Positions 1 through 64,000 of a DNA stretch of 64,000 nt are shown piece after piece (positions within the stretch are counted from its first letter, which is position 1; every line of letters starts with the position of its first letter). A program made the translations under genes and the position numbers. The notes beneath the pieces were generated by a model. It was not told where the DNA came from. It did not search any database and saw nothing but the letters and a program-made list of their open reading frames with translations. Location: NCBI GenBank assembly GCA_041650915.1, contig JBAZKE010000006.1, positions 8,961 through 72,960 of the forward strand. Direction: 5' to 3'. Origin of the DNA: Patescibacteria group bacterium (GTDB taxonomy: Bacteria > Patescibacteriota > Patescibacteriia > UBA10025 > JAHIVO01).

Positions 1-334
1 TCAAGAATTACAAAGAGTTGGGGCTAAAAAGAAGTACGTTGAACGGTTTGACCGCTACGACCGCGCTTCCATTGCCAAATGGCTCGCGAGTGTAGTGGAT
101 AAAGCGGCGCAGGATCAAGAAGACGCGCAAGACCTAATTGATGAAATCGCGGACAGCGACGACCCGCGCGCCGGCCAGAATTTCTCCAAGCTGCTCAAAG
201 ACCATATCGCAAATCAGAACCACATCATGACCTGGGCTTTGGATAAATTAGAGCGCATCGACGAGCTTGCCAAGAAACCAACGCCGGAGTCAAAATCTGA
301 AACTGCAGCTACTCCAGTAGCTCCTGCAATTTAA
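1..334 (+). CDS. Hypothetical acidic protein, 5'-truncated at window edge
   Basis: Frame of the 95..334 ORF stays open back to position 2, so the gene starts upstream of the window. No recognisable motif. Confidence 0.45.
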   Translation, partial: QELQRVGAKKKYVERFDRYDRASIAKWLASVVDKAAQDQEDAQDLIDEIADSDDPRAGQNFSKLLKDHIANQNHIMTWALDKLERIDELAKKPTPESKSETAATPVAPAI

Positions 335-355
335 TTTCAGCCGTAGAGGTTTTAT

Positions 356-1075
356 ATGACAAAACTAGCTGATCGCGTTGCTCAGTTTACCAAGCGACTT
401 GCAGATTTGGATGTAGATCTACAGGCTCAAGTTGCAGATTCAGTCGCCGACCCCATTGAAACCATGCCGGACCCGGAACCCGTGGAATCCGTGCAGCTCG
501 GTGCAGTGTCGCCAGCGCTCCGTGGACAAATGGGAAATGCTCTGGCCGACGTGTTCGATAATTTCGGGCCCGAGATTTACAATGGCGTCGTGCTTGCGAT
601 CAAGGAAGCGCTCAAGTCTGCTTTCGAGGAAGGCTCGAACCAAATCGAGTCGGCCGTCGAAGAGGAGCTTGGTGCCCGGGGCATCAAAGCCGCGCAGAAG
701 CATTTCCGCAATTGGATGACCGAACTCACAGCAGTCATTACCCAGCAAGGTCTATCCGACGCTGCTATCTCGGCTGCTGATGAAGCTTCGACGTTGGCGG
801 CGGAATTCGCGAGCGAGAAGTCCGTGTCCGAGGCGCCAGATCTCCCCGGGCTCGAAGACATCGAAAACGTTCCCCTTGAGGACGTCGAAGTCGTGGAAGA
901 GCAGCCTGCAGAGACTGAAGAAGCCGCTGCTCCGGCATTCGAGAACACTGAGGCGGAAGGCGAAGCCGGTGGGGAAGCTGGTGGAGAAGTACCGCTCGAA
1001 GCTATTCCGGCCGTCGGTGCTGGTTTCCCGCAACCCCACATTACGCGCCGGACGCCCAAGACGTTCAAACGCTAA
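356..1075 (+). CDS. Hypothetical acidic protein with GEAGGEAGGE repeat
   Basis: 239-aa ORF with an AGAGG RBS about 8 nt upstream. Strongly acidic (E/D-rich) C-terminal half with a short tandem repeat. Confidence 0.55.
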   Translation: MTKLADRVAQFTKRLADLDVDLQAQVADSVADPIETMPDPEPVESVQLGAVSPALRGQMGNALADVFDNFGPEIYNGVVLAIKEALKSAFEEGSNQIESAVEEELGARGIKAAQKHFRNWMTELTAVITQQGLSDAAISAADEASTLAAEFASEKSVSEAPDLPGLEDIENVPLEDVEVVEEQPAETEEAAAPAFENTEAEGEAGGEAGGEVPLEAIPAVGAGFPQPHITRRTPKTFKR

Positions 1076-1085
1076 GGAAAGCACC

Positions 1086-1358
1086 ATGACACCTAAATTT
1101 ATTCGCGTTGCTGGGAAATTATACCGCAAGGCCGAGGGCCTCGAAGATATCGAAGCCGCACTCAATGCCGTCGTGAAGGCCAAGAGCGTGCTCCAGGGCC
1201 TCGGAATTGATTTCTCCGACCTCGTGCAGGCAGAGAAAACTCTCAAAGCAGAAGCTCCGAAACCCAGCACGCAAAAGATTGATGCCGCGGTAAAGCCGGC
1301 GCCAGAATTAATTCGCGTCGCCGGCAAACTCTATCGCAAAGTACCAACCCCAGCCTAA
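1086..1358 (+). CDS. Small protein (90 aa) carrying the hairpin tag at both ends (N: KFIRVAGKLYRK; C: ELIRVAGKLYRK)
   Basis: AAGGAAAG RBS 6 nt before the ATG. Identical 10-aa peptide at both termini, encoded by diverged DNA. Confidence 0.65.
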   Translation: MTPKFIRVAGKLYRKAEGLEDIEAALNAVVKAKSVLQGLGIDFSDLVQAEKTLKAEAPKPSTQKIDAAVKPAPELIRVAGKLYRKVPTPA

Positions 1359-1630
1359 TGTCACTATTTGCCAACAATTTCCTGGTAAAGCAAATCGAAG
1401 CGGAAGTCTTGCGAGATCATCTCGCAGACTTCGAATTAATTTCTGGCGTGGCCAGGCGGCACTTCGATTTGATTCCAGGCATTGAATTGGCAAAACTAAT
1501 TTCCGAACTCACGCAGGACCAGTACAAGTTATTTGACCGCTGGTTCTCTGAGCAGCCGCGCTATAATTTTGCCGTCGCCGTGCGAACCGCTCTGGCACTT
1601 TGCGTGGCGATCAAGTTGATCGAGAAATAA
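1358..1630 (+). CDS. Hypothetical protein (90 aa)
   Basis: ATG overlaps the upstream stop (TAATG), suggesting translational coupling. No motif. Confidence 0.45.
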   Translation: MSLFANNFLVKQIEAEVLRDHLADFELISGVARRHFDLIPGIELAKLISELTQDQYKLFDRWFSEQPRYNFAVAVRTALALCVAIKLIEK

Positions 1631-1631
1631 A

Positions 1632-2117
1632 TTGGATTTGCTAACCCTAGCCCACGCCTTAGCCGTCTGGCCTGAACGCGGCCCAGTCAGTCCAGGTGTA
1701 GCGCAGGAGTTTCCAGAAATTAATCCCTGGGCTTCCCGTGCAGTGCTCTACGGAGCAGAAATGCACGTTGCTTACCCGTTGGCACCTTCTATATATCCCA
1801 GATATTTCGATAAGCCGGTTGTCAAGCAGCACAAGCCTACAGGACCATCTCGATCTTCTGCTCTGGTAATTCGTCCCGGTTCTACTTTGCCTGTAACTCT
1901 AAATGGGCATCAGGCCACGGCAAACGTTGACTCCGCGCGCCGTATTCAGTATTCGGGCAAATACACGCATTTGAAATTGACCCTAATCGTCAACACTGAA
2001 AAATTACCCCTGACACTGCAAAACGAAACCAAATGTGCGTGCCTGTACTGTGGTACAGAGCCCCGGGGAAATGATTTCACGTGCCGTTCATGCGGCTCTC
2101 CGTTACCGGATTGCTAA
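1632..2117 (+). CDS. Hypothetical protein with C-terminal zinc-ribbon (CxxC-x14-CxxC)
   Basis: ORF with TTG start as given in the track. C-terminal 'CACLYCG...CRSCG' motif. Start codon uncertain. Confidence 0.4.
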   Translation: MDLLTLAHALAVWPERGPVSPGVAQEFPEINPWASRAVLYGAEMHVAYPLAPSIYPRYFDKPVVKQHKPTGPSRSSALVIRPGSTLPVTLNGHQATANVDSARRIQYSGKYTHLKLTLIVNTEKLPLTLQNETKCACLYCGTEPRGNDFTCRSCGSPLPDC

Positions 2118-2123
2118 TTATTC

Positions 2124-2396
2124 ATGCGTAACACGATTAAATATCTTGGTGTCGAATATGTGAGAGTCGCCGAAGCGCAAGACGCTTTGAGCACCGCACT
2201 GCAGCAGCTTAAAAATGCTAGAGAACAACTCAAGCACGCTACCGGTGATTATGGCAATAAGGCAACGTTGGCCAAAGCAATCGCTAGTGCTGATTCTTGG
2301 ATCGAGGCGGCGAGAAATAAAATTAAACAGCACGTCAAACAAATGCAAGAACCGCACATCGCCTCGGCAGAACTAGATAATATAGCCGACGAGTAA
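2124..2396 (+). CDS. Hypothetical small helical/coiled-coil protein
   Basis: 90-aa ORF, Q/K/A-rich heptad-like composition. Confidence 0.45.
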   Translation: MRNTIKYLGVEYVRVAEAQDALSTALQQLKNAREQLKHATGDYGNKATLAKAIASADSWIEAARNKIKQHVKQMQEPHIASAELDNIADE

Positions 2397-2497
2397 ATCT
2401 CAGGTACTCGACCCGCGGCAATGAATTAAATAGTTTCGATTCCACCTTAATTTTTGGTTAGAGTCAGTTTTGATACCAAGAAACTGGTTTGTGGTAT

Positions 2498-2556
2498 TTC
2501 CGGAGTACCGGAATTCATTAGCGCAAACTGCATTTTCAGCATTCGGCTGAAAATGC
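2498..2556. promoter_or_regulatory. Two palindromes in the leader of a strongly expressed structural gene
   Basis: TTCCGG-AGTA-CCGGAA at 2498-2513, and an 11-bp inverted repeat GCATTTTCAGC/GCTGAAAATGC at 2530-2556, 25 nt before the strong RBS GCAGGAGGATAAA of the 2581 gene. Confidence 0.3.
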
Positions 2557-2580
2557 GTAAAAATTCCGCAGGAGGATAAA

Positions 2581-3384
2581 ATGGCCCTACAGCCCACTAT
2601 GTCTCGTCAATCCAAGCTCGATATGACCCGTTCTTATTTCCAGCGTCGTGAGGAATTCGCTCTCACGGCCGCGACCAACCTCGTCGAGGAAGGCCAGCTC
2701 GCCGCTATGGGCGGGACTGTGGGGCGCGAAGTCACGACCACTGGCGGTCTCGCGGTGACTGAGGTTCCCGCAGGCGTAATGCTTCTCGGTTACATCGATG
2801 CCAATACTTTCTCTTACTGCGAAAGCGGCACCGTACCGGCTTCTCTGTCCTACACCTTGAAGTTCAACAATCTCGTAGTCAATCCCTACACTACGCCGCT
2901 TGTTGACGCCTTCGTGGCGATCAATTCCACCGGGCTCGAGATTCCAGTGGTTGCCCCGGCTCCCGCAAACGGCCAAGTTAGCATCGCGGGCGCCACAGGC
3001 GTCATGACGTTTGCCGCACTTCAGGCCGGTGGCGCGCTTTCGATGGTCGGCGTAGTATTCACCGTGCGGTATCGCTGGACACTTACGACTGTACAGGCGC
3101 GAGAGATCGTGCGTCAGTCAGCGATCGGTCGTGGCTCTGAAGGTACTTACCGCAAAGCCATCGTAGGTCGCGGCGACGGTTGCCGTTGCTTCACTACGAC
3201 TTATGATGCTGATGGTGTGTGGGAGCTAAATCGTCAGGACGGCGCTGCTGGTTCTCCGGTGCTCGGGGCTGGTGGTGTATGGACGACCTTCACGAATAAC
3301 AACAACGGAACTCCGTTCGGGCGCGTTGTATCTCTCCCGAGTGTGAACGATCCATACCTCGGTATGGAATTCACGACTCCCTAA
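2581..3384 (+). CDS. Virion structural-like protein, tandem paralog A (267 aa)
   Basis: Strong RBS AGGAGGA, an intrinsic terminator immediately downstream, and a paralog next door (shared N-terminus MxxQPxxSxQSKxDxTRSYFQRREExALTAAT and C-terminus SLNDPYLGxEYTTP). Confidence 0.7.
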   Translation: MALQPTMSRQSKLDMTRSYFQRREEFALTAATNLVEEGQLAAMGGTVGREVTTTGGLAVTEVPAGVMLLGYIDANTFSYCESGTVPASLSYTLKFNNLVVNPYTTPLVDAFVAINSTGLEIPVVAPAPANGQVSIAGATGVMTFAALQAGGALSMVGVVFTVRYRWTLTTVQAREIVRQSAIGRGSEGTYRKAIVGRGDGCRCFTTTYDADGVWELNRQDGAAGSPVLGAGGVWTTFTNNNNGTPFGRVVSLPSVNDPYLGMEFTTP

Positions 3385-3401
3385 CGGCAATTAGTTAATT
3401 G

Positions 3402-3436
3402 CAGCCCGCTGGAAATAATTTCCAGCGGGCTTTTTA
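3402..3436 (+). terminator. Rho-independent terminator
   Basis: Perfect GC-rich stem CCCGCTGGAAA / TTTCCAGCGGG followed by CTTTTTATTT. Confidence 0.75.
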
Positions 3437-3477
3437 TTTGCCGGAAGCACAAATTTAATTACTGGTTATCTATTTTT

Positions 3478-3497
3478 CACGTTACACTTTATTAGAC
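3478..3497 (+). promoter_or_regulatory. Conserved CACGTTA-N-TTTATTAG promoter-like element (copy 1)
   Basis: CACGTTACACTTTATTAGAC. Related sequences precede three other genes (25843, 32105, 46145). Confidence 0.35.
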
Positions 3498-3610
3498 CAC
3501 CATAGAATCACAACATTAATCGTCTTAATCGAATTACACGGTACCATTAGGTACTGAATAAATTTCTGGCGAAAGTCAGGAAAAATTAAACATCGTTTTA
3601 GGAGGCCAAA

Positions 3611-4405
3611 ATGGCTATTCAGCCGGGCGCAAGCCTGCAAAGCAAGTATGATCAGACCCGCAGTTATTTCCAGCGGCGAGAGGAATACGCTCTCACTGCT
3701 GCCACCGTCCTCGTGGAGGAAGGCCAGCTAGCGGTTCGTGCTGGGACTTCTCTCACGACCGTAACGACTTCAACCGGTGCTGCGCTTGAGATGCCGGTCG
3801 GCGTAATGCTTCTTGGGGAAATTGACGCCAATACTTTTACTTGGGTCGAGACTTTCACGATCCCTAACGCGGCAATTCCGACCTTCACACTCAAGTACAA
3901 CAACCTCGCGCCGTCGAACTACACGCTCGGTCTCGCTGATAACAGCGACATCTATGTGTACGACAACACCGCTGCCGGTCAGATGGCGCAGGCCAACCCG
4001 GCTCCCGCGGACAATCAGTTCTCTTGCACGGCCGCAACTGGCGTGCTGCGTTTCCACATCAACGACATTGGTCACTCTGTGACCGCGCGTTACCGGTGGA
4101 CCCTCACGACTCCGCAGTCACGCGAGATCGTACGCCAGTCGGCTGTGGGCCGCGGGTCAGAAAATACTTATCGCAAGGTAATTATCGGCCGCGGTAACAA
4201 CTGCCGAATTTACACTACGATGTACAGCCCGCAGGCACTCTGGACTCTGAATCTTCAGAGTGGTCTCCTGAACTCCCCGGCGCTGGGCGCGGGTGGCATT
4301 TGGTCGACCGTGACCCAGTCGACCACCGGCGTGCCATTTGGCCGTGTAATTCAGCTACCGAGTCTCAATGATCCCTACCTGGGCATTGAGTACACGACTC
4401 CTTAA
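3611..4405 (+). CDS. Virion structural-like protein, tandem paralog B (264 aa)
   Basis: RBS TAGGAGG. Homologous to the 2581..3384 product over its full length. Confidence 0.7.
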   Translation: MAIQPGASLQSKYDQTRSYFQRREEYALTAATVLVEEGQLAVRAGTSLTTVTTSTGAALEMPVGVMLLGEIDANTFTWVETFTIPNAAIPTFTLKYNNLAPSNYTLGLADNSDIYVYDNTAAGQMAQANPAPADNQFSCTAATGVLRFHINDIGHSVTARYRWTLTTPQSREIVRQSAVGRGSENTYRKVIIGRGNNCRIYTTMYSPQALWTLNLQSGLLNSPALGAGGIWSTVTQSTTGVPFGRVIQLPSLNDPYLGIEYTTP

Positions 4406-4445
4406 CTAACGGTTTAAACCGCTGATTTTTAGAAAGGATTCAATC

Positions 4446-5561
4446 ATGTCTATTTATCGCAACAAGATCGTGAACCGGCAGGGCGAGGACGTTGCTCAGC
4501 AGCCCCGACTTGCTACTCGCAGTAACGGTACCGTGGAGCGCACCGCGGCTCCGCTCGTCAACGCCAAGGGCGAGTACAACGCCTTCGATCAGAAGGATCT
4601 CAAGAACATCCTCATGACCCTGGCGAACCAGGTCGAGTCCGGCGAGATGCAGCGCGTGACTGCCGTCGACGAGGATGCGGCTTCCCGCCTCGTGACTGCT
4701 GCTCTGACCGAGCGCAACGCTGACCTCCGCGGCGGTGCCTTCGAGCGCGTCGGCCAGGTCGTCACGGACATGATTTCTGAAACGATGGGCCGCCAGTCGT
4801 TCTCAGATAAGATCTTCGCCCGCATGGACGCCAAAGAGGGCGTGGGCTTTGTGCCGCCCGTGAAGGTCGATCAGATGGACGTTGTTGCTTGGCACTTGAC
4901 CGCCAACGGCCAGGTTGCCGAGTCTCTCGTCAATCCCAAGTTCATCTACCCCGAGGGTTATTGGCTCCAGACTCTAGTGTACGTTGAAGAGCAGGATCTG
5001 TATTTCGCAGGTTCCAGCTTCCTCGAGCAGAAGCACCAGCGTGGTCTCGAGGCCATGCTCGTCCGCCAGGACAACGTGGCCAAGTTCCTCCTCGACGCCG
5101 CTGCCCCCGTGGCCAACGACGTCGTGACGTTCGGTACCTTCACCCCGACCGTCGCGGGTATTCTCCGTGATCAGGTGTGGCGTTGGAGTCTGACCCCCAC
5201 CACGATGCTCCTCGCTGTCGACCTCCAGCGGGACATTCTGTCTGATGACGACTGGCACAACGTTTATTCGCCAATTCAGAAGCACGTCCTCTTTGAAGAG
5301 GGGAAATTCGGCGAGATCTACGGGATGGAAGTGTTCACCGACGGTTTCCGTTACCCGACCCTGCGCGTCCTAGACCCAGGCGAAGTGTACTTCCTGTCGG
5401 CCCCCACGACCCTCGGCGTGCACATTCCTCTCATTCCTCTGTACAGCGAGCCCGTAAATCGGCACTTCGAAGGCATCCCCAAGAAGGGCTGGTTCGTCGC
5501 TTCCTACCAGGCTACCGTCGTGGCCAACAGCAAGGGCGTGTCCAAGGGCATCAAGGTCTAA
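4446..5561 (+). CDS. Putative major capsid-like structural protein (371 aa)
   Basis: RBS AAAGGA. Size and position next to abundant structural paralogs. Product assignment is tentative, with no diagnostic motif. Confidence 0.55.
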   Translation: MSIYRNKIVNRQGEDVAQQPRLATRSNGTVERTAAPLVNAKGEYNAFDQKDLKNILMTLANQVESGEMQRVTAVDEDAASRLVTAALTERNADLRGGAFERVGQVVTDMISETMGRQSFSDKIFARMDAKEGVGFVPPVKVDQMDVVAWHLTANGQVAESLVNPKFIYPEGYWLQTLVYVEEQDLYFAGSSFLEQKHQRGLEAMLVRQDNVAKFLLDAAAPVANDVVTFGTFTPTVAGILRDQVWRWSLTPTTMLLAVDLQRDILSDDDWHNVYSPIQKHVLFEEGKFGEIYGMEVFTDGFRYPTLRVLDPGEVYFLSAPTTLGVHIPLIPLYSEPVNRHFEGIPKKGWFVASYQATVVANSKGVSKGIKV

Positions 5562-5634
5562 CTTCTCCTAACTCTCCTTCCTAATTTCTTCTGATTACCA
5601 GGAAGCCCGATTTTGCGATCGGGCTTCCGCATAA

Positions 5635-8600
5635 TTGGGCGAAATTCTTCAGGTTATTATGAAAAATTTAGACTGGACTCCTGATACCGCGGAACAAGCC
5701 GGCGAGGCCATCGGCATCGCTTGGGATACAGCGGAATTTACACCGGAAGATTTGCTTCAGGGTATGAATGTCGAGCTTGAGCACTGTTCAGACCCAGATA
5801 CCGAAGTAATTACTTGTAATTCTGAAGATACTGCTCGAATCGCTTGGGCACACCTTAAAGAATCGTCCGCATATTATCGCAATCTAGCTAAAATGGAACA
5901 AAGCTTTAAAGAAGCCTCCGCCAGAACGGCCGCCGAGCTTGAACCCGAGGACTTGGCTAAAGCGCGCGGTCTAGAAAAAACTCGTCCTGTAGTTGACCCC
6001 TATGAAATTCGTGCGCGCGAAATTCTTAAAGAGCAAGGCAACGAGCAGCCGACAAAAAAAGAACTCGATGCAGCCTACGATTTAGCCTCACGTGAAGGGC
6101 GAAAGCCCGGCGCGGCACCGGCCCCAGAAGCCGCGTCCGAGCCAGTTAAAATCAAGCGCGGAAAAAAGGTCTATAAGGCGCCCAAGCAAAAAGCTGAAGA
6201 GCCCAAGCCCGACAAGCAAGAGTTCATCGCGGCTTTCCTGGCCGATTATGACCATAGGCGCAAGTCTTTTATCATTGATAGTCTGAATGCGCTACGCGCT
6301 GATAAATCTATTTCTAAAGAGCAGCGCGTTCAAGTAGGTAAAACTATCGCGGCCATGCAGCCCGAAGCTCTGGCGGCGTTTGCTTATTCTAAAGCACTTG
6401 CTGATTTTGAGACCAAAGCAAAAACTAAGGCACAAGAATCGGCTTTTCACACCAAAGTAAAACAATACCTCAAAGCGCAGGGTATCGAAGACTATACGCA
6501 AGAGCAATGGAGCGCGGCAGTTTCTGCGATCATCGCCCAAGAGCGCAAAGAAGCCAAAGAACTAGAGAACACCAATATAGAAAAAGGCACCAAGCATCTG
6601 CAAGAGAAGAAGGAAACTGTAGACCCAGAAGACGAACAAAATGATCAACAGGTTGCGGAGTTCACGCAGCCGCTAGTCACGTCTGCGGTCAGTCAAATCA
6701 AGTCTTTTGTCAAAAATCCAAAGGCGGAAGTCTGGACACAGTATCCTGGTGCAGATAAAACCCGGTGCTTCGTTTTAGATGTGTTGGTTCCTCGCGGTGA
6801 GCGCTACGCTGCACGCGTAGGTAATTATCTCAATATACCGGCTGATGTTGTGCTCGGTGCAATAGAATCATCCGGCGCAGCGTATAAAGAATACATTACA
6901 TACATCTCAGAGTTTAATACAGAACTCACCCAGGCTTTAACTGCAGCGTTTGAGGCTGAATTACCAAAGCTAGCACCGTACATAGATTTGGGTTTAGACA
7001 AAAAAGACACAGCGGATGCCGCCGACGATAAAAAAGCTAAACCGAAGATTAAATCCGATGTCCCCACACTTGACACCAAGCTCATAGGCTGGGAGCTGGA
7101 GATATTTGATACTGTAGCGTTTGGGGAATCTATTTCTGACGCACCCGAAGGTTTGCTTTTGGTTGCTACAATCGAAGAATCGTATATCGCCCATTGGTCC
7201 GCTGTGGACAAAGCGGCAATCAAAATTCTGCATACAGACATTCCTAAAACAGTTAAAAATCCAGGTAAGTGGCCTGATTGGGCAAAAACTGACAAATGGT
7301 TCGACGTCAGCACCGAGATGGCAGAACCCAGCGAAGCCGTGGTCGTGGCACAGCTTGCGAAGTACGCTGGCGGAAATGATTCCTACAGTCTAAGCGCTAG
7401 TTCGGCGCTCAAGCTCAAGCGTGATTCTGGTTCACCAGCGTACACTAAATATTTTGCTAAAAAGTTCGAAAATTTAAAGACTAAACCAGAAAAGACCGAT
7501 ACTCCGGTCATTGCGACAGAGATTTTCCGTGATTATTTAGAATTACCCGAATCAGATCCGCTACAGTCGCTAGCCGAAGCCATCGTTATGGAAAAAATGG
7601 GAGATATAGCGGAGCATCAGACAGCCAGAATACAAGATCAAGGATATACAGATTGGATGGTCCTGGTATACGATTCAGTCAAGCAGACTGTGATTCCTGA
7701 CGCGCCCAAAGGTCTATTGCTTTTAGGTATTATTTCCAAAAAAGATAAAGAACAGCACACTCAGGCGTTGGCACGACGCAAAGCCATTATCAATAGTGCG
7801 CAGGCTACAGGGGCACAGCAGCTTGAACTTTTTGGGCCCAATGCGGGGCGCGGTGAAGGCCAAGGTGTGGCTGAGTTTACCAAAAAGGCCGAGGCTGAAC
7901 TAGGACTTTCCGAGGATGAAGCCGATCTATGGCGCCAGTATTTCATTGTATCGTTGAAGCAAACTCAGCACACTCACGTGAAACCTATGCCGCGCAAACC
8001 AAAAAAATTCAAAACTGAAACAGGCAAGCAAGTGACTATGAAGCCCGACGAATCTGAATTCGCTGAAGATATTTCACAAATTGGTAAATCGGACGTCGAA
8101 ACCTACGACCAGCGTTACAGCAGCGTGAAGACGGCGGTGGTTAAGGACTGCAAAGAAAAAGACCTGGATGATCGCCCCAAGGCCGAGCAAAAAGTTTGCC
8201 TCTACAGCGAAGAGGGCAAGCTGCTCGGCCGGCATCCCACGGAAGAATCGGCGGAAAAGCAACGCCGCAAGGTCGAGATGGAAAAGCACTCGGCCTACTT
8301 CAAAGTCAATCCTCTGGCTTTCGTTTCGGCAGACGAAATTTCTGATTACTACGAAGAGCAACATCTCCGGATGGCCTATGGGTTCTATGACGCAGACCAA
8401 GCGCAAAGGGCCCAAGCCAAAGTAACGGCAATCTGGAAAATGCGCAAAGCTCGAGTTGGCGCAGAGTTGACCTATACCAAGCAAAACGGCAACGAAGTAG
8501 AATTCATCGGTACGGTGGACAGCGCGCGAACGTACCGAGGTACGGCTGGGCTGGATCCGGTAGCCATCACTTCCATCAATCCCTTTGAAGAATACGCCCA

Positions 8601-9384
8601 AGGCAAAATTGGCAACGACACGGCTGCACTGACCGCCGCACTGCAGTCTTGGCACGGAACGCAAACTAAAGTCGCTTCGAAAGGCAAAACCATGCTTAAA
8701 GTTAAAGCTTCAGCTCTTCTTCGCATTGCGGAACTCATTGAGGTCGATGCCCCGAGTAAAGAACAGATTCGTGCCGCTGGGCTCAAGTGGCTCGCCGAGG
8801 CAGTAAAACCACGACAGCGCACTGCGGCAGATCTAACTCCTCGCGTTGAGATGATGGACGCGCTGGAAGATCTAGGTATTGTGGTGAAGAACTTCCAGGA
8901 CGAAGGCAAATTTGTCGGCATGGTTAAAGATATCGGTAATGCCTTTGCCGCACAAAAAGACGCCATGGGTCTAAAACTGTGGAACGCGCTCAAGGCGGAG
9001 CTTTCGGCGCAGCTACGCGGAATGGCTGAAGATATTGGTTCAGGTGCTTCCGAGCAAGAAGGCTTCGCTGAGGCGCTAGGTGAAGCCATTAAAACCGCAG
9101 AAGGCAAAGTTCAGGCTTTCTTAGGCAAAGCCCAAGCCCAGCCCAGCGGAGTTGCAACAGCAGAAGTCAAGACCGCACTGAACGCTCCAGTATTCGCGCC
9201 ACCGCAGGACCCCACCACAGAACTGCAGAGTAAGCTAGCATATATCCTCAATACCATCGAAGACTACATTGCGCAATATGCAGGCGATGCCGCCAAACTC
9301 ATGGAAGTAAAAGGCGCGCTGGTTCGCGCTTGTGCTTCAGCCTATATTGATTTGAATTCACCGCGCGCCGCAGCCAAGAAATAA
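5635..9384 (+). CDS. Large hypothetical protein (1249 aa), K/E-rich with internal repeats
   Basis: Uninterrupted 3.75-kb ORF. Repeated DAP[EK]GLLL[VL] segments. AT-richer 5' end. Confidence 0.7.
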   Translation: MGEILQVIMKNLDWTPDTAEQAGEAIGIAWDTAEFTPEDLLQGMNVELEHCSDPDTEVITCNSEDTARIAWAHLKESSAYYRNLAKMEQSFKEASARTAAELEPEDLAKARGLEKTRPVVDPYEIRAREILKEQGNEQPTKKELDAAYDLASREGRKPGAAPAPEAASEPVKIKRGKKVYKAPKQKAEEPKPDKQEFIAAFLADYDHRRKSFIIDSLNALRADKSISKEQRVQVGKTIAAMQPEALAAFAYSKALADFETKAKTKAQESAFHTKVKQYLKAQGIEDYTQEQWSAAVSAIIAQERKEAKELENTNIEKGTKHLQEKKETVDPEDEQNDQQVAEFTQPLVTSAVSQIKSFVKNPKAEVWTQYPGADKTRCFVLDVLVPRGERYAARVGNYLNIPADVVLGAIESSGAAYKEYITYISEFNTELTQALTAAFEAELPKLAPYIDLGLDKKDTADAADDKKAKPKIKSDVPTLDTKLIGWELEIFDTVAFGESISDAPEGLLLVATIEESYIAHWSAVDKAAIKILHTDIPKTVKNPGKWPDWAKTDKWFDVSTEMAEPSEAVVVAQLAKYAGGNDSYSLSASSALKLKRDSGSPAYTKYFAKKFENLKTKPEKTDTPVIATEIFRDYLELPESDPLQSLAEAIVMEKMGDIAEHQTARIQDQGYTDWMVLVYDSVKQTVIPDAPKGLLLLGIISKKDKEQHTQALARRKAIINSAQATGAQQLELFGPNAGRGEGQGVAEFTKKAEAELGLSEDEADLWRQYFIVSLKQTQHTHVKPMPRKPKKFKTETGKQVTMKPDESEFAEDISQIGKSDVETYDQRYSSVKTAVVKDCKEKDLDDRPKAEQKVCLYSEEGKLLGRHPTEESAEKQRRKVEMEKHSAYFKVNPLAFVSADEISDYYEEQHLRMAYGFYDADQAQRAQAKVTAIWKMRKARVGAELTYTKQNGNEVEFIGTVDSARTYRGTAGLDPVAITSINPFEEYAQGKIGNDTAALTAALQSWHGTQTKVASKGKTMLKVKASALLRIAELIEVDAPSKEQIRAAGLKWLAEAVKPRQRTAADLTPRVEMMDALEDLGIVVKNFQDEGKFVGMVKDIGNAFAAQKDAMGLKLWNALKAELSAQLRGMAEDIGSGASEQEGFAEALGEAIKTAEGKVQAFLGKAQAQPSGVATAEVKTALNAPVFAPPQDPTTELQSKLAYILNTIEDYIAQYAGDAAKLMEVKGALVRACASAYIDLNSPRAAAKK

Positions 9385-9395
9385 TAGAGGTTTCC

Positions 9396-9821
9396 ATGAC
9401 ACGCCAAGCTGGACTAGAAGCAGTTATCGATCTCTCGGATGAGATCTCCGACCTCGCCGATCTCGTCGCCGACGTAGCTTCAGCGATTAATTACAATTCG
9501 GCCAAGGCTGAGCTATTTGCCGTCATGCTCCTCGACGCCATCGCGGAGTCCGCGCAGGACAGCCAAGTCGACACTTTCATGGGTGTACCGAATGGTGTTC
9601 CTGGTGTGCCGCCGGCTCCCGGGGCACCTGCCGATATGATGCTCGAGGCGCCCGCGCCCATGACGGATATGCCCGGGGCACCGCCCGTGGACATGGGTCT
9701 GGGTTTGGGCGGTCCTGCGGAAGCTGAATTGGGAGGAGCGCCTGTACCAGCTGAATTGGGAGATACGCCCGGCCCAGACGACGAAATCGTCGATGTCGAT
9801 GAAGCCGACGTCGAGTTCTAG
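9396..9821 (+). CDS. Hypothetical low-complexity P/A/G-rich acidic protein
   Basis: 141-aa ORF with RBS AGAGG. PGAP/APAP-type repeats and an acidic tail DDEIVDVDEADVEF. Confidence 0.5.
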   Translation: MTRQAGLEAVIDLSDEISDLADLVADVASAINYNSAKAELFAVMLLDAIAESAQDSQVDTFMGVPNGVPGVPPAPGAPADMMLEAPAPMTDMPGAPPVDMGLGLGGPAEAELGGAPVPAELGDTPGPDDEIVDVDEADVEF

Positions 9822-10024
9822 TGCCGCTCGCGAGATTCATTGTAGCGTGGTGCTGTGCGGCGGAGCTGCCCGACCGCAATGCAGTCATGAAATACTGTAC
9901 TTCCACCTTGGCTACGCTGCGTGACGTTCGGCATCATGGCCTCGCTGTAGAAGTCAGAGAAGCGATCAAGAAAGGTCGCGAGCGCTACATAAAAGATTTC
10001 ATTAAGGACCTGTCGTGCCGGTAG
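9821..10024 (+). CDS. Hypothetical small protein
   Basis: 67-aa ORF with GTG start overlapping the upstream stop. Weak support. Confidence 0.3.
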   Translation: MPLARFIVAWCCAAELPDRNAVMKYCTSTLATLRDVRHHGLAVEVREAIKKGRERYIKDFIKDLSCR

Positions 10025-10611
10025 ACCTGGATTCAGCAACGTTCCTGCAAATCGGCGAGCCCGTTGGCACTCCTGAGGGGCCCGGCGTCGTCGTGGACAT
10101 CGCGCTGAATCTAGCGAACTATGGCGGCGAATTGCAGATCGATCCGCCTGCCATTTCAGTAAAACTCGATTCAGGCAAAACCATACAGGCATGTCTCTGC
10201 AGCTTGGACTTCGGAGATCCAGACATCAATGCTGAAATTAGTCGAGAATTTGACCGTCTGTGGCCGCCCGTTGAATCCGTTCCAGAAGCTGGACTAGAGA
10301 GAACTGCCATCTCGCCTCGATACGATACAACGGTGTTGCTCGGCGAAACTCTAGAAGAGTTCGCGCCGGACGTTGCAGCCAAGGCAGCGGGTTTGGGTCT
10401 CGTGGACGCGATCAAAATCTACGATAAAGTCTATGCACCGCTAACGCGCGATCGACGTCCCGGTGAAGAGGTCATGCGCCTCGTTGAGCTGGAAAAGTAT
10501 TTGGTTATTGAAATGAATTCGATTCCCACCCACTATCGCGACACCATCGACACCTGGCTGATGCGGCAGTTTGAATTAAATGTCCGCTGGGTCGCTGTGC
10601 TACCCGCCTGA
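10015..10611 (+). CDS. Hypothetical protein (198 aa)
   Basis: ORF with GTG start overlapping the upstream gene end. Confidence 0.45.
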   Translation: MPVDLDSATFLQIGEPVGTPEGPGVVVDIALNLANYGGELQIDPPAISVKLDSGKTIQACLCSLDFGDPDINAEISREFDRLWPPVESVPEAGLERTAISPRYDTTVLLGETLEEFAPDVAAKAAGLGLVDAIKIYDKVYAPLTRDRRPGEEVMRLVELEKYLVIEMNSIPTHYRDTIDTWLMRQFELNVRWVAVLPA

Positions 10612-10670
10612 TTCTTTTCTTCCACGTTAATTTATAGTAGTCCAAAACTCCTGCGAGTTGAGTTATCCCT

Positions 10671-11429
10671 ATGCCCAAACCCGGCGCGGTTATTACAAGC
10701 ATTCCCGGCTATGACGTCGGTTCCGGCGCCATTGTGTTGTCGTGGCGCAATAGTATTGCAAAACTATGGCTTCAAGATAAACAAAAAGTCGTAAGACTCA
10801 AGATTCCCGAGTCTATCGTCCCGAAAATCGAAGACTTTTCGCTCAGGGCGGCGCCGTCCATAATCGATCAATCCGTTGAACAGCGACCAGATCAAATCAC
10901 AGGGCTACCGAGTTTCTGGGGACCCCGAGACCCCAACTACCCATCGAGCCTCACGGATGTGTCATATAGACCACAACAATGGTGGAACCGCATGGTGGGG
11001 AGATGGGCCAAATTATTGAATAATTCCGCTGAGTTGCAGCGCCGAATCGCTTCTCTGAAAGGTGCAGAAATGCTAAATCCACAGTCAAAACCGCAGCGTA
11101 TCATGCACCTGGAACTCTGGACACCGGAGATGGAAAAGGACGCTGAGCTGGATAAAGAGACTTTGGTCAAGCTCACCCAGGAATGTTGGGATGAGTACGA
11201 GCACCTCCGAACCCGAAGTCACCCCAGATTCGGCCGAGGCTGGAATACCCGGATTGCGGAATTCCTGGTATTTTTCATCGCCGAGAATGAGCTTACCCGA
11301 GAAGAGCGCTGCTGCTTCCTAGAATTCATGAAGACCATCGGGCTGATTCAGGAAAATGATTGCATTGAGGTCAAGACGCTGATGTCGCAGTACCTGCCCG
11401 AGGCTATGCGGATCGAAATTCAGAAGTAA
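10671..11429 (+). CDS. Hypothetical protein (252 aa)
   Basis: ORF sitting between two + strand genes. No recognisable motif. Confidence 0.5.
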   Translation: MPKPGAVITSIPGYDVGSGAIVLSWRNSIAKLWLQDKQKVVRLKIPESIVPKIEDFSLRAAPSIIDQSVEQRPDQITGLPSFWGPRDPNYPSSLTDVSYRPQQWWNRMVGRWAKLLNNSAELQRRIASLKGAEMLNPQSKPQRIMHLELWTPEMEKDAELDKETLVKLTQECWDEYEHLRTRSHPRFGRGWNTRIAEFLVFFIAENELTREERCCFLEFMKTIGLIQENDCIEVKTLMSQYLPEAMRIEIQK

Positions 11430-12847
11430 TGTTGTACCGCGGCCATCTATATCGTCTGGCTGGGTTAAGCGCCGCACCACGCAGCGCTGCGCCCAAGCTA
11501 GACCCCAAAGATAAGAAACTCACAGACGAGGATAAGAAACCTGTACTCGAAGCATGGCAGCCCCTGACGGACAAGCTCCTGGCACAGTATGAAATTAGAC
11601 CCAACGGGCCCATAGTGGTTACGCAGGAAGCCGATGGGTACGATTTAATCTATAGTATTGACCAGGTGTTCAATTCTCCAGCGTTCATTCGATTCGACGT
11701 CTCGACGGCCAAGAAAGCCATTCAAGAAATCCAGGTCCGGCTCATGTGCTCGCCGCCGCATTCATTCGTCGCGGCGCAACCGGCTCATGTCAAAGACCTC
11801 ATGATGGCATTGAAGACAATTTCAAAGTGCCAGAAGCGATCTGGTACATTCACGCCTCTCGACGAGAACGCCGCACAAAAGGAAGCCGAGGATTACGTCG
11901 AGAACACCATTATGTTCCTGGTGAACGCAGGCGTGGAAATAGATTTCACCAAGCAAGATGATGTCGTCGCGGCACTGGAAAAAGCCGACCTCGATGAAGG
12001 CGAAAAAGCCGCCGCGCAAGCCGCTGTTAAACAATGGGACCGCGACGAATATACAGCTTTTGTGAAGTTACTCCAGCAGCAAGCCGGGGAAATCATCAGT
12101 GTCCGGGAATCCATTTACAAGAAAGTCGCTGAGCTGACTCGGCACGAAGCCTTCGCCGTTAGCCCAGAAACCGTCAGAATCGAAGGCTACCATAACGGCG
12201 CCGCGGTCATTGGATTAGACGTACCTTGGCCCACCGTTCTGGAACTCACGGGACGCGGCGAAAACCTCAAACTCGTGAACTTCGCCACGACTATCTGCAG
12301 TGTGATTGTGAATTCCGGGCCCAATGAAAACTTAGCCAAAGCGCTTCTCACTGCGCAAGTGGATTTGATTCTCGCGGGCGACCGTGCGGCCAACCCGAGT
12401 CTCAGCAAGCCCACGACCGATAAGCTCAATTGGACCGACGAGCAAGTCCAGGAGTTCTTGAAGACGGGCGTTGGCTTGTTGGCACACAGGGTGGATTTGA
12501 AACAGCCACGCAACAACGACCTCACGAGCGTCGTCGTGGACAATAAAGTAATTGAATCGTATGAAAAGGGACCGGAGAATCAAATCGAAAGAAACGCAAA
12601 AGAATATCGTGCTAGCGTTCAGCGGCAGCTAAATAGTAGAAAGCCGGCCTACTGGTTTACATATTATGAAAACGATAATAAAGTAGAAGTTCACGCTACT
12701 GGAAACGGTAAAATCGTCAAAACTTTCCAAAATATTCCGCATCGATTCGACTATGATCTGGATAAACTCCCCATGGAGACAGCGCAACGACCAGATCAAG
12801 AGAAGCCGCAAAAGAAAAGAAGCGTGAGAACTCGCGCCAGACAGTAA
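11429..12847 (+). CDS. Hypothetical protein (472 aa) with N-terminal hairpin tag MLYRGHLYRL
   Basis: ATG overlaps the upstream stop. Tag variant at residues 2-10. Confidence 0.6.
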   Translation: MLYRGHLYRLAGLSAAPRSAAPKLDPKDKKLTDEDKKPVLEAWQPLTDKLLAQYEIRPNGPIVVTQEADGYDLIYSIDQVFNSPAFIRFDVSTAKKAIQEIQVRLMCSPPHSFVAAQPAHVKDLMMALKTISKCQKRSGTFTPLDENAAQKEAEDYVENTIMFLVNAGVEIDFTKQDDVVAALEKADLDEGEKAAAQAAVKQWDRDEYTAFVKLLQQQAGEIISVRESIYKKVAELTRHEAFAVSPETVRIEGYHNGAAVIGLDVPWPTVLELTGRGENLKLVNFATTICSVIVNSGPNENLAKALLTAQVDLILAGDRAANPSLSKPTTDKLNWTDEQVQEFLKTGVGLLAHRVDLKQPRNNDLTSVVVDNKVIESYEKGPENQIERNAKEYRASVQRQLNSRKPAYWFTYYENDNKVEVHATGNGKIVKTFQNIPHRFDYDLDKLPMETAQRPDQEKPQKKRSVRTRARQ

Positions 12848-12856
12848 AACATCTGC

Positions 12857-14059
12857 ATGAAAATTACACCGGAAATCATGGCGGAGTGCAAGCATTACCC
12901 AGATGGTACTATAGGTGTACGAAATCGTAGCGGCAGAATGATAAAGTATGAATGCTGCGCGTCCTGTGCTGGGTGCGGCGAACCATTTTTATCTGAACAT
13001 TTCTACAAAAACGGACAGCGCGTTTTTAACACGTATTGCTCTGTTTCTTGTAGAAGTAAAAATATGGTTCTTTCCGACGAAACACACCACAAAATGGTGG
13101 TGTCGCATCTCGGTAAACCTGTTTCACCAGAAACGCGTAGGAAGTTAAGCGCAGCGTCTCGTGGTAGACCAATGCCCCTGCACGTGTCGGCTGTATTGCA
13201 CTCACCAGAGGCCAAACTAAAAGCCAGAGCAGGGCGAGACGCCCACGTGGCACTGCATGGTGGAAATTTAAAACCAGCACAGCATGCTGCTAAACACAAC
13301 CACTACCGACACTATATAAATAAAGCGGCAAACCGCGGTTTGATTTTTGAACTGACTAAAGATGAATTCTTAGACATAACATCTAAGCCTTGTCATTACT
13401 GCGGTGTAGCATCCAGCATCACAGTTAAAAATCATGCTTGCTGCACCACAGATGGTTTTTATGTCTGCAATGGCGTAGATCGCGTGGATTCAAGCAAAGG
13501 ATATACGCTGGATAACGTGGTTCCGTGCTGCACCCAGTGTAACATAGCAAAGTTAAATAAAAATATCGCTGAGTTTTTAATTTGGGTACTGAAAACGGAT
13601 TTGTTTTTACGTAATAAACCCACTAGTTTAACTTATTTCGGAGACATCATTGAGGCACAGCAGAGCGTTATGCGCGTTGTATTTGGTGAGCATAAGCGTA
13701 GGCGTAAGCACGGCAGTAAAGATTATATAGTCAGCACGCTGAGCATAATTGATTTTGCACGCCTAATAAGAACGCAATGCTTCTACTGCGGTGGAGGGTT
13801 ATCTAACGCGCGTGCACGCACTTACGGGCGTAACAGAAAACGTCCGGCTGATGGTGTAGTGCTGGAATACAATGGTTTGGACAGAATAGACCCCGATGGT
13901 GGCTATACCCTGGAAAATGTGGTTCCGTGTTGTGCAACGTGCAATAGAGCTAAATTAGATTACTCACAGGACGAATTCTATACCTGGGTAACACGCGTAG
14001 CCAACCACATTAGAAATACGCCAGAACTGTTTGATTTGGTCTCGTCCCATCTTTGTTAG
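12857..14059 (+). CDS. HNH homing endonuclease (tandem HNH_3-type motifs)
   Basis: Two copies of NGxDRxDxxxGYTLxNVVPCCxxCNxAKL. N-terminal Cys-rich segment. Markedly AT-rich compared with neighbours. Confidence 0.75.
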   Translation: MKITPEIMAECKHYPDGTIGVRNRSGRMIKYECCASCAGCGEPFLSEHFYKNGQRVFNTYCSVSCRSKNMVLSDETHHKMVVSHLGKPVSPETRRKLSAASRGRPMPLHVSAVLHSPEAKLKARAGRDAHVALHGGNLKPAQHAAKHNHYRHYINKAANRGLIFELTKDEFLDITSKPCHYCGVASSITVKNHACCTTDGFYVCNGVDRVDSSKGYTLDNVVPCCTQCNIAKLNKNIAEFLIWVLKTDLFLRNKPTSLTYFGDIIEAQQSVMRVVFGEHKRRRKHGSKDYIVSTLSIIDFARLIRTQCFYCGGGLSNARARTYGRNRKRPADGVVLEYNGLDRIDPDGGYTLENVVPCCATCNRAKLDYSQDEFYTWVTRVANHIRNTPELFDLVSSHLC

Positions 14060-14083
14060 TTTGCCGAACTTCAGGAGCCCAGA

Positions 14084-15586
14084 ATGCTCAAAGAGACAAT
14101 CATTTCGAGAAATTCGCTGGGTGCAACTCAGCTCACGCATAACATTGTAGCCAATACTTATGGCAGCGCTCCGACACTTGCAACGGATGGTTTCTACATC
14201 CGCTGCGCGGCGTCTCGCAACTACGATGCCTATGAGGCATTGTTCAGTTTCGACGGTACCGCTACCATCCTGACCAAGGCCGTCGTGAGGCCGTGGTTTT
14301 GGGTGCCGGACCACGATCCCGGCGCGGCTGGCGGCACCTGGCTGGCCGGCAAGTTCATGGAGAACATTTCAACGGGCGCTGGTAGCACTGATGTATTTGC
14401 TGCGGTCAGGAGAATCAATAGCGTCCCGGTAGCGGCTACCCGCTGCTATCTCCAGGTCGTCAGTGTTGTGGGGTTCATTCCCGTTGACCTATACATGACG
14501 GTCATGGGGATTGAAGGTATTGTTGCCGAAGTCGACATGACGGATGTCTCGGTTGAATTGGACGTCGGGGACGTCTCGGTTATGGCACCGTTCACTCAGG
14601 CAACCCATACTACGCCCGTATCGTTCACGGCGGCATTCGCGACTGCAAACACGATTCTCTGTGCTTCGGCGCCGTTCGTGATCGATGAGGCTAACTGCCG
14701 GGTAGTATTTGTGTTGTACCGACACGTCGGTGACCTGTGGTCGGCCCCGTTGGTCAATGGCATTGGCGGCGTATCACTGACAGCCGCCGCCAACGTCATC
14801 ACGCTGGCCGGTACTGCTGGGGCCCCGCTGCTCGCAGGTGATGAACTGTGGGTTGGGGTGCAGCAGCGCCCAGTGTCGGGTGGTGGGGGCGGCGCAGCCG
14901 GTGGCGGCGACGCTATTTACACTTCCCCAAACGATTTCTCGGTTACGTTTTTGGCGCCTACGCAGTTGACCCTCACGGGACTGTCGTACACCCCGACGTT
15001 GGGACAATTCGTTTCGGTGTACTATGTTGACGTGGCCGGTATGGCCAAGACTCTAACGCCCGACACCAACGCGTTCGCCTGGAATTCAGGGACCGGAATT
15101 CTGACCGTCACGTCCGCTACTTTTGCGGCAACTGATTCATACCGCGTTATGGTATTCGGCCCCGACAAATCTCTGGACCTCGCCAGTAACTCAAAACGAA
15201 CAGCAGAAATTAGCCCCGCAAATCTCTACGCCACTACCGAACCCCTGGTGGACGCCACTAACGTTGGAGCCGGAACCGTATATTACCCGAGCGACACGGG
15301 TGGTGATATGTTAGGTTACGGTGGATTGTGCCTACAGATGGTTACAAGTGGAGGTGTTACGACGACCGTAGAAGTGACGAACGACACGGCCGCGGTCCCT
15401 GACTGGCTGGACATCACGTTGGCGGGCGACGATCTGTGTCTGCGGTCATGGGCTGCCAGCTATGTAGATCGATCCACCATGGTGGACTTCGACAATCTGA
15501 ACGTCCGGGCATTTCGCATCAAGTCAATAACGGCCGATGCGTCCAACGCTGTCCAGTACAACATCCGTCGCAAGGCCGTCAGCTAA
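14084..15586 (+). CDS. Hypothetical structural (tail fibre/baseplate-like) protein, Gly-rich
   Basis: 500-aa ORF with RBS GGAG. T/S/G/A-rich composition and a GGGGGAAGGG stretch. Confidence 0.55.
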   Translation: MLKETIISRNSLGATQLTHNIVANTYGSAPTLATDGFYIRCAASRNYDAYEALFSFDGTATILTKAVVRPWFWVPDHDPGAAGGTWLAGKFMENISTGAGSTDVFAAVRRINSVPVAATRCYLQVVSVVGFIPVDLYMTVMGIEGIVAEVDMTDVSVELDVGDVSVMAPFTQATHTTPVSFTAAFATANTILCASAPFVIDEANCRVVFVLYRHVGDLWSAPLVNGIGGVSLTAAANVITLAGTAGAPLLAGDELWVGVQQRPVSGGGGGAAGGGDAIYTSPNDFSVTFLAPTQLTLTGLSYTPTLGQFVSVYYVDVAGMAKTLTPDTNAFAWNSGTGILTVTSATFAATDSYRVMVFGPDKSLDLASNSKRTAEISPANLYATTEPLVDATNVGAGTVYYPSDTGGDMLGYGGLCLQMVTSGGVTTTVEVTNDTAAVPDWLDITLAGDDLCLRSWAASYVDRSTMVDFDNLNVRAFRIKSITADASNAVQYNIRRKAVS

Positions 15587-15596
15587 TAGGTGCAGC

Positions 15597-15878
15597 ATGA
15601 TTCTTTACCCGAAAAACTACGTTGAGAAGCCGTCGACCGAGAAGCCAGCGCAGGACAGCAAACCGGCTATTCTGCTCATCAAGGCCTTGGCAGATAAAGA
15701 TGCCGTGACTTACGAGGAAGCCGTCAAGGCCGTGATGGTGGCGGAGAAACAGGCAGGCCGTTATTGGACCAACGATGAGGTCTGCGAGATGGTCAAGGCC
15801 GTGGATAATGAGTGGCACGGCGACGGGAAACCAGCGGCCGTGGAAATGCTGGTCGAAGACAAAGGAAAAGTGAAATAA
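15597..15878 (+). CDS. Hypothetical protein (93 aa)
   Basis: In-frame ATG with AGGTG RBS just after the upstream stop. The track ORF 15537..15878 is trimmed to this start. Confidence 0.45.
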   Translation: MILYPKNYVEKPSTEKPAQDSKPAILLIKALADKDAVTYEEAVKAVMVAEKQAGRYWTNDEVCEMVKAVDNEWHGDGKPAAVEMLVEDKGKVK

Positions 15879-16279
15879 TGCGCCCCTGCACGTCTTTGCT
15901 ACGTAATAAAGAAGTCACGCTGGATCTCACGCAGGCCGCTGCCCCCACAACCTATGATGCCCTGACGGCCACCGGCGACGTCATGATCATGGGCATAAAC
16001 GCGTACGTCCAAACTGCTGGTGGCGGCGATCTGACGTCTGTCTCGATCCAGACTAATCAAACCACACCATTGGTACTGCTGACCGCCGGCCAAGGCGCGG
16101 TGGCCAATCTACTGGCCCAGAGCCACCCGACCTCCACCATGCAGACTTTGGTGGCGCCTTGGACGTTGCGGTCGGGCCAGAAGGTGCAGTACACCTTGAC
16201 GGCCGCAGGTGGGGCCCACACGGGCTCCATGCGACTATTCTGCTCCTATATGCCAATTAGTCCCGGAGCTACTTTGTAG
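15878..16279 (+). CDS. Hypothetical protein (133 aa)
   Basis: ATG with AAAGGAAAAG RBS. The track ORF 15812..16279 is trimmed to this start. Confidence 0.45.
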   Translation: MRPCTSLLRNKEVTLDLTQAAAPTTYDALTATGDVMIMGINAYVQTAGGGDLTSVSIQTNQTTPLVLLTAGQGAVANLLAQSHPTSTMQTLVAPWTLRSGQKVQYTLTAAGGAHTGSMRLFCSYMPISPGATL

Positions 16280-16293
16280 AGTAGAGGTGCGGC

Positions 16294-16890
16294 ATGATTG
16301 GTGCAATGTTCCCGGGTTGGGAAGATCTTCGAATCACAGCTTTTGAACCAAATAGCGGGGCCGATGCTCCGCAGTTGATTCAGTTTCCTGCTGCCACGAC
16401 CTACGCGCCTCAGGTTTGGAGATTCCAGAACGTGGGGTCGGTGAATTTCTTGAACGCCGTGTCCCAGATGAGCCATGGTGTTGACCTGACGCAACCGGCT
16501 TACCTGCATCTACATCTCAGCAACGACGCCATCATGGTGGAAGGCGCCATCATTGGGCTGTTTGTCGCGTTGAATGTTTGCACCATTGGTGGGGTCTGGG
16601 GAACCGAAGAGATCTACTGGTGCAGCTATACGGTGCCGGCCGGCGGCATCGCGGCCAAGACGCACATCAAAACACCAGATGTTCCAATTTCGGCCGCACT
16701 ACAGGCCAAGATGGGCAATAGTTCGGCCATTTTGATCAGTGTGTTTCGGGACAAAGATACTGTGGTCGCGACCCAGAACGCCGGGGCCGTGACCGAGACC
16801 CTGAATGACGAAGTCTGGTTCTTGGAATGCGACTTCCACTTCTTCAAGTACCGAGGCGGTAGCCAGAATCATGCGGCTCCGTTTGCTTAG
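16294..16890 (+). CDS. Hypothetical protein (198 aa)
   Basis: RBS AGAGGTG. Confidence 0.5.
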   Translation: MIGAMFPGWEDLRITAFEPNSGADAPQLIQFPAATTYAPQVWRFQNVGSVNFLNAVSQMSHGVDLTQPAYLHLHLSNDAIMVEGAIIGLFVALNVCTIGGVWGTEEIYWCSYTVPAGGIAAKTHIKTPDVPISAALQAKMGNSSAILISVFRDKDTVVATQNAGAVTETLNDEVWFLECDFHFFKYRGGSQNHAAPFA

Positions 16891-16948
16891 TAGTTTGTCC
16901 GCAGTGCAAATTAGACTAAATGATCAGTAGACAATATAAAGGTGACGC

Positions 16949-18181
16949 ATGTTGATAACACCTACATCGGAAAAAATGAGGGGCTTGGTCGACCTTATTG
17001 ATCTGACCGACCCCGTCGCGATAGCGCAAAGGGGCGGCACCGTCACGGGAGCGCTGCAATTTGATGCTGTGAAAGGGGCCTACCTGGATGGCGTCAACGA
17101 CTACGTCCGATATCCTGTCGGTACCCAGGTGTTCGGGGCTCCGGGTGTCTGGTCAGTAGTAATTGAGTGTACTCCGGGGTTTGAAGCCAATGACGCCGGC
17201 ATACATTATTTTATATATGGATCAGCTACATCGCGTTTGTACCACTCGGCAGGCAATCTGCTCTTCCGCATGGGGACTACATTTTATATAACTGCTGCGT
17301 ATGCGGCATATGCGGCATATTGGAAAACAAACCAACGCAACGTAATCGTGTATACGGCAATAAACGGAAGTCCAAAGCTTTACCTAAACGGCAATCTTGT
17401 TGTTACGACAAACATACAGGTAACCGCAGAAAATTTATCTTCATTGTATGTTGGATCTGACAATAGCGGATCCGGCAAGTTCCTCGGACATATCCATAGT
17501 ATCAAATTCTTCAAGGGCACCGTTGCGGCCGATCTCCTGACCGCCGGGGAGGCGGCCTCATTTTACGACCGGTCGACTTACACGTTTCGCAGTCGCGCAA
17601 TCTGCTGCCTGCCCATGGGCGCAGAACAGCACGATCCGGTCAATAATCTCGTTCGTGACACCAGTGGACGGGGCAACCACTTCACCTTGGGCGACGGCAC
17701 CGCGGCAACCAAACCGACCAAGTTGGCGACCCGGGGCTATAGTTTTGACGGTGGGGATTATCTAAAAGCAAACTACAACATCATAAATGGAACCCCGTGG
17801 ACAGCCTGTATGTTGGTGTCTATCACAGGTTCTAACTATTTGTTTGGTGCATATACTGGCGCGGCAGAAGTAAGGGTGAATAAGGCAATAGGAACGCCTG
17901 CTGTGCTTTTCACCACATTGGGTGCTGGCGACGTTTACACATACGACAACAAAATATCTACTAACGCAACCACAATAGTTAATGACCGGGCTTTGTCATT
18001 TATTACATTTAGTGACACCGACTGTGCATACTCGTCTGTAGTGAACATCATGAGTCGGTATAACAATTCGGGTCCAGCAACAGGGAACGTATATTATTTT
18101 TCACTATACCCGTTTGTTCTGACCTATCTACAACGATTCGACGAATATCAATATGCCTTGCAAAACCTGGGGAAAATCTAA
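16949..18181 (+). CDS. Hypothetical structural protein (410 aa)
   Basis: RBS AAAGGTGA. Beta-rich T/S/N/G composition. Internal AT-rich segments. Confidence 0.55.
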   Translation: MLITPTSEKMRGLVDLIDLTDPVAIAQRGGTVTGALQFDAVKGAYLDGVNDYVRYPVGTQVFGAPGVWSVVIECTPGFEANDAGIHYFIYGSATSRLYHSAGNLLFRMGTTFYITAAYAAYAAYWKTNQRNVIVYTAINGSPKLYLNGNLVVTTNIQVTAENLSSLYVGSDNSGSGKFLGHIHSIKFFKGTVAADLLTAGEAASFYDRSTYTFRSRAICCLPMGAEQHDPVNNLVRDTSGRGNHFTLGDGTAATKPTKLATRGYSFDGGDYLKANYNIINGTPWTACMLVSITGSNYLFGAYTGAAEVRVNKAIGTPAVLFTTLGAGDVYTYDNKISTNATTIVNDRALSFITFSDTDCAYSSVVNIMSRYNNSGPATGNVYYFSLYPFVLTYLQRFDEYQYALQNLGKI

Positions 18182-20137
18182 ATGTCTAACGTGATCACCT
18201 TGCTCCGGGCCGAGGGTTCCCTGGTAGGGTATTTCGACTTTAGGTCCGGCACCATTCAGGATTGGTCGGGCCGGGGAAATCACGGGACGTTTACCTCAAC
18301 ACCCTACTTCACTCGTGACGGTTTGGATTTTGGGACCGGAAACTCCCGGTACGTTAATGTTCCTGACAGTGACAACCTGCGATTGACGACCGGGTGTCTC
18401 GTGGGATTCGCGGCCGGGGGTGGTATTAGGCAAGTAGCCAATGCGGCGTTTGTGTTCAAACGAGCCGCAACAATTGAATATAGCCTTAATTTAACTGCAT
18501 TGGCTATCGTCACCGACGGCACGGTTGGAACGAATATCACCTATACGCTTCCTTCCAATACCAAATACGTTGCGGCCAACATCACCAACGGCGCTAAATC
18601 AAACTTCTATGTCAATGGTCTTTACATTGGTGACAGTTCCAGCAACCTGACGCTGACCCCCTCGAATCAGGCCGTGAGGCTGGGAAATTTCGTCGATACC
18701 GTGACCAAGGTATCGGCTGTCCTGATTATCAACCGACCCTTGACCGCCACAGAACATTCCGCGCTGTTCAGTGAGCTTTCGGCCGCCACTTGGCCTGCCC
18801 TGACCCGTTGCATCAGCTATGTCGACACAAAGCCCCGGGTTCCGGATACTGGATTAGTGGCGGCATGGGATTTCGGGGCCCTGCAGAACGGCAAGGTTGT
18901 GGATCTGACGGGTCATGGTTATGACGCCACGGCCTTTGGTGTCGTGACGGAGCAGACCCCCTGGGGCCGCGGTGTCCGGGGCAACGGGACCAGCTCCTAC
19001 CTGCAGACCGGAAACGTCGACCTCAGCACCACCGATAAGGTCACGGTCGTGATGGTCGCGAAACCCCGAGATCTTGCTGTGTCGGCTGCAATGGTTGAGT
19101 TGTCGACCGGTTTTCCATCAGCCACTGATGGTCTTGCCCTGTACGGTGGGTCCAGCAACGTGAACGCCGGTTTGCGTGGCAATACCGGAACTTGCCTTGC
19201 TTCTACTGCCGCCATGACCTCCGGTGTGCCGTTGATGATCGTGGGTGTATTTGATAAATCGCTGGCCACTAACGAGTGCACCGTTTACCTCAATGGATTT
19301 GATGCCACGGCTACCCGGACCGACCTCAACAATACCAATTTGTTTGGAAACAAACCATTCTATTTCTTGGCCCGTGGAGGAGCCTCGCTGTTCTCGAATG
19401 CCTGGTTGAAAAGCTGTGCTGTCTACAACCGTGCCTTTACGGCCGCAGAAGTCCGGGCCACCTGGGATGCCAGCGGCCTGAAGTCTGCCGGCTGGTCCAC
19501 AGACTTTGGGGTTCCCGTGAGTGTTGCGGCGCGGGGCGGAACCGCGGGCCAGCAACTCGAAACCACAGATTTCAAGTTCCTGACCTCGACACCTCGGTAT
19601 AGTGTCGCGACATCGACTATTTCCGGCACGGTCGTCAAAACGATCTCGTGTTCGACCGCTGGTCCTTTGTTCCTGGGTTCTCCGTCCCTGGGCCAGACCC
19701 CCACAGAAGCAGCCTATGGTCAGTGGAGTTGTTGGTTCAATAAGTCGGCCGGTGGGGTAATCGATTGGATGCCGGTCGCCAGTGACAAGATTGCGCCGGC
19801 AACCGCCGGGAACAACGGCTACCTGCTCCGCATTGATGCCAGTGAAAAAGTTTGGTTCTATAAGAACAATGGCGTGACCTTGACGCAACTATTTGCCACG
19901 GGCAATGACTACATCGTAGCATCGACTTGGTACGGCTTGAGATTGGCCCGCAGTTATGCTGGCGCCTGGACCTTGCAGATCATCGGCGGGGCTTTCACGG
20001 GCTGGACCACTGTCGGAGGCGCCACCAACAACGACTATGTTGTGTCGGGTTACCAAATCTGGGATGTAGATTCGAGTGATTTGCTGAGTATCGGAAGTTG
20101 TTGCGGGAAATATCAGTACAGGAAATCAATAGCGTGA
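18182..20137 (+). CDS. Hypothetical structural protein (651 aa)
   Basis: ATG overlaps the upstream stop (TAAATG). T/S/G-rich, typical of tail fibre or baseplate proteins. Confidence 0.6.
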   Translation: MSNVITLLRAEGSLVGYFDFRSGTIQDWSGRGNHGTFTSTPYFTRDGLDFGTGNSRYVNVPDSDNLRLTTGCLVGFAAGGGIRQVANAAFVFKRAATIEYSLNLTALAIVTDGTVGTNITYTLPSNTKYVAANITNGAKSNFYVNGLYIGDSSSNLTLTPSNQAVRLGNFVDTVTKVSAVLIINRPLTATEHSALFSELSAATWPALTRCISYVDTKPRVPDTGLVAAWDFGALQNGKVVDLTGHGYDATAFGVVTEQTPWGRGVRGNGTSSYLQTGNVDLSTTDKVTVVMVAKPRDLAVSAAMVELSTGFPSATDGLALYGGSSNVNAGLRGNTGTCLASTAAMTSGVPLMIVGVFDKSLATNECTVYLNGFDATATRTDLNNTNLFGNKPFYFLARGGASLFSNAWLKSCAVYNRAFTAAEVRATWDASGLKSAGWSTDFGVPVSVAARGGTAGQQLETTDFKFLTSTPRYSVATSTISGTVVKTISCSTAGPLFLGSPSLGQTPTEAAYGQWSCWFNKSAGGVIDWMPVASDKIAPATAGNNGYLLRIDASEKVWFYKNNGVTLTQLFATGNDYIVASTWYGLRLARSYAGAWTLQIIGGAFTGWTTVGGATNNDYVVSGYQIWDVDSSDLLSIGSCCGKYQYRKSIA

Positions 20138-20173
20138 TGTCGAAACATCAATACTGGACCGCGAGGAACCAAC

Positions 20174-20614
20174 ATGGCGTTCACATATAATTCCGGCCTG
20201 TTCCTCTTGGCCGACGAAACCACGGGCGTACGATGGAATGACCCGGCTGCTGTATTCCACATGGCGCTCGTGACGGCCGCGTATGTATTTGACCCCACCC
20301 ATACTGTTTACGGGGACCTAAGTGCGGAGATTACAAACATATCTTATGTCGCGGGTGGTAATGCCATCACTACTCGCACATGTATAAAAGACAATATAAA
20401 TGATCGCATAATCTTTGATGGTGATGACGTAACCTACGTCGCGTTGGCCGCTGGTGACCTTCCGGCAGCCGGCGTGATCTATTTAAATTCCGTCGGACAG
20501 CCCAAAACCCTCGTCAGTTATAATGCCATCACGGTGCCGATCATGCCGAGCGGTGGAGCGTTCACCATCATGGCAAATGCCACTACAGGGTATTTTATTA
20601 TCTCAAATCTGTAG
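20174..20614 (+). CDS. Hypothetical protein (146 aa)
   Basis: RBS GAGGAA. Confidence 0.5.
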   Translation: MAFTYNSGLFLLADETTGVRWNDPAAVFHMALVTAAYVFDPTHTVYGDLSAEITNISYVAGGNAITTRTCIKDNINDRIIFDGDDVTYVALAAGDLPAAGVIYLNSVGQPKTLVSYNAITVPIMPSGGAFTIMANATTGYFIISNL

Positions 20615-20620
20615 TGCAGT

Positions 20621-21169
20621 ATGGCCGATTATGCCCTGACGGATCTCAGTTGGTACCGCTATCTGCAGGACGTCCAGGCTCCGGTTTCTTCTGCTTCGGC
20701 CAACGCCGAGGCTCAAGATGTTACCGTTCAGGTCGACCTGTCGGTTCTGGTTTCTTCTGCTTCGGCCAATGCCGAGGCCCAGAACGTCACGGTCACAGGT
20801 GGGGCACCGCCGGTTGTCAATCGTCGTGTCTTGGTCGCGACGGCCTCGGCCAATTGGTCGGCGCAGAGCGTCACGGCAGTCGAGCAGGGCTACTGGGTCA
20901 CGACCTTCTGGGCTGCGGTCCAGACCACCACGGACCTGGCCAGCATCGAGAACATCGCGTCCACGTCTCTACAGGGCGCAGGAGTTTTCAGCACCGACTT
21001 GGCGTCGTGGAGCAGCAGTACTGACCTTATGTCTGCCGCGGGCGACGACATCACGTTGACCTTGGGATTGCCGGCCAGAACTGATTTTTGGTCGTCAGCC
21101 CTGCACGAAACTGAGTTCCTCGGTTTGGCCATCAGGACCGACTTCTTCTCCACCCCAACCCCGCTGTAA
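20621..21169 (+). CDS. Hypothetical repeat-containing protein (182 aa)
   Basis: Contains an in-frame 66-bp tandem repeat (22-aa VSSASANAEAQxVTV unit) and TDLAS/TDF repeats. Confidence 0.5.
   Translation: MADYALTDLSWYRYLQDVQAPVSSASANAEAQDVTVQVDLSVLVSSASANAEAQNVTVTGGAPPVVNRRVLVATASANWSAQSVTAVEQGYWVTTFWAAVQTTTDLASIENIASTSLQGAGVFSTDLASWSSSTDLMSAAGDDITLTLGLPARTDFWSSALHETEFLGLAIRTDFFSTPTPL
20683..20806 (+). repeat. 66-bp tandem direct repeat (about 1.9 copies), in-frame within a CDS
   Basis: GGTTTCTTCTGCTTCGGCCAA[CT]GCCGAGGC... recurs at 20683 and 20749. Confidence 0.7.
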
Positions 21170-21179
21170 AATGTGAAAC

Positions 21180-21533
21180 ATGGCCTATGCAACGTCCATC
21201 ACGATGTATCGAAATCGCAACCACACCGTCAGGGTAACGGTGGACCTCACGACCTTGGTGTCGATCCAGAACGCCACCGTGCGGTTTTCAGTTCGGCGCG
21301 GGGCCGTGACGGAAAACGGCGCCATCGTGATCAACAAAACAAATCTTCCCAGTATTGTGCTGGGTGCTGAAGTCATCTTGCCCGACACCGTCGAGTTCTA
21401 CCTGCAGCCCAGCGATACCTCAGGGTTGACAGCAGGAAATTACACGGCTGACGCGACCATCACGACGACGCTCGGTACCTTCCAACTCTTGGCGCCCTTG
21501 GCCCTGACGCTCATGGAGCCCGTGACACCGTAA
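21180..21533 (+). CDS. Hypothetical protein (117 aa)
   Basis: ORF in the structural gene run. Confidence 0.45.
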   Translation: MAYATSITMYRNRNHTVRVTVDLTTLVSIQNATVRFSVRRGAVTENGAIVINKTNLPSIVLGAEVILPDTVEFYLQPSDTSGLTAGNYTADATITTTLGTFQLLAPLALTLMEPVTP

Positions 21534-22639
21534 TGGCCGATTTCAACGATCTCGACCTGACGCAATACACCCCGGCAGAATCGGATGACATCCGCGAAGC
21601 CGATTTGGATTTGGTACTGCTCATGATGTCGAGTGACGCCGACGCGCCTGGGCAGATTAATATGGACAACATCACGACCGGAACCGATCTGGGGTCTGAC
21701 ATGGCTGTTTGGGCTACTCTGCGTAATCGAGTTTTGACCGATGCCGTCAGCACGACCAACCGCGCCTGTCAATTCCTGGCGTTTGTTGATGAGCATTTGG
21801 TCACGACGGCCGGCTGGACTCGTGTCGGTAGTGGTGGCGGAACTGCCAGTGGTCTCTACGGATGGGGCGCCGCAAAGGTCCTGCCGGCCTTTGCGGCTTC
21901 CCCTGGGTTAATGAAAACCCTGGCCTGGGGCCTCTATCAGAACGCCAGTGGTGCTCAGGTACTGTTCAGCCTGTCAACCGCCTACTGTAAGATCCAACTG
22001 GCCCCTCAAGGCGGGTTTGCCGCCGGGGCGTCCGATGAAGACACACTGCCAACGGCACCGGCCGAAAATCTCGTCCTGACTACCACCACGACTTACACGA
22101 ATGTGGGCGCTAATCTCAATCAAGTGTTCACGTTTGCCTATACTGCGGACCATAATTCATTTATATTTTTCGGCAAATTTGGCGCCGTCGACAACCTTGC
22201 GTATGCGATCGTGAAACTTGAGGATTACAAAACCGGCGATACCCGACCTTACTGGGCCTATTGCAATGCCAGGTCTGACGCCGATAATTGGTCATTACTG
22301 TTGATGTCATCCACGCCCATAACCGACAGCATGATCGGCTGGCACCCCACGACCGGCAAACAGGTCTACTCGATCTTGAACCCCGTGACCAACTCAGCCG
22401 ATGTGTTTCTGAACATGCCGGTTGACCCAGTCAGCGGATACCACCAAAAACTAGAATGTTTGCTGGGCTGTACGACCGCGGGCTCAATTCACTTGCGTGG
22501 CAAGATACCCGGAGTCTACCGAGTGTCCAGCGCCTTGGCAACCGGCGACAAGCTCAGCCTGTCCGGCGGCGTGTATGAGCAGGTGGTGATCGGTGATTAT
22601 GCGGTTCCGTGGATGAGTTCCGACGCGATGACGTGGTAA
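21533..22639 (+). CDS. Hypothetical structural protein (368 aa)
   Basis: ATG overlaps the upstream stop (TAATG). Confidence 0.55.
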   Translation: MADFNDLDLTQYTPAESDDIREADLDLVLLMMSSDADAPGQINMDNITTGTDLGSDMAVWATLRNRVLTDAVSTTNRACQFLAFVDEHLVTTAGWTRVGSGGGTASGLYGWGAAKVLPAFAASPGLMKTLAWGLYQNASGAQVLFSLSTAYCKIQLAPQGGFAAGASDEDTLPTAPAENLVLTTTTTYTNVGANLNQVFTFAYTADHNSFIFFGKFGAVDNLAYAIVKLEDYKTGDTRPYWAYCNARSDADNWSLLLMSSTPITDSMIGWHPTTGKQVYSILNPVTNSADVFLNMPVDPVSGYHQKLECLLGCTTAGSIHLRGKIPGVYRVSSALATGDKLSLSGGVYEQVVIGDYAVPWMSSDAMTW

Positions 22640-22643
22640 TATC

Positions 22644-23387
22644 ATGACCAGATATTTAGTCTACCGAAATGCTGTTTATCGCATCGCTTCCATGCCGTTG
22701 CAAGTTTTGCAGTTGGGCCCTGGCCAGAAATTCGATCCTGATTTCAAGACTTCCTGCACGCCTCCTTGGCAGGTTAACCCCTTCAATTACAAGCCGCTGT
22801 GCAGCAGCGGTAATCAACAACCGCTCTGGACCTCATCATACGACTACGAGGCAAAAAGTACTGAATGGCTAAGGTACTGCGCTCGCGGCTATGAAGACGA
22901 CATTGGGGAACAGGCCGTCATTTTTGAAGTGTCACCGTCTGCACGTGTGATGCATATTTTGAACGAAGACGACTTTGAAACAGCTTTAGGTCTATATCCT
23001 GGTGAGCCTTCCAACGACATGAAACGCATGGGAATGGGCCGACCTTTAGATTGGAACGCTGTCGCGCAGGAGTACGATGGATTTCATGTAGGGCGCGAAG
23101 CAATTTCTACTTCAGAACTTCGGGAGTGGAGCGTCGAATCGACCGTATGGTTTAACCCGAAAGTCTTGACGGTAAAGCAAATAGTTGACATCCAACATTA
23201 CTGTGACGCCGCTGGACACGGTCGTAGTTTGTCCCCACAAGAGCGTAAAGACATCAAGCAACAAAAAGAACAAACAGAAGAGTCTTTCGGGGAAAAACTT
23301 GACCAGTGGCTCGAGCACAGGACTGGGCCACAACCACAGCCGCCCCATGACCAGTACAGGTTCCGTTACGAAATACCCCGGCCATAG
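22644..23387 (+). CDS. Hypothetical protein (247 aa) with N-terminal hairpin tag MTRYLVYRNAVYRI
   Basis: Tag variant at residues 3-13. Confidence 0.55.
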   Translation: MTRYLVYRNAVYRIASMPLQVLQLGPGQKFDPDFKTSCTPPWQVNPFNYKPLCSSGNQQPLWTSSYDYEAKSTEWLRYCARGYEDDIGEQAVIFEVSPSARVMHILNEDDFETALGLYPGEPSNDMKRMGMGRPLDWNAVAQEYDGFHVGREAISTSELREWSVESTVWFNPKVLTVKQIVDIQHYCDAAGHGRSLSPQERKDIKQQKEQTEESFGEKLDQWLEHRTGPQPQPPHDQYRFRYEIPRP

Positions 23388-23402
23388 CAGCAAGGAAAAT
23401 TC

Positions 23403-23457
23403 AATGCCGACAAAACTGCAATACCGTGGTCATGTTTACCGGCAAGCCAACCCCTGA
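23403..23457 (+). CDS. Tag-only mini-ORF (MPTKLQYRGHVYRQANP), possibly a frameshifted N-terminus of the 23426..24460 gene
   Basis: AAGGAAAA RBS 7 nt upstream. Encodes only the hairpin tag, then stops. Overlaps the next ORF in the -1 frame. Confidence 0.3.
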
Positions 23458-24460
23458 ATGGTGGGGACAGGACCAAGATCATCACTACACGCAGCCCGCA
23501 GATCCCGAGACTGAAATCCCGGTGGCAGATCTGCTGCGGGAATTCGACGAGATGATCGAGATCGCGTGCCGAGACGGCACCTGGAATGTTGATCCATATC
23601 TCTTCGGCATGGCCAATGGCATGATTTTCATGCGGTCAATAGTCAGCGGCGAAGAACCTCAGTATTTGGAGGCGCCGGCCGAGTGGTCGGGCGAGTCCAG
23701 TGGGGTAGAGGCAGAATCGGATAAGCGTTCACTTGCGCGGGGTGAAACTACACGTTACGTTACCCGTGACTATCTTCGCCAATATGTAGAGTCTACCGGT
23801 GTCGATTTGGACGACATAAAGCGTCATTATGGCCTCGGACAACATTCGGCCAGTGCCCAGTACCGACGGGGTTTTGTCGACGGGCAGGATTTCGGGCATG
23901 CTATTTTAGACGACGCGGCCCAACTTGAGCATGGTACCACAGCACTACAACGTGATGTCGACCGATTAGGCTGGGACGGGGCCGTTGAGCACCAGCAAGA
24001 TTTAGGCGACGCGGCCCAGCAACGTCTGGACCCCAATGCCATCAGCAAAACCATGTGGCAAATGGGCGTGCGGGATGCCAAACTGCTCGGCCCAGGGCTT
24101 ATAACAGTCGAAGAGGCGAAAGCTAGGGCGGCCAGAAGTGTCGCCAGCACTAAACAAGAAATATTGGCAACCCTGACCTCCAAGTTTAATTTCGGCGAAC
24201 CCAACGAATTTGACACACAAATCAGCACCGAAGCGGCCTACGCGCAGGAGCAGGACGCCATGGTGGCGTGGACAGCAGTCCGGCAGTACATCGATTCCGT
24301 GCTGCGGCAGCTCCTTCCCGTCACCACGACCGAAACAGATTTCGGCATGGCCCAAACCATCCTTGGTCTCATTGAGGTGGCGTCACATGTCGGTCGTGTG
24401 CGTTGCCGATGCTCAGATCCTTGGCGACTGCATGTCGGCATCACGACGCTCGCCAAATAG
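23426..24460 (+). CDS. Hypothetical protein (344 aa)
   Basis: Long ORF. Its own ATG lacks an RBS, whereas the out-of-frame 23403 ATG has a good one. Confidence 0.5.
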   Translation: MVMFTGKPTPEWWGQDQDHHYTQPADPETEIPVADLLREFDEMIEIACRDGTWNVDPYLFGMANGMIFMRSIVSGEEPQYLEAPAEWSGESSGVEAESDKRSLARGETTRYVTRDYLRQYVESTGVDLDDIKRHYGLGQHSASAQYRRGFVDGQDFGHAILDDAAQLEHGTTALQRDVDRLGWDGAVEHQQDLGDAAQQRLDPNAISKTMWQMGVRDAKLLGPGLITVEEAKARAARSVASTKQEILATLTSKFNFGEPNEFDTQISTEAAYAQEQDAMVAWTAVRQYIDSVLRQLLPVTTTETDFGMAQTILGLIEVASHVGRVRCRCSDPWRLHVGITTLAK

Positions 24461-24717
24461 TCTGCCACACACCTGCTTTGCCATGTCGTACTCCTCAGAT
24501 CCAAACGATCGACTGAGAAATATTTTAGCAATAATTTTATTGCTTTACCTAGTTTATTGGTTCTGGAGTTACTTCCCGAAGCACCAATCACGTTAATTTT
24601 GGGTATACGACGAGTACACGAAACAATTCGGGCAAGCAGATCCCACGGCTCCGCTGGTCAAATACCTTCAGACTCTCAAATCGTTCGAGAAGTAACAACT
24701 GCAGCACACTTTTCCGC

Positions 24718-24752
24718 TTGACATTCCCACCGTTCCCTGCTATGTTGCTAGT
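24718..24752 (+). promoter_or_regulatory. Sigma70-like promoter P1 (TTGACA-17-TATGTT) driving a leaderless ATG
   Basis: -35 at 24718-24723 and -10 at 24741-24746. The ATG at 24753 lies 7 nt after the -10. Upstream TTTTCCGC extension. Confidence 0.55.
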
Positions 24753-25226
24753 ATGCCAGCCAAATCCTACTACGCATTTGCCTTTGGCAAAGCCGATTTC
24801 GAAAACAATATTTTAGTTCCTCTGAGTGCTGCGTTCCGTCATTTCTGCATGGCAGAATGGTGTAAAGCGCTCGGCACTACACACAAGTTTTTCGATCACT
24901 GGTCGGCAGAAGTCGACAATCTCACCGACACTTACCTGGAAGCTGTCGTGCAGCCAACGACGCTGCAGCCGGCTGGCAGAATTAAAGTTTATCTCCGCGT
25001 AGTTGCCCGGCTGCGCGATCAAGACGAGCACTTGCAGAACCTGGCGTTCCAGCACTATTGCAAGTCATTTCCAGAACAGCATCCGAAAACTACACGGCTG
25101 CCCAAAGTCGTGATCGACGCATTCTGGCACGACATCCATCTCCGCACCAAAGCTGCACTCGTCGACACCCGGCAGACAGGGCGCATTTGGCTATTCGAGT
25201 CTGTTTTCAGCCCGATTTCCGCTTGA
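24753..25226 (+). CDS. Hypothetical early protein, tandem paralog 1 (157 aa)
   Basis: Leaderless start. About 45% identical to the 25258..25737 product (both contain VPLxAAFRHxCxxxWCxxxGTT). Confidence 0.6.
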   Translation: MPAKSYYAFAFGKADFENNILVPLSAAFRHFCMAEWCKALGTTHKFFDHWSAEVDNLTDTYLEAVVQPTTLQPAGRIKVYLRVVARLRDQDEHLQNLAFQHYCKSFPEQHPKTTRLPKVVIDAFWHDIHLRTKAALVDTRQTGRIWLFESVFSPISA

Positions 25227-25257
25227 CATTCCCACCGTTCTCTGCTACTCTGGCTAT
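25223..25257 (+). promoter_or_regulatory. Sigma70-like promoter P2 (TTGACA-17-TACTCT) driving a leaderless ATG
   Basis: Near-identical copy of P1 (TTTCCGCTTGACATTCCCACCGTTCyCTGCTA). ATG at 25258. Confidence 0.55.
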
Positions 25258-25737
25258 ATGACTACTGTATGCCGTATTGGCTTCGCATTCTCAAAAACTG
25301 AACTCGAGAACCAGATGTTGGTCCCGCTGCGCGCCGCATTCCGCCACTATTGTTTGGTCGCGTGGTGTCGGCTACAGGGCACCACATATCAGTACTACGA
25401 CCACTGGCAGGCGGAGGTTGTGAATCTTACTGCAGCGTTTTTCGATGCGCTGACGACGCCTTCAACACTTAAACCTGCCGGTAGAATTAGAGCATACGAG
25501 CACGTCGTCGCAGGAATCCGAGATAATACGATTGTGTTCGAGGAAGCAGCACGCGACCACTATTTGGACGCCTTTCCCGAGCAAGAAGACAAGATTAAGA
25601 ACAAGCGTTTGGACAAAGCTACATTGGATAAATTCTGGATTTTATTGAACGCGCGTGCGAAAAAGAACCTCGTCGCGAACAAACTCGTGGGCAAACGCTG
25701 GCAGTTCGAATCAGTTTTTGGTCCTATCGACGCTTAG
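25258..25737 (+). CDS. Hypothetical early protein, tandem paralog 2 (159 aa)
   Basis: Leaderless start. Paralog of the 24753..25226 gene. Confidence 0.6.
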   Translation: MTTVCRIGFAFSKTELENQMLVPLRAAFRHYCLVAWCRLQGTTYQYYDHWQAEVVNLTAAFFDALTTPSTLKPAGRIRAYEHVVAGIRDNTIVFEEAARDHYLDAFPEQEDKIKNKRLDKATLDKFWILLNARAKKNLVANKLVGKRWQFESVFGPIDA

Positions 25738-25842
25738 TTTCTTGCTAGCCGATTTTTCCTACCCTACAACCACGCCACTTTCCCACGTCTCCTGCATAAA
25801 AATGGCTCCGGCTGCCCTTTTCCCGTGACACAGCAGTAAAAG

Positions 25843-25860
25843 CACGTTATACTTTAGTAA
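25843..25860 (+). promoter_or_regulatory. Conserved CACGTTA...TTTAGTA promoter-like element (copy 2)
   Basis: CACGTTATACTTTAGTAA followed by an 8-bp palindrome GTAACCAC/GTGGTTAC, upstream of the 25879 gene. Confidence 0.35.
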
Positions 25861-25878
25861 CCACCGCGGTGATTCCCC

Positions 25879-27468
25879 GTGGTTACTACCAAAGGACGCC
25901 TCATGCTGTGGAATAAAGCCAAGTTTGATTTCGCCGTCACGACGCTTAAATCCCATACTTCCATTGAAAGCGTCTGCGCCATTCTTTCCAAGAGGTGGAG
26001 AGAAACCATCTCACCAAACGCACTGCGCCGCGCGTTTCGCCGCGAAAAGCTCAAGCAGCCCCAGAGCTACTTGAAAAACGAAAAGTCCTTGGGACCTGAA
26101 TGCCAGGGCAAGGTTGCGAAAAAGAATTTTGTTGTCTGGGATGCCGGCGTAATCAAAACTACAATCGAAGTGTTGAAGCGCCACGGCACATTGGCACCGG
26201 CTTGTGCGGAATTAGCCGAATTGTTCAAGCTACCGGTGAACAAATACTCCATGGCGCGGGGCTTCCAGCGCCTGGGGCTAAAGCCTCCAGCGAGTTTCTT
26301 AGATCCGCACAAAAACATTGAAGCTCGGCACGAACAAGCCCGCCGAGCCGGAAATGCGTTCGCCCGAAACGTCGAGGCGAAGAAACTGGGGACCAGAGCG
26401 GGGATCGGGAAGATTGAGATGCCGGAGTGGACCCTTGGTGAAGACGAAGAAGGCCGAGCGGTTAAGCCGCCAAAAATTGGCTTAAACCTAGACGAAGGGC
26501 AACGCCGATTATTCCTAAGCACAGTACAACGAGGGCCTAGAACGATCAATGAACTAGCAGACCAGTTTGACGTTTCGCCCAAAACCATTAGAAGTATTTT
26601 TGAATCACTACAAGGTCAAGGGTATACACTAGCCCTAGAGCACGATCAGGTTATAAGTTTTAACTCTAACGCAGAAAACAGCATAGAAAACGCGAAAGAA
26701 ATTCCAGACTACGCCGGAGAGGACGGAGTTTTCTGTTTCGGCGCTGTGGCTGATACACATTTTGGCTCCAAATATTGTGACGAGCAAGCGTTTAAAGATT
26801 ACGTTGATTACGCCTACTCACTAGGTGTTAGAACTATACTGCACGCAGGCGACTTGATGACTGGTTTGCTTAACCACCACGGTATGTCATACGAGGTAAA
26901 ATTATTAGGTTTTGACGAGCAGGTAGAGCATACCCTCAACTCTCTACCGCAGAGAGAAAGTCTATCTTATTGGTATATTATCGGGAACCACGAGCAAAAT
27001 TCCTGGGCAAAATCAATAGGTTACTCGCCTGGACGCGCCTTAGAGCGCCGCGCCCGCGAGCTAGGACGCACCGATATACACTATATAGGTGATATACAAG
27101 GCAGAGTGGTATTCGGACAAGAAGAACAAGCTATTAAGGTCGAGCTGGCGCACCCCAAAGTCAGCGGAAGCACATATGCAATTTCATATCCGGTACAAAA
27201 ATGGGTAGAACGCATGCCTGGAGGGGCAAAGCCGCATATACTTTTGTCAGGCCATCTTCACAACTACTCTATCATAAATACACGAAATGTAGTTTGTATC
27301 CAGCCAGGGTGCTTTGAGCATTCCACTCCATACACTAAAGAAATGGGCTTGCACCCCGCCGTTGGAGGAGTTATTGTTTGGGCTAAGCGAGACGGCGTAA
27401 ACTTATGGCTTCGTAGTGAGTGGGTAGCAACCCGCACCAAACCTGTAGACTGGACCCAGATCGAATGA
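25879..27468 (+). CDS. Calcineurin-like metallophosphoesterase domain protein (529 aa) with an N-terminal half of unknown function
   Basis: C-terminal motifs GAVADTHFG (D-x-H), HAGDLM (GD), IIGNHEQ (GNHE) and SGHLHN. RBS AAAGGACG. Confidence 0.7.
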   Translation: MVTTKGRLMLWNKAKFDFAVTTLKSHTSIESVCAILSKRWRETISPNALRRAFRREKLKQPQSYLKNEKSLGPECQGKVAKKNFVVWDAGVIKTTIEVLKRHGTLAPACAELAELFKLPVNKYSMARGFQRLGLKPPASFLDPHKNIEARHEQARRAGNAFARNVEAKKLGTRAGIGKIEMPEWTLGEDEEGRAVKPPKIGLNLDEGQRRLFLSTVQRGPRTINELADQFDVSPKTIRSIFESLQGQGYTLALEHDQVISFNSNAENSIENAKEIPDYAGEDGVFCFGAVADTHFGSKYCDEQAFKDYVDYAYSLGVRTILHAGDLMTGLLNHHGMSYEVKLLGFDEQVEHTLNSLPQRESLSYWYIIGNHEQNSWAKSIGYSPGRALERRARELGRTDIHYIGDIQGRVVFGQEEQAIKVELAHPKVSGSTYAISYPVQKWVERMPGGAKPHILLSGHLHNYSIINTRNVVCIQPGCFEHSTPYTKEMGLHPAVGGVIVWAKRDGVNLWLRSEWVATRTKPVDWTQIE

Positions 27469-27482
27469 CTCGCGGGTGACTT

Positions 27483-28241
27483 ATGTTGCTTTCGGGCGTG
27501 TACAAGATTCAAAATACAGTTAATGGCAAACAGTACATAGGTAGTTCTGTGAATATACGAGAACGCTGGCAAGACCACGAAAGAAACCTGCGTGCCGGTA
27601 CGCACGCTAACGCCAGGCTGCAACACGCCTGGAATAAATATGGGGCAGACGCGTTTATATTTTCTATCATAGAGCTAGTCTCTCCAACCAAAGATGCTTT
27701 AATTGCACGCGAGCAAGCGTGGATAGATTTGCACAATACTGCTCATCGGGATGTTGGGTACAATATAAGTCCGACGGCAGGATCTTCTCTGGGCACCAAA
27801 TTTTCTGCGGAAACTTGTGCGCGCATGAGTAAAGCACAAAAGGGCAAAGTGCTCACGGAAGAGCACAAAAGAAAGATAGGCGCAGCGGCAAAAGGCAGAA
27901 AAGCGTCGGACGAAACTAAAATAAAGATTGGAAACGGTAGTCGAGGCAGAAAGCACACAGAGGAATGTAAAGCTAGAATCGGAGCTGCGTCCGCTGCTTG
28001 GACACGTGGGCCTGTATCGGACGAGACGCGCGCCAAACAAAGTGTAACGCGAAGAGCGAAACGATTGGGACATGGCGCCTCTAATGGCAGGGCAAAATTA
28101 ACAGAAGAACAAGTGATTGAGATCCGCAGACTTTACGCCACACGCGAATACACCAACGTTCAAATAGCGCAGCTTTTTGGCGTGTGCAAATCCACCATAG
28201 GCAGGATAGTACAGGGTAAACACTGGATTTTTGTAGCTTAA
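27483..28241 (+). CDS. GIY-YIG homing endonuclease with NUMOD3-type repeats
   Basis: GVYKIQNTVNGKQYIGSS...R...H. Repeated HKxKIG/ETKxKIG modules. AT-rich island. Confidence 0.85.
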   Translation: MLLSGVYKIQNTVNGKQYIGSSVNIRERWQDHERNLRAGTHANARLQHAWNKYGADAFIFSIIELVSPTKDALIAREQAWIDLHNTAHRDVGYNISPTAGSSLGTKFSAETCARMSKAQKGKVLTEEHKRKIGAAAKGRKASDETKIKIGNGSRGRKHTEECKARIGAASAAWTRGPVSDETRAKQSVTRRAKRLGHGASNGRAKLTEEQVIEIRRLYATREYTNVQIAQLFGVCKSTIGRIVQGKHWIFVA

Positions 28242-28391
28242 AATTGTGCGGTATTAATTAATGCACGCTGGCAAGATAAAGTATCGAATTCTTTCATTCA
28301 TAATTTAAACTTTTATGCCTTCCTTTTGTGCTCCATGCCAGTAAATTTTGTAAAACAATAGGGAAGAATTTACCTGCTTCCACGGTAGACT

Positions 28392-28745
28392 ATGCTCGTC
28401 GACCTCCTCCACGACTTATTCCTAGATCTTGACGATATGGAATTTTTCCTTGACGCCTATTCCAATGACTACGAAGAGACGCTAGCTAAAATAGAACTAT
28501 GTGAAACTACACGCGAATTAATTTATTTACTTCAGCGCTATCCTGTTTTGGTCGTAGCGTGCATTGCACACCTCGAAGTAATTCTAGCGCGACCCTACGA
28601 TGAAACCGCGCAAGATCTTCCTTGTCTTGTGCTCCTCCATGTGCTATATAAAGTGCAGAGCGCAGCGCTGGAGCCTGCAGTAAAACTGTTTGTAGGAAAA
28701 CAACACCGCCACGCTGACCGCTTTATCGCCGATCTCGGCTATTGA
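28392..28745 (+). CDS. Hypothetical protein (117 aa)
   Basis: ORF only. Confidence 0.4.
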   Translation: MLVDLLHDLFLDLDDMEFFLDAYSNDYEETLAKIELCETTRELIYLLQRYPVLVVACIAHLEVILARPYDETAQDLPCLVLLHVLYKVQSAALEPAVKLFVGKQHRHADRFIADLGY

Positions 28746-28752
28746 GGTAAAC

Positions 28753-29103
28753 TTGGATTTCATCAAGCTGGCAAACGAGATCGGCGAACTCGTACAAGAG
28801 AAGAACCAAGTCTACGGCGATTCGTTCGCGCGTGCTGGTGAAATTCTGAAAATTCTATACCCCAGGGGTATTGAACCTTCGCAGTACAGAGATGTCCTGG
28901 CTATCACGCGCATCCTGGACAAGTTGTTTCGCATCGCTACAGCTCGTGATGCCCTGGGCGAATCCCCGTACCGAGATCTCATGGGCTACGCCCTCTTGGG
29001 TCTCGCGAACGCCGAAGCAAAACAAGAGACAACCACACCTGCGGAACAATTTAAACGCGACCTTGCCGACGTAAGACAGCAACGTAAAAAGCCCGCCATT
29101 TAG
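28753..29103 (+). CDS. Hypothetical protein (116 aa), loosely MazG/NTP-pyrophosphohydrolase-like helical (tentative)
   Basis: TTG start with GAGGT RBS. EIGELVQEK...YGDSF pattern. Product assignment is weak. Confidence 0.45.
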   Translation: MDFIKLANEIGELVQEKNQVYGDSFARAGEILKILYPRGIEPSQYRDVLAITRILDKLFRIATARDALGESPYRDLMGYALLGLANAEAKQETTTPAEQFKRDLADVRQQRKKPAI

Positions 29104-29161
29104 CTGTTTTGACCACTTTTATACCTACCTGAAAAAATCGACATTCCCGATTAATTTTTTC

Positions 29162-29190
29162 TTGACTTCATAAATAATCTGTTCTATAGT
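29162..29190 (+). promoter_or_regulatory. Sigma70-like promoter P3 (TTGACT-17-TATAGT)
   Basis: -35 at 29162-29167, -10 at 29185-29190. A degenerate GACATTCCC copy lies upstream at about 29139. Confidence 0.5.
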
Positions 29191-29233
29191 GACGTCATAC
29201 ACAATTCGCGCGCTTTTCTGCGCTTGGAGCATC

Positions 29234-30121
29234 ATGCCGTTATCCGACGTCACCAAACAGGACTTTCTACAACGCAACATAATTGATAATCCCGGACTCA
29301 AACGCTATATTGGTTCGTTGGCCAAGCAGCGCTTGCGTTTCGTCTGGGGCAACGACCGGGCTATCGAGCGCGAGGACATCGAAGCCGAACTCATGCTCAA
29401 GGCTGTGGAGGCCGCGAGGAAATGCGAGGCCAAAGGGATCGATGGCCGACACTGTACCAATACTCTGAGAGTCGCGGTAACGAATCACAGCTTGAATCTA
29501 GCGACACGCTTCGGGTCAAAGGCACGCAACCCCCTGACGCGTGTCAGTAAGGCCGACAAATTCCGAACTGCCTGGTGGACAGATTTGGAAGCGAATTCAG
29601 TAATTCAGGTCATGGTCTCGACTCACCCCCGCCACCGCAAAAATAAATACATCCTGACGTGCAATACTAATTCTGGCCTACAGCAGTATTGCCACGTGAA
29701 CCGCCTTTTCGATACTGAAGAAGATGCACGCAAAAGTCTAAAACGCTATCGCGTCTTAGGCGATGGCAAGCGCAAAGCCGTCGTAGATCTCACTGTCGAT
29801 ATGGACGATTTCCAGCCCACAACCAAATCATTTGATCTCCCGACCTCGCAGGATGGCGAAACTACTTTGTACAATTTCGTCGGCGGCAAAAAAGACAAAA
29901 GCACCGAAATAGAATTAAACAAAATACGCAATCCGAAAACCCGTGCTTGTTGCGCTCTGGCGCTGGGTTGTGGGGACTACGAGACCTTCCGGGTTTGGGC
30001 ACAGCAGCACGGCTGCGATATCGGAACTACCACGTATCGTGAATTCCTACGGCTCGCCATGGAGTTCTGCGGGGTGGAAAAAGAAGATCTAGAGCGTGCC
30101 TTGACCAAATTCCGCCAGTAG
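29234..30121 (+). CDS. Hypothetical protein (295 aa), possible regulator
   Basis: ATG with a GGAG RBS about 37 nt downstream of P3. The track's GTG start at 29189 overlaps the -10 and was rejected. Confidence 0.5.
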   Translation: MPLSDVTKQDFLQRNIIDNPGLKRYIGSLAKQRLRFVWGNDRAIEREDIEAELMLKAVEAARKCEAKGIDGRHCTNTLRVAVTNHSLNLATRFGSKARNPLTRVSKADKFRTAWWTDLEANSVIQVMVSTHPRHRKNKYILTCNTNSGLQQYCHVNRLFDTEEDARKSLKRYRVLGDGKRKAVVDLTVDMDDFQPTTKSFDLPTSQDGETTLYNFVGGKKDKSTEIELNKIRNPKTRACCALALGCGDYETFRVWAQQHGCDIGTTTYREFLRLAMEFCGVEKEDLERALTKFRQ

Positions 30122-30124
30122 CGC

Positions 30125-30153
30125 TTGACTTTCACCCGTCTGTACAGTAAACT
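30125..30153 (+). promoter_or_regulatory. Possible promoter (GCGCTTGACT-17-TAAACT)
   Basis: Matches the extended -35 family GCTTGAC. Weaker -10. Confidence 0.3.
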
Positions 30154-30177
30154 CCTACTATTGCAGTAGGAGCAGTG

Positions 30178-30762
30178 ATGCCAAATAATTCTTTCTGGTC
30201 TAACGAACTAGTACAAACCGGCCCAGACACCTGGGAGGTCCGCTACGGCAAACACCAAGGCCAGCGGCAAAAGGTCTCCGCAGCCAGAAACAGGGAGGCC
30301 GGCGTCAAACCCGCGCAGCACAACCGCGTCAGGGTATACAAGTATTTCCTGGACCGTAGACACAAAACCATTACAGACGCCCAGGGTAATGTAGTAGCAC
30401 GGCGCGTTACTATTACTCAAGGCAAAAAACTCATGGGGCACAAGCAAACGCTCGTACGCTTCATGATGGATGGATTGGAATGGGCCGGGCGTACGGTGCT
30501 GGGCGGTAAGAACGCGTTGGTGCTTCGCCCAGGCCGACGGAAAATTGCCAAGTGCCCATGCGGTAAAACGTTGAAATCGGATAATGCCACAGGGCTCTGC
30601 CGTGAGTGCAGGAAAAAAGAAACTCAGAGCAAAAATAAAACCTGCACAGAATGCGGCAAGGCCATCAGAGACCAAAATGTGACAGGTCTGTGTGCAAAAC
30701 ATTACCGAGAGTCGAAGCACGCAGCAGAGCAAAAGCGTAATTTCAACCCCTTTGCACCGTAA
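30178..30762 (+). CDS. Hypothetical protein with tandem C-terminal zinc ribbons (195 aa)
   Basis: RBS AGGAG held in an 8-bp hairpin CTCCTACT/AGTAGGAG. Two CxCG...TGLCxxC modules. Confidence 0.55.
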   Translation: MPNNSFWSNELVQTGPDTWEVRYGKHQGQRQKVSAARNREAGVKPAQHNRVRVYKYFLDRRHKTITDAQGNVVARRVTITQGKKLMGHKQTLVRFMMDGLEWAGRTVLGGKNALVLRPGRRKIAKCPCGKTLKSDNATGLCRECRKKETQSKNKTCTECGKAIRDQNVTGLCAKHYRESKHAAEQKRNFNPFAP

Positions 30763-30821
30763 CGAATTTTCACCTTAAATTGTAATAGCGGCTTTCCGCC
30801 CACCAGGGCGAAGCCCTGCTT

Positions 30822-31805
30822 ATGATCCAAACTCGACCCTCCCCACAATTTATTCGTATCGACCCCATGAGCGAAACTGCGCTCTCAGGGCTCGCGGAGC
30901 GCGACATCACGCGCTACCTCGAGGTCGTGAAGCTCACGTTGCAGCGCTTCATGGAAGAGTGTCTGGGCAAGGAAGGTCAGTTCCGGGAATTCTTCGACCG
31001 CTTCGCCAGTTTCACCACGGGTTTCATCGTAAATGAAACTCTGGACCGAGACCCCAATAAGCGGCATCTACAAATAGCCAGATATTTCGACGACATTCAA
31101 GAGCGCCCGCCACAGATTTTCATCCAGGACAATGGGTATAATTACCAGCCGTCCGGCTTAGGCGGAATTGACGATGGCTGGAATATGCGGAATGAACGCG
31201 GGCAACAAGTAATTCGTGTTGCAGACGTAGTGACGATCCCCTGCCAGATTACCTGCGCCGCGTTGTCTGAGCAGGACATCAACAACATGGCGGCATTTAT
31301 TTCTGCGGCTTTCGGACAGTTTCAGCAGGAGATCTGCAAATATATCCTGAAGCCCAAGCCAAATCCGGACCGTCCTGCACACTGGGAAGTACGCCTACCC
31401 TTCACGTTCAAAGTCAGTCCCAAGAAACATGAATCTCTGCACGAGGACACTCGGCAACAACTCTGGTCCGTGACGGCCGACATGGACGTAGTGTTTGAAA
31501 ACTCCGTCTACATGATCTACGCGAACCAACCCAAACTCGAGTTCACGGAAGGCACTCTGGGCGTTTCCGTGCCGTCAACTATCCGGTTGGGCCAGAACGT
31601 TCCCATTAACCTGACGAAACATCCCCCACGCTTCACCGTTTATACTGATGATCCGCGCGTAGCTGTGGTGCACAAAACCAATTTGACTTTCTCGCTGCAG
31701 CCCAGACGCCCCGGCACCTGCACGTTGTTCGTCACCGCAGAAGATGGTGGGTCCAAAGGTCCCAGGATATTTTTCCAGCAGACCATTACGGTGGTTTCCA
31801 GATAA
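30822..31805 (+). CDS. Hypothetical protein (327 aa)
   Basis: ORF. N-terminus PQFIRID is a degenerate, partial tag. Confidence 0.5.
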   Translation: MIQTRPSPQFIRIDPMSETALSGLAERDITRYLEVVKLTLQRFMEECLGKEGQFREFFDRFASFTTGFIVNETLDRDPNKRHLQIARYFDDIQERPPQIFIQDNGYNYQPSGLGGIDDGWNMRNERGQQVIRVADVVTIPCQITCAALSEQDINNMAAFISAAFGQFQQEICKYILKPKPNPDRPAHWEVRLPFTFKVSPKKHESLHEDTRQQLWSVTADMDVVFENSVYMIYANQPKLEFTEGTLGVSVPSTIRLGQNVPINLTKHPPRFTVYTDDPRVAVVHKTNLTFSLQPRRPGTCTLFVTAEDGGSKGPRIFFQQTITVVSR

Positions 31806-31807
31806 TC

Positions 31808-32098
31808 ATGGATACAGATTTACAGAAAGAATATGGAGTTCTGTACACCAAAGTACTAGATATTTTGTACACAGCGGATTTAGCACAAACCCACAGTCCA
31901 GATCCAAATGAATACTGGCCAGAAGTCGGTGAAATAATTCCTCGACTGCACCTGTGCGGATCTCCGGAAGAAGTCCATAGTCTAGTCTATCGAGTTTTTT
32001 GCCAATTATTTAGCGATAAAATAGCTGGAGATTTTGATCGTTATCGTGCCCCGGCAGAACGAATTTTTGAAGCGTACATTTTATATCAGCCTGTCTAG
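31808..32098 (+). CDS. Hypothetical protein (96 aa)
   Basis: ORF abutting the upstream gene. Confidence 0.4.
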   Translation: MDTDLQKEYGVLYTKVLDILYTADLAQTHSPDPNEYWPEVGEIIPRLHLCGSPEEVHSLVYRVFCQLFSDKIAGDFDRYRAPAERIFEAYILYQPV

Positions 32099-32104
32099 TA
32101 AATT

Positions 32105-32125
32105 CACGTTAATATCTATTAGCAA
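32105..32125 (+). promoter_or_regulatory. Conserved CACGTTA...ATTAGCAA promoter-like element (copy 3)
   Basis: CACGTTAATATCTATTAGCAA, 60 nt upstream of the 1176-aa gene. Confidence 0.35.
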
Positions 32126-32188
32126 TTAGCTTCCTTTTGGGTGCAGTCAATAATTGCGCCCGATTTCTTGTAGTTTAAGGAGTTCAAC

Positions 32189-35100
32189 ATGGCAATCGGC
32201 GATATCCGGCTTACCAATTCGCGTTATGTGCGTCCCGGCGCTTACATTGGATTTGTGCCGCAGCCGTCCCCAGTTTCCCCGACGGGAAACCCACGCTATC
32301 CCTGCATCGTGGGCCGTGGGTCGCGCCTCGCACGGGTTAACGCCGAGCAGCACGTGCGTGCTCGCGTGTACGGTGAGCAGCTCACATTCACGTCTACGGC
32401 GCCGTACATCGCGTACCTGGACAATAACGCCAATCCCGACAAGGGTTTGACGCAGGTTTACGACTCCTCGGGGCGTCCTGTGCCTTCCGACAAGTGGGCG
32501 TTCCTGGTGAATCTCTCGGCCTCGGGTTACTACAACCGCGTGCAGATTGATTCCACGACGTTCAACAAAAACGTCACGTATTACGTGGAATACCAGTCGG
32601 TAGACCGCGGCGTGCTCGACGAGATGATGTTCGACGGTGTTCGCGAGATGCTGCTCGTCGGCGATGCCGAGGGGCAGAATAAGTACGTAGAGTTCACGGA
32701 CTATCGTGTGGTCACGTCGCTCGTGGGCTCCACCGTGGACCCGGACGCCTGCACGGCGGACACAGATAATACGTTCTACGCTAGCACCATCGTGCCGGCT
32801 GCACTAGTACCCGCTCCTGCTCCTGGCGCGGGTTCTGTCGCGCTAAACGCGGCCACCAATTACATTGGTGGGTATAACCGCAAATATGTGCTAGAGTGTG
32901 TGGCCGTCAACGGTGGTGTTTCAGCAGACTTTAGTCTAACTGTAACCAACTACTCCGGCGGTAACGCGCAGACGCCAAACGTGCCGTACGTCCCGGCAGC
33001 TACTACTTCTATTTTCCGGCGTATTTTCGCAGACCCGGCCACAGCGTTCTCGTTGTCCAACCCCGCGAGTGTTGGTGTGCTGTCTGGTTATCTGACCACC
33101 AACCCGCTTCCCAATTTCTTTGGGTCCGACGGAATCGTACTGGACATCGACGCGGCATTTATTGGCGGTGACGTAGGCATTACTTGGACTTGGATGGCGT
33201 ATGGACCGGGCAAAGTTGAATTTGCTTCGGCACATGACAATACTAACCAATACTCGACTGTTCTAGACCCGGTGGAGCTTGGTGATATTGACCCTGCACT
33301 AGCGGCCACCGCACAAACGTCGGGGGGTAAAATCACTGTTCATGCCGACACCGATTTTTCTGATACTTTGGACCGTAGCTATTTCCTGCACTGCAGCGCA
33401 TCCGGCGGTGCGGTGCCTAATCGTACGGCCACCATCACTTGGGCAGGGTACAAGGAACTTCCGTACACCACCGGCTCCATCGGTCTCGTAGAGGGTACTC
33501 CGGCTTCGTACCAGCGGGTGCTGCTGGAAAACGGAATCTATCTGACGTTTGCATTCGGAACGTCACACAACCTGGTGGACACTACCAACGTGCTAGCTTC
33601 GCCGGCCGCGTCTACACTTTCTAGTGCTATCACGCTGGCCAATGAAATCCGTACTGAATACGGCGAGCACGACAATAACACCGGTGGTGCTTGGCATGTC
33701 GCGGGCTCTGGAGCGCACCAAATCGTGGCTGCGGCTTCAGCAGACCTCGCGACTCTGCGGACACTTGCGCTGGATATCCAGACCAAGTACTCGGCGCACC
33801 TCGCTGACACAACTGAGCACGTCGTCGTTGATGCCATCTGGACTCTCGATACTGATCTGACCATCACGGCAGCGTCGGACCTGGCTGCGCTGGTCAATTT
33901 CCTGAACGATGTGCGTACCAAGTATACTCGGCACGGCGTAGCCAACGGATTTGACCTGGCAGACACCTGGCGCGTTGATGCCAAGGCAGCGCGGCGTGAG
34001 TTTACGGGTAAAGACGACCGTACCGTTACCCTGACGTTCAGCGCTCCTGTGGCCGCGACGTCCGTGACCGCAACGTACACGTCGTCCACTCTCGAGGGCG
34101 GTTGGGCCACCGAAACCATTTCGGATTACAGCGACCCCTGGTTTGATCTCCCGGACAACATCCGGCTCATGGTCCGAAACCTTCAGGGTTTCACTTCGAA
34201 CCCTGGCCCACCGCTGATTCCTAACACGCACGAGCGCTATGCGGCCAATGACGTCTTCACGTTCGCGACGCTCAACCACGATGAGATTGACTGGTCACTG
34301 GTAAATCGTGCGTCCGAGACCACGGATTCCTCAGATATTCGACAGGATACTCTCGGGACCATTACCGGTACTCCGCTGTATTTCTACCTCGTACTGCAGG
34401 AGACCCCAGAAACCGTGCTCAGGGTGAAGGACGCCGCTACCCTGCTGCCCATTTCTTACACCTGGATTTCTGATACTCCGTACATCGCATTTGCCTCCGA
34501 TCCTACAGTCGATGTCATCGTGGATTACGAGTACCGCGGCAACGAGCCGGACCCCGGTAATGCTTACTACATTACGGCGAACCGTATCCGTATCGACTCG
34601 GGCTCTGAGAATGAGTACGAGATCCCGCGGCGCTTCCTGAATCATGATGCTTCTCGTCTGGGTCTGTACCCCGCGGAGACCAATAACCATCTCTGGCTCG
34701 GCAGCGAGACCATGTGGGATGCCCGTCCGTTCGGGATTTACTGTGTGCAGGTCAAGAGCGCAGCTGGCGACGATACCTTCACGACCACGGACTATCGACG
34801 GGGTATCGATGCGACCGAGACCTCCAATGCCATCACGGACGTAATTCCGCTGTCTCACTTCGCGGTTATTCCGTATGCCAAAACCTCGATCGAGAATATG
34901 AACAACCCCTTCGAGGCGAAAGAGCGCCTCCTGTGGGTCGGTGCGCAGGTTGGAACTCAGGTGGGTGACGAATCGACAGCCAATACCCTGGTGTATTACG
35001 CGCGTCGCACTCTTCAGTGTAGCCCAAGCTCTCCCGGCAAGGGCAACATCATTCTGATTGGTAACAACGAAGCTACCCGGACCTACGCCCTGGAAGACGG

Positions 35101-35719
35101 TTCAGCGACTACCGTGACGCTCGACGGTTCGTACATCGCGGCGTACACCGCGGCTTTGGTAGCGTCGTTCCTGAACCCCAGCGACACCATCGGACGCAAA
35201 TCGGTGTCTTCATTCGACACCATCACAACGTTCAACGAGAAGGAATTGGTCCTTCTGGGTCAGGCTTCCATCACGTCGCTGGATTCTATCGGTACTGGTA
35301 TTTATCAGTACGTGGAGTCTGTGACCGTCGATACCACGGAACTCGCGCTGAACGAGATTTCGGCTCGTACTCAGGCACACTACGTCGTGAAGTACGTGCG
35401 GCAGAAGATGGACGAGACCCTGACGTATCTCGTTCCTCCTTCTCCTCTGGCCGGTGTTGCGATCATCACGAACCAGCTGGTGCTCTGCCTCAGCGGGCTC
35501 GTAGCGAGCGGCGTGATTGCGCCGTACGGCAGCGACACGAATCCTCCGACGATCCGGCAGATTAATCCGGACCAGGATGTGTACGTGTTCGCGGATGAGA
35601 TCGAGAAGACGAAGTATCACTTCTGGTATTACTTTAATGCCAGGTACCCGATCAAGCGCCTCTTCGGTCTCTACAGTGTTGATACCAAGTTCTGGCAGAC
35701 CCAGTCTGCTGGTCAGTAA
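32189..35719 (+). CDS. Giant structural-like protein (1176 aa) with internal A-x-x-I-R-T-x-Y-x-x-H repeats
   Basis: Strong RBS TAAGGAG. Three IRTEY/IQTKY/VRTKY repeat units. A terminator follows. Confidence 0.7.
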   Translation: MAIGDIRLTNSRYVRPGAYIGFVPQPSPVSPTGNPRYPCIVGRGSRLARVNAEQHVRARVYGEQLTFTSTAPYIAYLDNNANPDKGLTQVYDSSGRPVPSDKWAFLVNLSASGYYNRVQIDSTTFNKNVTYYVEYQSVDRGVLDEMMFDGVREMLLVGDAEGQNKYVEFTDYRVVTSLVGSTVDPDACTADTDNTFYASTIVPAALVPAPAPGAGSVALNAATNYIGGYNRKYVLECVAVNGGVSADFSLTVTNYSGGNAQTPNVPYVPAATTSIFRRIFADPATAFSLSNPASVGVLSGYLTTNPLPNFFGSDGIVLDIDAAFIGGDVGITWTWMAYGPGKVEFASAHDNTNQYSTVLDPVELGDIDPALAATAQTSGGKITVHADTDFSDTLDRSYFLHCSASGGAVPNRTATITWAGYKELPYTTGSIGLVEGTPASYQRVLLENGIYLTFAFGTSHNLVDTTNVLASPAASTLSSAITLANEIRTEYGEHDNNTGGAWHVAGSGAHQIVAAASADLATLRTLALDIQTKYSAHLADTTEHVVVDAIWTLDTDLTITAASDLAALVNFLNDVRTKYTRHGVANGFDLADTWRVDAKAARREFTGKDDRTVTLTFSAPVAATSVTATYTSSTLEGGWATETISDYSDPWFDLPDNIRLMVRNLQGFTSNPGPPLIPNTHERYAANDVFTFATLNHDEIDWSLVNRASETTDSSDIRQDTLGTITGTPLYFYLVLQETPETVLRVKDAATLLPISYTWISDTPYIAFASDPTVDVIVDYEYRGNEPDPGNAYYITANRIRIDSGSENEYEIPRRFLNHDASRLGLYPAETNNHLWLGSETMWDARPFGIYCVQVKSAAGDDTFTTTDYRRGIDATETSNAITDVIPLSHFAVIPYAKTSIENMNNPFEAKERLLWVGAQVGTQVGDESTANTLVYYARRTLQCSPSSPGKGNIILIGNNEATRTYALEDGSATTVTLDGSYIAAYTAALVASFLNPSDTIGRKSVSSFDTITTFNEKELVLLGQASITSLDSIGTGIYQYVESVTVDTTELALNEISARTQAHYVVKYVRQKMDETLTYLVPPSPLAGVAIITNQLVLCLSGLVASGVIAPYGSDTNPPTIRQINPDQDVYVFADEIEKTKYHFWYYFNARYPIKRLFGLYSVDTKFWQTQSAGQ

Positions 35720-35725
35720 CTAAGG

Positions 35726-35770
35726 GCGCCGGGTCCACGCTTAACTATATGTGGACCCGGCGCAATTTTT
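35726..35770 (+). terminator. Rho-independent terminator
   Basis: 13-bp stem GCGCCGGGTCCAC / GTGGACCCGGCGC followed by AATTTTT. Confidence 0.6.
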
Positions 35771-35771
35771 C

Positions 35772-36185
35772 ATGATTCTAGAAGTCAGTGCCGAGTATGA
35801 TGCCGCCACGGACGTCGCGCAAGTCGCAACGATTGTGCAAACTGACGCCGGAGTATCAGCAGCAGACCAGGTCGAATCCGGAGTAGTGGAATTACTTCAA
35901 GGTTCAGCTGCACAGTACAGCGCGGCGTTTAATTATCGTGACGTCGTGTTGATCGAAAACGACGGGCAGTATTCTGACGTTGGGCGTTTTTATACTTTTG
36001 TGCTCCATCCTAATATGCAAAAGCATATGACAGCTCGGTGCACAGTGACGCTAAATAATGGAGATACGGCGACCCGAGTCGTTCCTGTAAATTATCGTTA
36101 TGTGGGATCGACAATGCCGACATTGAATCCTCTGTTCGGCGGTGTTGAGAATTACGATTTCGAACAAACCCCAGACAAGCCGTAG
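35772..36185 (+). CDS. Hypothetical protein (137 aa)
   Basis: ATG downstream of the terminator. The track's GTG start at 35751 lies inside the terminator stem. Confidence 0.4.
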   Translation: MILEVSAEYDAATDVAQVATIVQTDAGVSAADQVESGVVELLQGSAAQYSAAFNYRDVVLIENDGQYSDVGRFYTFVLHPNMQKHMTARCTVTLNNGDTATRVVPVNYRYVGSTMPTLNPLFGGVENYDFEQTPDKP

Positions 36186-36191
36186 GTCCAT

Positions 36192-36623
36192 ATGTTATAC
36201 CCATGCAGAATTGATTGGCCAGCCAATATCACAGCGGGCGATGAGTACACGTTTGTCGTTGAAGACACGGCGCTGGCAAACGCCAATGCGATTTACGAGC
36301 CGGTGCTCAGAGTTTATAATTTCGGGACTGAAACGTTAGATCTCACGATTACCCACAAGCTAGACCTGGGTACTGGCGATGACCCACTACACAACGGTAT
36401 CTTTGAAATGGATGTCGTCGTGACGATCATTCCAACCGGTACTTACGTGGACTTCACTTTCGGCGGTCTGCATCTCGCTACTGATACCGTTTTGGCCGTT
36501 ACCCACACCGTTGAAGTCGCGAATGCCTCGGGGTCCACGCAGCTCATGCATGCCGTACTTTACGGCAAAGCCGAACTCGAAGCTCAGCTTCCAGCGTCTG
36601 CGGCGATTATTCGCAACGCTTAA
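36192..36623 (+). CDS. Hypothetical protein (143 aa)
   Basis: ORF. Confidence 0.45.
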   Translation: MLYPCRIDWPANITAGDEYTFVVEDTALANANAIYEPVLRVYNFGTETLDLTITHKLDLGTGDDPLHNGIFEMDVVVTIIPTGTYVDFTFGGLHLATDTVLAVTHTVEVANASGSTQLMHAVLYGKAELEAQLPASAAIIRNA

Positions 36624-36632
36624 AGGCACGAC

Positions 36633-37310
36633 ATGATCCGCATTAGAAACATTTCACGAACTCCCACGGCACCCGGAAACCGCATAGGTTTCAAGATTAA
36701 AGGCATCGGGACTTCCGGCATGCACGCGGGTTATCTCGATCTGGAGCCGCAGCAGCAAGTGGAACTCCCGCGTCTTGCCATGAAGGACTGGCCGTTTTCT
36801 GCCAAGCAAGCCCTGGCGGAATACGTGGCCCATGGTCTCGTGGAAGTCGCGGAAGTCGATTCCGTGCATCTATATAAAGACAAGGGACACGACCTCGCCT
36901 ATTCCCCCGATTACATTCTGGCCGAAGCTGGTGCCAATATGCTCACGGCGTCCATCACAGCAGCCATAGATTTCACTGCACAATTCAATCAGCATGCCGC
37001 GAGCACGGCGATACACACTGCAGCAGCGGTCCAAATTACGCATGCAGTGCCTACGACCACTCTAGCGAGTCTTCAGAATTGGCTAGTTAACGCGGGTGGC
37101 GCGCAGCTAGTATTCGTTGCGCACCTAGCCGATGCTGCCGCGCATTCTACTTTGGATAATTCCAACGCCATCGCTTCGATCGCGCCGGTGTCTATCCCCG
37201 CAGCGGCAGCTGCGGTCGTAGAACTCATGCGTGCGTACACCGCGCACAAAGAATGGTTTTTAGAATCTACCGCGGCCGTGCTCAACGTTCCCGGCATCCT
37301 GACTTACTAA
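36633..37310 (+). CDS. Hypothetical protein (225 aa)
   Basis: RBS AAAGGCAC. Confidence 0.5.
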   Translation: MIRIRNISRTPTAPGNRIGFKIKGIGTSGMHAGYLDLEPQQQVELPRLAMKDWPFSAKQALAEYVAHGLVEVAEVDSVHLYKDKGHDLAYSPDYILAEAGANMLTASITAAIDFTAQFNQHAASTAIHTAAAVQITHAVPTTTLASLQNWLVNAGGAQLVFVAHLADAAAHSTLDNSNAIASIAPVSIPAAAAAVVELMRAYTAHKEWFLESTAAVLNVPGILTY

Positions 37311-37347
37311 CGTTGTCGGGCGCGGCCTGACAAAGAAAAGGTGATCC

Positions 37348-37881
37348 ATGGCACTAGATTACGCAAAATATGCATCTAACTCCGTCGGCGTCGTGACCGA
37401 GCCGCTCAATTATACTCACCCGCAAGCCCCGACTGAGAAAACCTACCACGGCATCGCAATTTCGATCAACGGTGCCGTTGTGGGCCGCGTCCAGTCATGG
37501 AACAATAAGGGCGGTAAAACTCGTGAGGCTTCTCACGTTTACGAACTAAACAACCGTACCTTCGGGCGCCCCGTCGATGTTGTGCCTGGCGTGGCCAAAG
37601 GGTACACTATTGCGGCTTCTGCGCTTGAATTATGGGGCAAGGAGATCGAATTTATCCTTGGATCTTCAACACGTTACATCGATCTCGTGAGCCAAACGGC
37701 TCCGTTCACCGCCGAGGAATTCTGGCACCGCGGCTCTAACCCTTATGAAACGTGGACGTACCTTGGCTGCTGGATGACTGATATGGATCAATCCGAATTC
37801 AAATCGGACGGTGATGCTAAAGTTACGACCAACGTGAACTTTACGTATACCGCTAGAATGCACATTCAGCATTCTATCTAG
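37348..37881 (+). CDS. Hypothetical protein (177 aa), candidate tail component
   Basis: RBS AAAGGTGA. Lies upstream of the tape-measure module. Confidence 0.5.
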   Translation: MALDYAKYASNSVGVVTEPLNYTHPQAPTEKTYHGIAISINGAVVGRVQSWNNKGGKTREASHVYELNNRTFGRPVDVVPGVAKGYTIAASALELWGKEIEFILGSSTRYIDLVSQTAPFTAEEFWHRGSNPYETWTYLGCWMTDMDQSEFKSDGDAKVTTNVNFTYTARMHIQHSI

Positions 37882-37937
37882 ATTTTGGTAAATACCTAAA
37901 TTCTTTGTTGTAAAACGTCCTCCGTCAGGAGGATACG

Positions 37938-38741
37938 ATGCCGACATTTGCACGCATTGATGCCAAGAGTGCTACTGTTTCCCACCACCTCCGGGCCGCG
38001 CGCCAAGTAATTCTCAATTCCCTTCCTCGTCCGTCCGATCGTGCAGTAAACAAAGTATTGGAAAGGCTCACGCAGGCATATCAAACTTTGCCGCTGCACA
38101 GGCTTACCCTTTTGATGCAGGTTATTGAAACAGCCCCGAGGATTAAACGCGCGGAATCGATGCGAAATGTTTATCAGCAACTGGACAACATTTTGCTGGA
38201 TTTGGGACACTGTACAAAAACACCAGATCAAGACGACGCCATTTTAGCGTTCATGAAAGCAGTTTCTACCAAGGGGTGGAAAACTCAGGAATTGAATGAA
38301 CGCGAGACGCAACAAGATGGATTCAAACAGTCACAAGACTACATCGATACTATTGCCGTCGACGCAGACGAACTCCTGCAAACTGAATTCGGCGTAATCT
38401 CGGTTCCCATTGTGCTATTGCAAGGATATTCTATTCCCAAGCAGGCACTGAACGATTGGTCGCAAGAACCTTATAATTTAGACATCGCGGTCGTGTTTGG
38501 CCGCTACATCACGCTTTCACCGGTTCCATGTATTGGAATTGCTAAAAAATTAGTCGAAATTCATCGGGATAAAGAAACTATCGTCGACATGACAAAATTC
38601 TTCCGGATGGCTCGGGAGCTTAAAGCTGAAATGCCAATTCCATTTCCGCGTCTGGTTGGTGGACATTATTACTGTCCGGTGTGGACAGAACGAGACGAAG
38701 CTCGACGATTTTTGAGACAGTGGGATTTGTTATTGAGATAA
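37938..38741 (+). CDS. Hypothetical protein (267 aa)
   Basis: Strong RBS AGGAGGA held in the hairpin TCCTCC-GTCA-GGAGGA. Confidence 0.55.
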   Translation: MPTFARIDAKSATVSHHLRAARQVILNSLPRPSDRAVNKVLERLTQAYQTLPLHRLTLLMQVIETAPRIKRAESMRNVYQQLDNILLDLGHCTKTPDQDDAILAFMKAVSTKGWKTQELNERETQQDGFKQSQDYIDTIAVDADELLQTEFGVISVPIVLLQGYSIPKQALNDWSQEPYNLDIAVVFGRYITLSPVPCIGIAKKLVEIHRDKETIVDMTKFFRMARELKAEMPIPFPRLVGGHYYCPVWTERDEARRFLRQWDLLLR

Positions 38742-38772
38742 CTGTAAAACCCAACCTCACTTTGAGGTCCCA

Positions 38773-39867
38773 ATGCCCACACAAAAAACCGGAATGACTC
38801 CTCCCCAAAATCCTGCTGCGCCGACGACCCCTGTGCCAACCCAGGAAGTGTCGCAGCAAGCGCCCACGCTGCAGCCTGGACAGTCGATGACTATCGGTGG
38901 GCGCGAGATGACGAGGATGTCGGTGCTCGGCGCAGTGAACGAGCACATGCAGACAACGGGCAAAGATCTATTCGGCAACCCCGCTGGAGGAGGCGTTAGT
39001 CCAGACGCCGCACAATTCGCGGCAGACGCAGCGCAACTGGGACTGAACGTTACGGCTGAGCCACAGCGCAGACCAGATCTGCCAGTACGTCAGGTGCCAC
39101 GACAAGAGGACGCTGATGTCGTTCGTCCGCCGGAAAAAGATGAAAACCCGAACGAATTGGTCAATATTATTTCCGACCAGATCAACATGGCGCATCGGTC
39201 AGGAAATGAAGATCTGGCTAATGAATTACGGGAAACTTTGAATAAACTCCTGGGCACGCAACAGTCACTCAAAAAAGTGCACAGGGCCAAAAAAGAGAAC
39301 GCTATTCTGTCCAGGTTGAAGGCCGACCTAGGTATTCAGAAAATCAAACCCGTGTCAGTGGATTGGGGCGGGTACAAATGGCACTTTGCTCCAGCCCCCG
39401 CAGCCATGGACCGTTGGCTCGTCGCGATGGCAGCGACTGATGGTGCCAACATGTATTCCGTCCTCAAGGTCGCGATTTCCCTGGTAGGGATTGATGGCGA
39501 ACCCGTATGGAAGGTCCTGGGCATCGAGCTAGAAGCAGATTACCGCCAGGATGGCAGTGACAAAACTGTGCGTGTGCCGCTGTACACGCGTCTTTGCCCG
39601 TCGTGTGGCAATAATGTCGGCTTTGAGACTGATACGTGTCAGCAGTGCGGAACACTGCTCGACGTATTTTCCATGCCGCTGCCTCTACGGCTCCGGTGTG
39701 CGGATGCGGTGAACCAGTTTTTCCAGAATGATTTCGGTCCGTACGAGCAACTGGTCGATTTGTACGATTTGCTCAATAAAGCAATGCCAGACCGAATTAA
39801 AAACCACAACGATATCTACCCTTTTCTGAAAGTATCCCAGCCGCAGCCGCAGCCGACCCTTACTTAG
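38773..39867 (+). CDS. Hypothetical protein (364 aa) with zinc ribbon
   Basis: RBS TGAGGT. CPSCG...CQQCG motif. Lies just upstream of the tape-measure gene. Confidence 0.55.
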   Translation: MPTQKTGMTPPQNPAAPTTPVPTQEVSQQAPTLQPGQSMTIGGREMTRMSVLGAVNEHMQTTGKDLFGNPAGGGVSPDAAQFAADAAQLGLNVTAEPQRRPDLPVRQVPRQEDADVVRPPEKDENPNELVNIISDQINMAHRSGNEDLANELRETLNKLLGTQQSLKKVHRAKKENAILSRLKADLGIQKIKPVSVDWGGYKWHFAPAPAAMDRWLVAMAATDGANMYSVLKVAISLVGIDGEPVWKVLGIELEADYRQDGSDKTVRVPLYTRLCPSCGNNVGFETDTCQQCGTLLDVFSMPLPLRLRCADAVNQFFQNDFGPYEQLVDLYDLLNKAMPDRIKNHNDIYPFLKVSQPQPQPTLT

Positions 39868-39893
39868 CAATTTGGGGTCGTGTTTGTGCTAGG

Positions 39894-40307
39894 TTGAGGC
39901 TTTCGCCGCTGGAAGAGCGCGCGAAGCAGTTGTACTACAATCCCACGGCTTTGCTGTGGACCGATTGGAATTGTGGGCAGGAAAACGATGCAACGTTTGA
40001 TCGCCTAGGTGATATGCTGGGCGTGCGCTGGACCCGGGAACAAGTCGAACAGGTTTTCAACAGTCGTACGGACCCCCGGCAAAAGCTGGAAACTATTTCG
40101 ATCCCACTGACATTTGTAATTCAGCCTGAGTTCCAAGAGGCTGTCAAAAGTATGTTTGGTTCTAAGTTCGGTATTGACCCGCCTGAATGGGCCAAGACTG
40201 CAACGGTGGTTGAAGGTTGGGATATCCCTCGCGATCAATTCATGCATTTGGCTCGCGGTGCTTCCGTGGCGATCCCTGTGGAGCAAATGCGACAGCGTAA
40301 GCACTAG
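39894..40307 (+). CDS. Hypothetical protein (137 aa), position of a tail-assembly chaperone
   Basis: ORF immediately before the tape-measure gene. Start codon uncertain. Confidence 0.4.
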   Translation: MRLSPLEERAKQLYYNPTALLWTDWNCGQENDATFDRLGDMLGVRWTREQVEQVFNSRTDPRQKLETISIPLTFVIQPEFQEAVKSMFGSKFGIDPPEWAKTATVVEGWDIPRDQFMHLARGASVAIPVEQMRQRKH

Positions 40308-40315
40308 GTGAAGTC

Positions 40316-43018
40316 ATGACGGTATTGGGCGGCACTCCTCCAGGCGGAACTGGCAGCGGTAAAGGCGGAAACCCGCCTGCAACCCCGTCTAACATCAATC
40401 TTGCTAGCAGCACGGCGTCGATTAATGCCGAAACCGAAGCCTTGCTGCCCAATACCAAAGCACTAGATCAAAACGAGGGTGCACGTGAACGCTTAGGGCG
40501 ACTACAGAAACAAAAGATACCCGAAACGTTCCTGGAATATTTAAAACGCGAAACAGAAGAACTTCAAAAAGCCACCGTGGCCATGGGGCAGTATCGTCAA
40601 TATGTCGGTCAAAGCTTTGAAGCGGTCAAAGGCTTCATGACCGAAATGCAGAACATGAATTCGTTGACTGCAATTTACACGAGAACCTTGAACCAGCTCG
40701 AGCACAGCACACAAACCTATACGTCGTCCATGCAGGCCAATACGGACAACATGGGGCAGGCAACAGAACAAGCCGATAGATTCTTTGAGGGTACCAGGGC
40801 AGCAGCAGCAGAAGCAGAAAATCTAGCTGCTACGTATAAAATGTCCTCGGAGGAAATCAACGCAGCGAGTCGCACGGCGCAGAAAATGTTCGCAACCCAA
40901 CTCGGGGCCATGGACGACGTGGGCCAGGGCATGAAAGACCTGCAGAAGAATTCAATAGTACTGGGTCGCTATCTTGGCGTTGATCAAAAAGAAGTCATGG
41001 AATCTTGGCGCGAACGTATGGAAGCGTCGAACATGACTTTGGAAGACGCGCAGCAAGAAACCGCGATGCTCACGAAGGTCACGGACCAGTACACCAAGGA
41101 ATTGACCTCGCTGAGCGGCGAGATGCTCAAGACGGCTAAAATCGGCAAAAAAGAGATGTTCGAGGCGACCAAGGCCATCAACAATGAGTTTAAAATCGGG
41201 GTGCCGAATGTCGTCGCGTATACTAACGCCATGGCCAAAATGGCCGTGCAGGCAGCTAAATTCGGTGGAACAAAAAATGAGCAAAAAGATGCCATGGAAG
41301 GCGTGCTTCGACTAGGCAAGTCGCTCACAACGGTGAAGGGCGAATTCGGGCTCATGGGTATGCTGGCGTCTGAAAAACTATACGCCCAGTTTAAGACGGC
41401 ACCAGAAACTTTGTCCAAAGGTCTACGTGAGCGCTTCAGTGCACGCGCCAGCATGATGGAGGGGGCACCCGACATCATGAAACGCCAGTACGCGATGGAA
41501 ACTGCTGGAGGGAGTAAAGAATTTACGCGCTTGGCTTTCGCTGAGTTAGCTGCAAAAGGTAGCGGAAATGTAGATCAATTAGCTGCACAAATACAAGAAG
41601 TTGCTGGTGGTTCGGCCATAACAGCGCGTATGCTCGCCAGTGCAACTTTGTCTAAGGATGAAAAGTCTTTCGACAAAGCATTCAGCGAGCTAGAAGAATC
41701 TAACAAAACTGAAGCACAAAAACAGCTCGATAAAGTGGAAGAGACCGTTAAAAACGGAGCGAAAACCAATACACTGCTGGGTAATGTCGTAAGTGAACTA
41801 CAAAAAATTCAAAAATACATGATGTATATGGCCGTAGGAAGCCCCATATTGTCTGCACTTGCCGGACCATTGGCTGGTAAGCTGCTCGGGGGTGTACTAG
41901 GTTTAGGCACTAAAGTCCTTGCAGGCGGCGCAGTGACCAGCGCAACTTCAACGACAGCAGCCGGAACCATTGTAACGGGCGGCAGTACTGCTGCGGCTAC
42001 GGGTGCCGGCGCGCTCGCAGCGATCAAGGCGGCTGCCGCGGCTGCGGCGGTCCCTGCTGCGCTGGCCGCAGGTGCTGCAGCTGTGGGCTATGTTGGGTAT
42101 AAAGCGTTCAAGGCTCACGAAGGCGATAAGGAAGACGAAGCGTCGGGCAGAAGAGCGCGTGGCGGGGCTAAATTCTCGAAATGGTTGACAGGGCAGGATT
42201 CCGTAGATCTAAACAATGTCGTTATGAATATGTCGTGGGAGGAATTAGCCAACAGGAAAAAAATGATCGTTGAGCTTAAAAAGGACGTAACTAGGCTAAA
42301 AAGTCTGGGCGACAAGATGACGGAAGTAGACAAAAAAGAGCTAGAACTACGTGAGGAAAAGCTCGCTAAAATACAGAAATCTATCAAAGCCATTACCGAC
42401 GCCGAGGCGAAAGAAAAAGCGTTCACCGACCAAGAGCTTAATGCACGCCATGAAGCCACTGTGGCAGAAACCGTGAAGCGCGGTTTTGCCAATCTGGACG
42501 TTAGAGGCGGCACTCAAGGTATGGTGGCATCTTTCCTTTCTGGTCAAGGCCAAGATGTCATGCGCGGCGACTTTGCAGGTAATATCGCTGCGGCACTCGA
42601 GGGAAGCGAAGGCAAAGCGCTCAAGGAAAAGCTCGGTGAGGTTGGATTTAAAGAGTTTACAACGGCGTTAAACAAAGAAACTATGATTAAACAGATGGGT
42701 ATAGCGACATACGCCGAAGAGGCAAGAGTGCGTCGAGGCAGTAATACGCAAATAGCAGAAGAATGGGGCAAACGCGGGCGTGGTGCGGCGTCCACCATCA
42801 TAGGGTTCACAGACGAAGAGCGTAAAGCCGTAAACAAGGGAACCAAATTGAGCATTTCGGCTGCCGCGGGAGATGACGGCAGCATTGCAATTCCCACAGT
42901 CGACGCCAACGGCACCATGACGATAGCTATGCCGTCGCAGTTCTTGAGAATAAACGGTAATGCGATGTCGACACAAATGTCAGATCTGCAGAACACCAAC
43001 AGCAAGCCCGGTCTGTAA
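40316..43018 (+). CDS. Putative tail tape-measure protein (900 aa)
   Basis: Long alpha-helical, coiled-coil-rich protein. A central G/A-rich hydrophobic segment AAGTIVTGGSTAAATGAGALAAIKAAAAAAA. RBS AGGTGAAG. Confidence 0.6.
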   Translation: MTVLGGTPPGGTGSGKGGNPPATPSNINLASSTASINAETEALLPNTKALDQNEGARERLGRLQKQKIPETFLEYLKRETEELQKATVAMGQYRQYVGQSFEAVKGFMTEMQNMNSLTAIYTRTLNQLEHSTQTYTSSMQANTDNMGQATEQADRFFEGTRAAAAEAENLAATYKMSSEEINAASRTAQKMFATQLGAMDDVGQGMKDLQKNSIVLGRYLGVDQKEVMESWRERMEASNMTLEDAQQETAMLTKVTDQYTKELTSLSGEMLKTAKIGKKEMFEATKAINNEFKIGVPNVVAYTNAMAKMAVQAAKFGGTKNEQKDAMEGVLRLGKSLTTVKGEFGLMGMLASEKLYAQFKTAPETLSKGLRERFSARASMMEGAPDIMKRQYAMETAGGSKEFTRLAFAELAAKGSGNVDQLAAQIQEVAGGSAITARMLASATLSKDEKSFDKAFSELEESNKTEAQKQLDKVEETVKNGAKTNTLLGNVVSELQKIQKYMMYMAVGSPILSALAGPLAGKLLGGVLGLGTKVLAGGAVTSATSTTAAGTIVTGGSTAAATGAGALAAIKAAAAAAAVPAALAAGAAAVGYVGYKAFKAHEGDKEDEASGRRARGGAKFSKWLTGQDSVDLNNVVMNMSWEELANRKKMIVELKKDVTRLKSLGDKMTEVDKKELELREEKLAKIQKSIKAITDAEAKEKAFTDQELNARHEATVAETVKRGFANLDVRGGTQGMVASFLSGQGQDVMRGDFAGNIAAALEGSEGKALKEKLGEVGFKEFTTALNKETMIKQMGIATYAEEARVRRGSNTQIAEEWGKRGRGAASTIIGFTDEERKAVNKGTKLSISAAAGDDGSIAIPTVDANGTMTIAMPSQFLRINGNAMSTQMSDLQNTNSKPGL

Positions 43019-43041
43019 AACCGTTTCAGAAAGGATTTCAC

Positions 43042-43269
43042 ATGTCACAAAAACTTCGTAAGTGCATTCAACTCGGTAAAGTGGTGGTTCGTAATCGGAC
43101 TTCCGGCGAAGTCATTGTGTATTACCCACTGCCAGACGGCTCGCCAGCGACTGCCACCATTTCCCCCGGTGGAAGTATGGAACTAGCGCCCAAGTTCACC
43201 ACGCCGGCCATGTTGATGAAATCCAACCTGGAAGAGCTGGCCCGCAAAGGCCACGTGACTTTCATATAA
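43042..43269 (+). CDS. Hypothetical small protein (75 aa)
   Basis: RBS AAAGGA. Confidence 0.45.
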   Translation: MSQKLRKCIQLGKVVVRNRTSGEVIVYYPLPDGSPATATISPGGSMELAPKFTTPAMLMKSNLEELARKGHVTFI

Positions 43270-44150
43270 TGCAATGTCACATCCATGACAATGTTCCCGC
43301 CAGTGCAGATTTATTAGTCATTCACCACATTAAACCGCAAGCATTCGGCGGGCAAGACATACCTGAAAACCGTGTGATGCTGTGCGCATCATGTCACGAC
43401 GTTCTGCATAAAGCAGAACATAAATTATCCAAAGGAAAGACCGGAGAAGCACTAGATATTATCGATCGCTTTTTACCGAATCAGACTGCCAGGCAACAGC
43501 GTCTCCGTGCACTGATGAATTCTGTGGCCTCGGCGCGTAAGGCTTGGAAGACCAAGTCGAATGTTGTTCCGGAGGCTCAGGGTAAAGTTGACGACACTGT
43601 AATCGTACAGCTAAATCTTCCGATTTGGTTACACCATAGGCTAAAAACAACCGCGCAAGATCAACAGGTTGGGTTGTACAAGCTCTGCCTCCGGGTGCTG
43701 GAGCAATATGTCGTCAAGCAAGACATGCCAACCTTGGACCCGGCTATACCCGCGGCTCCGGCACCAGAAGTAAAGTTCATCGCACCGAAGCCAAATAAAA
43801 TAATCCAGATCTGGAATGTTTTGGATAAAGCCGACGCCATGGAACTCGAAACACGAATGTTGTCCGCGGGATCGAAAGAGCGCTATTGCGAGATCATGCA
43901 AAAGGCACTCAAGCTATCCCCGTTGCCCCGCCACTTAGAAGATAAAGATTTTAGTCTGGACGACGCGTTCGGGCTGCTGACATGTGTGTTCGACAAACTT
44001 AAAAAAGCGCAAATGCGCGGAGTCGACGAACTATACTGCGGTGTACTTTTGCTGGCGCTCAAGGGTTACCCCGTTACTTTACAAATCCAGGCAGAAGCTC
44101 AGCACTATAAAACAACAAAATGGTTATTGCATTTATTTCCTGCTGCGTAA
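43269..44150 (+). CDS. HNH nuclease domain protein (293 aa)
   Basis: N-terminal HHIKPQAFGGQDIPENRVMLCASCHDVLH (HNH motif). Confidence 0.6.
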   Translation: MQCHIHDNVPASADLLVIHHIKPQAFGGQDIPENRVMLCASCHDVLHKAEHKLSKGKTGEALDIIDRFLPNQTARQQRLRALMNSVASARKAWKTKSNVVPEAQGKVDDTVIVQLNLPIWLHHRLKTTAQDQQVGLYKLCLRVLEQYVVKQDMPTLDPAIPAAPAPEVKFIAPKPNKIIQIWNVLDKADAMELETRMLSAGSKERYCEIMQKALKLSPLPRHLEDKDFSLDDAFGLLTCVFDKLKKAQMRGVDELYCGVLLLALKGYPVTLQIQAEAQHYKTTKWLLHLFPAA

Positions 44151-44183
44151 ATCACCTTAAAGTTTAGTAGTTTGGAGGTCTCG

Positions 44184-44555
44184 ATGGATACTTTTGTCTT
44201 TCGCGATGCTGTATATCGGCGTGTAATAGTTTCCCGTACGGCGGCTAGTGCCATGCAGGAGCTGCAGAGCGTTCCTCGAGATCTCACCGAGGAACAATTC
44301 GATGGCCTGTTGTGGCCGCTCGCAGAGAAGATGGTGCAGCAGTGTAGCACCAAAGATAAAGGGCCGACTACACGCGAGTGGTGCGTGTACTCTGGCGACA
44401 ACCAGCAGGGCCTACAAAGCATGCATCTTGACCGGCAAGACGCCGTAGATCATGCTTTTATGTGGTTGCAACGCTATTTCTTGACTGGCCTTCGTGGTAA
44501 CCCAAAAATCAAGAATTTCGATACTTTCCTGCAAGAATACGTGAAAAATCACTAG
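44184..44555 (+). CDS. Hypothetical protein with N-terminal hairpin tag MDTFVFRDAVYRRV
   Basis: ATG at 44184 inside the track ORF 44172..44555 (TTG start). Tag at residues 3-12. Confidence 0.5.
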   Translation: MDTFVFRDAVYRRVIVSRTAASAMQELQSVPRDLTEEQFDGLLWPLAEKMVQQCSTKDKGPTTREWCVYSGDNQQGLQSMHLDRQDAVDHAFMWLQRYFLTGLRGNPKIKNFDTFLQEYVKNH

Positions 44556-44581
44556 CTTCGATCTTTCCCGCCCCTTTCTGC

Positions 44582-44610
44582 TTGACTTCCTCCGAATAAC
44601 TGAATATAGT
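44582..44610 (+). promoter_or_regulatory. Sigma70-like promoter P4 (TTTCTGCTTGACT-17-TATAGT)
   Basis: -35 at 44582-44587 and -10 at 44605-44610. Followed by a 14-bp inverted repeat in the leader. Confidence 0.5.
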
Positions 44611-44675
44611 GGGTGCTGTTGCGCTGCCGGCGGATCCATTAATTTTGCCGCTGAATACCGGCCGCCGGCAGCGCA

Positions 44676-45029
44676 ATGCCTACAACCGAAAGGAAACCAA
44701 TGTCCCTAATCATCGATCCAACTGCACAAAATGACACACCTTCTCCTGCTTCGGAACCAGAACAAACCCCAAACGCTGATGGAATGATGACCCCAGTCAT
44801 CATGCTGTTCTGTCCCAGATGCCATGCACAGGCCGCCATGGAAGTCAGGCCTATGATGCTACTGCTTAGGTCCGATGGTGTCTTGGTAGTGGAGGAGAAG
44901 GAAGGTGAGGAGATCATCGGCCAGGCATTTGTCGTCGGGATGTCGCAGCCGCAGGCCAAGTGCCCGCAGTGTTCTTCGGGTGGAATCATCGTGCCGAACG
45001 GCGGCATGCCGCCGAATCTGAAGTTATAA
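44676..45029 (+). CDS. Small zinc-ribbon protein (CPRCH...CPQCS)
   Basis: Track ORF. An internal ATG about 24 nt downstream has a better RBS (AAAGGAAACCA). Confidence 0.5.
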   Translation: MPTTERKPMSLIIDPTAQNDTPSPASEPEQTPNADGMMTPVIMLFCPRCHAQAAMEVRPMMLLLRSDGVLVVEEKEGEEIIGQAFVVGMSQPQAKCPQCSSGGIIVPNGGMPPNLKL

Positions 45030-45166
45030 CCTCTCGGATTGGTTGGTGTAGTCCTAATAATTACAGACACTTACATTTATTGTAAAAACACCTTATCTGT
45101 ATTGACTGGCACGGTAACATTTACCGTGACCATAAACCACGGACAGGTGTCCGCGAGAGGTTTGTA

Positions 45167-45928
45167 ATGTATTTGATTTTTTCTTTGCTCCTGCTCATTC
45201 AGCAGGACACGCCAGTGACGGTTTCGGCAGGAGCCCGCGGGTTTGTTCCAAGCCTGGTGGCTTCCTCGCGTCCTCCCAGTAAGGCCGACATCGTCAAATC
45301 CATTGAAGCTCTCAAAGCGAAAGGGGTTCCAGTTTCTCCCGAAAAAGTAAGCAAATATGCGGACGCAATTCTAACCGCGTCGCGCCAGCACAGCATCGAT
45401 CCATATTTGCTCGTGGCCATCGCCCGCGTAGAAAGTAATTTTACGGCAGCAGTGCGTAAAGATATCCGCTGCTCTTTGCCTCGTCAAGGTTTCTGTTCCC
45501 AAGACTGTGGCGTTACCCAGCAAAACTTTTCCGGTGCACCGAAGTGGGTTAAATTTCGGTGTGCTCAAGTGCAGAAAGATTATAAAGAATCGTTCATGCT
45601 TGCGGCCGAGGAACTCGCCAAGCACACGGAATGGTGTCGAGAGAAAATTCACCTCGACAGAGTGCCCGAACGCTGCATACTTAATCGGTACAACGGCGGG
45701 CCTATGTACCGAAAGGAAGAACAGTGCAAGCGTCTGTACAGCCAATGCTCGGCATTGCCCGAGGACCGAAAGCAAAAGTGCCTGTTTGGTCGGCGGCGCT
45801 GCATGATTATCGCAACGTACTGGACACGAGTTCTGTGCTTCCACCAAGCAGCGCGCACCGCAACTACACCTACGCGCGACTGCCGGTGGTGCTGGAGCGT
45901 CGACTCCATCGATAAACATTTTGAGTAA
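45167..45928 (+). CDS. Lytic transglycosylase (SLT domain) with N-terminal membrane or signal segment
   Basis: SIDPYLLVAIARVESNF (SLT catalytic region, E in ESN). Hydrophobic N-terminus MYLIFSLLLLIQQ. RBS GAGAGG. Confidence 0.7.
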   Translation: MYLIFSLLLLIQQDTPVTVSAGARGFVPSLVASSRPPSKADIVKSIEALKAKGVPVSPEKVSKYADAILTASRQHSIDPYLLVAIARVESNFTAAVRKDIRCSLPRQGFCSQDCGVTQQNFSGAPKWVKFRCAQVQKDYKESFMLAAEELAKHTEWCREKIHLDRVPERCILNRYNGGPMYRKEEQCKRLYSQCSALPEDRKQKCLFGRRRCMIIATYWTRVLCFHQAARTATTPTRDCRWCWSVDSIDKHFE

Positions 45929-45970
45929 GGTGAAGAGTTTTATCTTAGCCTAATTTCTTACGTAAAGGTA

Positions 45971-46132
45971 TGATTTCCATGGAAAATTCACCAGAAAATA
46001 AGCAGCAGACAGCAGACTCTGCACCACCGCTGCCGGTCAAAACGGCTGGCCCGGTGTGTCAGCTTGGCTTGCTACCTCCGCCTCCCCCATCACCCTGCAT
46101 AGAGCATCTCTATTTCGACTGCGATTTCTAGC
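45971..46132 (+). CDS. Possible small Pro-rich protein (53 aa)
   Basis: Short ORF with AAAGGTATGA upstream similar to the next gene's leader. Below the ORF-track cutoff. Weak. Confidence 0.25.
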
Positions 46133-46144
46133 AAAACTTAATAG

Positions 46145-46162
46145 CACGTTATCTTTTAGTAG
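46145..46162 (+). promoter_or_regulatory. Conserved CACGTTA...TTTAGTAG promoter-like element (copy 4)
   Basis: CACGTTATCTTTTAGTAG upstream of the 46183 gene. A partial copy lies at about 45943. Confidence 0.35.
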
Positions 46163-46182
46163 TTCTTACGAAAGGTATAATC

Positions 46183-46737
46183 ATGTCCGTACCTAAATTT
46201 ATCCGCGTCGCCGGTCAATTATATCGTTTGGCTGAGCCACCGCCGCAGTTCACACAGGACAAAGACGAGCTTGGGAAGCTCGAGGCAGATCTCGAGATGG
46301 CAGAATCTATTGGCGCTACCGAAAACGCCAAGCAGATTAGGCAAAAAATTGAACAGCTAAAAACAGCTTTCGCACCCAGAGATAAATATTATGCTGACAT
46401 GCCCGGCGCGAAGTACGTAATTGCACTTTCTCCCGAAGAAGAAGAGATTCTATTCCAGATCCATGAGGGACAGGGCGACGCCGTCTATGCAGTCGCGAGC
46501 CGCAGTCATAGCGCTGGGTTAACTTGGGTCACTGAGGACGAACTCTCGACCGTAGTGTCTCGTCTTGCCTGGCTGCTCAGTGACGCGACCATCACAGCGG
46601 AGATGTCGGAACAAGAGCAAGAGACTGCCGCCTCGCTTCTCTATGAACTAGAAAACCTATCGTCCGGCAGCACTGGAATTGAGTATCCTCCTGGTGTCAT
46701 CCGGGAATTTGATTTGCAGACCCCACCCAGCGCTTAG
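46183..46737 (+). CDS. Hypothetical protein (184 aa) with N-terminal hairpin tag MSVPKFIRVAGQLYRL
   Basis: RBS AAAGGT. Tag at residues 5-15. Confidence 0.6.
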   Translation: MSVPKFIRVAGQLYRLAEPPPQFTQDKDELGKLEADLEMAESIGATENAKQIRQKIEQLKTAFAPRDKYYADMPGAKYVIALSPEEEEILFQIHEGQGDAVYAVASRSHSAGLTWVTEDELSTVVSRLAWLLSDATITAEMSEQEQETAASLLYELENLSSGSTGIEYPPGVIREFDLQTPPSA

Positions 46738-46800
46738 TTTCATCTGTTTCCTGCTTTCTACCTTATATCTAGGTAGATTTGCGTCTACCGGAGAACCTCC

Positions 46801-48519
46801 ATGCCTGAAATTATTTATCGCGGCCAGCGCTATGTACTCCACACGGCAGCCGAAACCTATGCCCCGCCTGCCCCGCCGGCCAATTGGGAAACAAATAAGC
46901 AAGAATATATCACCAAAGTCATAGCCGATTTGGAGGCTTTGGGCGAACGCGTTTATACTTTGGGTATTGAAAGCGACGTTATCGCGGAGCAACCCGGAGA
47001 TGTCGACGCAGAAGTAACGCAAACCAAAGTAAAACAAGTCCGGCACGAGCTTAAACTCCAAGAAGCCGCCGGTAATGCCGAAGCTGTGGCTGCTCTCAAG
47101 GCGCAACTCGACGCACTGGGAATTAAGAAATCTACCACGGGTTTGGCATTGGATAACTTGGCCAAGGTAATTGACAATACAATCGCGGCAGTTGAACTCG
47201 GAGAGTATCTAATCAAAAACCCCACGGTGCCTGCAAAACGTGCGGTAAAAATTCCTATTACTGAAGTCGTACCAGAGCTTACTCGTATCGTTGATCAGTG
47301 GGAAAAGTTTGCGCTATCGAGTCGGCCGGCGTCCGATGTGCCCGATCAGCAGCGCAAAAAAGAAGAAGTCCTGGGCTTCCCTAAATTCGTGAAGGTACAG
47401 CTTGACTTCATCAATAAACACATTGTAGAAGCTACTGAATTAGTCAACCGTGCTGCAGTGACCGAAGGCCAGGATCCCGAGGAAAGCGCACGTATCCAAG
47501 CTGCGCAAGCCGCACTTCCTAGTTTTATGTACCGGCTCAAGGTTGTGAATGAATCCATCGCCAAAGGCAAATATGTAATTTCCAACCGTGTCGACCTGCT
47601 GGCTGAGATGGAAGATGCGCGGAAAGCCGCAGAAACTGCTGGCGACGCAGCACAGGCTGAAGAACTGCAGAAGCGTATCGATTGGGTGCAAGGTACTCAA
47701 ACAACCGATAAGGACCTGAAAGATCGATACATTAAAGACATTGTGAAAGAGTTGTTTACAGAGTTTAAAGCGCACTGGCTGGTGGCCAAGGCGCAAAAGG
47801 CTAAAGAAAAAGCCGAAGCTGACGCGAAGGCTAAGGCAGATAAGCCCGAAAAAGAAAAGAAACCGAAGGAACCCAAACCCGACAATCTCATGGAGGTAGT
47901 AAAAGAACTCCTGGCTACGCTGGAGGATATCAAAAATAAACAGCCTATGTTCTTGCAAACCGCAAAAGCGCGCGAGGGTTTCGATAAACTCGTGCAGGAC
48001 ACCATCGCGGTTGGAAAGGCTGTAGACGCTGGCGCCGCTTCTGTGACGCTGTCGTCTGGGGAATACCCAATCAAAGAGGCCGTGAAGCTGGTGCAAGACG
48101 GTATGCGACAGTACCGCAGCATGATGAAGCGAGAGTTTGAGCCCGGGGCCAGAGCGCAAGAGAAGCAAGTCGGTATGGGCAAGAGTCTGGAAGATCTAGA
48201 TAAAAAGATTGCGGAGATTGATCAGGCCATTTCTGCGGTTCGCAGCCAGCAGAGTCGTGCGTCTGCAGGTAGCCTGGAGTTGCTAGAACAAATCAAGCGA
48301 AAACCGGATCGTGCAAGCAAACTGCCTTTGATGGCCCGGCGAGATAAAATAGAGCACGAAGTAGCAGAGCTTACTAAGCAAATCGACACCCTGCGCAAAG
48401 AGCGTAGTTCTGTGAGTCTAGCGCGTGACAATCTGCTTAAAAGCGTACGGCCAGGCCCACAGGCCACACCCGAAGTTACCAAACCAACGGGTCCCATTTA
48501 CCAGACACCGGAGTTCTAA
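46801..48519 (+). CDS. Coiled-coil K/E-rich protein (572 aa) with N-terminal hairpin tag MPEIIYRGQRYVL
   Basis: RBS GGAGAA. Long heptad-rich stretches and a KAKEKAEADAKAKADKPEKEKKPKEPKP segment. Confidence 0.65.
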   Translation: MPEIIYRGQRYVLHTAAETYAPPAPPANWETNKQEYITKVIADLEALGERVYTLGIESDVIAEQPGDVDAEVTQTKVKQVRHELKLQEAAGNAEAVAALKAQLDALGIKKSTTGLALDNLAKVIDNTIAAVELGEYLIKNPTVPAKRAVKIPITEVVPELTRIVDQWEKFALSSRPASDVPDQQRKKEEVLGFPKFVKVQLDFINKHIVEATELVNRAAVTEGQDPEESARIQAAQAALPSFMYRLKVVNESIAKGKYVISNRVDLLAEMEDARKAAETAGDAAQAEELQKRIDWVQGTQTTDKDLKDRYIKDIVKELFTEFKAHWLVAKAQKAKEKAEADAKAKADKPEKEKKPKEPKPDNLMEVVKELLATLEDIKNKQPMFLQTAKAREGFDKLVQDTIAVGKAVDAGAASVTLSSGEYPIKEAVKLVQDGMRQYRSMMKREFEPGARAQEKQVGMGKSLEDLDKKIAEIDQAISAVRSQQSRASAGSLELLEQIKRKPDRASKLPLMARRDKIEHEVAELTKQIDTLRKERSSVSLARDNLLKSVRPGPQATPEVTKPTGPIYQTPEF

Positions 48520-48522
48520 ACT

Positions 48523-49233
48523 ATGGCCAACGCAGTTAAATTCAACGGTGCGCTTTATGTAATTGCAGGCAAACCTGCGGCCGGAACTCCACGTAACACC
48601 ACTTGGACGAAAAAACAGTTCAAGCACTACACATCACCAGTTAAAATGCCGGGTGTGCGCACCGACGTCATCCAAGGAGACGAAGCTGCTGTACAAACAG
48701 AAATTAATCAGCTTAGGCGGGACATCGCAAAAGCTAAAGCTAGTTATGACAGCTTACTAGATCAGCGCAATCAGCAGTACGATAAACGAACTATTTCTCT
48801 CGAGGCGACGCGCTCGCCGGAGCGTAATCGGCTGATCCGGGAATCAGAGCAAAAGATACTCGAACTAGATGCAAAACTAGACCGAATGGAAAAAGGCATC
48901 GAGCGCCTGATTGAAACACTAAACGAAAAACTAAATGCTCAGGTTTCCGAGACACCAAGCCCAGCAGATCCAGGAGGTCTCGTGGTCGAATATGACCCCA
49001 TCAAGGTGCGCAAGCAGCAAGAGCTGCAGCGTGATTTGGCACAACTGCAGTCACACAAAGAAAAGCTATTAGCTGTGCAGCAAAAGTTCCTGCGGGATAA
49101 GTCTCAGCCGATGAGCGAAACTGCGGATAAACTCATCAAAAAAGATCTGCTCGACACCGACGACATGATCGCACAAAAGCAGCACATGCTCAGGGCTCTG
49201 TCGGCGCCTGCAGACCCAATGCTCAAGGATTAA
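48523..49233 (+). CDS. Coiled-coil protein (236 aa) with degenerate N-terminal tag MANAVKFNGALYVI
   Basis: RBS GGAG. Tag is weaker (no R after the Y). Confidence 0.55.
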   Translation: MANAVKFNGALYVIAGKPAAGTPRNTTWTKKQFKHYTSPVKMPGVRTDVIQGDEAAVQTEINQLRRDIAKAKASYDSLLDQRNQQYDKRTISLEATRSPERNRLIRESEQKILELDAKLDRMEKGIERLIETLNEKLNAQVSETPSPADPGGLVVEYDPIKVRKQQELQRDLAQLQSHKEKLLAVQQKFLRDKSQPMSETADKLIKKDLLDTDDMIAQKQHMLRALSAPADPMLKD

Positions 49234-49235
49234 TC

Positions 49236-49973
49236 ATGACGCCTAAATATATTCGTGTAGCTGGTAAACTATATCGTGCCTGCCCCTGTACTGAAGTTCC
49301 TGCTGCGGAGCATGCAGATGTAGTGCGCGAAGAACTCGAGATGCAGGGCTTTTCCGCGGTGCCATGCCAGGAACCCAAGAAAGTGTGTGTAGAGACTCCG
49401 CCAGCCCAGCCACAGATTTCGGCTCCACAACGCATTGAAACTACACAACGCTCAGCGCCGCAGTTCATTCGAGTACAAGGGCAAGTTTATAAAAAGGCGG
49501 CGGCAAATCTTCCTGCTGTTGCTGCTGGAACGCTCAAAGCGCTGAATCGCGTCAGAATGCAAATTACTGCAATTCTGGGCGAAGCCGATCGCGGGGACGA
49601 AGACCGCGCGTCGGACACCGTCTGTATTTCCAATGTTCCAGGTGAGTTTCAGGTGCTGTCGGCCGATGCGCTGGGTGAGCGCGCACGTGAGGCGCTGGAA
49701 CTACTGTACAATTCTATCGCGCTGTGGGAGCGCAGCGCTACCGTCGCGTTGGCGGAGAATGAGATCATGCAGCACGCGTACGTGCTGCTCAATGACGTGC
49801 ACGGCGCAGTGTCTGAGGCCGTTGAATCCGGCATTAATGCGCAGCCTGGATTTTTCTGTGTAGAGCGCGAAAAGTTCTTCGGTCTGGTATCGGATATCTC
49901 TGCGTGCATGCAAGCCTTCACGAAGCTAGAGCGGATGTTGACCCAGAAATACAGCGTAGCCTCCGTCTCTTAG
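49236..49973 (+). CDS. Hypothetical protein (245 aa) with two hairpin tags (N-terminal KYIRVAGKLYR; internal QFIRVQGQVYKK at 49461-49496)
   Basis: RBS AAGGAT. Two tag copies. Confidence 0.6.
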   Translation: MTPKYIRVAGKLYRACPCTEVPAAEHADVVREELEMQGFSAVPCQEPKKVCVETPPAQPQISAPQRIETTQRSAPQFIRVQGQVYKKAAANLPAVAAGTLKALNRVRMQITAILGEADRGDEDRASDTVCISNVPGEFQVLSADALGERAREALELLYNSIALWERSATVALAENEIMQHAYVLLNDVHGAVSEAVESGINAQPGFFCVEREKFFGLVSDISACMQAFTKLERMLTQKYSVASVS

Positions 49974-49974
49974 C

Positions 49975-50002
49975 TTGCATTCCTGCCAGTTTCTGCTATA
50001 GT
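49975..50002 (+). promoter_or_regulatory. Sigma70-like promoter P6 (TTGCAT-16-TATAGT) driving a leaderless ATG
   Basis: The ATG at 50009 lies 6 nt after the -10. Confidence 0.45.
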
Positions 50003-50008
50003 GTTGAC

Positions 50009-50593
50009 ATGTCACAGCGCCTCCAATTCCGTGGGCACAACTACCGCCTGTACACTCCGAAAAGCCAACGCCGTGAATTTCGCATGGCGGTTGCGGGTCT
50101 ATGGCGCGACGTCACGACAGTAATTCGGTATCTCGCAGAAAAAGGAATTGATCCAGTAGTTGTCGGCGGCCTCGCCGTGCAACACCACGGCGTAGAGCGT
50201 CTGACCGAAGATATCGATATCTTGATCTCCAGAGCTGCATACACGAAGCTCGTTGAGGAAGGCAAGATTAAGTTCGGGCAGCTGAAAATCATCCCCGGCA
50301 CGGAAATCGATGTGCTGACCGAGGGAAAGGACAACAACCCCGATCCTGAATTCATTCGAGCCGGAGATTCTAATTTCCCGACGTTTGCCGGTTTGATCTA
50401 CCTGAAGCTGAAAGCGAACCGACTTAAAGACCGAGGCGATGTCGCGGAGCTACTTAAAGCCCACGAGTTCAATATCGAGGAACAGCAGGAAATCCTAACG
50501 TTCCTGCCAGAAGAGCTAAAAATTAGATTTTTAGCCATTTGGGACGAAGCCGGGCAAGAGCACGACAAACGCAAGCAAATGGTGGAAGAATAA
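50009..50593 (+). CDS. Nucleotidyltransferase-fold (AbiEii-like) protein (194 aa) with N-terminal tag MSQRLQFRGHNYRLY
   Basis: Leaderless ATG. VVGGLAVQHHGVERLTEDIDILI matches the GG...G..R.T.DiD minimal NTase signature. Confidence 0.6.
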   Translation: MSQRLQFRGHNYRLYTPKSQRREFRMAVAGLWRDVTTVIRYLAEKGIDPVVVGGLAVQHHGVERLTEDIDILISRAAYTKLVEEGKIKFGQLKIIPGTEIDVLTEGKDNNPDPEFIRAGDSNFPTFAGLIYLKLKANRLKDRGDVAELLKAHEFNIEEQQEILTFLPEELKIRFLAIWDEAGQEHDKRKQMVEE

Positions 50594-51252
50594 TGCAACG
50601 TGTGTTTTCAACGCTGAACGATCTCATCGCGCAAGGCGTTATTACCGATTATGCTCTTGGTGGCTCCGTTGCGTTCATGTTTTACTGCCAGCCGTTCCTG
50701 ACCAACGACACCGATTTCTTTGTACAAATGCCGGGAAGCGGACTGCTAGTCTCGCTCTCGCCAATCTACGCTTACGCGGCAGAACATAATTTTCCTCTGG
50801 ACCATGAGCACATCGTTGTCGATGACGAGCCGGTGCAAATCATTCCAGCGCCCTCACCACTCTACGACGAAGCAATCGCTACAGCGCAGCAGCGGACAAT
50901 CGAAGGACAGAATGTAAAGGTCATGCTGCCGGAATATCTCGTCTGCACGGCACTGAATGCCGGCCGAATGAAAGATTTCGCAAAAATCGAAAAACTGCTC
51001 GAGGAAGCAGAAGTCGATCTGAGTAAACTAAAGGAACTCATTACCCGGTTTCAGCTATCTGCGCAGTGGAAGCGCTACCTTGTCGCCATTGGAGTTACTG
51101 ATCCAGCTTTTCTGCATTTGGCGGAAACAAAAGCAACCTGGCGCCGTGCACAAGCCGATAAACGGATGGAAGACAAACTACAAGAAATAAAAAAGCTGCG
51201 CACCAGAGTCAGCGCAATCCGCTATAGAAACGCACTGTACAGACCTGTTTAA
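50593..51252 (+). CDS. Second nucleotidyltransferase-fold-like protein (219 aa) with C-terminal tag IRYRNALYRPV
   Basis: ATG overlaps the upstream stop, with GGAAGA RBS. ALGGSVAFMFYCQPFLTNDTDFFV. The track's overlapping start at 50539 was rejected. Confidence 0.55.
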   Translation: MQRVFSTLNDLIAQGVITDYALGGSVAFMFYCQPFLTNDTDFFVQMPGSGLLVSLSPIYAYAAEHNFPLDHEHIVVDDEPVQIIPAPSPLYDEAIATAQQRTIEGQNVKVMLPEYLVCTALNAGRMKDFAKIEKLLEEAEVDLSKLKELITRFQLSAQWKRYLVAIGVTDPAFLHLAETKATWRRAQADKRMEDKLQEIKKLRTRVSAIRYRNALYRPV

Positions 51253-51335
51253 TTTTTGTCTTGTGAAATTCTACCTTCACGTCCGCTAAACTTGATATTA
51301 CTGCCCACAAATAAACGAGGCGTAGGCGAAAATTT

Positions 51336-52079
51336 GTGCGTTTATTGTGCGGAGGCACGAAGCAGCCGCAGTACTGCTGTAAAACGGCAGCACGCCGCCA
51401 GTGCGCGGTGCGGAGAACACCGGTGCTTACCAGCGATAAAACTGTAGATGGACGTTTGATTACTAGTTTGTCCCCTTGTAGTGAACGCAGAGTTTCTGTC
51501 AAATGCGACACGTGTGGCGTGATCAACACCACTAGTTATGCCAACTACAACCGGGCGCAAAAGACGACGCACAATGGATCCGGGCGAACAACGTGTAGAA
51601 AATGTGCAGTAACAAAATCGGCGCTAGCACGCAAAGGCAAACCACGCGCACCTAAACCAAAACTGCCGCCAGAACAATTAGGGGCAAACCACAAAAGTTG
51701 GCGTGGCGGCAGGTACATCGACGCAAACAATTATGTAATGGTACACCAGCCAGACAGAAGTAAAGCCAGAACAACCGGCTGGGCGCACTATCGTAAAGAA
51801 CATATCGTCGTTATGGAACAGCACATAGGCCGACGCCTGTTGCCCAATGAAACTGTACACCATATAGACGGAAACAAACAAAATAATGTGCTGTCCAATC
51901 TGTATTTAGTACACTCGCACGCAGAACACCGCAACGCGCACACGTCCCTGCAGCAAATAGGTTATGCGCTCATTAGAACCGGTATGCTTACGTTTGACCT
52001 ACAAAATGGGCAGTACATCGTGGGCGAAGCGCTTCAGCACCTGTTAGACCTTGCTAAAACAACTGAAGGGAACACCTGA
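51336..52079 (+). CDS. HNH homing endonuclease (247 aa)
   Basis: VHHIDGNKQNNVLSNLYLVHSHAEHRNAH (HNH motif). N-terminal CxxC...CxxC. AT-rich. Start codon uncertain. Confidence 0.65.
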   Translation: MRLLCGGTKQPQYCCKTAARRQCAVRRTPVLTSDKTVDGRLITSLSPCSERRVSVKCDTCGVINTTSYANYNRAQKTTHNGSGRTTCRKCAVTKSALARKGKPRAPKPKLPPEQLGANHKSWRGGRYIDANNYVMVHQPDRSKARTTGWAHYRKEHIVVMEQHIGRRLLPNETVHHIDGNKQNNVLSNLYLVHSHAEHRNAHTSLQQIGYALIRTGMLTFDLQNGQYIVGEALQHLLDLAKTTEGNT

Positions 52080-52682
52080 AGCGCAGACAGTATCGAAAAT
52101 AAATTCGTCGAACACTGGGGAGACTATTGGTCTTAATTGTTCGACCAGACGCACCAGTGCTTGTCTTATCTCCCAATGTGCTGCTCTTGCGGTTCGCTGC
52201 GCTATGATGTGGCGCCACGCGCGGAAGTTTGCCGTAACTACGATTTGGTTTTCCATACCAATAGGTAGAAATTGACGTGCGTCTTCCTTCGTTACACCCA
52301 AGGCACGAAGCTCTCTGTACGCGCCTAAAGCTTGTGTCATTAGCTCTCTGGCACGCGGACTATTTTCAAGGCGAGGTGGGAGTGCGAACTGCGCTGCTTG
52401 CTCGTCAACATACCGCGTCGATTCTTGCGAATAAGCCACGCCTACGCGGTGTCTTACAAGCTCGTGTGTCATACCCCGGCTCACACCGCCGAACAACACG
52501 GTAATGCTTCCGTGCTCTAGCACAGACTCATGGCCACGCTTGATAAGCATAGCGATGAATTTCCGCGCCGTGTAGATTGTAACGGGTTCCTTGTACGATT
52601 GGTAGCAAACTCTTCCGGCGCGCTCTACGATTTGCATTTGGCTTTCAATTTCGGGCGTTGACGTGAGAATTTCTACGCGCAT
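52044..52682 (-). CDS. thyX: Flavin-dependent thymidylate synthase ThyX
   Basis: ThyX signature RHRxxxxxQxSxRY (ELVRHRVGVAYSQESTRYV). N-terminus MRVEILTSTPE...AGRVCYQS. RBS AAAGGAAAA. Confidence 0.85.
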   Translation of the reverse strand: MRVEILTSTPEIESQMQIVERAGRVCYQSYKEPVTIYTARKFIAMLIKRGHESVLEHGSITVLFGGVSRGMTHELVRHRVGVAYSQESTRYVDEQAAQFALPPRLENSPRARELMTQALGAYRELRALGVTKEDARQFLPIGMENQIVVTANFRAWRHIIAQRTARAAHWEIRQALVRLVEQLRPIVSPVFDEFIFDTVCASGVPFSCFSKV

Positions 52683-52980
52683 AGTTTTCCTTTTGTTTAG
52701 CGGCGTCCCTTCATTTTAGACACATAGCGTTACAGACATAGCGCCTTTGAAACAAGCAACAGCCTTAATAGATTACGAGTAGATCATGATTTTAATGTTT
52801 CCTTCTTGCGGTCTTGCGGTATCCCCTTTTGTATCATAAACTATAGTAGGTGTCAAGAACAAAAACAGTACGAGGAACGCGCGGTGTTCAGCACGGCACA
52901 AATAAAAATTGTGTCTGTGGAGTCTATAAACACCAGAACCGTCAAAACGCGCAAAACCGTTAAACTTCTTAGGAGGTACC

Positions 52981-53649
52981 ATGTACTCAGCACAAGCTTC
53001 TCGCTTCATAGGTTTTGATACATCGACGTACTGCTCACCCCAGTATGCCAGAATTCTCTGGGATGCCGGGTACAGGCTGGCGATTCGGTATATTCGGCGG
53101 GATAAACACGTCAACGCCGTGCCAGACCTCAATGGCCTGGTTTCGCTGTCGCTTCAGGAGCGTGACGAACTCCTGAGCATTGGGTTCAAGATTACATGCG
53201 TGCAGTTCGCCAAACTCTCGCTCGTGCCATCAACCGCCGAAGGCACTGCGGCAGCCGAAGCTGGAGTTTACAACGCCAAAGCTTTGGGATTCAAGGCCGG
53301 CGACACTATTTGGTACGATTTTGAGTGGTCTACCTCGCAAAATGCTTCTGCAGTAATGAGTTACATCGACGCCATTGGTAAATACACCGTGGCGAATGGC
53401 TTCAAAATGGGGTCCTACGTCGGTCCCAATTGTAGTCTTTCTGGTGATCAGTGGTATGCGCGGCCCTACTGCACGGCGTACTGGAAATCCGGCGCGATTG
53501 TGCCTTGGGTTACGCAACGTGCGTTCCAGCTGATCCAGGGAGTTCCCATCACTGTCGGCAAGACGAGCACACGGGCCGGCATCAACATTGATCAGGATAT
53601 CGTGTGTTATGACAACAAAAATGAAATTTTCTCTTGTCTCGCGGCCTAA
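52981..53649 (+). CDS. Putative glycoside hydrolase / lysin-like protein (GH25- or Rv2525c-like)
   Basis: Very strong RBS TAGGAGGT. GFDTSTY...AIRYIRR pattern reminiscent of GH25/DUF1906-type lysin domains. Tentative. Confidence 0.5.
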   Translation: MYSAQASRFIGFDTSTYCSPQYARILWDAGYRLAIRYIRRDKHVNAVPDLNGLVSLSLQERDELLSIGFKITCVQFAKLSLVPSTAEGTAAAEAGVYNAKALGFKAGDTIWYDFEWSTSQNASAVMSYIDAIGKYTVANGFKMGSYVGPNCSLSGDQWYARPYCTAYWKSGAIVPWVTQRAFQLIQGVPITVGKTSTRAGINIDQDIVCYDNKNEIFSCLAA

Positions 53650-53652
53650 CGA

Positions 53653-54288
53653 CTATAGATCCATCACGACGGGCTTCCCGACGACGTTGCCGAACCGATC
53701 CATCTGCGTGACGTTCAGCGCTTTGGTCCTGGCATAGTGCTGCTTCCCATTGCCGTGACTGAAAACATGGAGTCGCGGAGCGCGCTGCCGCACGATTTCC
53801 GCCAGGCCGCCGAATTCCGGCGGGCAGTGAGTAATCAAAATATCGAGGCCCTCGGGAATGTGGCACCAGCGATGGATCATGTAGTCGTCATGATCGCAAA
53901 ATGCACCCGCCAGGCTAAACTCTCGACTGAATGACCACGGAGACCACGGCGTACCGAAAATTTTGAAGCCTTCAACTTCCACGGTTTCGTCGACCAAAAC
54001 CTTAGCGTTGTAAAGGCGCGAAATTGCCTCGGTCTCGTTGGCATCGCACCATTCGTCTCGGTCACCGAATACGACGAATTTGTACTTGTGCGGTAGGCGC
54101 CCGAGCAACGCGTTGAAACGGTCGACGTCGTAGCGTGTACCGAACGTGGAGCTGAAGTCCCCGGTGCAAATCAGTACATCACCATCGGGAACCGACAGCA
54201 GGTAGTCTTCGTGGTGGGTGCATCCAATAAAAACGAAGCGCATGGGGACCTCCTGACTACAGTGTAGCAGAAGTGGACAACGCGTCAA
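53653..54288 (-). CDS. Calcineurin-like metallophosphoesterase (211 aa)
   Basis: FIGCTHH, LICTGDF and GNG/HxH motifs. Strong RBS AGGAGGT on the - strand. Confidence 0.7.
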   Translation of the reverse strand: MTRCPLLLHCSQEVPMRFVFIGCTHHEDYLLSVPDGDVLICTGDFSSTFGTRYDVDRFNALLGRLPHKYKFVVFGDRDEWCDANETEAISRLYNAKVLVDETVEVEGFKIFGTPWSPWSFSREFSLAGAFCDHDDYMIHRWCHIPEGLDILITHCPPEFGGLAEIVRQRAPRLHVFSHGNGKQHYARTKALNVTQMDRFGNVVGKPVVMDL

Positions 54289-54325
54289 GATGCAACTTCA
54301 CCTTAGTTTATAGACAGGAGACAGC

Positions 54326-55225
54326 ATGACTACACCAAATAAAATCCGAGTTCGCGGTGACGTGTACGAACTCGTGAAAAACGTAGCGCCGCTGGCGCAA
54401 ATGGACCTCGCCGACGAGATGTCCCAAGATATGCGGTTGGCCCAAAATGAGTTCGTGACGACGGTAGAGAACGTCATCGATGCCGTGGATGAAATCGATC
54501 CGCGCGGCCTTGCATCTCCCATCGCCGGAATGGCCGCGCCAATCGGCAAGATATTCACCAAAGCGCAAGGAATCCTCAAACTATTTCAACACGACAAAAT
54601 CAGCGTGGAACTCTACAAATTGGAGTACGGTCGTTGGTACTTGGTACACGAGCTGGTGCGTGTGGCCTATCACTTTGCGCGCCAAGATTACTACAAGCGA
54701 GACAACAAACTAGATATTGACACCGTGGTCAGCGCACTTGACTACGACAAAACACTAAAAGAACTGCGGCAAGACCACGAGCGCTATTACGCGGCAGCCG
54801 CATCTAAAATACTGCTGCGCTTCATTAAGGCCGGCAGTGAGGATGACACCCCTGTCGTACAGGATTCGAAAACAAGGCGTGAGCTAGACCTCAGTGCCGT
54901 GACGATACAGCGAATTAAGGACACCATTAAGCACGTGCTGCAGGCTGCACTTGACCTCGGAACCGCCACGGCCGAAACCCTGGACAAATACGACAGCGCT
55001 GCTCGGCATCTCGCGGCAGCTACAAATCTGGCTAAAGAAATCGCCAAGGCGCCGCAGATGTTGATGAAACCTGAACCCCTGACTCCGCCAGAGCACAAAG
55101 AGCGCATCGATACAGACGCTACAATAAGTAAATCCGTTGAGGACGAGCCCACCGCCATTGATCCGCGCGTAAAGCACGGCACCTACCTTCACTACGCCGG
55201 AAAAACCTACCGTCCACTCACGTAG
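54326..55225 (+). CDS. Hypothetical protein (299 aa) with hairpin tag at both termini (N: NKIRVRGDVYEL; C: YLHYAGKTYRPLT)
   Basis: RBS CAGGAGA. Tag-like peptide at residues 6-16 and in the last 13 residues. Confidence 0.6.
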   Translation: MTTPNKIRVRGDVYELVKNVAPLAQMDLADEMSQDMRLAQNEFVTTVENVIDAVDEIDPRGLASPIAGMAAPIGKIFTKAQGILKLFQHDKISVELYKLEYGRWYLVHELVRVAYHFARQDYYKRDNKLDIDTVVSALDYDKTLKELRQDHERYYAAAASKILLRFIKAGSEDDTPVVQDSKTRRELDLSAVTIQRIKDTIKHVLQAALDLGTATAETLDKYDSAARHLAAATNLAKEIAKAPQMLMKPEPLTPPEHKERIDTDATISKSVEDEPTAIDPRVKHGTYLHYAGKTYRPLT

Positions 55226-55270
55226 TTCCCTCCCTTTTCGCATAAAACCCGGTTCCGACGCGTTTTCTGC

Positions 55271-55299
55271 TTGACGGCCGCGTTGCCGTGCAGTACAGT
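55271..55299 (+). promoter_or_regulatory. Sigma70-like promoter P5 (TTTTCTGCTTGACG-17-TACAGT) driving a leaderless ATG
   Basis: The ATG at 55306 lies 6 nt after the -10. Confidence 0.5.
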
Positions 55300-55305
55300 C
55301 GTGCC

Positions 55306-55539
55306 ATGCGTCGACTACTGCACCACCACGCCGAGCGCCGCCGTGTCCACGAGCACCGGCTGCGCCGCCTGCATCAGCACTACTACACAAGGCCATTTTT
55401 CTTAGATGGCGGTTGGTCGCTACACGATGACCGAATCCCAGTAATTCGGCTAACGCCAGCGGCGTGGGAAAAGCTGCTCGAGATGCTAGAACGTCCACCT
55501 GCACCCACGGAAGTGTTACGCAGACTTATGAAAGGCTAA
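55306..55539 (+). CDS. Hypothetical small basic His/Arg-rich protein (77 aa)
   Basis: Leaderless ATG. The track ORF starts at GTG 55288, inside the promoter. Confidence 0.4.
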   Translation: MRRLLHHHAERRRVHEHRLRRLHQHYYTRPFFLDGGWSLHDDRIPVIRLTPAAWEKLLEMLERPPAPTEVLRRLMKG

Positions 55540-55542
55540 TAA

Positions 55543-56138
55543 TGCATAAAGTCAAGAATTCCACAGCGTGGAACGCAATCAAACAGCTTCCCATCGGCAC
55601 GAAAGTCATGGTTTCGGCGGAGTTGGTACAAGCAGACGACGTGGCTGGACGAGTTGACTATAAAACGGACCCACCGGCAGAATACCCACATGTGGTGTCG
55701 ATGCCCAGAATTTGGCGCGCCAGAGCTTGCAAACCGTTCGTTGCGTGGATTTCGGGCGCCCGATGGTGCTGCGAGGGTGCACTGAAAACCACGTATTTCT
55801 ACGACTATTCGGCGCCTACGCACGGAAGTAGGTTTGTAACGAATAACAAGATTCCGGCGTTGCTCGTGCGCAAAGCACAGTTCAGCAAGGAAATTATTGT
55901 CCCCGTCGACGCCGTTGAGGAAATCGTGCTTAGCGTTACGGCGCCCAGACTTATGCTCGCCGAAGCAGCACCATTGATGCAAACGACGCCCTGCTCCGAC
56001 GCCGCTCGCGAATATCTGCGAGAACGAAGCAAAGCGGCTGCGCGCGGGCAAGGAGGCAAATTTTTGCCATCCGCGCCAACACCAACAGCGGAAACTCCTG
56101 CTCCAGCCACCACATGGTCGTGGGCGCGACCAATTTGA
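55543..56138 (+). CDS. Hypothetical protein (198 aa)
   Basis: ATG with AAAGG RBS. The track ORF 55464..56138 is trimmed to this start. Confidence 0.45.
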
Positions 56139-56148
56139 TTGGTGAAAT

Positions 56149-56403
56149 ATGTCTAAAGAAGCGCTTGCAAAACTACTTAGAAAACGGCTGATCAAAGCCG
56201 GTCTGGTTCCTACGGAACTCGTCAATCGTGTGTCCGATGACGCTATTATTGACAGCTACATAACGTGCAGCGGGTGCCACACAAAAATTGTGACTTCTGA
56301 GGAGCTCGTGGCAGCGGTTGCACAGGCGCGCTCGACAGAACATTTTTTCGAGTTGTGTGACTTCGATGCACGGATGAAAAACCATTCCGCCGGACATAAC
56401 TGA
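56149..56403 (+). CDS. Hypothetical small protein (84 aa)
   Basis: RBS GGTGAAAT. Confidence 0.45.
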   Translation: MSKEALAKLLRKRLIKAGLVPTELVNRVSDDAIIDSYITCSGCHTKIVTSEELVAAVAQARSTEHFFELCDFDARMKNHSAGHN

Positions 56404-56413
56404 TAGGAAAGCA

Positions 56414-57979
56414 ATGCAAAATCAAGAAAATGATCTCCTCGCTGCGCTTCAAACGCTAGATCTCGTTGAGCAGACTCAGGGGCGCAACGCCAAAAGCGAT
56501 TTACTCAAGCAACAAGTCGACAATCTTTATATCCAGGATATCATGCGGTACGCCCTAGGCTCCTATCGCTATTTCGTTACTCCGCCTGATGACGTTGTAT
56601 CGCATCCTAGTTTGTCTCTGGAGAAATCCTGGGTCGAATTCAGAACACTGCTCAAGCGCCTGCGCACCCGCGAGGTAACGGGGAACGCGGCGCTGGCGGA
56701 GGTCAGCGCGCTGCTTTCACAGTGTCCTGCCTCAGCCTTGAAGTGGTACACGAGAATTCTGAACCATGACCTCCGTATCGGCATCGGGCACGATGTCGCT
56801 AAAGCTCTTTGGGGAGATGAGTTCCTTCTGGGCAAAGAAGCCAAGACCGAGGATTGGAAGTTCACGGGATGCGCCCTGGCCAAGCCCTGGGCCGACGTCT
56901 GGTCCAAGGGTGCCCCGTACCCCTTGGGCGTAGAGCGCAAGCTCGATGGAGAGCGTGCTCTGGTGTTCATCTGGCCCGCGACGGGCAAGATGGTCGTGAC
57001 GACACGAAACGCCAAGCGGCGTGAAGCCATCGAGGGCGTTGAGGCGTTTGGGCAGCAACTCATTGATTTGGCCCACGCGATGAACCCCGACGATCCCGAT
57101 ATGCCGATGTTCTTCGACGGGGAGTTTCTGGCCAAGACGTGGAATGATACGTCGAGCCTAATTCGTAAAACCAAGAACTTCGACGCCGAGGCATTCATTC
57201 GCGATATCCGGATGCTCATTTTCGATTGGGCCCCAACAGCGGACTACTGCGCTGGGCGTTTCGATATGCCCTGGCTGGAGCGTAAGATTCGGCTTCTATC
57301 CGCCGTGGGCTGCACCAGGGCGACTCCCGAGCCTGTAGAGTTCTCTGCCAACCTCACAGTTCTGGGACATGTCATCGCACACAACGACGAGGAGCTTCAG
57401 GCCGAGTACAATGCGTGTCTTGACGCCGGGTTCGAGGGCATTGTTGCAAAGGTCATGACGGCGCCAGAGTTGTTCAAGCGTACGGCAAATAACGTCAAGC
57501 TCAAACCCACGGACACGCAGACCGTAACGATCACGGGCGCAGTGGCGGGGCAAGGCAAGCACGCTGCCGCATCGAGCGCGTTTATTTCTGCGGTATCTGG
57601 GGTGCTGAATCGGTACGGCAAAGCCCAGGGCACGGTACCGTACATGCGCTGGACCGTTGACGATGTCGATGCCGCCATGGCCGCGGTCAGGAAGGTCGTG
57701 GCCGACGATACGGAACGCCGGCTTGAAGCCGAGGGCAATGTCATTACGCTGCGGACGGGAGCCCGGCTGGGGTATTTCACAGCTGTAACCCCGAATGGCG
57801 ACGAAATCCATGTTGGCGGCGGGTATACACATAAAACCGGACGCGATCAGCGCATGGATTTCTGGCTCCGGCGGGACGAACTCTTGGGCAAGAAAATCGA
57901 TATCAAAGTCCAGCAGGACAAGGAGCAGGTTGGTGTAGGGCGTTTCAACCGGTTTAGCCGAATCAGGGACGATTTGTAA
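56414..57979 (+). CDS. ATP-dependent DNA ligase
   Basis: Motif I KLDGERAL, motif III FFDGEFL, motif IV EGIVAK, motif V LKPTD. RBS TAGGAAAG. Confidence 0.85.
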   Translation: MQNQENDLLAALQTLDLVEQTQGRNAKSDLLKQQVDNLYIQDIMRYALGSYRYFVTPPDDVVSHPSLSLEKSWVEFRTLLKRLRTREVTGNAALAEVSALLSQCPASALKWYTRILNHDLRIGIGHDVAKALWGDEFLLGKEAKTEDWKFTGCALAKPWADVWSKGAPYPLGVERKLDGERALVFIWPATGKMVVTTRNAKRREAIEGVEAFGQQLIDLAHAMNPDDPDMPMFFDGEFLAKTWNDTSSLIRKTKNFDAEAFIRDIRMLIFDWAPTADYCAGRFDMPWLERKIRLLSAVGCTRATPEPVEFSANLTVLGHVIAHNDEELQAEYNACLDAGFEGIVAKVMTAPELFKRTANNVKLKPTDTQTVTITGAVAGQGKHAAASSAFISAVSGVLNRYGKAQGTVPYMRWTVDDVDAAMAAVRKVVADDTERRLEAEGNVITLRTGARLGYFTAVTPNGDEIHVGGGYTHKTGRDQRMDFWLRRDELLGKKIDIKVQQDKEQVGVGRFNRFSRIRDDL

Positions 57980-58222
57980 AATTAGTTGAAGCAGTACTTT
58001 GCAGAGCTAGAGGTGGCACATGTGGCGCTAGAACAAAAATTAAAGACGTGGCTTGTGAGAGCAAACTACGAGGATTGAAACGATTGCGCGCATTGCGACG
58101 ACAATAATTTCAGATGGACAGACCAGCGTACTTGGACAGAGACACTGAAATTTGCAGACCAACTGGCCGATTTCGCCGAGAAATACAAACCGACTCTGTA
58201 ACAGTAGCAGAAAGGCAAAACA

Positions 58223-58498
58223 ATGTCAAAATACGATCGACGCCAGAAAACTGAATCTATTTCTCTGTTTGACATTCTTTCCGCGGTTGACGCCAGCGTT
58301 GACACGGCGAAAACGGTCGCGGAGCTTAACTCGGATCTTAATTCAGATAAATATAAATTCACATCAGCAGAGCGTGCGGTACTAGCTACACTGCAGCACA
58401 AATGCGTTCTGATCGCAGAGCAGCACGGTGCATTTTTGGATATGGTTCTGCGGTCTATGGACGACGTAGAAGCCGAGGTCGAGAAAAGCGAGGACTAA
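58223..58498 (+). CDS. Hypothetical small protein (91 aa)
   Basis: RBS AAAGGCAAAAC. Confidence 0.45.
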   Translation: MSKYDRRQKTESISLFDILSAVDASVDTAKTVAELNSDLNSDKYKFTSAERAVLATLQHKCVLIAEQHGAFLDMVLRSMDDVEAEVEKSED

Positions 58499-58893
58499 TG
58501 CGGCGCAAAAAGGAAAAGCAGGAACTCCCGAAACGTACTGCCCGGGGTAATGAACGCCGCGAGTTGGAGGGCTATGTTGGCGTCGACGAATACTTTGATG
58601 ACGACCCGCGTTCTATCGACGAGTACTGCGCCAGGATCCACTTAGCCTGCGAAGACGCACAGGCCTGCTGGCTCGCTCGGCATCCAGGCTGTGAAATCGA
58701 GCCAGGTACATTTTGGCTTAGACTCATGGAACAAGGCGTCTATGACCAAACCCGCCTGTACGGCGTTTTCTATTACTGGGAGGCAGAAGAAGACGCCGAC
58801 GAGTACGCAGAGACCCTGGCAGCCGCCCAGGCGACCAAAGCCGCACAAGAGCGCGAGCTGTACTTGCAGCTAAAAGCAAAGTTTGAACCATGA
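58498..58893 (+). CDS. Hypothetical protein (131 aa)
   Basis: ATG with GAGGA RBS overlapping the upstream stop. The track ORF 58402..58893 is trimmed to this start. Confidence 0.45.
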   Translation: MRRKKEKQELPKRTARGNERRELEGYVGVDEYFDDDPRSIDEYCARIHLACEDAQACWLARHPGCEIEPGTFWLRLMEQGVYDQTRLYGVFYYWEAEEDADEYAETLAAAQATKAAQERELYLQLKAKFEP

Positions 58894-59148
58894 CCAAAGT
58901 TCAATTTGAGTCAACCACCCCTCCTACATGGAGAGACGCGAAAAGGTCTCTGGTTGACTAGGGAACATCGAAAGGTGTAGCAGTTGGTCGAGAGAAATAC
59001 ATACACACCCGTGGACGCTCCTCAAATCTACGGCTCTGTGGATCTGTCGTTAAAAAGCTCAAGGGGTAGAGCTGGTGCGCAGATCTTAAAAACCTCTTCC
59101 AACAATCCCGATGAGGCTCTCACTTCCCTTTCGAGGGAAGGGCAGGAC
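58894..59148 (+). ncRNA. Candidate IscB-associated omega RNA scaffold and left-end structured region
   Basis: About 250-nt non-coding stretch immediately 5' of the IscB PLMP start. Dense nested hairpins (58909-58959 AGTCAACCA...TGGTTGACT with an inner GAGAC/GTCTC stem; GCTC...GAGC about 59080; CTTCCC-TTTCGA-GGGAAG 59120-59137). The reading frame is formally open through it. Confidence 0.3.
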
Positions 59149-60906
59149 TTGAGAGTACCTGCCGTTTATGTTCTTAATCAACGCGGCGAGCCATTAATGC
59201 CCACAACGCCAAGGAAAGCACGAATGCTTCTCCGGGAAGGAAAGGCCAAGGTAAAGACTAGAACTCCGTTTGTAATTCAATTGCTTGTTCCAACCGGAGA
59301 AACCAAACGGCCCATCGTTTTGGGAGTAGACGCTGGATACCTCCACGTTGGCCTGTCGGCCGTAACGGAAAATAAAGAAGTATACGCCGCGGAAATCACG
59401 CTTAGGTCTGATATTGTAGCCTTAATTTCGACTCGTAAAATGTATCGACAAACACGAAGAAGTAGAAAAACCTGGTACAGACAGCCGAGATGGTTGAATC
59501 GAGTAAAAAGCAAACCCAAAGGCTGGCTAGCTCCGTCAATTCAGCACAAGCTCAATAGCCATGTAAAACTGGTCGAGCGCGTTAAACGAATTCTTCCCAT
59601 TACCTCAGTAATAGTGGAAATAGCTGCTTTTGACATTCAGAAAATCAAAAATCCAGATATACAGGGAGTAGAGTACCAAGAAGGTGTGCAAAAAGGTTTT
59701 ACAAACGTGCGAGAATATGTGCTGTACAGAGATGGACATAAATGCCAAGCGTGCAAAGGAAAATCCAAAGACAAAATTTTGAAAGTAGTGTTGAACGCCC
59801 ACCACATAGAGTCTAGAAAAACAGGCGGAAATCGACCTGATAATCTCGTTACACTCTGTGCTGAGTGTCATAAGCTTTACCATAACGGTACCGTAAACAT
59901 TAAAACTAAACCCAGCAAAAGTTTCAAAGCCGAAGCATTCATGACGATGGTGTGGCGACGATTGGTTGAACTATTAGGTGCCGCAATCCGATATGGCTAC
60001 GAAACCAAACAAGCTAGAGCAGACGCTGGACTTAACAAAAGTCATGTTAATGACGCTTTTGTCGTCGCGGGCGGATGCTACCAGAACAGAACAGTTCCAT
60101 TTTTAGTAAAACAAGTTAGGAAACAGAACCGAAAACTTTACAATGGACCACACTCCGGTCGGCGCAGCACCGCTGCTCGATTTGTTCGTGGGTTCCAACG
60201 ATACGATAAAGTCCTGTACAAAGGAGTGGAATGTTTTGTGTTTGGAAGAAGAACCAACGGTTATTTCGACGTCCGAGATCTATACGGTGCTAGAATACAT
60301 GACGGCGCAAAAGCCAAGGACTGTGTTTTGCTGGAAACAGCAAGCACTTTATTAACCTGTACCCTAAGAGGTGGCACTCCCCTGCCTAAAGGCAGAGGTC
60401 TCCATGCCGAAGCCCAAATGAAAATCAGAACTGGTTTTGTCAGCAATTCGAGTAGTTCTAGCTTTGTCGTGCAAATCCGGCAGAGTCCGTGGGAAAAATC
60501 CGAGCCCAAATTGTTGCTTTCGCCGGAGCAACTCGCATGGCTAGAGTCTCAAGGATTTCGGTACTGTGCGCACACGTATCCCTCGCGAGTTGAGGAAACT
60601 GGGATTCTGGAAATGTACCCTGGCGCCGAAACGCCTGAAGCAGCAGAAAATATGTGGCTGTCGGTGATTTGTAACCAAGACGAAGTCATCGACGGTTTGG
60701 TCCGGCAGGGCATTCCATTTTGTGCGTCATGCCACTACGGACACGAGACTGTGGTTTGGCGCGCTGGCGATAAGCGCGTTTATGCATTGCCAAATTTAGG
60801 GCACGAATACGAAACATACCAAGAGGAGAAACTTTTCAAAGCTAAAGTCAAAGTAGCATCACAAACCGTAGCAAGCATCAAGAAAAACGGGTGTAATCTC
60901 GTTTAG
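59149..60906 (+). CDS. iscB: IscB-like RNA-guided nuclease (PLMP, RuvC-I, Arg-rich bridge, RuvC-II, HNH, RuvC-III, TID), fused in-frame to a C-terminal MKIRTGFVSNSSSSSF-family module
   Basis: VYVLNQRGEPLMPTTPRKARMLLREGKAKVKTRTPFVIQLL. LGVDAGYLHVGLS (catalytic D at about 59329). RRSRKTWYRQPRW. VIVEIAAFDIQ. HNH: CQAC...HHIESRK...N...LCAECHKLYH. SHVNDAFVVAGG. TID: FQRYDKVLYKGVECFVFGRRTNGYFDVRDLYG. TTG start at 59149 with GAGGGAAGGG RBS. The track ORF is open from 58984. Confidence 0.8.
   Translation: MRVPAVYVLNQRGEPLMPTTPRKARMLLREGKAKVKTRTPFVIQLLVPTGETKRPIVLGVDAGYLHVGLSAVTENKEVYAAEITLRSDIVALISTRKMYRQTRRSRKTWYRQPRWLNRVKSKPKGWLAPSIQHKLNSHVKLVERVKRILPITSVIVEIAAFDIQKIKNPDIQGVEYQEGVQKGFTNVREYVLYRDGHKCQACKGKSKDKILKVVLNAHHIESRKTGGNRPDNLVTLCAECHKLYHNGTVNIKTKPSKSFKAEAFMTMVWRRLVELLGAAIRYGYETKQARADAGLNKSHVNDAFVVAGGCYQNRTVPFLVKQVRKQNRKLYNGPHSGRRSTAARFVRGFQRYDKVLYKGVECFVFGRRTNGYFDVRDLYGARIHDGAKAKDCVLLETASTLLTCTLRGGTPLPKGRGLHAEAQMKIRTGFVSNSSSSSFVVQIRQSPWEKSEPKLLLSPEQLAWLESQGFRYCAHTYPSRVEETGILEMYPGAETPEAAENMWLSVICNQDEVIDGLVRQGIPFCASCHYGHETVVWRAGDKRVYALPNLGHEYETYQEEKLFKAKVKVASQTVASIKKNGCNLV
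60418..60906 (+). other. C-terminal extension of the IscB ORF, equal to paralog A of the MKIRTGFVSNSSSSSF family (163 aa), with internal ATG
   Basis: Begins MKIRTGFVSNSSSSSF, like the two genes downstream. In the IscB frame with no intervening stop. Could instead be a separate or coupled gene. Confidence 0.5.
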
Positions 60907-60914
60907 GAGGAAAC

Positions 60915-61283
60915 ATGAAGATCAGAACCGGGTTCGTAAGTAATTCCAGCAGCTCCAGCTTTTTGATCTGGGGCATCACAGTAGACACGTCGGAGTTTCA
61001 GAAAGAAATTCCCGTAAGAGATGAAGACGGGGAAGACTGCGAGGAAGAGAGCCCGTACGATGTCGCGGAGCGGCTTGAGTCCGAATACGGTGACATCGTG
61101 CGGTTTGCTTATGAAAACGACATCCTATATCTCGGTCGGTGCCCTTCAACTTGCGGCCTAGACGAGACCATGCGGAAGTTCCAGCAGCGCGTGGAAACCG
61201 AGGTGAAAGCCATGGCTGAGAAAGAAGGCGTAGCTCTGGGAGACGTGGAATTCGGGTGGCTCGAGGAAGCCTGGCACGACTGA
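60915..61283 (+). CDS. Small acidic protein, MKIRTGFVSNSSSSSF family paralog B (122 aa)
   Basis: Strong RBS TAGGAGGAAAC. The N-terminal 20 aa are conserved with A and C. Homologous to C over its full length (CxxxC.DETMxxFxxRVET...FGW...AW). Confidence 0.65.
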   Translation: MKIRTGFVSNSSSSSFLIWGITVDTSEFQKEIPVRDEDGEDCEEESPYDVAERLESEYGDIVRFAYENDILYLGRCPSTCGLDETMRKFQQRVETEVKAMAEKEGVALGDVEFGWLEEAWHD

Positions 61284-61293
61284 GGAGGACAAA

Positions 61294-61611
61294 ATGAAAA
61301 TCAGAACCGGTTTTGTAAGTAACTCGAGTAGTTCAAGCTTTTTGATTTGGGGCACCTTTGTCGAGGTAGACAAATTCGGCGAGGAATTCGATCGCGATGA
61401 AGTCGAAGGCGACATCGTGCACTCCGCCGGGCCCGACGACGACTATTACGTTTACGTCGGACGTGTGCCTAAAGAGTGTCGTGATGACGAAACCATGGGG
61501 CAATTCAAAGCCCGCGTCGAGACCGACGCCAGAGCGTTCCTGGCTGAGCAAAAAGTCGACGCGACAAATCTGAAATTTGGATGGCATTCGGCCGCGTGGT
61601 ACGACGGATAG
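61294..61611 (+). CDS. Small acidic protein, MKIRTGFVSNSSSSSF family paralog C (105 aa)
   Basis: Strong RBS TGAGGAGGACAAA. Paralog of B. Confidence 0.65.
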   Translation: MKIRTGFVSNSSSSSFLIWGTFVEVDKFGEEFDRDEVEGDIVHSAGPDDDYYVYVGRVPKECRDDETMGQFKARVETDARAFLAEQKVDATNLKFGWHSAAWYDG

Positions 61612-61710
61612 AACGACTTTGGTCGTTTTAAAAAATCAGATACCTGCCGGGCGACTGTAGTCAAATCTGCAAAACGTGAAACCATTATCATTTAGTCACT
61701 GGAGGATGAT

Positions 61711-61899
61711 GTGCAATTAATTGCTCTACGTTTTGAGATCAAAACCGACGGCATTGGGAAATGCGCGGAGGAGTGTCCGCAGTTGGCACGGGAGCACCCA
61801 GGATCAACTTATCCAGATCGCTGCAGGGCATTCAAGGCCGACATTAGAGGTCTGGAACGTTTGCTCCAGTGCATGAAACACGAAATTGAGGTGCATTAA
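61711..61899 (+). CDS. Hypothetical small Cys-containing protein (62 aa)
   Basis: GTG start with a GGAGGA RBS. Weak. Confidence 0.35.
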   Translation: MQLIALRFEIKTDGIGKCAEECPQLAREHPGSTYPDRCRAFKADIRGLERLLQCMKHEIEVH

Positions 61900-61900
61900 A

Positions 61901-62260
61901 ATGGTGACAAAGTACGTAGAAGAAGATCTGGGTGAGTTTGTTTCTCAATCCAGGCTTGATCTCGATGCAGTAATTCAGCATCTGATGGAACTGCGCAAAA
62001 ACATACTAGAAGCTGGGTTTTCAGACGTTTGGCTGGAATATGACCCAGACGATATATGTGGTGAATGTGGTAGAAGCAACTTGCACGTTAGAGCTTCGCG
62101 ACCCGAAACGCCTGCCGAGCGTGAAAAACGAGAGCAGCGCGAAGCTGCTGCACTAGCCCGCGATGCGCGCGAGAAAAAAGCCAAAGCAAAGAAGCTAATA
62201 GCTAGAGTTCGTAGTCTTGGTTTTTCGAATGAAGAAGTACTCGCCCAGTTCAAGAAGTAG
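61901..62260 (+). CDS. Hypothetical protein (119 aa) with basic K/R/E-rich C-terminus
   Basis: ATG with GAGGTG RBS. The track ORF 61886..62260 is trimmed to this start. Confidence 0.45.
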   Translation: MVTKYVEEDLGEFVSQSRLDLDAVIQHLMELRKNILEAGFSDVWLEYDPDDICGECGRSNLHVRASRPETPAEREKREQREAAALARDAREKKAKAKKLIARVRSLGFSNEEVLAQFKK

Positions 62261-63958
62261 TTAGAATCCCATCTTCTTTCCACCTCGTCCTAATTCCTCA
62301 ACGAGATATTCCCGTGTAACCTCGACGCCCAGGACCTCGGCCTTCCGGATGGCCCGGATGAAGTTCTGCGGCAGGCAGGGCGTCGAAACATTTCTAGCGC
62401 CACCGGAAAACCGATTCAAAAATCCAGCAATCTGCTGAGGTTTAAGAAAATCAAATTCCAGAGTCACGGCGAAGCAACTCAGCAAACCGCTGGGGAGTCT
62501 TTCGCTGGGACCCGAGGTACACAACACCAAGCCTGGATGACGTGAAATCAAAGTTGCCAAATTATCCGACATGATAGTGTTGTTGGCGTCAGTATCTTCT
62601 GTCTGGCAATCGAATAGCGCATCAATATCCGTGATGACTCCAACAGCGCCTTCCCGTCGAAGTTTTTCAAAGAATTTCCTCATGACCATGGCGGTATCAT
62701 GGGGCGAATCCGAAATAAAGTCAGTAGCGCTTTTCTGGGTCACAACACCTGCAGATTCCCCGAGCCAGCGCGCAGCACTTCTTCGGCCCGAGCCAAATGG
62801 TCCGGAACACAAAACAGCACAAGGGTGCTGGGCCAATTTGGGAGCCAAGCTGGCCAAGTCCAAGGAACAGTTTACAAGGGCAGGATCGAACTCCAAGCTG
62901 GGGTTAGTTCGAGGCAGAATTTCGTGTTCTGAAGAGTAAAGCTTCAAGTACTCTTCAGCCAGCAAATCCACGCAGTGGTCGGAAGTTTCGGGCGACACGG
63001 CGTGAATGACTTCCGTGACCTTGGCCATGCGGGCCAAGTCGGCGGCCGAGAGGTTGTCATTCAGCAGGTACTCAGGTACTTTCGCGATGCCAGAGAAATA
63101 ATGCTCGGCGATTTTCTTTCGAGTTTTTCGCGCTGGCACCGACATATTCAGGACCAGGTCAAACCTACGCAACACCGCCGAATCCATGTCCCGACAGGAA
63201 TTGGTAATCCAGAATGTTGGAACTGCATTGGTTTCCAGGAGGCGGTTCACAAAACCTTTGGCGCGTTGTTTAGCGGTAGTATCGGAATCCGGGGCGAATA
63301 CATCTTCGACTTCGTCAAACAATAGCAGCGCGGCAGAACCTCGACGTAGAATTTCCTGAGCCAGACGATACGCCGTGAGTCGATCGTCGCGGTCTTTGGC
63401 CGAGAGATCGGAGTTCTCTTCCACGACGCCAAAAAGAGGAACGCCCAGACTCTGAGCCAAAACTCTCGCGACCTCGCTTTTGCCTACACCTGGACGACCG
63501 TACAACAGCACATTGACGCCAGTTTTCTTTTTCGCGATGGCAGCATCGAGGTATTGACGGAACACCGTGAGTTTATCGTGATAATATTCAAAGTCATCCA
63601 GTGTCAGGCTGGTTGGGCTTGTGGGCAAAAAGAAAGTATTGAACACTTCATGGGGTTGCGCCGTGTAGATTTGTCGAGCCAAATCTTCCGAAAGTTCGAA
63701 AAACCTATCGTTGTTTTCAGGGCGTAGGCGCAAGATACCTGAACGAACCAGCGTGCTGCCGGGCTGTAGACACGTCTCGATGACTTTTTCGTCGTGGCCC
63801 AAAACAGCGTAAATATTACTATATAATCCTTTCAGAGTACCGATATCAGTTTTACAAACCAACGGTTCGAAAAAAGTGCAATCATACACCGCGGCAAGAA
63901 ATAGCAGAACATCGCGTTCGACTGGAGTCAAAGCCAGAACACGAGTAATCGCCGCCAC
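62261..63958 (-). CDS. Two-domain AAA+ ATPase (565 aa)
   Basis: Walker A LLYGRPGVGKS and Walker B LLLFDEVED in domain 1. A degenerate second module CSGPFGSGRRS / VITDID. GTG start. Confidence 0.7.
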   Translation of the reverse strand: MAAITRVLALTPVERDVLLFLAAVYDCTFFEPLVCKTDIGTLKGLYSNIYAVLGHDEKVIETCLQPGSTLVRSGILRLRPENNDRFFELSEDLARQIYTAQPHEVFNTFFLPTSPTSLTLDDFEYYHDKLTVFRQYLDAAIAKKKTGVNVLLYGRPGVGKSEVARVLAQSLGVPLFGVVEENSDLSAKDRDDRLTAYRLAQEILRRGSAALLLFDEVEDVFAPDSDTTAKQRAKGFVNRLLETNAVPTFWITNSCRDMDSAVLRRFDLVLNMSVPARKTRKKIAEHYFSGIAKVPEYLLNDNLSAADLARMAKVTEVIHAVSPETSDHCVDLLAEEYLKLYSSEHEILPRTNPSLEFDPALVNCSLDLASLAPKLAQHPCAVLCSGPFGSGRRSAARWLGESAGVVTQKSATDFISDSPHDTAMVMRKFFEKLRREGAVGVITDIDALFDCQTEDTDANNTIMSDNLATLISRHPGLVLCTSGPSERLPSGLLSCFAVTLEFDFLKPQQIAGFLNRFSGGARNVSTPCLPQNFIRAIRKAEVLGVEVTREYLVEELGRGGKKMGF

Positions 63959-64000
63959 GTTACTGGTAACGTGCTGGTCAAATGGAACTATTTCATGCTG

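What the first reader, a model, noticed from the sequence alone, without database searches (positions are those of the whole stretch)
1086..55225. A beta-hairpin-like peptide tag (KFIRVAGKLYRK family) sits at the N- and/or C-termini of at least 13 unrelated proteins
The same short peptide recurs at protein ends: aromatic/aliphatic-R-(x0-2)-[GND]-x-hydrophobic-Y-[RK]. N-terminal copies start at 1086, 11429, 22644, 23403, 44184, 46183, 46801, 48523, 49236, 50009 and 54326. C-terminal copies occur in 1086..1358, 50593..51252 and 54326..55225. A second, internal copy lies at 49461-49496 in 49236..49973. The carrier proteins share nothing else: sizes run from 90 to 572 aa, and some are coiled-coil while two are NTase-fold. 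Where both ends of one protein carry it, the DNA of the two copies has diverged synonymously, so the peptide itself, not a DNA repeat, is what is conserved. The predicted shape is strand-turn(G/N)-strand. It could be a virion- or compartment-targeting or processing signal (analogous to the T4 capsid-targeting sequence), a docking strand for a common partner, or a nucleic-acid-binding hairpin. I do not recognise it as a named domain.
Basis: seen in the sequence. Interest (0 to 1): 0.9.

Follow-up and report, generated by a model that had tools for sequence, protein, structure and literature searches.

The report
Shared hairpin peptide tag on phage proteins
About one in six proteins of this uncultivated phage carries the same undescribed 14-residue basic peptide at an end or in a linker, and related environmental phages (contigs up to 350 kb) carry it on enzymes and a sigma factor, so it looks like a shared address label whose destination is still unknown.

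Summary
The window holds 16 copies of one peptide module in 13 proteins. Its consensus is P-K-[FY]-I-[RK]-[VYF]-x-G-x-[VLT]-Y-R-[LRK]-[AV].

- **Significance:** A model trained only on copies from other contigs recovers 10 window sites at 8 bits or more. The best hit in a non-coding frame scores 4.7, and 200 shuffles never exceed 6.6.
- **Selection on the peptide:** Identical IRVAGKLYR peptides differ at 5-6 of 9 codons, all synonymously.
- **No named family:** Nothing matches in Pfam, PHROGs, PDB sequences, GenBank phages, species-representative genomes or the papers searched.
- **Spread:** I found 110 distinct tags in about 20 metagenomic phage contigs, including ones of 260 and 350 kb. Of these, 47 are N-terminal, 17 C-terminal and 46 internal, with up to five per protein. 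Cargo includes a sigma-70 factor, a Nudix protein, a GNAT and nucleotidyltransferases. Some proteins are little more than tags and spacer.
- **Best reading (inferred, confidence 0.4):** a modular docking peptide that brings a protein set to one phage structure, most likely the assembling head.
- **Rivals:** an intracellular hub, nucleic-acid binding, self-association, or an unfoldase signal.

The sequence family is new. The kind of device (a short targeting peptide) has precedents.

The parts
1086..1133 (+). N-terminal tag of the 90-aa protein 1086..1358 (MTPKFIRVAGKLYRKA); the protein is tag, about 60 aa, tag
   Evidence: outside-trained profile 26.7 bits; SD-like TAAGGA 7 nt upstream
1302..1343 (+). 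C-terminal tag of 1086..1358 (PELIRVAGKLYRKV, then PTPA*)
   Evidence: 16.9 bits; differs from the N-terminal copy at 5 codons, all synonymous
2124..2168 (+).
   Evidence: in-window profile 15.0 bits; outside profile 5.1 bits, borderline
11429..11461 (+). N-terminal tag of the 472-aa protein 11429..12847 (MLYRGHLYRLA); the start overlaps the upstream stop codon
   Evidence: 10.9 bits
22644..22688 (+). N-terminal tag of the 247-aa protein 22644..23387 (MTRYLVYRNAVYRIA); variant with N at the turn
   Evidence: 16.8 bits with the in-window profile; not above noise with the outside profile
23404..23448 (+). Tag ORF MPTKLQYRGHVYRQA(NP*), stop at 23455-57; one frame off from ORF 23426/23432..24460
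   Evidence: 23.3 bits. Removing one C from the run AACCCCTGA (23449-23457) would fuse the tag to the 342-aa ORF (read from the sequence)
44184..44225 (+). N-terminal tag of the 123-aa protein 44184..44555 (MDTFVFRDAVYRRV); variant with D at the turn
   Evidence: 15.3 bits; 6.4 bits with the outside profile, borderline; GGAGGT 4 nt upstream
46183..46233 (+). N-terminal tag of the 184-aa protein 46183..46737 (MSVPKFIRVAGQLYRLA, then EPPP linker); the cargo is a conserved domain also found with and without tags elsewhere
   Evidence: 34.6 bits; homologues P0014, P0022-P0027
46801..46842 (+). N-terminal tag of the 572-aa helical protein 46801..48519 (MPEIIYRGQRYVLH)
   Evidence: 13.6 bits with the in-window profile; not above noise with the outside profile
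48523..48567 (+). N-terminal tag of the 236-aa coiled-coil-like protein 48523..49233 (MANAVKFNGALYVIA)
   Evidence: 8.2 bits
49236..49283 (+). N-terminal tag of the 245-aa protein 49236..49973 (MTPKYIRVAGKLYRAC); NCBI's gene call starts 29 codons downstream and omits it
   Evidence: 19.9 bits
49458..49499 (+). Internal tag of 49236..49973 (PQFIRVQGQVYKKA), 72 residues after the first
   Evidence: 28.1 bits
50009..50053 (+). N-terminal tag of the 194-aa nucleotidyltransferase-like protein 50009..50593 (MSQRLQFRGHNYRLY)
   Evidence: DUF2204 21.3 bits, cut-off 20.3; 11.9 bits; the 46%-identical homologue in L017 also starts with a tag
51208..51249 (+). C-terminal tag of the 219-aa nucleotidyltransferase-like protein 50593..51252 (VSAIRYRNALYRPV*)
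   Evidence: DUF2204 20.6 bits; 13.8 bits with the in-window profile
54326..54376 (+). N-terminal tag of the 299-aa protein 54326..55225 (MTTPNKIRVRGDVYELV)
   Evidence: 17.9 bits; AGGAG 5 nt upstream
55178..55219 (+). C-terminal tag of 54326..55225 (GTYLHYAGKTYRPL, then T*); weaker
   Evidence: 13.0 bits; 5.9 bits with the outside profile, borderline
32189..32236 (+). Doubtful: N-terminus of the 1176-aa protein (MAIGDIRLTNSRYVRP) fits the loose pattern, but no linker follows it and no profile scores it
   Evidence: identical in the relative L001; absent from the profile hits

Best explanation
The tag is a self-contained basic peptide module of about 14 residues that probably folds as a beta-hairpin. 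It is joined by flexible Pro/Ala/Ser-rich linkers to either end of otherwise unrelated phage proteins, or placed between their domains.

It acts as a shared docking label. Every protein that carries it is brought to the same phage-specified structure. Proteins with several tags and little else (1086..1358 here; P0007-like proteins elsewhere) act as multivalent linkers.

The destination I think most likely is the assembling head: the scaffold core or the inner capsid surface. Tagged enzymes and regulators would then be packaged and delivered into the next cell with the DNA. This would resemble phage T4's capsid-targeting sequence on internal proteins, or the cargo-loading peptides of encapsulins.

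Shown: the module exists, is selected as a peptide, is portable, prefers accessible positions, is multivalent, and sits on diverse cargo. Inferred: the hairpin fold, the docking function and the destination.
For: **Portability**
- The same module sits on unrelated cargo in the window.
- Outside the window it sits on a sigma-70 factor with five copies (P0003, Sigma70_r2 E=3e-15), a NUDIX protein (E=7e-16), a GNAT (E=7e-6) and DUF2204 nucleotidyltransferases.
- Homologues of one cargo domain carry 0, 1, 2 or 3 tags in different positions.
- The NTase homologue in L017 keeps an N-terminal tag of another sub-class, with a different linker.
- The relative L001 has a tag on an unrelated ORF at the genomic position of the window's 22644 and 23404 carriers.

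**Accessibility and valency**
- Of 110 tags, 47 are N-terminal, 17 C-terminal and 46 internal. C-terminal copies mostly end at +6 to +9. Tandem copies are 16-22 residues apart. There are up to five per protein.
- The flanks are rich in Ala, Ser, Pro, Lys and Glu.

**Selection on the peptide:**

**Lean towards the head**
- Tagged genes 1086 and 2124 lie just upstream of two virion structural protein paralogues and the major head protein (4446..5561, phrog_2522 E=5e-36).
- The tagged gene 11429 lies in the block after the head protein.
- In L006 a homologue of the 46183 cargo domain sits directly after the head protein gene.
- In L024 a DUF5661 protein with two tags, and P0008 with four tags, lie beside a homologue of window gene 10015..10611, a gene of the window's head-proximal block.
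- The cargo types (nucleotidyltransferase, acetyltransferase, Nudix, sigma factor) are ones a phage could use on arrival. T4 packages Alt and IPI in this way (my knowledge; T4 capsid-targeting sequence reviewed in PMC3012670).
Against: - No binding partner is identified, and no virion data exist.
- The densest tag clusters (window 44-55 kb, L008, L010, L011) lie next to DNA ligase and SbcC-like genes, not head genes.
- Internal and tandem copies are not features of the T4 capsid-targeting sequence.
- No conserved protease site flanks the tags.
- No prohead protease, portal or scaffold was recognised in the window.
- The hairpin fold is only weakly predicted, and one model gives helices.
- Thirteen or more packaged proteins is a lot for a contig of 78 kb, although the head protein's relatives are jumbo phages.
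Confidence: 0.4

Rival explanations
1. The tag docks its carriers onto a hub inside the infected cell rather than the virion. Candidates are a replication, recombination or transcription factory, or one abundant phage or host protein.
For: - The main tag clusters sit beside DNA ligase and SbcC-like genes in the window, L008, L010 and L011.
- Cargo acts on nucleic acids or nucleotides: sigma-70, NUDIX with a ParB-like motif seen by eye, and nucleotidyltransferases.
- One tagged ORF has a weak UvsY match, below Pfam's cut-off.
Against: - No hub is identified.
- Five window carriers lie in the structural half of the window (1086, 2124, 11429, 22644, 23404).
- Tagged proteins flank head-module genes in L024.
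- Known hub-binding peptides (clamp or SSB partners) are short linear motifs, not hairpins (my knowledge).
Confidence: 0.25
2. The tag itself binds DNA or RNA. It would be a small basic hairpin used like an AT-hook to tether proteins to nucleic acid. Two-tag proteins would then bridge or condense DNA.
For: - Mean net charge of the 14-residue unit is +2.6, against -0.2 for random 14-mers of the same proteins.
- It has an invariant Tyr and conserved Arg/Lys.
- It occurs in several copies on a sigma factor.
- AT-hook-rich proteins occur nearby in L008 (by eye).
Against: - Six positions are conserved hydrophobic residues (-5, -4, -2, +2, +5, +6). That is more typical of a protein-protein interface.
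- I know of no isolated 14-residue hairpin that acts as a general DNA binder.
- There is no obvious reason for acetyltransferases or nucleotidyltransferases to need DNA tethering.
Confidence: 0.12
3. The tags bind each other. Multi-tag proteins would form a network or condensate, and single-tag proteins would join it as clients. This would resemble scaffold-client condensates or amyloid signalling motifs.
For: - Valency ranges from 1 to 5, and some proteins are only tags plus spacer.
- If the module is a hairpin, conserved hydrophobic residues would lie on both faces, so it would be unlikely to stay monomeric (inference).
- Two sub-classes coexist in one genome.
Against: - The tags are highly charged and lack the Asn/Gln/Gly-rich make-up of known amyloid motifs.
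- No structural prediction of tag-tag pairing could be obtained.
Confidence: 0.1
4. The tag is the recognition signal for an AAA+ unfoldase or protease, for example the phage's own classic-clade AAA+ protein. It would mark proteins for unfolding, translocation or timed removal.
For: - The window encodes a VCP/katanin-like AAA+ protein on the opposite strand, 62261..63958.
- Terminal, linker-attached peptides are how such machines usually pick substrates (my knowledge).
Against: - No homologue of the AAA+ gene was found in any other tag-bearing locus fetched, though those loci are short.
- Internal and tandem copies, and the strict Gly and Tyr, are not expected of a degron.
Confidence: 0.05
5. 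The tag is a single unit of an already named hairpin repeat or domain that the profile searches missed because it is so short. Candidates are DUF4278 (whose 'YRG' motif I recall from memory) and cell-wall/choline-binding repeats.
For: - The sub-class L-x-Y-R-G-x-x-Y resembles the YRG motif I recall for DUF4278, the N-terminal part of cyanobacterial IF17 (PMC6212724, PMC6316151).
- The roughly 20-residue tandem period resembles choline-binding repeats (my knowledge).
Against: - No Pfam family matched ten tag peptides at E<=10, or ten multi-tag proteins at E<=1.
- The whole-library search found only about 15 true relatives, all of this phage type.
- No glutamine riboswitch or other such context was found.
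Confidence: 0.05

Closest known systems
Capsid-targeting sequence of phage T4 internal proteins (IPI, IPII, IPIII, Alt)
   Same: A short peptide shared by otherwise unrelated phage proteins, some of them enzymes used on arrival in the host. The carrier genes are partly in the head gene cluster and partly scattered (PMC3012670 and my knowledge).
   Different: The T4 sequence is N-terminal only, about 10 residues, has an unrelated consensus (MKTYQEFIAE), and is removed by the prohead protease. The tag here also occurs at C-termini, internally and in tandem, and no flanking cleavage motif was found. Packaging is untested.
Cargo-loading peptides of encapsulins and encapsulation peptides of bacterial microcompartments
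   Same: Short peptides at the N- or C-terminus, joined by a flexible linker to unrelated enzymes. They dock cargo to the inside of a protein shell. Encapsulin shells have the same fold class as tailed-phage capsids (my knowledge).
   Different: Different sequences and predicted shape (extended peptide or amphipathic helix, against a probable hairpin). Those systems are cellular organelles, not viruses. No shell binding has been shown here.
DUF4278 (PF14105), the N-terminal part of the cyanobacterial glutamine synthetase inactivating factor IF17
   Same: As I recall it, a short N-terminal Y-R-G motif resembling the L-x-Y-R-G-x-x-Y sub-class. That region of IF17 promotes stability and binding rather than catalysis (PMC6316151).
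   Different: No Pfam match. DUF4278 is a domain of about 50 residues in small cyanobacterial proteins behind glutamine riboswitches (PMC6212724). No such riboswitch is in the window.
Cell-wall/choline-binding repeats (CW_binding_1) and similar 20-residue hairpin repeats
   Same: A hairpin pattern of hydrophobic-x-basic-x-x-G-x-aromatic-Y, with a roughly 20-residue period when in tandem (my knowledge of the repeat).
   Different: Those work only as long tandem arrays on secreted proteins. Here single copies dominate (43 of 70 proteins), and no Pfam match was found.
AT-hook
   Same: A very short basic module scattered in one to several copies over unrelated proteins and attached by linkers.
   Different: The AT-hook (core R-G-R-P) has no conserved hydrophobic residues and binds the DNA minor groove as an extended peptide. 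The tag has six conserved hydrophobic positions.
Amyloid signalling motifs (bacterial BASS, RHIM)
   Same: Short terminal motifs shared between different proteins, working through beta-structure pairing (my knowledge).
   Different: Those pair two or three partner proteins encoded side by side and are rich in Gly, Asn and Gln. Here 13 or more carriers per genome share a strongly basic motif.

Membership tests
Pfam DUF4278 (PF14105) | A match to the family profile | tested here: not met
   hmmscan of ten tag-bearing peptides at E<=10 and of ten multi-tag proteins at E<=1 returned no DUF4278 hit. HMMER's filters may drop very weak hits.
Pfam DUF4278 (PF14105) | Small cyanobacterial protein, often behind a glutamine riboswitch | tested here: not met
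   The Rfam scan of the window found only HEARO RNA. The carriers are phage proteins of 90-572 aa.
Cell-wall/choline-binding repeat (CW_binding_1) | A match to the repeat profile, in long tandem arrays | tested here: not met
   No Pfam hit on proteins with 2-5 tags. 43 of 70 tag-bearing proteins have a single copy.
T4-type capsid-targeting sequence | Strictly N-terminal position | tested here: not met
   17 C-terminal and 46 internal copies among 110.
T4-type capsid-targeting sequence | Followed by a prohead-protease cleavage site and removed on maturation | tested here: inconclusive
   Glu/Asp at +7 in 17 of 46 N-terminal tags, against a 14.5% background, but no consistent motif. No protease gene was recognised in the window. 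Cleavage itself cannot be tested here.
T4-type capsid-targeting sequence | Carriers are found inside the virion | not testable with these tools
   Needs virion proteomics of a phage that has not been cultivated.
Encapsulin-type cargo-loading peptide | Short terminal peptide on a flexible linker, shared by unrelated cargo | tested here: met
Encapsulin-type cargo-loading peptide | Encoded together with a shell protein of the tailed-phage capsid fold class | tested here: met
   A major head protein gene is at 4446..5561 (phrog_2522, E=5e-36). This is true of any tailed phage, so it is weak evidence.
Encapsulin-type cargo-loading peptide | The peptide binds the inner face of the shell protein | not testable with these tools
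   No complex prediction or binding assay is available.
Known structure families (PDB) | Sequence relative with a solved structure | tested here: not met
   A profile search of PDB sequences gave only chance hits (E>1), to hairpins in GAPDH and a fungal effector.

The most novel reading that the evidence does not exclude
These phages, whose related contigs reach 260-350 kb, use one peptide 'zip code'. Single hairpin tags would mark a whole toolkit of enzymes and even a sigma factor as cargo. Multi-tag proteins would act as the glue that loads this toolkit into the head for co-injection. That would be a viral counterpart of encapsulin cargo loading and an alternative to fusing effectors into one giant polyvalent protein.
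Probability: 0.3. Interest if true: 0.9.

Novelty: new variant of a known kind. Interest (0 to 1): 0.78.

Why it matters
- **Reading dark-matter genomes:** A short, portable address label shared by a sixth of a phage's proteins would give a direct handle on genomes where almost nothing has a name. All tagged proteins could be grouped as one functional set.
- **Clues to early infection:** If the destination is the head, the tag would reveal which enzymes these phages deliver with their DNA. That points to the host defences they face.
- **A possible tool:** It would offer a 14-residue tag for loading foreign proteins into capsids.
- **If the destination is elsewhere:** An intracellular hub or self-assembly would point to a new way phages organise infection.
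- **Annotation:** Automated gene calls sometimes drop the tag by choosing a downstream start, so the family is under-represented in protein databases.

Tried and rejected
**Rejected explanations**
- Chance: outside-trained profile plus shuffles.
- DNA repeat: synonymous divergence.
- Tags not translated: Shine-Dalgarno-like sequences or translational coupling at 11 of 12 starts.
- A tag on the head protein itself: its N-terminus SIYRNKIVNR looked tag-like, but it is not conserved in the L006 homologue and no profile scores it.
- A shared promoter for tagged genes: TTAGTAGTT lies upstream of 44184 and 46183, but its count in the window is no higher than chance.
- A conserved cleavage site flanking the tags: none found.

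**Searches that found nothing**
- Pfam on tag peptides and multi-tag proteins.
- PHROGs on the carriers.
- PDB sequences.
- A Foldseek search of the P0014 model against PDB, no match at E<=0.001.
- GenBank phages, by megablast of 12 kb of the window and by tblastn of a double tag. A single tag is too short for tblastn to detect.
- 41 kb around the head protein gene of Pseudomonas phage PaBG.
- 185,579 species-representative genomes, by the strict DNA pattern. The one match was a chance hit.
- Literature searches on DUF5661 and on jumbo-phage packaging motifs.

**Technical dead ends**
- The word-indexed protein search with a tag-only alignment gave nothing.
- Exact look-ups of the window's own proteins found no record.
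- I could not walk further upstream on the related IMG/VR contig to see the orthologues of 1086 and 11429.

Full report
**What the window is**

Nearly all long ORFs lie on the + strand and G+C is about 0.52. Recognisable genes are:
- a major head protein at 4446..5561 (phrog_2522, E=5e-36);
- two paralogous virion structural proteins at 2581..3384 and 3611..4405;
- lectin-fold tail-fibre-like proteins at 16949..20137;
- an ATP-dependent DNA ligase at 56414..57979;
- several HNH endonucleases, one with an RRXRR domain;
- a classic-clade AAA+ protein on the minus strand.

So this is a tailed phage. One window protein is in NCBI as part of a 78-kb contig of a metagenome-assembled genome labelled 'Patescibacteria group bacterium'. 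Nothing in GenBank phages matches at the DNA level. The head protein is 28-31% identical to those of jumbo phages such as PaBG, Lu11 and BcepSauron.

Anchored on the turn residue, the copies align without gaps.

Minor corrections:
- The copy given as 23403 begins at ATG 23404. It is a 17-codon ORF one frame off from the long ORF it precedes.
- A further N-terminal copy exists at 2124..2396.

This gives 16 copies in 13 proteins, about one in six of the roughly 85 genes.

**Tests against chance**
- Position matrices trained on one sub-class (FIRVAGKLYR) rank members of the other (LQYRGHVYR) near the top of 19,829 positions, and the reverse. The cross-hits fall at protein ends.
- A profile built only from 64 tags found in other contigs scores ten window sites at 8.2-34.6 bits and three more at 5.1-6.4. 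The best hit in any other frame or on the minus strand is 4.7. Two hundred within-protein shuffles never exceeded 6.6.
- Three copies score below that noise level with the outside model and depend on the in-window model: 22644 and the 50593 C-terminus (both with Asn at the turn) and 46801. They are the least secure.
- The three identical IRVAGKLYR peptides differ at 5-6 of 9 codons, always synonymously. No two copies share more than 12 bases of exact DNA. Selection therefore acts on the peptide.
- Eight of the twelve N-terminal tag ATGs have a Shine-Dalgarno-like sequence at the right distance, and three others abut the upstream stop.

**It is a family, not a quirk of one genome**

A profile search of 1.84 billion representative proteins found 20 hits at E<=0.001. 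About 15 are clearly the same module, at N-termini, at C-termini and in linkers, with two to five copies per protein. The others are unrelated hairpin repeats or translated junk.

A degenerate DNA pattern for the core found the tag in:
- IMG/VR contigs of 60, 260 and 350 kb;
- eleven metagenome loci, two of them from those same 260- and 350-kb contigs.

Each locus has several tagged genes side by side. One 8.7-kb contig (L005) has about 14 tags. The same pattern gave only a chance hit in 185,579 species-representative genomes.

Pooling everything gives 110 distinct tags in 70 proteins: 47 N-terminal, 46 internal and 17 C-terminal.
- **Consensus:** P(-7) K [FY] I [RK] [VYF] x G(0) x [VLT] Y(+3) R [LRK] [AV](+6). 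Gly is present in 96% and Tyr in 97%.
- **Charge:** mean net charge is +2.6, against -0.2 for random 14-mers of the same proteins.
- **Tandem copies:** 16-22 residues apart.
- **C-terminal copies:** mostly end at +6 to +9, so +6 looks like the edge of the unit.
- **Flanks:** rich in Ala, Ser, Pro, Lys and Glu, with no consistent cleavage motif.

**It is not a named domain**

There was no Pfam hit on ten tag peptides at E<=10 or on ten multi-tag proteins at E<=1. The carriers have no PHROG match. A profile search of PDB sequences gave only chance matches. tblastn of a double tag found nothing in GenBank phages. The papers I searched do not describe it.

The L-x-Y-R-G-x-x-Y sub-class reminded me of the 'YRG' motif of DUF4278, the N-terminal part of cyanobacterial IF17 (PMC6212724, PMC6316151). 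That is a recollection, and the profile test did not support membership.

**What it is attached to**

In the window most carriers have no recognisable domain. The exceptions are two adjacent DUF2204-type nucleotidyltransferase-like proteins, one tagged at the N-terminus and the other at the C-terminus.

Elsewhere the cargo includes:
- a sigma-70 family protein with five tags: two at the N-terminus, two internal and one at the C-terminus (Sigma70_r2 E=3e-15);
- a 740-aa NUDIX protein (E=7e-16);
- a GNAT acetyltransferase (E=7e-6);
- a nucleotidyltransferase 46% identical to window 50009..50593, with its own N-terminal tag of a different sub-class and a different linker.

One cargo domain (window 46183..46737) recurs in nine proteins carrying zero, one, two or three tags in different places. 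The relative L001 is 75% identical in the 1176-aa protein. At the genomic position of the window's 22644 and 23404 carriers it has a tag on an unrelated 173-aa ORF.

Some proteins are little more than tags and spacer. The 90-aa protein 1086..1358 is tag, about 60 residues, tag. The first 87 residues of 49236..49973 have the same layout.

**Shape**

The sequence pattern fits a hairpin: alternating hydrophobic residues on each side of an almost invariant Gly, with Asn or Asp as the only substitutes. I see a resemblance to the first hairpin of ubiquitin (my knowledge).

AlphaFold2 with an 8-sequence alignment gave strand-turn-strand for the first and last tags of P0014, at low confidence (pLDDT about 44-66), and disorder for the middle one. 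With a 2-sequence alignment it made the 1086 protein all-helical at pLDDT 64. The fold is therefore plausible but not established.

**Mechanism**

The facts point to a portable, accessible peptide module, used at valencies of one to five, whose job does not depend on what it is attached to. That describes a docking or addressing tag.

Where it docks is inferred. I lean towards the assembling head for these reasons:
- Tagged genes 1086 and 2124 lie just upstream of the structural paralogues and the head protein.
- 11429 lies in the block after the head protein.
- In L006 the homologue of the 46183 cargo domain follows the head protein gene directly.
- In L024 a DUF5661 protein with two tags and a four-tag protein lie next to the homologue of window 10015..10611, which belongs to the window's head-proximal block.
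- The cargo types are ones a phage could use immediately after injection. T4 does this with Alt and IPI through its capsid-targeting sequence (PMC3012670 and my knowledge).

Evidence against this lean:
- The densest clusters lie beside DNA ligase and SbcC-like genes.
- Internal and tandem copies are unlike T4's signal.
- No protease site, protease or scaffold was recognised.

Rivals that remain open are an intracellular hub or factory, direct nucleic-acid binding (the tag is strongly basic), tag-tag self-association with multi-tag proteins as scaffolds, and recognition by the phage's AAA+ protein. No other tag-bearing locus I fetched shows that AAA+ gene, though those loci are short.

**Verdict**

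The feature is real, statistically robust, under peptide-level selection and undescribed. It is widespread in a group of uncultivated phages whose related contigs reach 350 kb. The kind of device has precedents (T4 capsid-targeting sequence, encapsulin and microcompartment targeting peptides). The sequence family, its mixed terminal, internal and tandem use, and its reach across so many proteins are new. The function is inferred, not shown.

Noticed in passing
window 23404-23460: The tag ORF (MPTKLQYRGHVYRQANP) stops at CCC-TGA (23452-23457), while the 342-aa ORF continues in the +1 frame. Removing one C from the run of four would fuse them as ...YRQANPEWWGQDQ.... This could be an assembly indel, a real frameshift mutation, or a programmed +1 shift at a slippery Pro codon before a stop.
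   Followed up: partly
window 58910-59123 (+) and 58984-60906 (+): HEARO RNA (Rfam RF02033, 100 bits, E=2e-19) overlaps the start of a 640-aa ORF with RRXRR and HNH domains. This is the layout of an IscB-type RNA-guided nuclease with its guide RNA, carried by a phage.
   Followed up: partly
window 62261-63958 (-): A 565-aa AAA+ protein of the classic clade lies on the opposite strand to almost everything else. Its best PDB sequence matches are VCP-like ATPase, katanin and Rix7. This is unusual for a phage, and it is a candidate reader of terminal tags.
   Followed up: partly
window 16880-16900 and 51453-51473 (+): A 21-base motif, CGTTTG[C/A]TTA[G/C]TAGTTTGTCC, occurs twice (19 of 21 bases identical), against none in 100 shuffles. 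One copy lies just upstream of the tail-fibre-like gene 16949. The other lies inside or upstream of ORF 51336..52079. Its function is unknown.
   Followed up: partly
window 49236-49973; L005 6347-6718 and 6834-7955: Automated gene calls start downstream of the tag. NCBI's version of the 49236 protein is 216 aa instead of 245. Two JGI calls in L005 also begin after the tag. Tags are therefore under-represented in protein databases.
   Followed up: partly
window 5635-9384 (+): A 1249-aa protein directly after the head protein gene has an N-terminal DUF5661 domain. One segment (residues 831-876) resembles a separate small protein in L024. In L024 a DUF5661 protein carries two tags. This may be a fused, multi-module counterpart of the tagged proteins.
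   Followed up: partly
window 46183-46737; P0014, P0022-P0027: A conserved domain of about 90 residues (core ...PPEYNIPV.A.DLDPEV.SWFHSSQGDP.YALGSRL.AYGETLAS.EEL...) has no Pfam, PHROG or PDB-fold match. AlphaFold2 models it confidently (pLDDT 85-92). It occurs with and without tags, and directly after the head protein gene in L006.
   Followed up: partly
window, whole: The contig is deposited as part of a 'Patescibacteria group bacterium' genome bin, but it has a phage head protein, structural genes and no tRNA. It is more likely a phage contig binned with that genome than bacterial chromosome. The host is unknown.
   Followed up: partly
window 2581-3384 / 3611-4405; 24753-25226 / 25258-25737; 60915-61283 / 61294-61611: There are three pairs of adjacent paralogous genes. 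The last pair both start MKIRTGFVSNSSSSSFLIWG.
   Followed up: no
window 12857-14059, 27483-28241, 43269-44150, 52044-52682 (-): Several likely homing-endonuclease genes are present: an HNH/endonuclease VII match at 12857, GIY-YIG-like by eye at 27483, and HNH-like by eye at 43269. A ThyX-like ORF (by eye) lies on the minus strand inside the tagged gene cluster.
   Followed up: no
L008 913-1494: In the 260-kb relative, a protein with many KKRGRPPKK (AT-hook-like) repeats lies about 2 kb upstream of the tagged gene cluster.
   Followed up: no

Follow-up and report, generated by a model that had tools for sequence, protein, structure and literature searches.

A protein bracketed by two copies of a short basic tag in the head-gene block of an uncultivated tailed phage: a possible bivalent element of a procapsid-docking system

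The 90-residue product of ORF1086 carries the same decapeptide, IRVAGKLYRK, at residues 6-15 and again at residues 76-85, and this decapeptide is one instance of a short terminal tag that is common to otherwise unrelated proteins of the same phage. Judged by comparison with its relatives, ORF1086 is a lineage-specific, free-standing accessory copy of a two-tag module, and its probable role is that of a linker with two hands, in a system for assembly or protein packaging that is based on tags and has not been described before. For the tag as a whole we infer a docking function, with the procapsid as partner and with a bridging role for ORF1086. In our estimate it is a real possibility, somewhat short of an even chance, that the tag targets proteins to the procapsid or docks them to the scaffold and that ORF1086 is its free-standing, bivalent form.

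Results

ORF1086 and its place in the phage genome

ORF1086 was confirmed as an open reading frame of 90 codons, running from the ATG at 1086 to the TAA stop codon at 1356-1358 on the plus strand of the window, by which we mean the whole stretch of 64,000 nucleotides that was analysed. The database entry calls it a hypothetical protein and assigns its contig, of 78,120 bp, to a 'Patescibacteria group bacterium' MAG. The full protein sequence is MTPKFIRVAGKLYRKAEGLEDIEAALNAVVKAKSVLQGLGIDFSDLVQAEKTLKAEAPKPSTQKIDAAVKPAPELIRVAGKLYRKVPTPA; it starts with MTPKFIRVAGKLYRK and ends with APELIRVAGKLYRKVPTPA. A Shine-Dalgarno sequence (AAGGA, 1074-1078) stands 7 nt 5' of the ATG, and the stop codon shares bases with the start codon of the next gene (TAATG), which indicates that ORF1086 is translationally coupled inside an operon. 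An exact look-up of the gene gave no match, and neither the protein nor the tag has a significant family match in Pfam, PHROGs, NCBIfam, PADLOC or the PDB sequences.

By its gene content the window is part of a tailed-phage contig, and ORF1086 lies in the head-morphogenesis block. The 9 kb of contig that precede the window (L006) encode a large terminase (E 8e-94), a portal protein (E 1e-74) and a head maturation protease (E 9e-47), and the genes follow one another in the order TerL, portal, protease, a 247-aa protein with two tags, further on ORF1086, and then the capsid gene, ORF1086 being placed about 2 kb past the protease gene and 3 kb ahead of the capsid gene. A zinc-ribbon protein is encoded at 1632..2117, and a conserved protein of 265 aa is encoded 5' of the capsid gene (2581..3384 and 3611..4405). 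Further along the window are genes for Laminin_G_3-domain proteins, which we take to be tail-fibre-like, for HNH endonucleases and for an ATP-dependent ligase. The phage is a distant relative of jumbo phages; its major capsid protein shows 27-31% identity to its counterparts in Aura, PaBG, Lu11, phiRSL1 and Yoloswag, and the closer relatives of this protein, at 34-96% identity, are metagenomic. Megablast of the first 12 kb of the window against isolated phages returned no match, and scanning viral contigs with the capsid protein as a single query sequence gave no match either. The N-terminal arm of the capsid protein contains an acidic stretch, ..RGEDVA(E/Q)GP.., in most of 28 homologues. Its very N-terminus, MSIYRNKIV, was considered as a further tag and rejected; the likeness seen in the window is not conserved among the homologues.

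A short basic motif at protein ends

Six-frame pattern scans detected the tag, in the form [ILFVM]-x-[YVF]-[RA]-G-x-x-Y-R, at the N- or C-terminal end of about 13 proteins of the window (Table 1), and two further tagged proteins are encoded upstream of the window on the same contig. Alignment of 41 instances gives the consensus P(-7), [ILFVM](-4), [RK](-3), [YVF](-2), [RA](-1), G(0), [HKQA](+1), h(+2), Y(+3), R(+4), [AV](+6), in which the G and the Y are at least 90% conserved. The net charge of the ten-residue core averages +2.1, and all but one of the 41 instances (40) are positive. In the protein chain the tag is often followed by A or V and then by E or D.

An independent profile HMM was built from 22 instances, all of them from other phages. 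The top 10 sites that it finds on this contig score 11-20 bits and all lie in real plus-strand frames; nine of them mark the end of a protein, and the one exception is the second, internal copy of ORF 49236. Since this profile finds both copies in ORF1086 while matches in non-coding (decoy) frames score 6.5 bits at best, the motif is not due to chance. The weaker calls, namely those in ORFs 2124 and 50009, at the C-terminus of ORF 54326 and in the two-tag 247-aa protein, are at decoy level, and the tag of ORF 48523 falls under the 5-bit listing threshold of the profile. These calls rest on their terminal position and, for ORFs 48523 and 50009, also on orthologues in the related phage L011 that keep the motif.

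A profile of the 41 tags, run against all PDB sequences, returned two chance-level hairpins of NEAT domains (IsdC, E about 1) and did not retrieve fibritin. A triple-tag profile retrieved one protein from the protein universe at E up to 10, namely P0030 (see below); single tags give no significance in such a library because they are too short. A tblastn search of isolated phages with a three-tag segment gave only a chance match to a fibritin gene (E = 8). Degenerate DNA patterns for FIRVAGKLY had no match in viral contigs. In metagenome contigs the first such pattern gave 0 matches and the second gave 5, which we judged to be chance; four of the 5 have nearby stop codons and the fifth lies in an open stretch without tag context. 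Several known small folds were considered, that is, an AP2-like YRG strand, DUF1653, a cell-wall-binding repeat, ribbon-helix-helix and an AbrB-type hairpin. They were dropped because they are longer domains or tandem arrays and none was matched in Pfam.

Table 1. ORF1086 and its parts, the capsid gene and the other tagged genes of the window
Feature	Position	Strand	Tag (position)	Remarks
ORF1086	1086..1358, stop included	+		layout: tag, helical spacer, Pro/Ala/Lys-rich linker, tag
ORF1086, N-terminal tag PKFIRVAGKLYRKA	1092..1133	+	core IRVAGKLYRK (1101-1130)	18.1 bits, other-phage profile
ORF1086, spacer	1134..1298	+		predicted helices ~22-38 and 43-53, then unstructured Pro/Ala/Lys-rich linker
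ORF1086, C-terminal tag APELIRVAGKLYRKV	1299..1343	+	core (1311-1340)	15.8 bits, other-phage profile
ORF 2124, 90-aa head-module protein	2124..2396	+	N-terminal IKYLGVEYVR (2136-2165)	6.4 bits
Major capsid protein	4446..5561	+		phrog_2522, E 5e-36; candidate tag partner
ORF 11429, 472-aa protein	11429..12847	+	MLYRGHLYRL (11429-11458), forming the N-terminus	11.4 bits
ORF 22644, 247-aa protein	22644..23387	+	N-terminal LVYRNAVYRI (22656-22685)	
ORF 23404	23404..24460	+	LQYRGHVYRQ (23416-23445), at the start of the gene	18.3 bits
ORF 44172, 127-aa protein	44172..44555	+	N-terminal FVFRDAVYRR (44193-44222)	
ORF 46183, 184-aa protein	46183..46737	+	N-terminal IRVAGQLYRL (46201-46230)	19.8 bits
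ORF 46801, 572-aa coiled-coil-type protein	46801..48519	+	N-terminal IIYRGQRYVL (46810-46839)	14.1 bits
ORF 48523, 236-aa protein	48523..49233	+	N-terminal VKFNGALYVI (48535-48564)	L011 orthologue: INFRGAVYVV
ORF 49236, 245-aa protein	49236..49973	+	two tags (49251-49280, 49467-49496)	fused C-terminal domain
ORF 50009, DUF2204-like nucleotidyltransferase	50009..50593	+	N-terminal LQFRGHNYRL (50021-50050)	L011 orthologue: IRYQNCLYKP
ORF 50539, second DUF2204-like nucleotidyltransferase	50539..51252	+	C-terminal IRYRNALYRPV, then stop (51217-51246)	
ORF 54326, 299-aa protein	54326..55225	+	IRVRGDVYEL (54344-54373), LHYAGKTYRP (55187-55216)	two-tag bracketed

The two tagged proteins encoded upstream of the window are a 129-aa protein after the portal, with the tag at its N-terminus, and the 247-aa protein directly after the protease (L006 8202..8945), with two tags near its C-terminus. 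Of the roughly 15 tagged proteins of the contig 11 are encoded outside the head module. Many of the tagged genes are found at 44-55 kb, among genes of nucleotide-metabolism and lysis type and near the ligase, nucleotidyltransferase and HNH genes. As to the bodies that carry the tags, that of ORF 2124 is helical and scaffolding-protein-like, with weak matches to DUF6674 and Phage_scaffold, and that of ORF 46183 resembles, by eye only, the C-terminal part of a tagged DUF5661 protein of the related phage L010. ORF 54326 is bracketed by tags as ORF1086 is, its N-terminal copy scoring 14.9 bits and its C-terminal copy 6.0 bits with the other-phage profile. The stretch listed as ORF 23404 is one gene, which a frame shift splits at CCC TGA (23452-23457); the shift could be an indel of the assembly or a programmed +1 frameshift.

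The two copies in ORF1086 differ in DNA and agree in peptide

The 36-nt strings that encode the two tags (1095-1130 and 1305-1340) differ at 9 of their 36 positions. Within the 10-codon core there are 7 nucleotide differences in 6 codons, all of them silent, and the remaining two of the 9 are replacements (K/E and F/L) in the two codons that precede the core. The preliminary description of this DNA, which had counted at least 9 synonymous differences within the core, thus over-counted them. It had correctly described two tag copies with an identical 10-aa core at the two ends of a 90-aa protein, and its proposal that this reflects purifying selection rather than a recent duplication stands as well. 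At the core the proportion of synonymous differences is saturated (pS about 0.8 by the Nei-Gojobori method, whose averaging over codon paths counts 1 of the 7 silent differences as a replacement), and the probability that 7 random substitutions in the core would all be silent is 1.5e-5. Saturated synonymous sites together with zero core replacements argue that the peptide is under selection, and orthologues keep the motif even as it drifts. These sequence data support the conclusion that selection keeps the peptide and that the copies do not stem from a recent DNA duplication. A repeat that acts at the level of DNA or RNA was also considered and is rejected, as the copies are direct repeats whose DNA has diverged to saturation.

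The tag is kept, moved or lost among related phages

The tag persists even where the identity of the capsid protein to that of the window has fallen to 45-56%. In the closest relative, L001 (capsid protein 91% identical), a four-tag protein is encoded after the protease, with an HNH gene between them. The protein encoded after the protease is tagged in three genomes in all, with two tags on this contig, four in L001 and an N-terminal tag in L010. The latter phage (capsid protein 45% identical) has 13 tags within 21 kb centred on the capsid gene. In L003, L005, L008 and L009 (51-56%) we found C-terminal tags of the form ...FTYRGHRYR... and one N-terminal tag, MQFRGHLYRPV.

The position of the tag was followed through several families. 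In the DUF5661 family it comes after the same middle domain throughout; the proteins of L003 and L008 end with it, those of L005, L009 and L010 have it inside the chain. In a family of 207-224 aa shared by L003, L005 and L008 it is always at the C-terminal end. L011 is colinear with the window at 46.8-50.6 kb and has kept diverged tags in its orthologues of ORFs 48523 and 50009 (Table 1), and a further protein, P0032, corresponds to the C-terminal domain of ORF 49236 without any tag. Being kept, moved or absent across orthologues, the tag behaves as an autonomous unit that is gained or lost and is under purifying selection. No tags were found in L018 (capsid protein 65% identical) and L007 (59%), of which 7 kb and 20 kb, respectively, were sampled around the capsid gene. 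This suggests that capsids of such a type can apparently be built without the tag, and the distribution of the tag is patchy relative to the capsid-protein tree. In search of a candidate partner the head modules of tag-bearing phages (the window, L001 and L010) were compared with those of tag-less ones (L007 and L018); beyond the tagged genes themselves, none was specific to the former.

ORF1086 is lineage-specific and its two-tag layout recurs

ORF1086 itself is missing from the syntenic site in L001, where the homologues of ORFs 356 and 1358 abut directly, the TAA of the one being followed immediately by the ATG of the other, and it is missing also from L018, L007 and L010. A tblastn search of L001 with ORF1086 gave only tag-to-tag matches, which lie in the four-tag protein, and the spacer is not conserved in that phage. 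Because it is absent from L001, ORF1086 cannot be an essential scaffold. A search of 5.8 billion protein clusters found the protein itself and no orthologue. The closest relative of ORF1086 is residues 1-87 of ORF 49236, with which it aligns end to end at 40% identity (E 1e-13 in the pairwise comparison, E 4e-4 when 1.8 billion proteins were searched exhaustively). The tag-to-tag distance is 70 residues in ORF1086 and 72 in ORF 49236, and the spacers by themselves are marginally similar (global z = 3.0), with a local score that is not significant. ORF1086 is accordingly no conserved core 'adaptor': the gene is absent from L001, orthologues are absent from the clusters, and the spacer is so marginally similar to its nearest counterpart.

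The layout itself is found again elsewhere. At the position in L011 that is syntenic with ORF 49236 there is a free-standing protein of 128 aa, P0036, with the order tag-spacer-tag, which keeps both tags (SPKFIRVAGKLYRR ... VPDFVAYHGQVYQRAVK, the latter followed by the stop). P0030, of 83 aa, has two tandem tags at its N-terminus and then a helix. The layouts of ORF 49236, P0036, P0030 and ORF 54326 indicate that the two-tag module is recurrent and mobile. According to the preliminary description, homologues that lose a tag and keep the body would speak against a role of the protein in the tag system. The nearest homologue in this respect, P0036, has both tags; the comparison is not a strict one, however, because the body of ORF1086 is not what is conserved.

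Predicted structure of the tag

The tag is predicted to be a basic beta-hairpin, composed of a strand, a two-residue turn of the type (A/R/N)-(G/N) and a second strand. AlphaFold without an alignment gave an all-helical and uninformative model of ORF1086 (pLDDT 60.6) in which the tags are of low confidence. When it was supplied with an alignment (A4) in which the tag instances of the window served as rows over the C-terminal tag only, that tag was modelled as strand 75-78, turn A79-G80 and strand 81-84 with a pLDDT of about 85. The identical core at the N-terminus, for which there were no alignment rows, was helical (pLDDT about 54), and the hairpin call therefore hinges on the supplied alignment. 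The hairpin that the preliminary description expected for the tag is thus predicted at one end of the protein and not at the other. Pairing of the tag strands within one molecule or between molecules, which it had also envisaged, receives no support, and neither AlphaFold model brings the two tags together. The spacer is modelled with helices at residues 22-38 and 43-53 (pLDDT about 71), with a pTM of only 0.27-0.32 for the model as a whole.

Features of the tag family agree with a tight turn. The turn pairs that occur (AG, RG, NG, RN and RD) are classic tight-turn pairs, and the turn-closing positions -2 and +1 covary, V going with K or Q and Y or F with H (Fisher p 2e-4, relatedness of the sequences being ignored). 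The IsdC NEAT segment, which is nearest to the tag among the PDB sequences at the chance level noted above, is presumably also a strand-turn-strand.

Discussion

How would so short a peptide be used by the phage? The reading that we favour most is that the tag, of about 10-14 residues, would be a docking peptide that has been added to either end of many unrelated phage proteins. It would dock onto a common site in the assembling procapsid, which could belong to the capsid protein, to the scaffold core or to the portal. Tagged proteins, the two nucleotidyltransferases included, would be packaged by way of this docking. ORF1086, which consists of little else than two tags and, between them, about 70 residues of a helical and disordered spacer of poor conservation, could bridge two docking sites as a small bivalent scaffold, cross-linker or filler. 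The acidic N-terminal stretch of the capsid protein is, purely by conjecture, a candidate docking site for the basic tag. Several observations favour docking in the head: the tags cluster round the protease and capsid genes, the protein in the scaffold position is tagged in three genomes, small tag-plus-helix proteins abound in that neighbourhood, enzymes of the sort that phages inject are among the tagged proteins, and the tags sit on flexible Pro/Ala/Glu-rich linkers at the chain ends. Against it stand the fact that most tagged proteins of the window are encoded outside the head module, at 44-55 kb, and the existence of tag-less members of the clade (L007 and L018). L001 dispenses with ORF1086, and in that phage the protein in the scaffold position has four tags and not two; on the docking reading ORF1086 would therefore contribute valency as an accessory and not belong to the core. 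The suggestion of the preliminary description that ORF1086 is an adaptor or scaffold of the tag system remains plausible in so far as the two-tag layout recurs in ORF 49236, P0036, ORF 54326 and the multi-tag proteins, although the gene itself is not conserved. Tentatively, and with more doubt than conviction, we would extend this to the whole clade. In these jumbo-phage-related, uncultivated phages one hairpin tag, placed at either terminus or in tandem, might recruit at least 15 different proteins per genome, some of them enzymes, into the procapsid, with the tag-only proteins ORF1086, P0036 and P0030 and the multi-tag protein encoded after the protease serving as multivalent glue.

A hairpin of this kind could instead associate with itself in the manner of the foldon, so that tags bind tags within or between molecules and ORF1086 cross-links the resulting network, a property that would be compatible with a role as scaffold. 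Such self-association would suit the tag as a terminal hairpin of some 12 residues that has an aromatic residue and turns over two residues; the foldon (..AYVRKDGEWVLL..) is of the same layout, and multi-tag proteins that would form networks do exist. We nevertheless consider self-association unlikely, given that the two tags of ORF1086 are unpaired in both AlphaFold models, that a core net charge of about +2, positive in nearly every instance, disfavours contact between tags without a counter-charge, and that fibritin was not among the proteins retrieved by the profile search of the PDB. Moreover, the indiscriminate co-oligomerisation of enzymes, fibrous proteins and small proteins that it entails seems costly. 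The consistent positive charge and the conserved R, K, H and Y would also fit a basic hairpin that binds nucleic acid, in which case the tagged proteins would ride on the phage DNA, to be bridged or condensed by those with two tags. A hairpin of 10 residues on its own binds DNA weakly, however, the strict G and Y and the single hydrophobic face fit a protein pocket better, and the tag matches no known DNA-binding family, which together make this reading improbable.

The partner of the tag could also be a hub other than the capsid, that is, a host factor or a component of the replication, transcription or compartment machinery of the phage, with ORF1086 as a bivalent regulator or competitor. 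The 11 tagged proteins encoded outside the head module and the patchiness of the tag relative to the capsid-protein tree point in this direction. Still, tags are enriched near the protease and capsid genes in several genomes, multi-tag proteins occupy the scaffold position, and we know of no hub-binding motif that resembles the tag, so that we hold a non-capsid hub to be quite unlikely. The proximity of the prohead protease gene, the terminal position of the tag and the A or V and then E or D that often follow it could likewise suggest a signal for protease recognition or degradation, for instance by an exosite of the prohead protease, with ORF1086 as a decoy substrate. Such a signal is very improbable in view of internal and tandem copies and of C-terminal copies that end 2-6 residues past the Y-R, which allow no single cleavage geometry, and no consistent cleavage motif was found. 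Finally, ORF1086 might have no function at all and be a spurious frame or the decaying copy of the 5' end of a gene like ORF 49236. Its absence from the closest relative, the lack of an orthologue and the poor conservation of the spacer would be expected of such a remnant. That the frame starts with ATG behind a good Shine-Dalgarno sequence and is coupled to the gene that follows would not, and both tags are intact in the face of saturated silent divergence while a free-standing two-tag homologue exists in another phage; we find a non-functional ORF1086 barely credible.

Shared terminal peptides that target or dock proteins are already known. The capsid-targeting sequence (CTS) of phage T4 is exclusively N-terminal and is cut off by the prohead protease. 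This terminal peptide of about 10 residues is the sole feature common to diverse internal proteins; it loads proteins into the prohead scaffolding core and is transferable, and its cargo (IPI-III and Alt) includes injected enzymes and anti-defence proteins (PMC3012670). The tag is like the CTS in being a short peptide common to otherwise unrelated proteins of one phage. It differs in that it occurs N-terminally, C-terminally, internally and in 2-4 copies and is predicted to form a beta-hairpin, and its consensus bears, by inspection, no resemblance in sequence. Coat-binding C-terminal ends are found in the 80alpha scaffold, in SaPI1 CpmB and in the herpesvirus scaffold. In P22 the basic C-terminus of gp8, a helix-turn-helix, binds acidic residues of the N-arm of the coat protein and so anchors a flexible, helical protein (PMC9965877). 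Like this end of gp8 the tag is short, basic, terminal and Tyr-containing, the protein encoded after the protease here ends in tags, and an acidic stretch near the N-terminus of the capsid protein is kept in most homologues. As in the case of scaffolding proteins, ORF1086 is encoded between the portal and protease genes and the capsid gene. The helix-turn-helix of gp8, on the other hand, has about 30 residues and occurs once per scaffold protein, whereas the tag is a predicted hairpin that is common to at least 13 non-scaffold proteins, and ORF1086 is not conserved and matches no scaffold family.

Two further systems invite comparison. The cargo-loading peptides of encapsulins are short, sit on flexible linkers at either terminus of cargo enzymes and dock inside an HK97-fold shell, and the order of a Pro/Ala/Glu-rich linker followed by a terminal tag is reminiscent of such cargo. 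The tag has no GSL-type motif, however. Encapsulin cargo genes lie beside the shell gene in cellular genomes, whereas the shell gene here is that of a true phage, which also encodes terminase, portal and protease, and tag-only proteins with several tags are not a feature of encapsulin systems. The foldon, with which T4 fibritin ends at its C-terminus, has the form of a terminal beta-hairpin with aromatic residues and a two-residue turn ending in Gly, and it is an autonomous, transferable association module. In contrast to the tag, which is strongly basic, it comprises 27 residues, among them an additional segment at the N-terminal side; each chain has a single foldon, which forms trimers with its like. 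Taken together, the tag is not a member of the T4 CTS, encapsulin-peptide or foldon families and appears to work most like a capsid-targeting or scaffold-docking peptide. A search of the full-text literature, in which the motif itself could not be queried, found no comparable system.

If the tag is indeed a signal for procapsid loading or scaffold docking, it would provide a first functional handle on more than 12 'hypothetical' proteins per genome in a phage clade known from metagenomes only, and would flag the tagged proteins as head-internal or injected. Scaffolding and cargo loading would then arise from one repeated short motif, of which ORF1086 would be the simplest bivalent element, and recruitment to the procapsid would make the system, with a bivalent adaptor of its own, the phage counterpart of the peptides that load encapsulin cargo. 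Cargo could, moreover, be loaded into capsids by means of such a compact tag, which has about 12 residues and would function at either end of a protein. Even if its partner is not the capsid, a deeply conserved terminal motif in about 15% of the proteins of a phage points to a central hub.

Origin of the contig

Deposited within a Patescibacteria MAG, the contig that includes the window and the 9 kb preceding it (L006 1-9000) is phage DNA binned into a bacterial MAG. The two stretches code for a major capsid protein, a prohead protease, a portal protein and a terminase, and the contig also encodes Laminin_G_3-domain proteins, which we take to be tail-fibre-like.

Tag placement and gene boundaries

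The layout of ORF1086, the 90-aa head-module protein with the short basic tag at both ends, has a second case in a 299-aa helical protein (54326-55225), which likewise carries a tag at each end. Two adjacent DUF2204-like nucleotidyltransferase genes (50009-51252) have their tags at opposite ends. The 1249-aa DUF5661 protein encoded downstream of the capsid gene (5635-9384) contains a degenerate tag-like site, KIKRGKKVYKA (6151-6180), with one additional residue past the glycine, and its orthologues in the related loci L003, L005, L008, L009 and L010 carry a canonical tag at this position.

A 17-aa ORF in the region 23404-24460, MPTKLQYRGHVYRQANP followed by a stop codon, consists of nothing but the tag and overlaps, in another frame, the start of a 344-aa ORF at 23426. 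The homologue P0037 reads without interruption across the junction (..LANPSWW..), and the two ORFs are therefore a single gene, broken by a +1 shift at AAC CCC TGA A, the shift being either an assembly indel or a +1 frameshift site of the CCC_UGA type. Gene boundaries also bear on ORF 49236-49973, whose public gene call (P0031, 216 aa) begins at residue 30, so that the N-terminal tag is hidden. Automated choice of start codons may mask many N-terminal tags in protein databases.

Positions of tags, repeat copies and genes flanking the capsid gene
Feature	Locus	Position	Remark
phrog_16710 'virion structural protein' paralogue	window	2581-3384	
phrog_16710 'virion structural protein' paralogue	window	3611-4405	
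DUF2204-like nucleotidyltransferase	window	50009..50593	tag N-terminal
DUF2204-like nucleotidyltransferase	window	50539..51252	tag C-terminal
299-aa protein, N-terminal tag	window	54344-54373	
299-aa protein, C-terminal tag	window	55187-55216	
MKIRTGFVSNSSSSSF copy 1	window	from 60418	within 640-aa RRXRR/HNH-like ORF 58984..60906
MKIRTGFVSNSSSSSF copy 2	window		N-terminus of ORF 60915..61283
MKIRTGFVSNSSSSSF copy 3	window		N-terminus of ORF 61294..61611
IS605 OrfB/TnpB (Cas12f-like)	L003	11257-11961	
IS605 OrfB/TnpB (Cas12f-like)	L005	11312-12559	
IS605 OrfB/TnpB (Cas12f-like)	L008	11294-12538	

Capsid-flanking genes and other repeated modules

Just 5' of the capsid gene lie two tandem paralogues of phrog_16710 (~265 aa each). 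Relatives have one gene only directly upstream of the capsid gene, of 265-272 aa, which is likened to the paralogues by size and position. Directly 3' of the capsid gene, three relatives contain an IS605 OrfB/TnpB gene. Homing-type HNH genes are dispersed across all these phage genomes, and ORF 27483..28241, by its sequence, looks like a GIY-YIG endonuclease.

The window holds a second repeated module, MKIRTGFVSNSSSSSF..., in three copies (60418-61611). The tag-less relative L018, whose capsid protein is 65% identical, has a ~45-aa repeat of its own, RRRAVS.KL.DSIDCEDILGG.V..D.GFC..L..KP, with three copies over two adjacent head-module proteins (186-2121); this may be a different module with a purpose analogous to that of the tag.

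Follow-up and report, generated by a model that had tools for sequence, protein, structure and literature searches.

Does a 17-codon reading frame that encodes only a tag, lying just ahead of and partly over a much longer reading frame, belong to the same gene as its neighbor, and if it does, what separates the two? This question arises in a stretch of 64,000 nt (the window) from a public contig of 78,120 nt, which is recorded under a Patescibacteria MAG and whose content is that of a phage genome.

Phage setting and start signals of the split gene

The window is a fragment of a tailed-phage genome with nearly all of its genes on the + strand. These genes encode a major head protein (4446–5561), virion proteins, a Laminin_G_3 tail-fibre-like protein, a ligase, IscB, and homing endonucleases. 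The homing-endonuclease-type genes are found at 12857–14059 (HNH / endonuclease VII-like), 27483–28241 (GIY-YIG), and 43269–44150 (HNH), and a glycoside-hydrolase-like protein is encoded at 52981–53649. The split gene lies where the structural module ends, among accessory genes. We found no DNA similarity to deposited phages, and the major capsid protein identified no relatives in IMG/VR. The nearest related phage that we found was reached via the neighboring phosphoesterase (56% identical, three samples), and the flanking genes are syntenic. Because this phage lacks the gene at the syntenic position (genes B and C are both absent there), the gene appears to be accessory and dispensable, and its loss tolerated.

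Several features elsewhere in the window are of separate interest. A HEARO RNA (RF02033, 100 bits) at 58910–59123 (+) adjoins an ORF at 58984–60906 (+) that has RRXRR and HNH domains; the pair has the appearance of an IscB/omega-RNA (OMEGA) element carried by the phage. An RRXRR+HNH protein is also encoded on contig L163, discussed below. Examination by eye revealed three tandem paralog pairs (24753–25226/25258–25737, 2581–3384/3611–4405, and 60915–61283/61294–61611), the first of which is just downstream of the split gene; in this pair, intergenic sequence on the upstream side seems to have been duplicated as well. Finally, within the gene at 21533–22639 (368 aa), the Logan assembly of SRR8542065 reads GGGGG where the window reads GGGG (21691–21695), which splits the gene into 55-aa and 312-aa parts. 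Over 21 kb the Logan assembly and the window differ nowhere else, and two records contain the split product.

The features of the split gene are as follows, with residues numbered along the conceptual fused product:

23392–23399, + strand: Shine-Dalgarno (SD)-like sequence AAGGAAAA, serving ATG 23404, with its GGA core 7 nt ahead of the start codon
23404–23457, + strand: mini-ORF in frame 0, 17 codons, encoding MPTKLQYRGHVYRQANP and then TGA at 23455–23457
23413–23442, + strand: β-hairpin tag, residues 4–13 (KLQY-RG-HVYR), modeled by AlphaFold2 as strands at 4–7 and 10–13
23426–23434, + strand: GTG 23426 and ATG 23432, the sole start codons in the body frame, inside the tag codons for G-H-V and without an SD
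23440–23454, + strand: codons for R13-Q-A15-N16-P17, the first conserved body-domain residues, in the mini-ORF frame
23452–23457, + strand: CCC_TGA, a +1 shifty stop at the frame junction, within a four-C run (23451–23454)
23456–24460, + strand: gene body in the +1 frame, E18 to K351 plus TAG, 334 codons, fully open
23522–23689, + strand: conserved two-helix core domain, approximately fused residues 40–95 (DLLxEFDxxxxIxCxDGxWNxDPYxxGMANGM...EPxYLxAP)

The mini-ORF was first noticed in a first-pass annotation of the sequence, which placed it at 23403–23460 with its ATG at 23403. The ORF exists, but it begins with ATG 23404 and ends at 23457. Its start signals are as good as that annotation judged them to be: the upstream gene stops at 23387, 16 nt ahead of ATG 23404, and the predicted anti-SD duplex has an energy of −5.4 kcal/mol, compared with a median of −4.3 across 55 genes of the window. 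The long ORF runs from GTG 23426 or ATG 23432 to 24460, in a frame that is open from 23351. The mini-ORF had been described as lying in the −1 frame with respect to this ORF, which is the same as saying that the long ORF is in the +1 frame relative to the mini-ORF. Because the anti-SD energies at GTG 23426 and ATG 23432 are +0.4 and +0.6, respectively (weaker than ∼93–95% of genes), the body has no RBS of its own, again in agreement with the earlier description. NCBI nonetheless annotates a 342-aa hypothetical protein from ATG 23432 (P0001). Such an untagged body would begin MFTGKPTPEWW..., and the public call, made at an internal ATG without an RBS, omits the tag as well as a portion of a conserved motif. 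Joined conceptually, the two parts give a product of 351 aa (MPTKLQYRGHVYRQANP-EWWGQDQ...). Its junction peptide starts QANPEWWGQDQDHH, and the predicted tryptic peptide across the junction is QANPEWWGQDQDHHYTQPADPETEIPVADLLR.

Homology across the junction

The body contains a widely distributed N-terminal domain and an orphan C-terminal region. An exhaustive HMMER search with the 342-aa body returned 731 proteins at E ≤ 1e-3, 57 of them at E ≤ 1e-10 (best homolog, 5e-28). All 731 matches fall on roughly the first 95–140 body residues; residues ∼100–351 are an orphan in the full search. The domain has the signature DGxWNxDPYxHGMANGM and occurs mostly as a stand-alone phage protein of 70–100 aa (phrog_23796). 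This PHROG includes 42 of 58 aligned relatives, and the window protein does not reach E ≤ 0.01 against it. A Pfam search for the two-helix domain matched no family. In an AlphaFold2 model of the fused N-terminus (mean pLDDT 87.5), helices span residues 40–54 and 64–81, and fold searches of PDB and BFVD with this model gave no meaningful match. A k-mer protein search and a viral-contig scan for close orthologs of the body returned only the contig itself. The GMANG two-helix domain is widespread in phage contigs, as the 731 representative proteins attest. We fetched domain loci from IMG/VR (72), from metagenomes (the 80 best of 127), and from bacterial genome/MAG contigs (five).

A subset of the relatives is extended N-terminally with the motif R-x-A-N-P-x-W-W-G, and about half of this subset has the hairpin directly ahead of the motif, in every case in a single frame. 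The in-frame succession of hairpin, RxANPxWWG, and domain is seen in P0009, P0021, P0011, P0067, P0008, L076, and L077. Tagged homologs start MPRILHYRGHRYRQANPSWWGLDETGHH... (P0009), MFAYQGYLYRIANPTWW... (P0021), MTFRYRGHKYRVANPSWW... (L076), and MFRYHGHQYRQANPSWW... (L077); the corresponding segments of P0011 (...LRFKNLKYRLANPFWW...) and P0067 (...ALFNGAIYRQANPMWW...) are not at the very start of the protein. One example of a single-frame homolog begins MPRILHYRGHRYRQANPSWWG....

Examination of the aligned sequences narrows the break to a few bases. Across 16 aligned sequences, A15 and P17 never vary, and R13, N16, W19, and W20 show at least 90% conservation. Of these residues, the window has R13, A15, N16, and P17 in the frame of the mini-ORF and both tryptophans, W19 and W20, in the +1 frame; at the position of the RQANP of the homologs, the body frame reads KPTP. 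The DNA of one homolog (L003) reads GCC AAC CCT TCC TGG TGG in frame, and that of the window reads GCC AAC CCC TGA A TGG TGG, which is one base longer between AACCC and TGGTGG. Because the window encodes RQANP in the frame of the mini-ORF but EWWG one base on, in the +1 frame, the change of frame occurs within AAC CCC T GAA (23449–23458). It is confined to 23451–23455; the mini-ORF is therefore a severed 5′ end and not an independent unit. Scored with a profile from which the window sequence was left out, the fused protein reaches 136.4 bits and the body alone 124.8 bits (a difference of 11.6 bits), and the fused alignment crosses the junction through YRQANP.

The tag-plus-body gene joined by a frameshift, which the first-pass annotation had preferred, is thus strongly supported by homologs that have both parts in one frame, and we regard a single gene as very probable. 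Its predicted layout is a hairpin tag, the R-x-A-N-P-x-W-W-G motif, the conserved two-helix domain, and the orphan C-terminal region. By this comparison the mini-ORF is the predicted true 5′ end of the gene, and one extra nucleotide at AAC CCC T GAA is the apparent cause of the broken reading frame. It had also been proposed that high-quality reads confirming the sequence, together with orthologs naturally lacking a tag and having their own RBS, would count against a joined gene. Naturally untagged homologs do occur (MITRTANPNWWG and MRKQRTANPDWWG; P0007 and P0017), but these keep R-x-ANP in frame with the body. They start M-x-x-R-T-ANP-x-WW, whereas the window has the R, A, and N only in the mini-ORF frame and KPTP in the body frame.

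The tag itself recurs throughout the phage. The sequence at 23404 (MPTKLQYRGHVYR) fits the pattern hydrophobic-x-[YFIV]-[RK]-[GN]-x-x-[YF]-[RK] directly after the start codon, and this pattern opens at least 11 window genes (e.g., MLYRGHLYR, MTRYLVYRNAVYR, MSVPKFIRVAGQLYR, and MSQRLQFRGHNYR):

Tagged gene starts, + strand: 2124, 11429, 22644, 23404, 44184, 46183, 46801, 48523, 49236, 50009, 54326

The gene at 49236 encodes a second tag copy at residues 73–88, and the gene at 50593–51252 has a tag at its C-terminus. Mutual resemblance among the tagged window proteins is limited to the tag. A stricter motif, Y-[RK]-[GNDSAQ]-x-x-Y, occurs eight times in the six-frame translation of the window, and four of these occurrences are within 2–7 codons of a gene ATG. 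Judged by its sequence, the hairpin tag at the mini-ORF is not a chance match. Homologs of the upstream neighbor (22644) in other metagenomes keep a diverged in-frame tag (MKLCVKNGRARIARAK- and MRLRIRNGRARIARAK-) on bodies that are only ∼30% identical, and gene callers skip it. Moreover, four contigs that encode homologs of the tagged domain (L003, L163, L077, and L078) have several tagged genes as well. Across the window and the ∼160 fetched loci there are 13 strict-tag ORFs. The one at 23404 is the sole tag-only ORF among them; the others head ORFs of 45–1203 aa.

The occurrence of the hairpin in frame with the same domain in unrelated metagenomes anchors it as a real, translated, modular element. 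Its presence on at least 11 genes is more intriguing than the split gene, and our guess is that it acts as a common signal for binding or targeting. Gene callers often start after the tag, and the tag system of this phage group offers a concrete subject for study. The beginning of the DUF4278 (PF14105) consensus is similar to the tag; this family is the N-terminal M-x-L-x-Y-R-G-x-x-Y segment of the cyanobacterial GS-inactivating factor IF17 (PMC6212724). We rejected membership in this family: the natural N-termini gave no match, and an artificial tandem duplicate scored 20.2 bits against a cut-off of 25.3. An Rfam search found no glutamine riboswitch in the window.

The CCC_UGA junction and the origin of the break

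The first-pass annotation reported no canonical X XXY YYZ slippery heptamer in the overlap. This observation is correct but irrelevant. A search for the −1 heptamer is the wrong test because it looks in the wrong direction; a +1 shift is needed, and CCC_TGA is present. In the sequence AAC CCC TGA A (23449–23458), the P-site CCC can re-pair as CCU in the +1 frame, and skipping one base at CCC_TGA makes GAA the next codon and yields ...RQANP-EWWGQ.... The zero-frame TGA in the A site is the rarest stop of this phage (TAA 34, TAG 21, and TGA 7 in 62 genes). CCC_UGA has been described as ‘especially +1 shift-prone’ and is used by Listeria phages and antizyme, while other phages use CCC_UAA (PMC3082878). 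Alone, CCC_UGA generally yields ≤∼2% shifting in E. coli (PMC3082878). In the E. coli pheL, a 15-codon ORF, shifting is 15%, and it reaches ∼60% with a nascent-peptide stimulator (PMC3082878).

These precedents suggest how the gene could be expressed. Initiation would take place at the well-placed ATG 23404, and most ribosomes would probably terminate at UGA 23455–23457 and release a 17-residue peptide. In a fraction, peptidyl-tRNA-Pro may slip from CCC to CCU while a slowly decoded UGA occupies the A site, and the slipped ribosomes would continue in the +1 frame to make the 351-aa tagged protein. We infer slippage in the host, and its level, from the published behavior of the hexamer. No prfB-type SD-like element was found 5′ of the CCC, and the 89 nt downstream fold no better than shuffled sequences (z = +1.1); the expected shift efficiency is therefore low. 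The window contains no tRNA genes (phage suppressor or frameshift tRNA), and Rfam identifies no known RNA element at the junction, the HEARO RNA being its sole match in the window.

The family offers no second example of the break. No frameshifted member was found in 72 viral and 10 metagenome loci read frame by frame, and the 15 proteins with the junction motif are all in frame. The loci fetched from bacterial genomes likewise contained none. A scan of viral contigs for an ANP-TGA-(+1)-xWW DNA pattern gave 25 chance matches, none with the domain; the in-frame control pattern likewise returned chance matches only in the viral-contig scan. Weighing this evidence, we give about even odds that the sequence is genuine and that +1 slippage at CCC_UGA yields at least some of the tagged protein. 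A selected, prfB-like slippage device is, overall, a possibility about which we are doubtful. Given real DNA, such a device and the simple leakiness of a recent C3-to-C4 insertion are about even. If the site is selected, we tentatively conjecture that it provides either a low output tied to the state of host RF2 or tRNA-Pro, or a free 17-residue hairpin peptide together with a little tagged protein.

The three origins that were initially put forward for the break (an indel artefact, a recent mutation, or recoding) remain the right ones to consider. Under an assembly or sequencing indel, the real phage would have AAC CCT GAA TGG TGG and an uninterrupted 350-aa tagged gene, and the mini-ORF would be an artefact. 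The break does sit in a homopolymer run, and deleting one C restores the exact homolog motif. This is also the sole broken gene among ∼60 in the window, as expected of a rare assembly error, and because two assemblies of the phage differ by a one-base indel in a G run 1.8 kb upstream (21691–21695 of the window), one-base homopolymer discrepancies evidently occur in these data. However, short-read data are not especially error-prone at a run of four Cs, and the 67.9-kb Logan contig from SRR8542065 is identical at the junction to the 78-kb NCBI/JGI record, both reading CCCC. Furthermore, no in-frame variant of this protein was found among 5.8 billion protein clusters, and by our rough estimate well under 1% of random homopolymer indels would hit a CCC-stop site. 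We therefore consider an artefact unlikely.

A young pseudogene is a second explanation to which we assign little likelihood. Here, a real and recent one-base insertion would have broken a gene in a dispensable accessory region, with slippage negligible and the body not usefully made. A single C inserted into an ancestral AAC CCT GAA could create CCC_TGA automatically. The in-frame state of all homologs, the lack of frameshift stimulators, and the accessory status implied by the nearest related phage fit this explanation, and a young lesion would leave the downstream ORF intact. Against it, phage genomes usually purge dead DNA fast, and the RBS and ATG are intact, as are all 334 downstream codons, which are free of a second lesion. 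In addition, the systems tested show intrinsic leakiness at CCC_UGA (PMC3082878), making zero product unlikely if the DNA is real. The remaining proposal, a stand-alone tag or leader peptide plus an untagged body translated from ATG 23432 or GTG 23426 by coupling or reinitiation, agrees with the NCBI call and with the existence of natural untagged homologs (P0007 and P0017), but it is very improbable given the placement of the conserved R, A, and N, the lack of an SD at the body starts, the solitary status of this tag-only ORF, and the geometry of reinitiation, in which a terminating ribosome meets a wrong-frame AUG (23458) 1 nt past the stop while AUG 23432 lies ∼25 nt behind.

The Patescibacteria label of the record raised the possibility that UGA is read as a sense codon, which we also rejected: a second stop in frame 0 follows 18 codons on, homology continues in the +1 frame, and the genes tile well under code 11. 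Transcriptional slippage can be dismissed, as a four-C run is too short.

The reading chosen for the break determines its significance. If the slip is deliberate, phage +1 recoding extends beyond C-terminal capsid and tail extensions to an early shift in the style of prfB by which expression is throttled or made conditional, and the locus supplies a compact 60-nt test cassette. To our knowledge, no phage +1 recoding site has so far been placed in an N-terminal gene leader rather than in a C-terminal structural extension, and a selected site here would be the first. If the break is instead a mutation or an artefact, the locus is an annotation lesson.

Comparison with known recoding systems

In layout, +1 slippage at this junction would resemble that of prfB, which encodes RF2. 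Both would have a +1 shift at an early in-frame UGA shifty stop (codon 26 in prfB and codon 18 here), and both would pair a short, non-functional zero-frame peptide with a full-length protein that needs the shift. Likewise, efficiency at both would depend on RF2-mediated termination at UGA. There are also differences. The prfB site is CUU_UGA_C and has bacteria-wide conservation and, 3 nt ahead of it, an SD-like stimulator; the window site has neither the stimulator nor the conservation, and the phage protein suggests no obvious autoregulatory logic.

Phage structural genes offer the same proposed mechanism in a different arrangement. +1 shifting at CCC_UGA or CCC_UAA occurs in the Listeria phage PSA group, Lactobacillus phage Q54, and Bacillus phage SPP1 (PMC3082878). 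The window site resembles these cases in its phage setting and in the proposed CCC-to-CCU re-pairing of tRNA-Pro opposite a slow stop, and the CCC_UGA hexamer is shared. In the structural genes, however, shifting adds a C-terminal extension and gives two useful products, whereas the zero-frame product here is only 17 residues long. The pheL leader is similar in size and ending, with an ORF of ∼15 codons that closes on Pro-UGA. The product of shifting in pheL lacks conservation and is regarded as incidental; in the window, by contrast, the shifted frame encodes a conserved protein.

The locus also resembles an ordinary indel pseudogene or assembly error, in that it has one extra homopolymer base relative to in-frame homologs and nothing similar in its relatives. 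It differs from an ordinary indel-broken gene in that the break falls on a known recoding site and in that the RBS, the start codon, and all 334 downstream codons are intact.

Follow-up and report, generated by a model that had tools for sequence, protein, structure and literature searches.

Tandem paralogs of an uncultivated phage with near-identical sigma70-type promoters and predicted leaderless mRNAs

The paralog pair and its promoter cassettes

Two paralogous genes, p1 and p2, lie in tandem in the window, a stretch of about 64 kb that is part of a 78,120-bp metagenomic contig (ENA ERZ27247363 k141_863847, also assembled from SRR8542065). The structural genes end at position 24460 and are followed by a non-coding gap of 292 nt (24461-24752) and then by the two paralog ORFs. 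The locus contains the following features.

24527..24544, + strand: weak AU-rich hairpin AGCAAUAAUUUUAUUGCU followed by UUUACC, within the gap 24461-24752 (RNA fold; low confidence)
24711..24742, + strand: cassette 1, consisting of TTTCCGC, the -35 hexamer TTGACA (24718-24723), a 17-nt spacer ending in TGc and the first 2 nt of the -10
24741..24746, + strand: -10 of promoter 1, TATGTT, with TGn (extended -10) just 5' and followed by GCTAGT and ATG; +1 predicted from the geometry at A24753
24753..25226, + strand: paralog 1 (p1), 157 aa, ATG start without a Shine-Dalgarno (SD) sequence, orphan all-alpha protein
25216..25247, + strand: cassette 2, with the -35 hexamer TTGACA at 25223-25228; 31/32 positions identical to cassette 1
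25246..25251, + strand: -10 of promoter 2, TACTCT, with TGn 5' and followed by GGCTAT and ATG; +1 predicted from the geometry at A25258
25258..25737, + strand: paralog 2 (p2), 159 aa, ATG start without SD, orphan all-alpha protein
25825..25853, + strand: sigma70-like promoter GTGACA-17-TATACT of the next gene (promoter scan)

An earlier note on this DNA, made from the letters alone, had described two paralogs of 157-159 aa with about 45% identity. Both ORFs were confirmed, and BLASTP aligned p1 and p2 with 48% identity over 152 residues (E = 6e-54). No further in-frame start lies upstream of either ATG. All homologs start 5-8 residues ahead of a conserved AFAF motif, which indicates that the starts of p1 and p2 are not mis-called. 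With a GC content of 0.50-0.52, the paralogs match the genome (0.52) and give no impression of recent foreign origin. When six-frame translations of the flanks and of the whole window were searched with a family HMM, no third copy or pseudogene was detected; ORF 5635 gave a match of only 13 bits, which was taken as noise.

The window is DNA of an uncultivated phage, as judged from a major head protein (phrog_2522), virion proteins, several homing endonucleases, a DNA ligase and ThyX, and from the placement of nearly all genes on one strand. Cultured phages gave no DNA match to the window and no DNA or protein match for the paralog locus. The capsid protein is about 30% identical to capsids of Pseudomonas, Erwinia and Burkholderia jumbo phages, which does not name the host. 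At NCBI, the MAG holding the contig is labelled 'Patescibacteria group bacterium'; this bin label is probably an artefact of binning. No sign of lysogeny was seen within the window.

Judged from the gene order, the paralog units appear to open the non-structural half of the phage genome. Strong intergenic sigma70-like promoters occur only from 24.7 kb on, past the structural block, and an intergenic promoter of comparable quality was found at only about 8 of the 57 window genes, all at or after 24.7 kb. The gene downstream of the pair encodes a conserved 521-aa protein with HTH and metallophosphoesterase domains; it starts at ATG 25903, behind a normal leader that carries an AAGGA SD. No convincing terminator was found in the window around the units, either between p1 and p2 or between p2 and the promoter at 25825..25853. 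The hairpin at 24527..24544 was not called in the terminator scan; it may, with low confidence, be a weak terminator at the end of the structural-gene block. A search of 24300-26000 against Rfam returned nothing relevant, with one sub-threshold sRNA match inside p1.

The shared cassette upstream of each paralog had been given as 35 nt long; the repeat itself was found, at a length of 32 nt. The cassette TTTCCGCTTGACATTCCCACCGTTCYCTGCTA occurs at 24711-24742 and 25216-25247 with 31/32 identical positions (consensus TTTCCGCTTGACATTCCCACCGTTC(C/T)CTGCTA), forming a 32-bp direct repeat with copies 505 bp apart. Identity extends no further than the first two bases of the -10. Among the positions that belong neither to the hexamers nor to the TG, 21/22 are identical (p ~4e-12 if unconstrained). 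The first 11 nt of cassette 2 overlap the 3' end of p1 (last codons ..I-S-A-stop), and the p1 stop codon TGA (25224-25226) sits within the -35 hexamer of promoter 2. The cassette contains three TTCC(G/C) direct repeats and has no dyad symmetry, and no hairpin was found in or beside either copy. It occurs nowhere else in the window even when 3 mismatches are allowed (0 expected by chance), and IMG/VR and GTDB genomes gave no match.

Both copies have the layout of a sigma70-type promoter, TTGACA-17-TATGTT and TTGACA-17-TACTCT, each with TGn, as judged by E. coli-type rules, whose use for this phage is an assumption. The proposal of a host-type promoter at each gene is thereby supported in silico. 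The -10 of promoter 2 matches TATAAT at 3/6 positions and is weaker than that of promoter 1. The ATG, previously placed 6-7 nt past the -10, follows it by exactly 6 nt in both cases.

Family members, their proteins and the age of the duplication

Profiles were searched against 1.8 billion representative proteins, and a word-indexed search covered 5.8 billion proteins. The family found in this way comprises nine distinct sequences, the two window paralogs and seven others, all from metagenomic phage-like contigs. L008 is a related phage fragment with one family copy that is 52-57% identical to the paralogs. As in the window, this gene is followed by the HTH-metallophosphoesterase gene. The flanks of the two loci showed no significant similarity except in the promoter region of the downstream gene.

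The L008 gene starts with ATG, has no SD and is preceded by TTGACA-16-TGg-TACAAT-6 nt-ATG. The hexamers and the 6-nt spacing of the window promoters are kept, and the spacer is unrelated. As at p1 and p2, a pyrimidine stands at -1 and an A at +1. Two strong intrinsic terminators enclose the unit, one ending right at the 5' side of the -35 and one downstream of the gene (z = -2.0 and -3.7, respectively). With these terminators in place, read-through can hardly supply the L008 mRNA. A distant member, L010, has TGt-TACAAT-8 nt-ATG, again with an ATG start and without SD. Neither in L008 nor in L010 is there an alternative in-frame start farther upstream. The family genes of L002, L004, L012 and L018 have their own TTGAC(A/C/G)-17-TAnnnT promoter and a short leader with an SD (GGAGG). 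L009 is the only family locus without a promoter of its own, which shows, as far as promoter prediction goes, that the family can function without one. A private sigma70-like promoter is present at 7/8 family loci; by these predictions the family is consistently self-promoted, and in one clade the leader appears to be lost altogether.

The slot upstream of the metallophosphoesterase gene holds two family genes in the window, one in L008 and none in L016/L017; in L016 it is filled by an unrelated 249-aa gene. Candidate tandem pairs elsewhere were rejected. The second of two adjacent 143-aa genes in L018-L020 encodes an unrelated zinc-ribbon-like protein, and the similar-sized neighbours in L002 and L004 are also unrelated. 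Since the neighbouring genes differ in every lineage, the context yields no functional lead.

Neither protein matched Pfam, PHROGs or a PDB sequence profile search. AlphaFold2 gave confident all-alpha models, one with pLDDT 79 and pTM 0.77, the other, for paralog 2, with pLDDT 85 and pTM 0.80 (all five models at least 82). The model of paralog 2 has long helices at residues 13-40, 47-65, 73-89, 91-105 and 120-140 and short ones at 107-113 and 150-154. Foldseek searches against the PDB, run with both models, and against BFVD gave nothing better than E = 0.19 or TM = 0.42. A PADLOC match of p2 to DruF reached only 13 bits and was treated as noise. Eight residues are invariant in the nine family sequences (M1, A10, H30, W50, E53, H101, F106 and W125), and H49 is present in 8/9. 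A candidate metal site formed by H30, E53 and H101, with H49 as an addition, is conceivable from this pattern; no hemerythrin, DinB or ferritin match to the paralogs was found in Pfam. The products would be accessory all-alpha proteins of about 18 kDa belonging to a tiny orphan family, and they are probably made early.

Between p1 and p2, identity is 0.63 at codon position 1, 0.68 at position 2 and 0.29 at position 3, where 0.26 is expected at random. dN is 0.48, dS is not computable, and synonymous sites are saturated. The saturated third positions and the conserved first and second positions point to an ancient duplication whose products are under purifying selection. A neighbour-joining tree with outgroups joined p2 to L008 in 153 of 200 bootstraps, p1 to L008 in 40 and p1 to p2 in 1. 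Both copies are more similar to the one gene of L008 than they are to each other. Two histories fit: the duplication is older than the separation from the L008 phage, which lost one of the genes afterwards, or one of the two was acquired from a relative by recombination.

Predicted leaderless expression and its alternatives

We propose that each 32-nt cassette acts as a sigma70-type promoter with an extended -10, which would be read by host RNA polymerase. With the -10 six nucleotides before the ATG, transcription would start on the A of the start codon and yield a leaderless mRNA. Such mRNAs would be translated via the 5'-terminal-AUG / 70S-ribosome route and not through a Shine-Dalgarno sequence, and in genes of this kind the promoter would double as the translation-start signal. 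There is precedent in the lambda cI mRNA, which is naturally leaderless, and 5'-terminal AUGs are known to bind 70S ribosomes (PMC4965119).

The arrangement TTGACA-17-TGn-TAnnnT-6 nt-ATG is present twice, with T at -1 and A at +1. An SD cannot fit, because only 6 nt lie between the -10 and the ATG. The anti-SD duplex energies are +1.0 kcal/mol for p1 and -1.5 kcal/mol for p2 compared with a gene median of -5.8, which makes them the 2nd and 7th weakest among 57 genes. SD sequences are in use in this phage, as 60% of the 57 genes reach -5 kcal/mol or lower compared with 18% of random positions. The folds of the predicted 5' ends were indistinguishable from those of shuffled sequences and not unusually unstructured. 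The earlier proposal of leaderless mRNAs therefore holds up as a prediction of the start site, with the promoter geometry, the ATG starts, the missing SD and the -10-to-ATG spacing of L008 in agreement. The transcripts of p1 and p2 are predicted, with good in silico support, to begin at the A of the ATG.

Leaderless transcription would account for the presence of a promoter at each paralog, since a tandem leaderless copy can be expressed only if its promoter is kept. As no terminator separates p1 from p2, RNA synthesis from promoter 1 should continue through p2. Having no SD, p2 would be poorly served by such read-through, and each copy would have to keep its promoter. Nevertheless, p2 could be translated by coupling or re-initiation on promoter 1 transcripts.

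This leads to the objection that the promoters are real and the genes not strictly leaderless. Transcription would then come from read-through of the structural operon or start a few nt away from the ATG, and translation would rely on internal initiation without an SD or on coupling of p2 to p1. The weak -10 of promoter 2 is compatible with such a scheme. Upstream of cassette 1 there is only the weak AU hairpin and no strong terminator, and there is none between p1 and p2. Moreover, about 40% of the phage genes are without a good SD and are presumably still translated. We nevertheless consider this scheme unlikely. The 6-nt spacing between -10 and ATG is exact in three promoters, one of which is independent in sequence, and in L008 a strong terminator lies directly ahead of the promoter. 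In addition, p1 and p2 stand at the extreme low end of SD complementarity.

That the resemblance of the promoters is a chance by-product of duplication without regulatory meaning is given almost no credence here. The consensus scan is noisy, with 15 sites compared with 9.5 expected in 12 kb. Both sites, however, have an exact TTGACA, optimal spacing and TGn, and the identity of the cassettes is far above that of the surrounding saturated DNA (p ~4e-12). Moreover, the architecture recurs, in unrelated sequence, at 7/8 family loci.

The cassettes appear younger than the genes, given 31/32 identity next to saturated coding sequence. With saturated neutral sites nearby and an L008 promoter that shares only the hexamers, the identity either arose recently or is being preserved, and it is peculiar to this lineage. 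The 7 nt 5' of the -35 are identical even though they are coding in copy 2 and non-coding in copy 1, which gives the repeat a copy-and-paste look. We favour homogenisation of the cassettes by recombination or gene conversion between the copies, a view drawn from only two copies. In T4-type phages, repeated sigma70 promoter cassettes recombine with one another and thereby shuffle ORFans (PMC2839356). The 32-bp repeat could likewise delete or amplify a unit, in agreement with the 2, 1 or 0 family copies in the slot of the window, L008 and L016/L017.

The identity would be explained equally well by a regulator that binds across the spacer. The cassette would then be mainly an operator, in which a phage or host regulator spans the spacer together with the -35 and the 7 nt ahead of it and controls both genes jointly, for instance by silencing them once the early phase is over. 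Identity would be kept by selection and not by recombination, and transcription could still be leaderless. The identity does cover the spacer and 7 nt upstream, which RNA polymerase does not normally read, and it stops inside the -10. The three TTCC(G/C) direct repeats and the HTH protein encoded by the adjoining downstream gene also fit an operator. However, the cassette is without dyad symmetry, and neither the other promoters of the window nor public collections contain it. L008, with the same downstream HTH gene, has a wholly different spacer, and the candidate regulator is only hypothetical. An operator function is therefore regarded as a possibility to be taken seriously, though not as the probable explanation.

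The earlier note had also taken the pair to be locally duplicated and fast-diverging, as expected of phage anti-defence or host-takeover loci. On this functional reading the pair would be an arms-race locus, in which recently duplicated early genes of these kinds diverge quickly under positive selection. In its favour, p1 and p2 are small ORFans that have host-type promoters and open the non-structural region, and they occupy a variable slot whose copy number differs among relatives. A variable slot and ORFan status, however, would be expected just as much of accessory genes whatever their function. The claim of recent local duplication with fast divergence is contradicted by the saturated third positions, the conserved first and second positions and the single bootstrap in 200 that joins p1 and p2 as sisters. 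The duplication is old, with synonymous sites saturated; the codon-position pattern is that of purifying selection; and the copies are not sister sequences. In addition, eight residues are invariant across nine family sequences, and the searches turned up no known anti-defence protein or fold resembling p1 or p2. We judge an arms-race origin to be rather improbable. An anti-defence or takeover role for p1 and p2 is possible.

Taken together, we hold it to be probable that p1 and p2 are two autonomous leaderless units transcribed by host RNA polymerase, forming an old gene pair under purifying selection with homogenised cassettes and encoding early accessory helical proteins. A more speculative extension, which we regard as doubtful, is that the promoter and leaderless ORF form a minimal mobile expression cassette. 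Its cargo would be a new helical-bundle fold with a metal site (His30, Glu53 and His101, perhaps with His49), and it would act early, as an effector against a target in the host or in a defence system. As part of the same doubtful proposal, the repeated promoter would serve as a recombination site that duplicates, deletes and exchanges the unit between co-infecting phages. Such a unit would work wherever recombination drops it, because no local ribosome-binding context is needed.

Significance and comparison with known systems

If the start sites are confirmed, the locus would offer a clear example from nature of a promoter and a translation start united in one element. Duplication of such a gene would then have to include its promoter, and the promoter copies would evolve in concert as the proteins drift apart. 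This matters for the question of how early accessory genes are assembled and shuffled in phages. It also concerns annotation, as gene callers based on ribosome-binding sites and promoter-blind pipelines cope poorly with such genes. The nine-sequence orphan family, with a confident all-alpha model that is unmatched, stands out as a candidate for an early effector. There are precedents for leaderless phage genes, for self-promoted accessory genes and for promoter-mediated shuffling, and the advance would be incremental.

T7 gene 0.3 (Ocr) is an immediate-early gene that is read by host polymerase and has a leader and ribosome-binding site. Unlike it, the window genes have no leader or ribosome-binding site, and their proteins show no sequence or fold similarity to its product. 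What they have in common with it is a small acidic or helical accessory protein, strong host-type promoters and a position at the head of the non-structural series.

With lambda cI transcribed from PRM and with Tn1721 tetR (PMC4965119), the window genes share a sigma70-type promoter, a transcript from the A of the AUG (predicted here) and the lack of an SD. The window promoters differ in having a consensus -35 and look constitutive or early, whereas expression of the cI type is activator-dependent maintenance. Moreover, the window has two tandem units, and their products are apparently not repressors (no HTH, no family match).

Promoter-early stem-loops (PeSLs) are mobile regulatory cassettes of T4-type phages, present in about 50 copies (Arbiol et al. 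2010, PMC2839356; PMC4122927). The window resembles them in having near-identical sigma70-like early-promoter cassettes directly 5' of ORFans in a variable region. As in PeSLs, the stop codon of the upstream gene lies inside the cassette, and the repeats are long enough for deletion, duplication and exchange. In L008, moreover, a terminator stem-loop abuts the promoter, as in a PeSL. The window cassette differs in being present in two copies in 64 kb and in having no stem-loop, AT-rich upstream region or SD at its 3' end. Recombination is here deduced from sequence, and the window phage is unrelated to T4. Without a stem-loop or SD and with only two copies, the window cassette was not classed as a PeSL.

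Morons, described by Hendrix and colleagues, are autonomous promoter-gene-terminator units between conserved phage genes. The window units differ from them in having the GC content of the genome, and the window itself carries no sign of lysogeny. Like morons, the units have their own promoter and conserved neighbours, and their presence, absence and copy number vary among related phages. Terminators of their own are missing from the window units; in L008 the moron form is complete, in the order terminator-promoter-gene-terminator.

Duplications and a shared peptide within the window

Tandem duplication seems to be frequent across this phage genome. Besides the two paralogs upstream of the HTH-metallophosphoesterase gene, the window carries the following repeated genes and short elements:

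60418-60906, 60915-61283 and 61294-61611: three tandem paralogs with the common start MKIRTGFVSNSSSSSF
2581-3384 and 3611-4405: two virion structural proteins (phrog_16710), paralogs in tandem
1091-1136, 1301-1346, 46191-46236 and 49241-49286: four copies of a 46-nt element

The paralog at 60418-60906 is in frame with an RRXRR-HNH endonuclease ORF and is apparently fused to the C-terminus of that ORF. Parts of the phrog_16710 pair are about 76% identical in DNA. Copies of the 46-nt element share 65-78% identity with one another and encode the peptide (T)PKFIRVAGKLYR, which is N-terminal in three proteins (starts at 1086, 46183 and 49236) and occurs a second time in one of these, the 90-aa protein 1086-1358, close to its C-terminus. 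A looser variant, Y..VYRNAVYR, was found at the start of ORF 22644. The peptide is a putative N-terminal tag common to several proteins of the window.

Endonucleases, very large ORFs and deposit labels

The load of homing-type endonucleases in the window is unusually high (12857-14059, 27483-28241, 43269-44150 and 58984-60906), and the types comprise HNH/endonuclease VII-like, GIY-YIG-NUMOD3, HNH and RRXRR-HNH. The HNH/endonuclease VII-like gene lies within the structural block. The RRXRR-HNH gene has 60% identity to its counterpart in L002, an otherwise distant phage that also carries a member of the orphan family to which the two paralogs belong.

Three ORFs are very large:

32189-35719: 1176 aa
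40316-43018: 900 aa
5635-9384: 1249 aa

Pfam gave no match for any of the three except an N-terminal DUF5661 in the 1249-aa ORF, PHROGs gave none for any of them, and a PDB-sequence search of the 1176- and 900-aa ORFs returned no significant match. The replication and transcription enzymes of the phage are, as far as sequence comparison can tell, not recognisable.

The NCBI deposit (WC505_06850, WC505_06855) places the window contig in a "Patescibacteria group bacterium" MAG, and a distant member of the orphan family is deposited under "Dehalococcoidales bacterium". Because both contigs are phage, these labels are probably binning artefacts and no guide to the host.

Surroundings of the HTH-metallophosphoesterase gene and its relatives

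A hairpin falls within the 5' leader of the gene for the 521-aa HTH plus metallophosphoesterase protein:

25855-25888: 34-nt hairpin UAGUAACCACCGCGGUGAUUCCCCGUGGUUACUA

The outer stem is a perfect 10 bp (z = -2.8), and the promoter GTGACA-17-TATACT (25825-25853) immediately precedes the hairpin, which may serve as an operator or as a leader structure. In the IMG/VR UViGs L016 and L017 (177 kb and 132 kb), whose HTH-metallophosphoesterase homolog is 56% identical, the slot of the two paralogs is filled by an unrelated 249-aa gene (3025-3774), followed downstream by TTGACT-16-TAGATT and a terminator hairpin.

The related phage fragment L008 carries a repeat of about 27-40 nt, CTTGACnnCTGTCTGACrCrCCTTACC, in two copies:

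L008 108-147: first repeat copy
L008 697-735: second repeat copy

Two adjacent genes each have a copy directly 3' of their stop codon, with a strong intrinsic terminator behind it; the copies align with a score of 34 versus 14.6 +/- 2.1 in shuffles. Between them lies the unit of promoter and orphan-family gene, and the repeats flanking it resemble the two ends that an inserted cassette would have.
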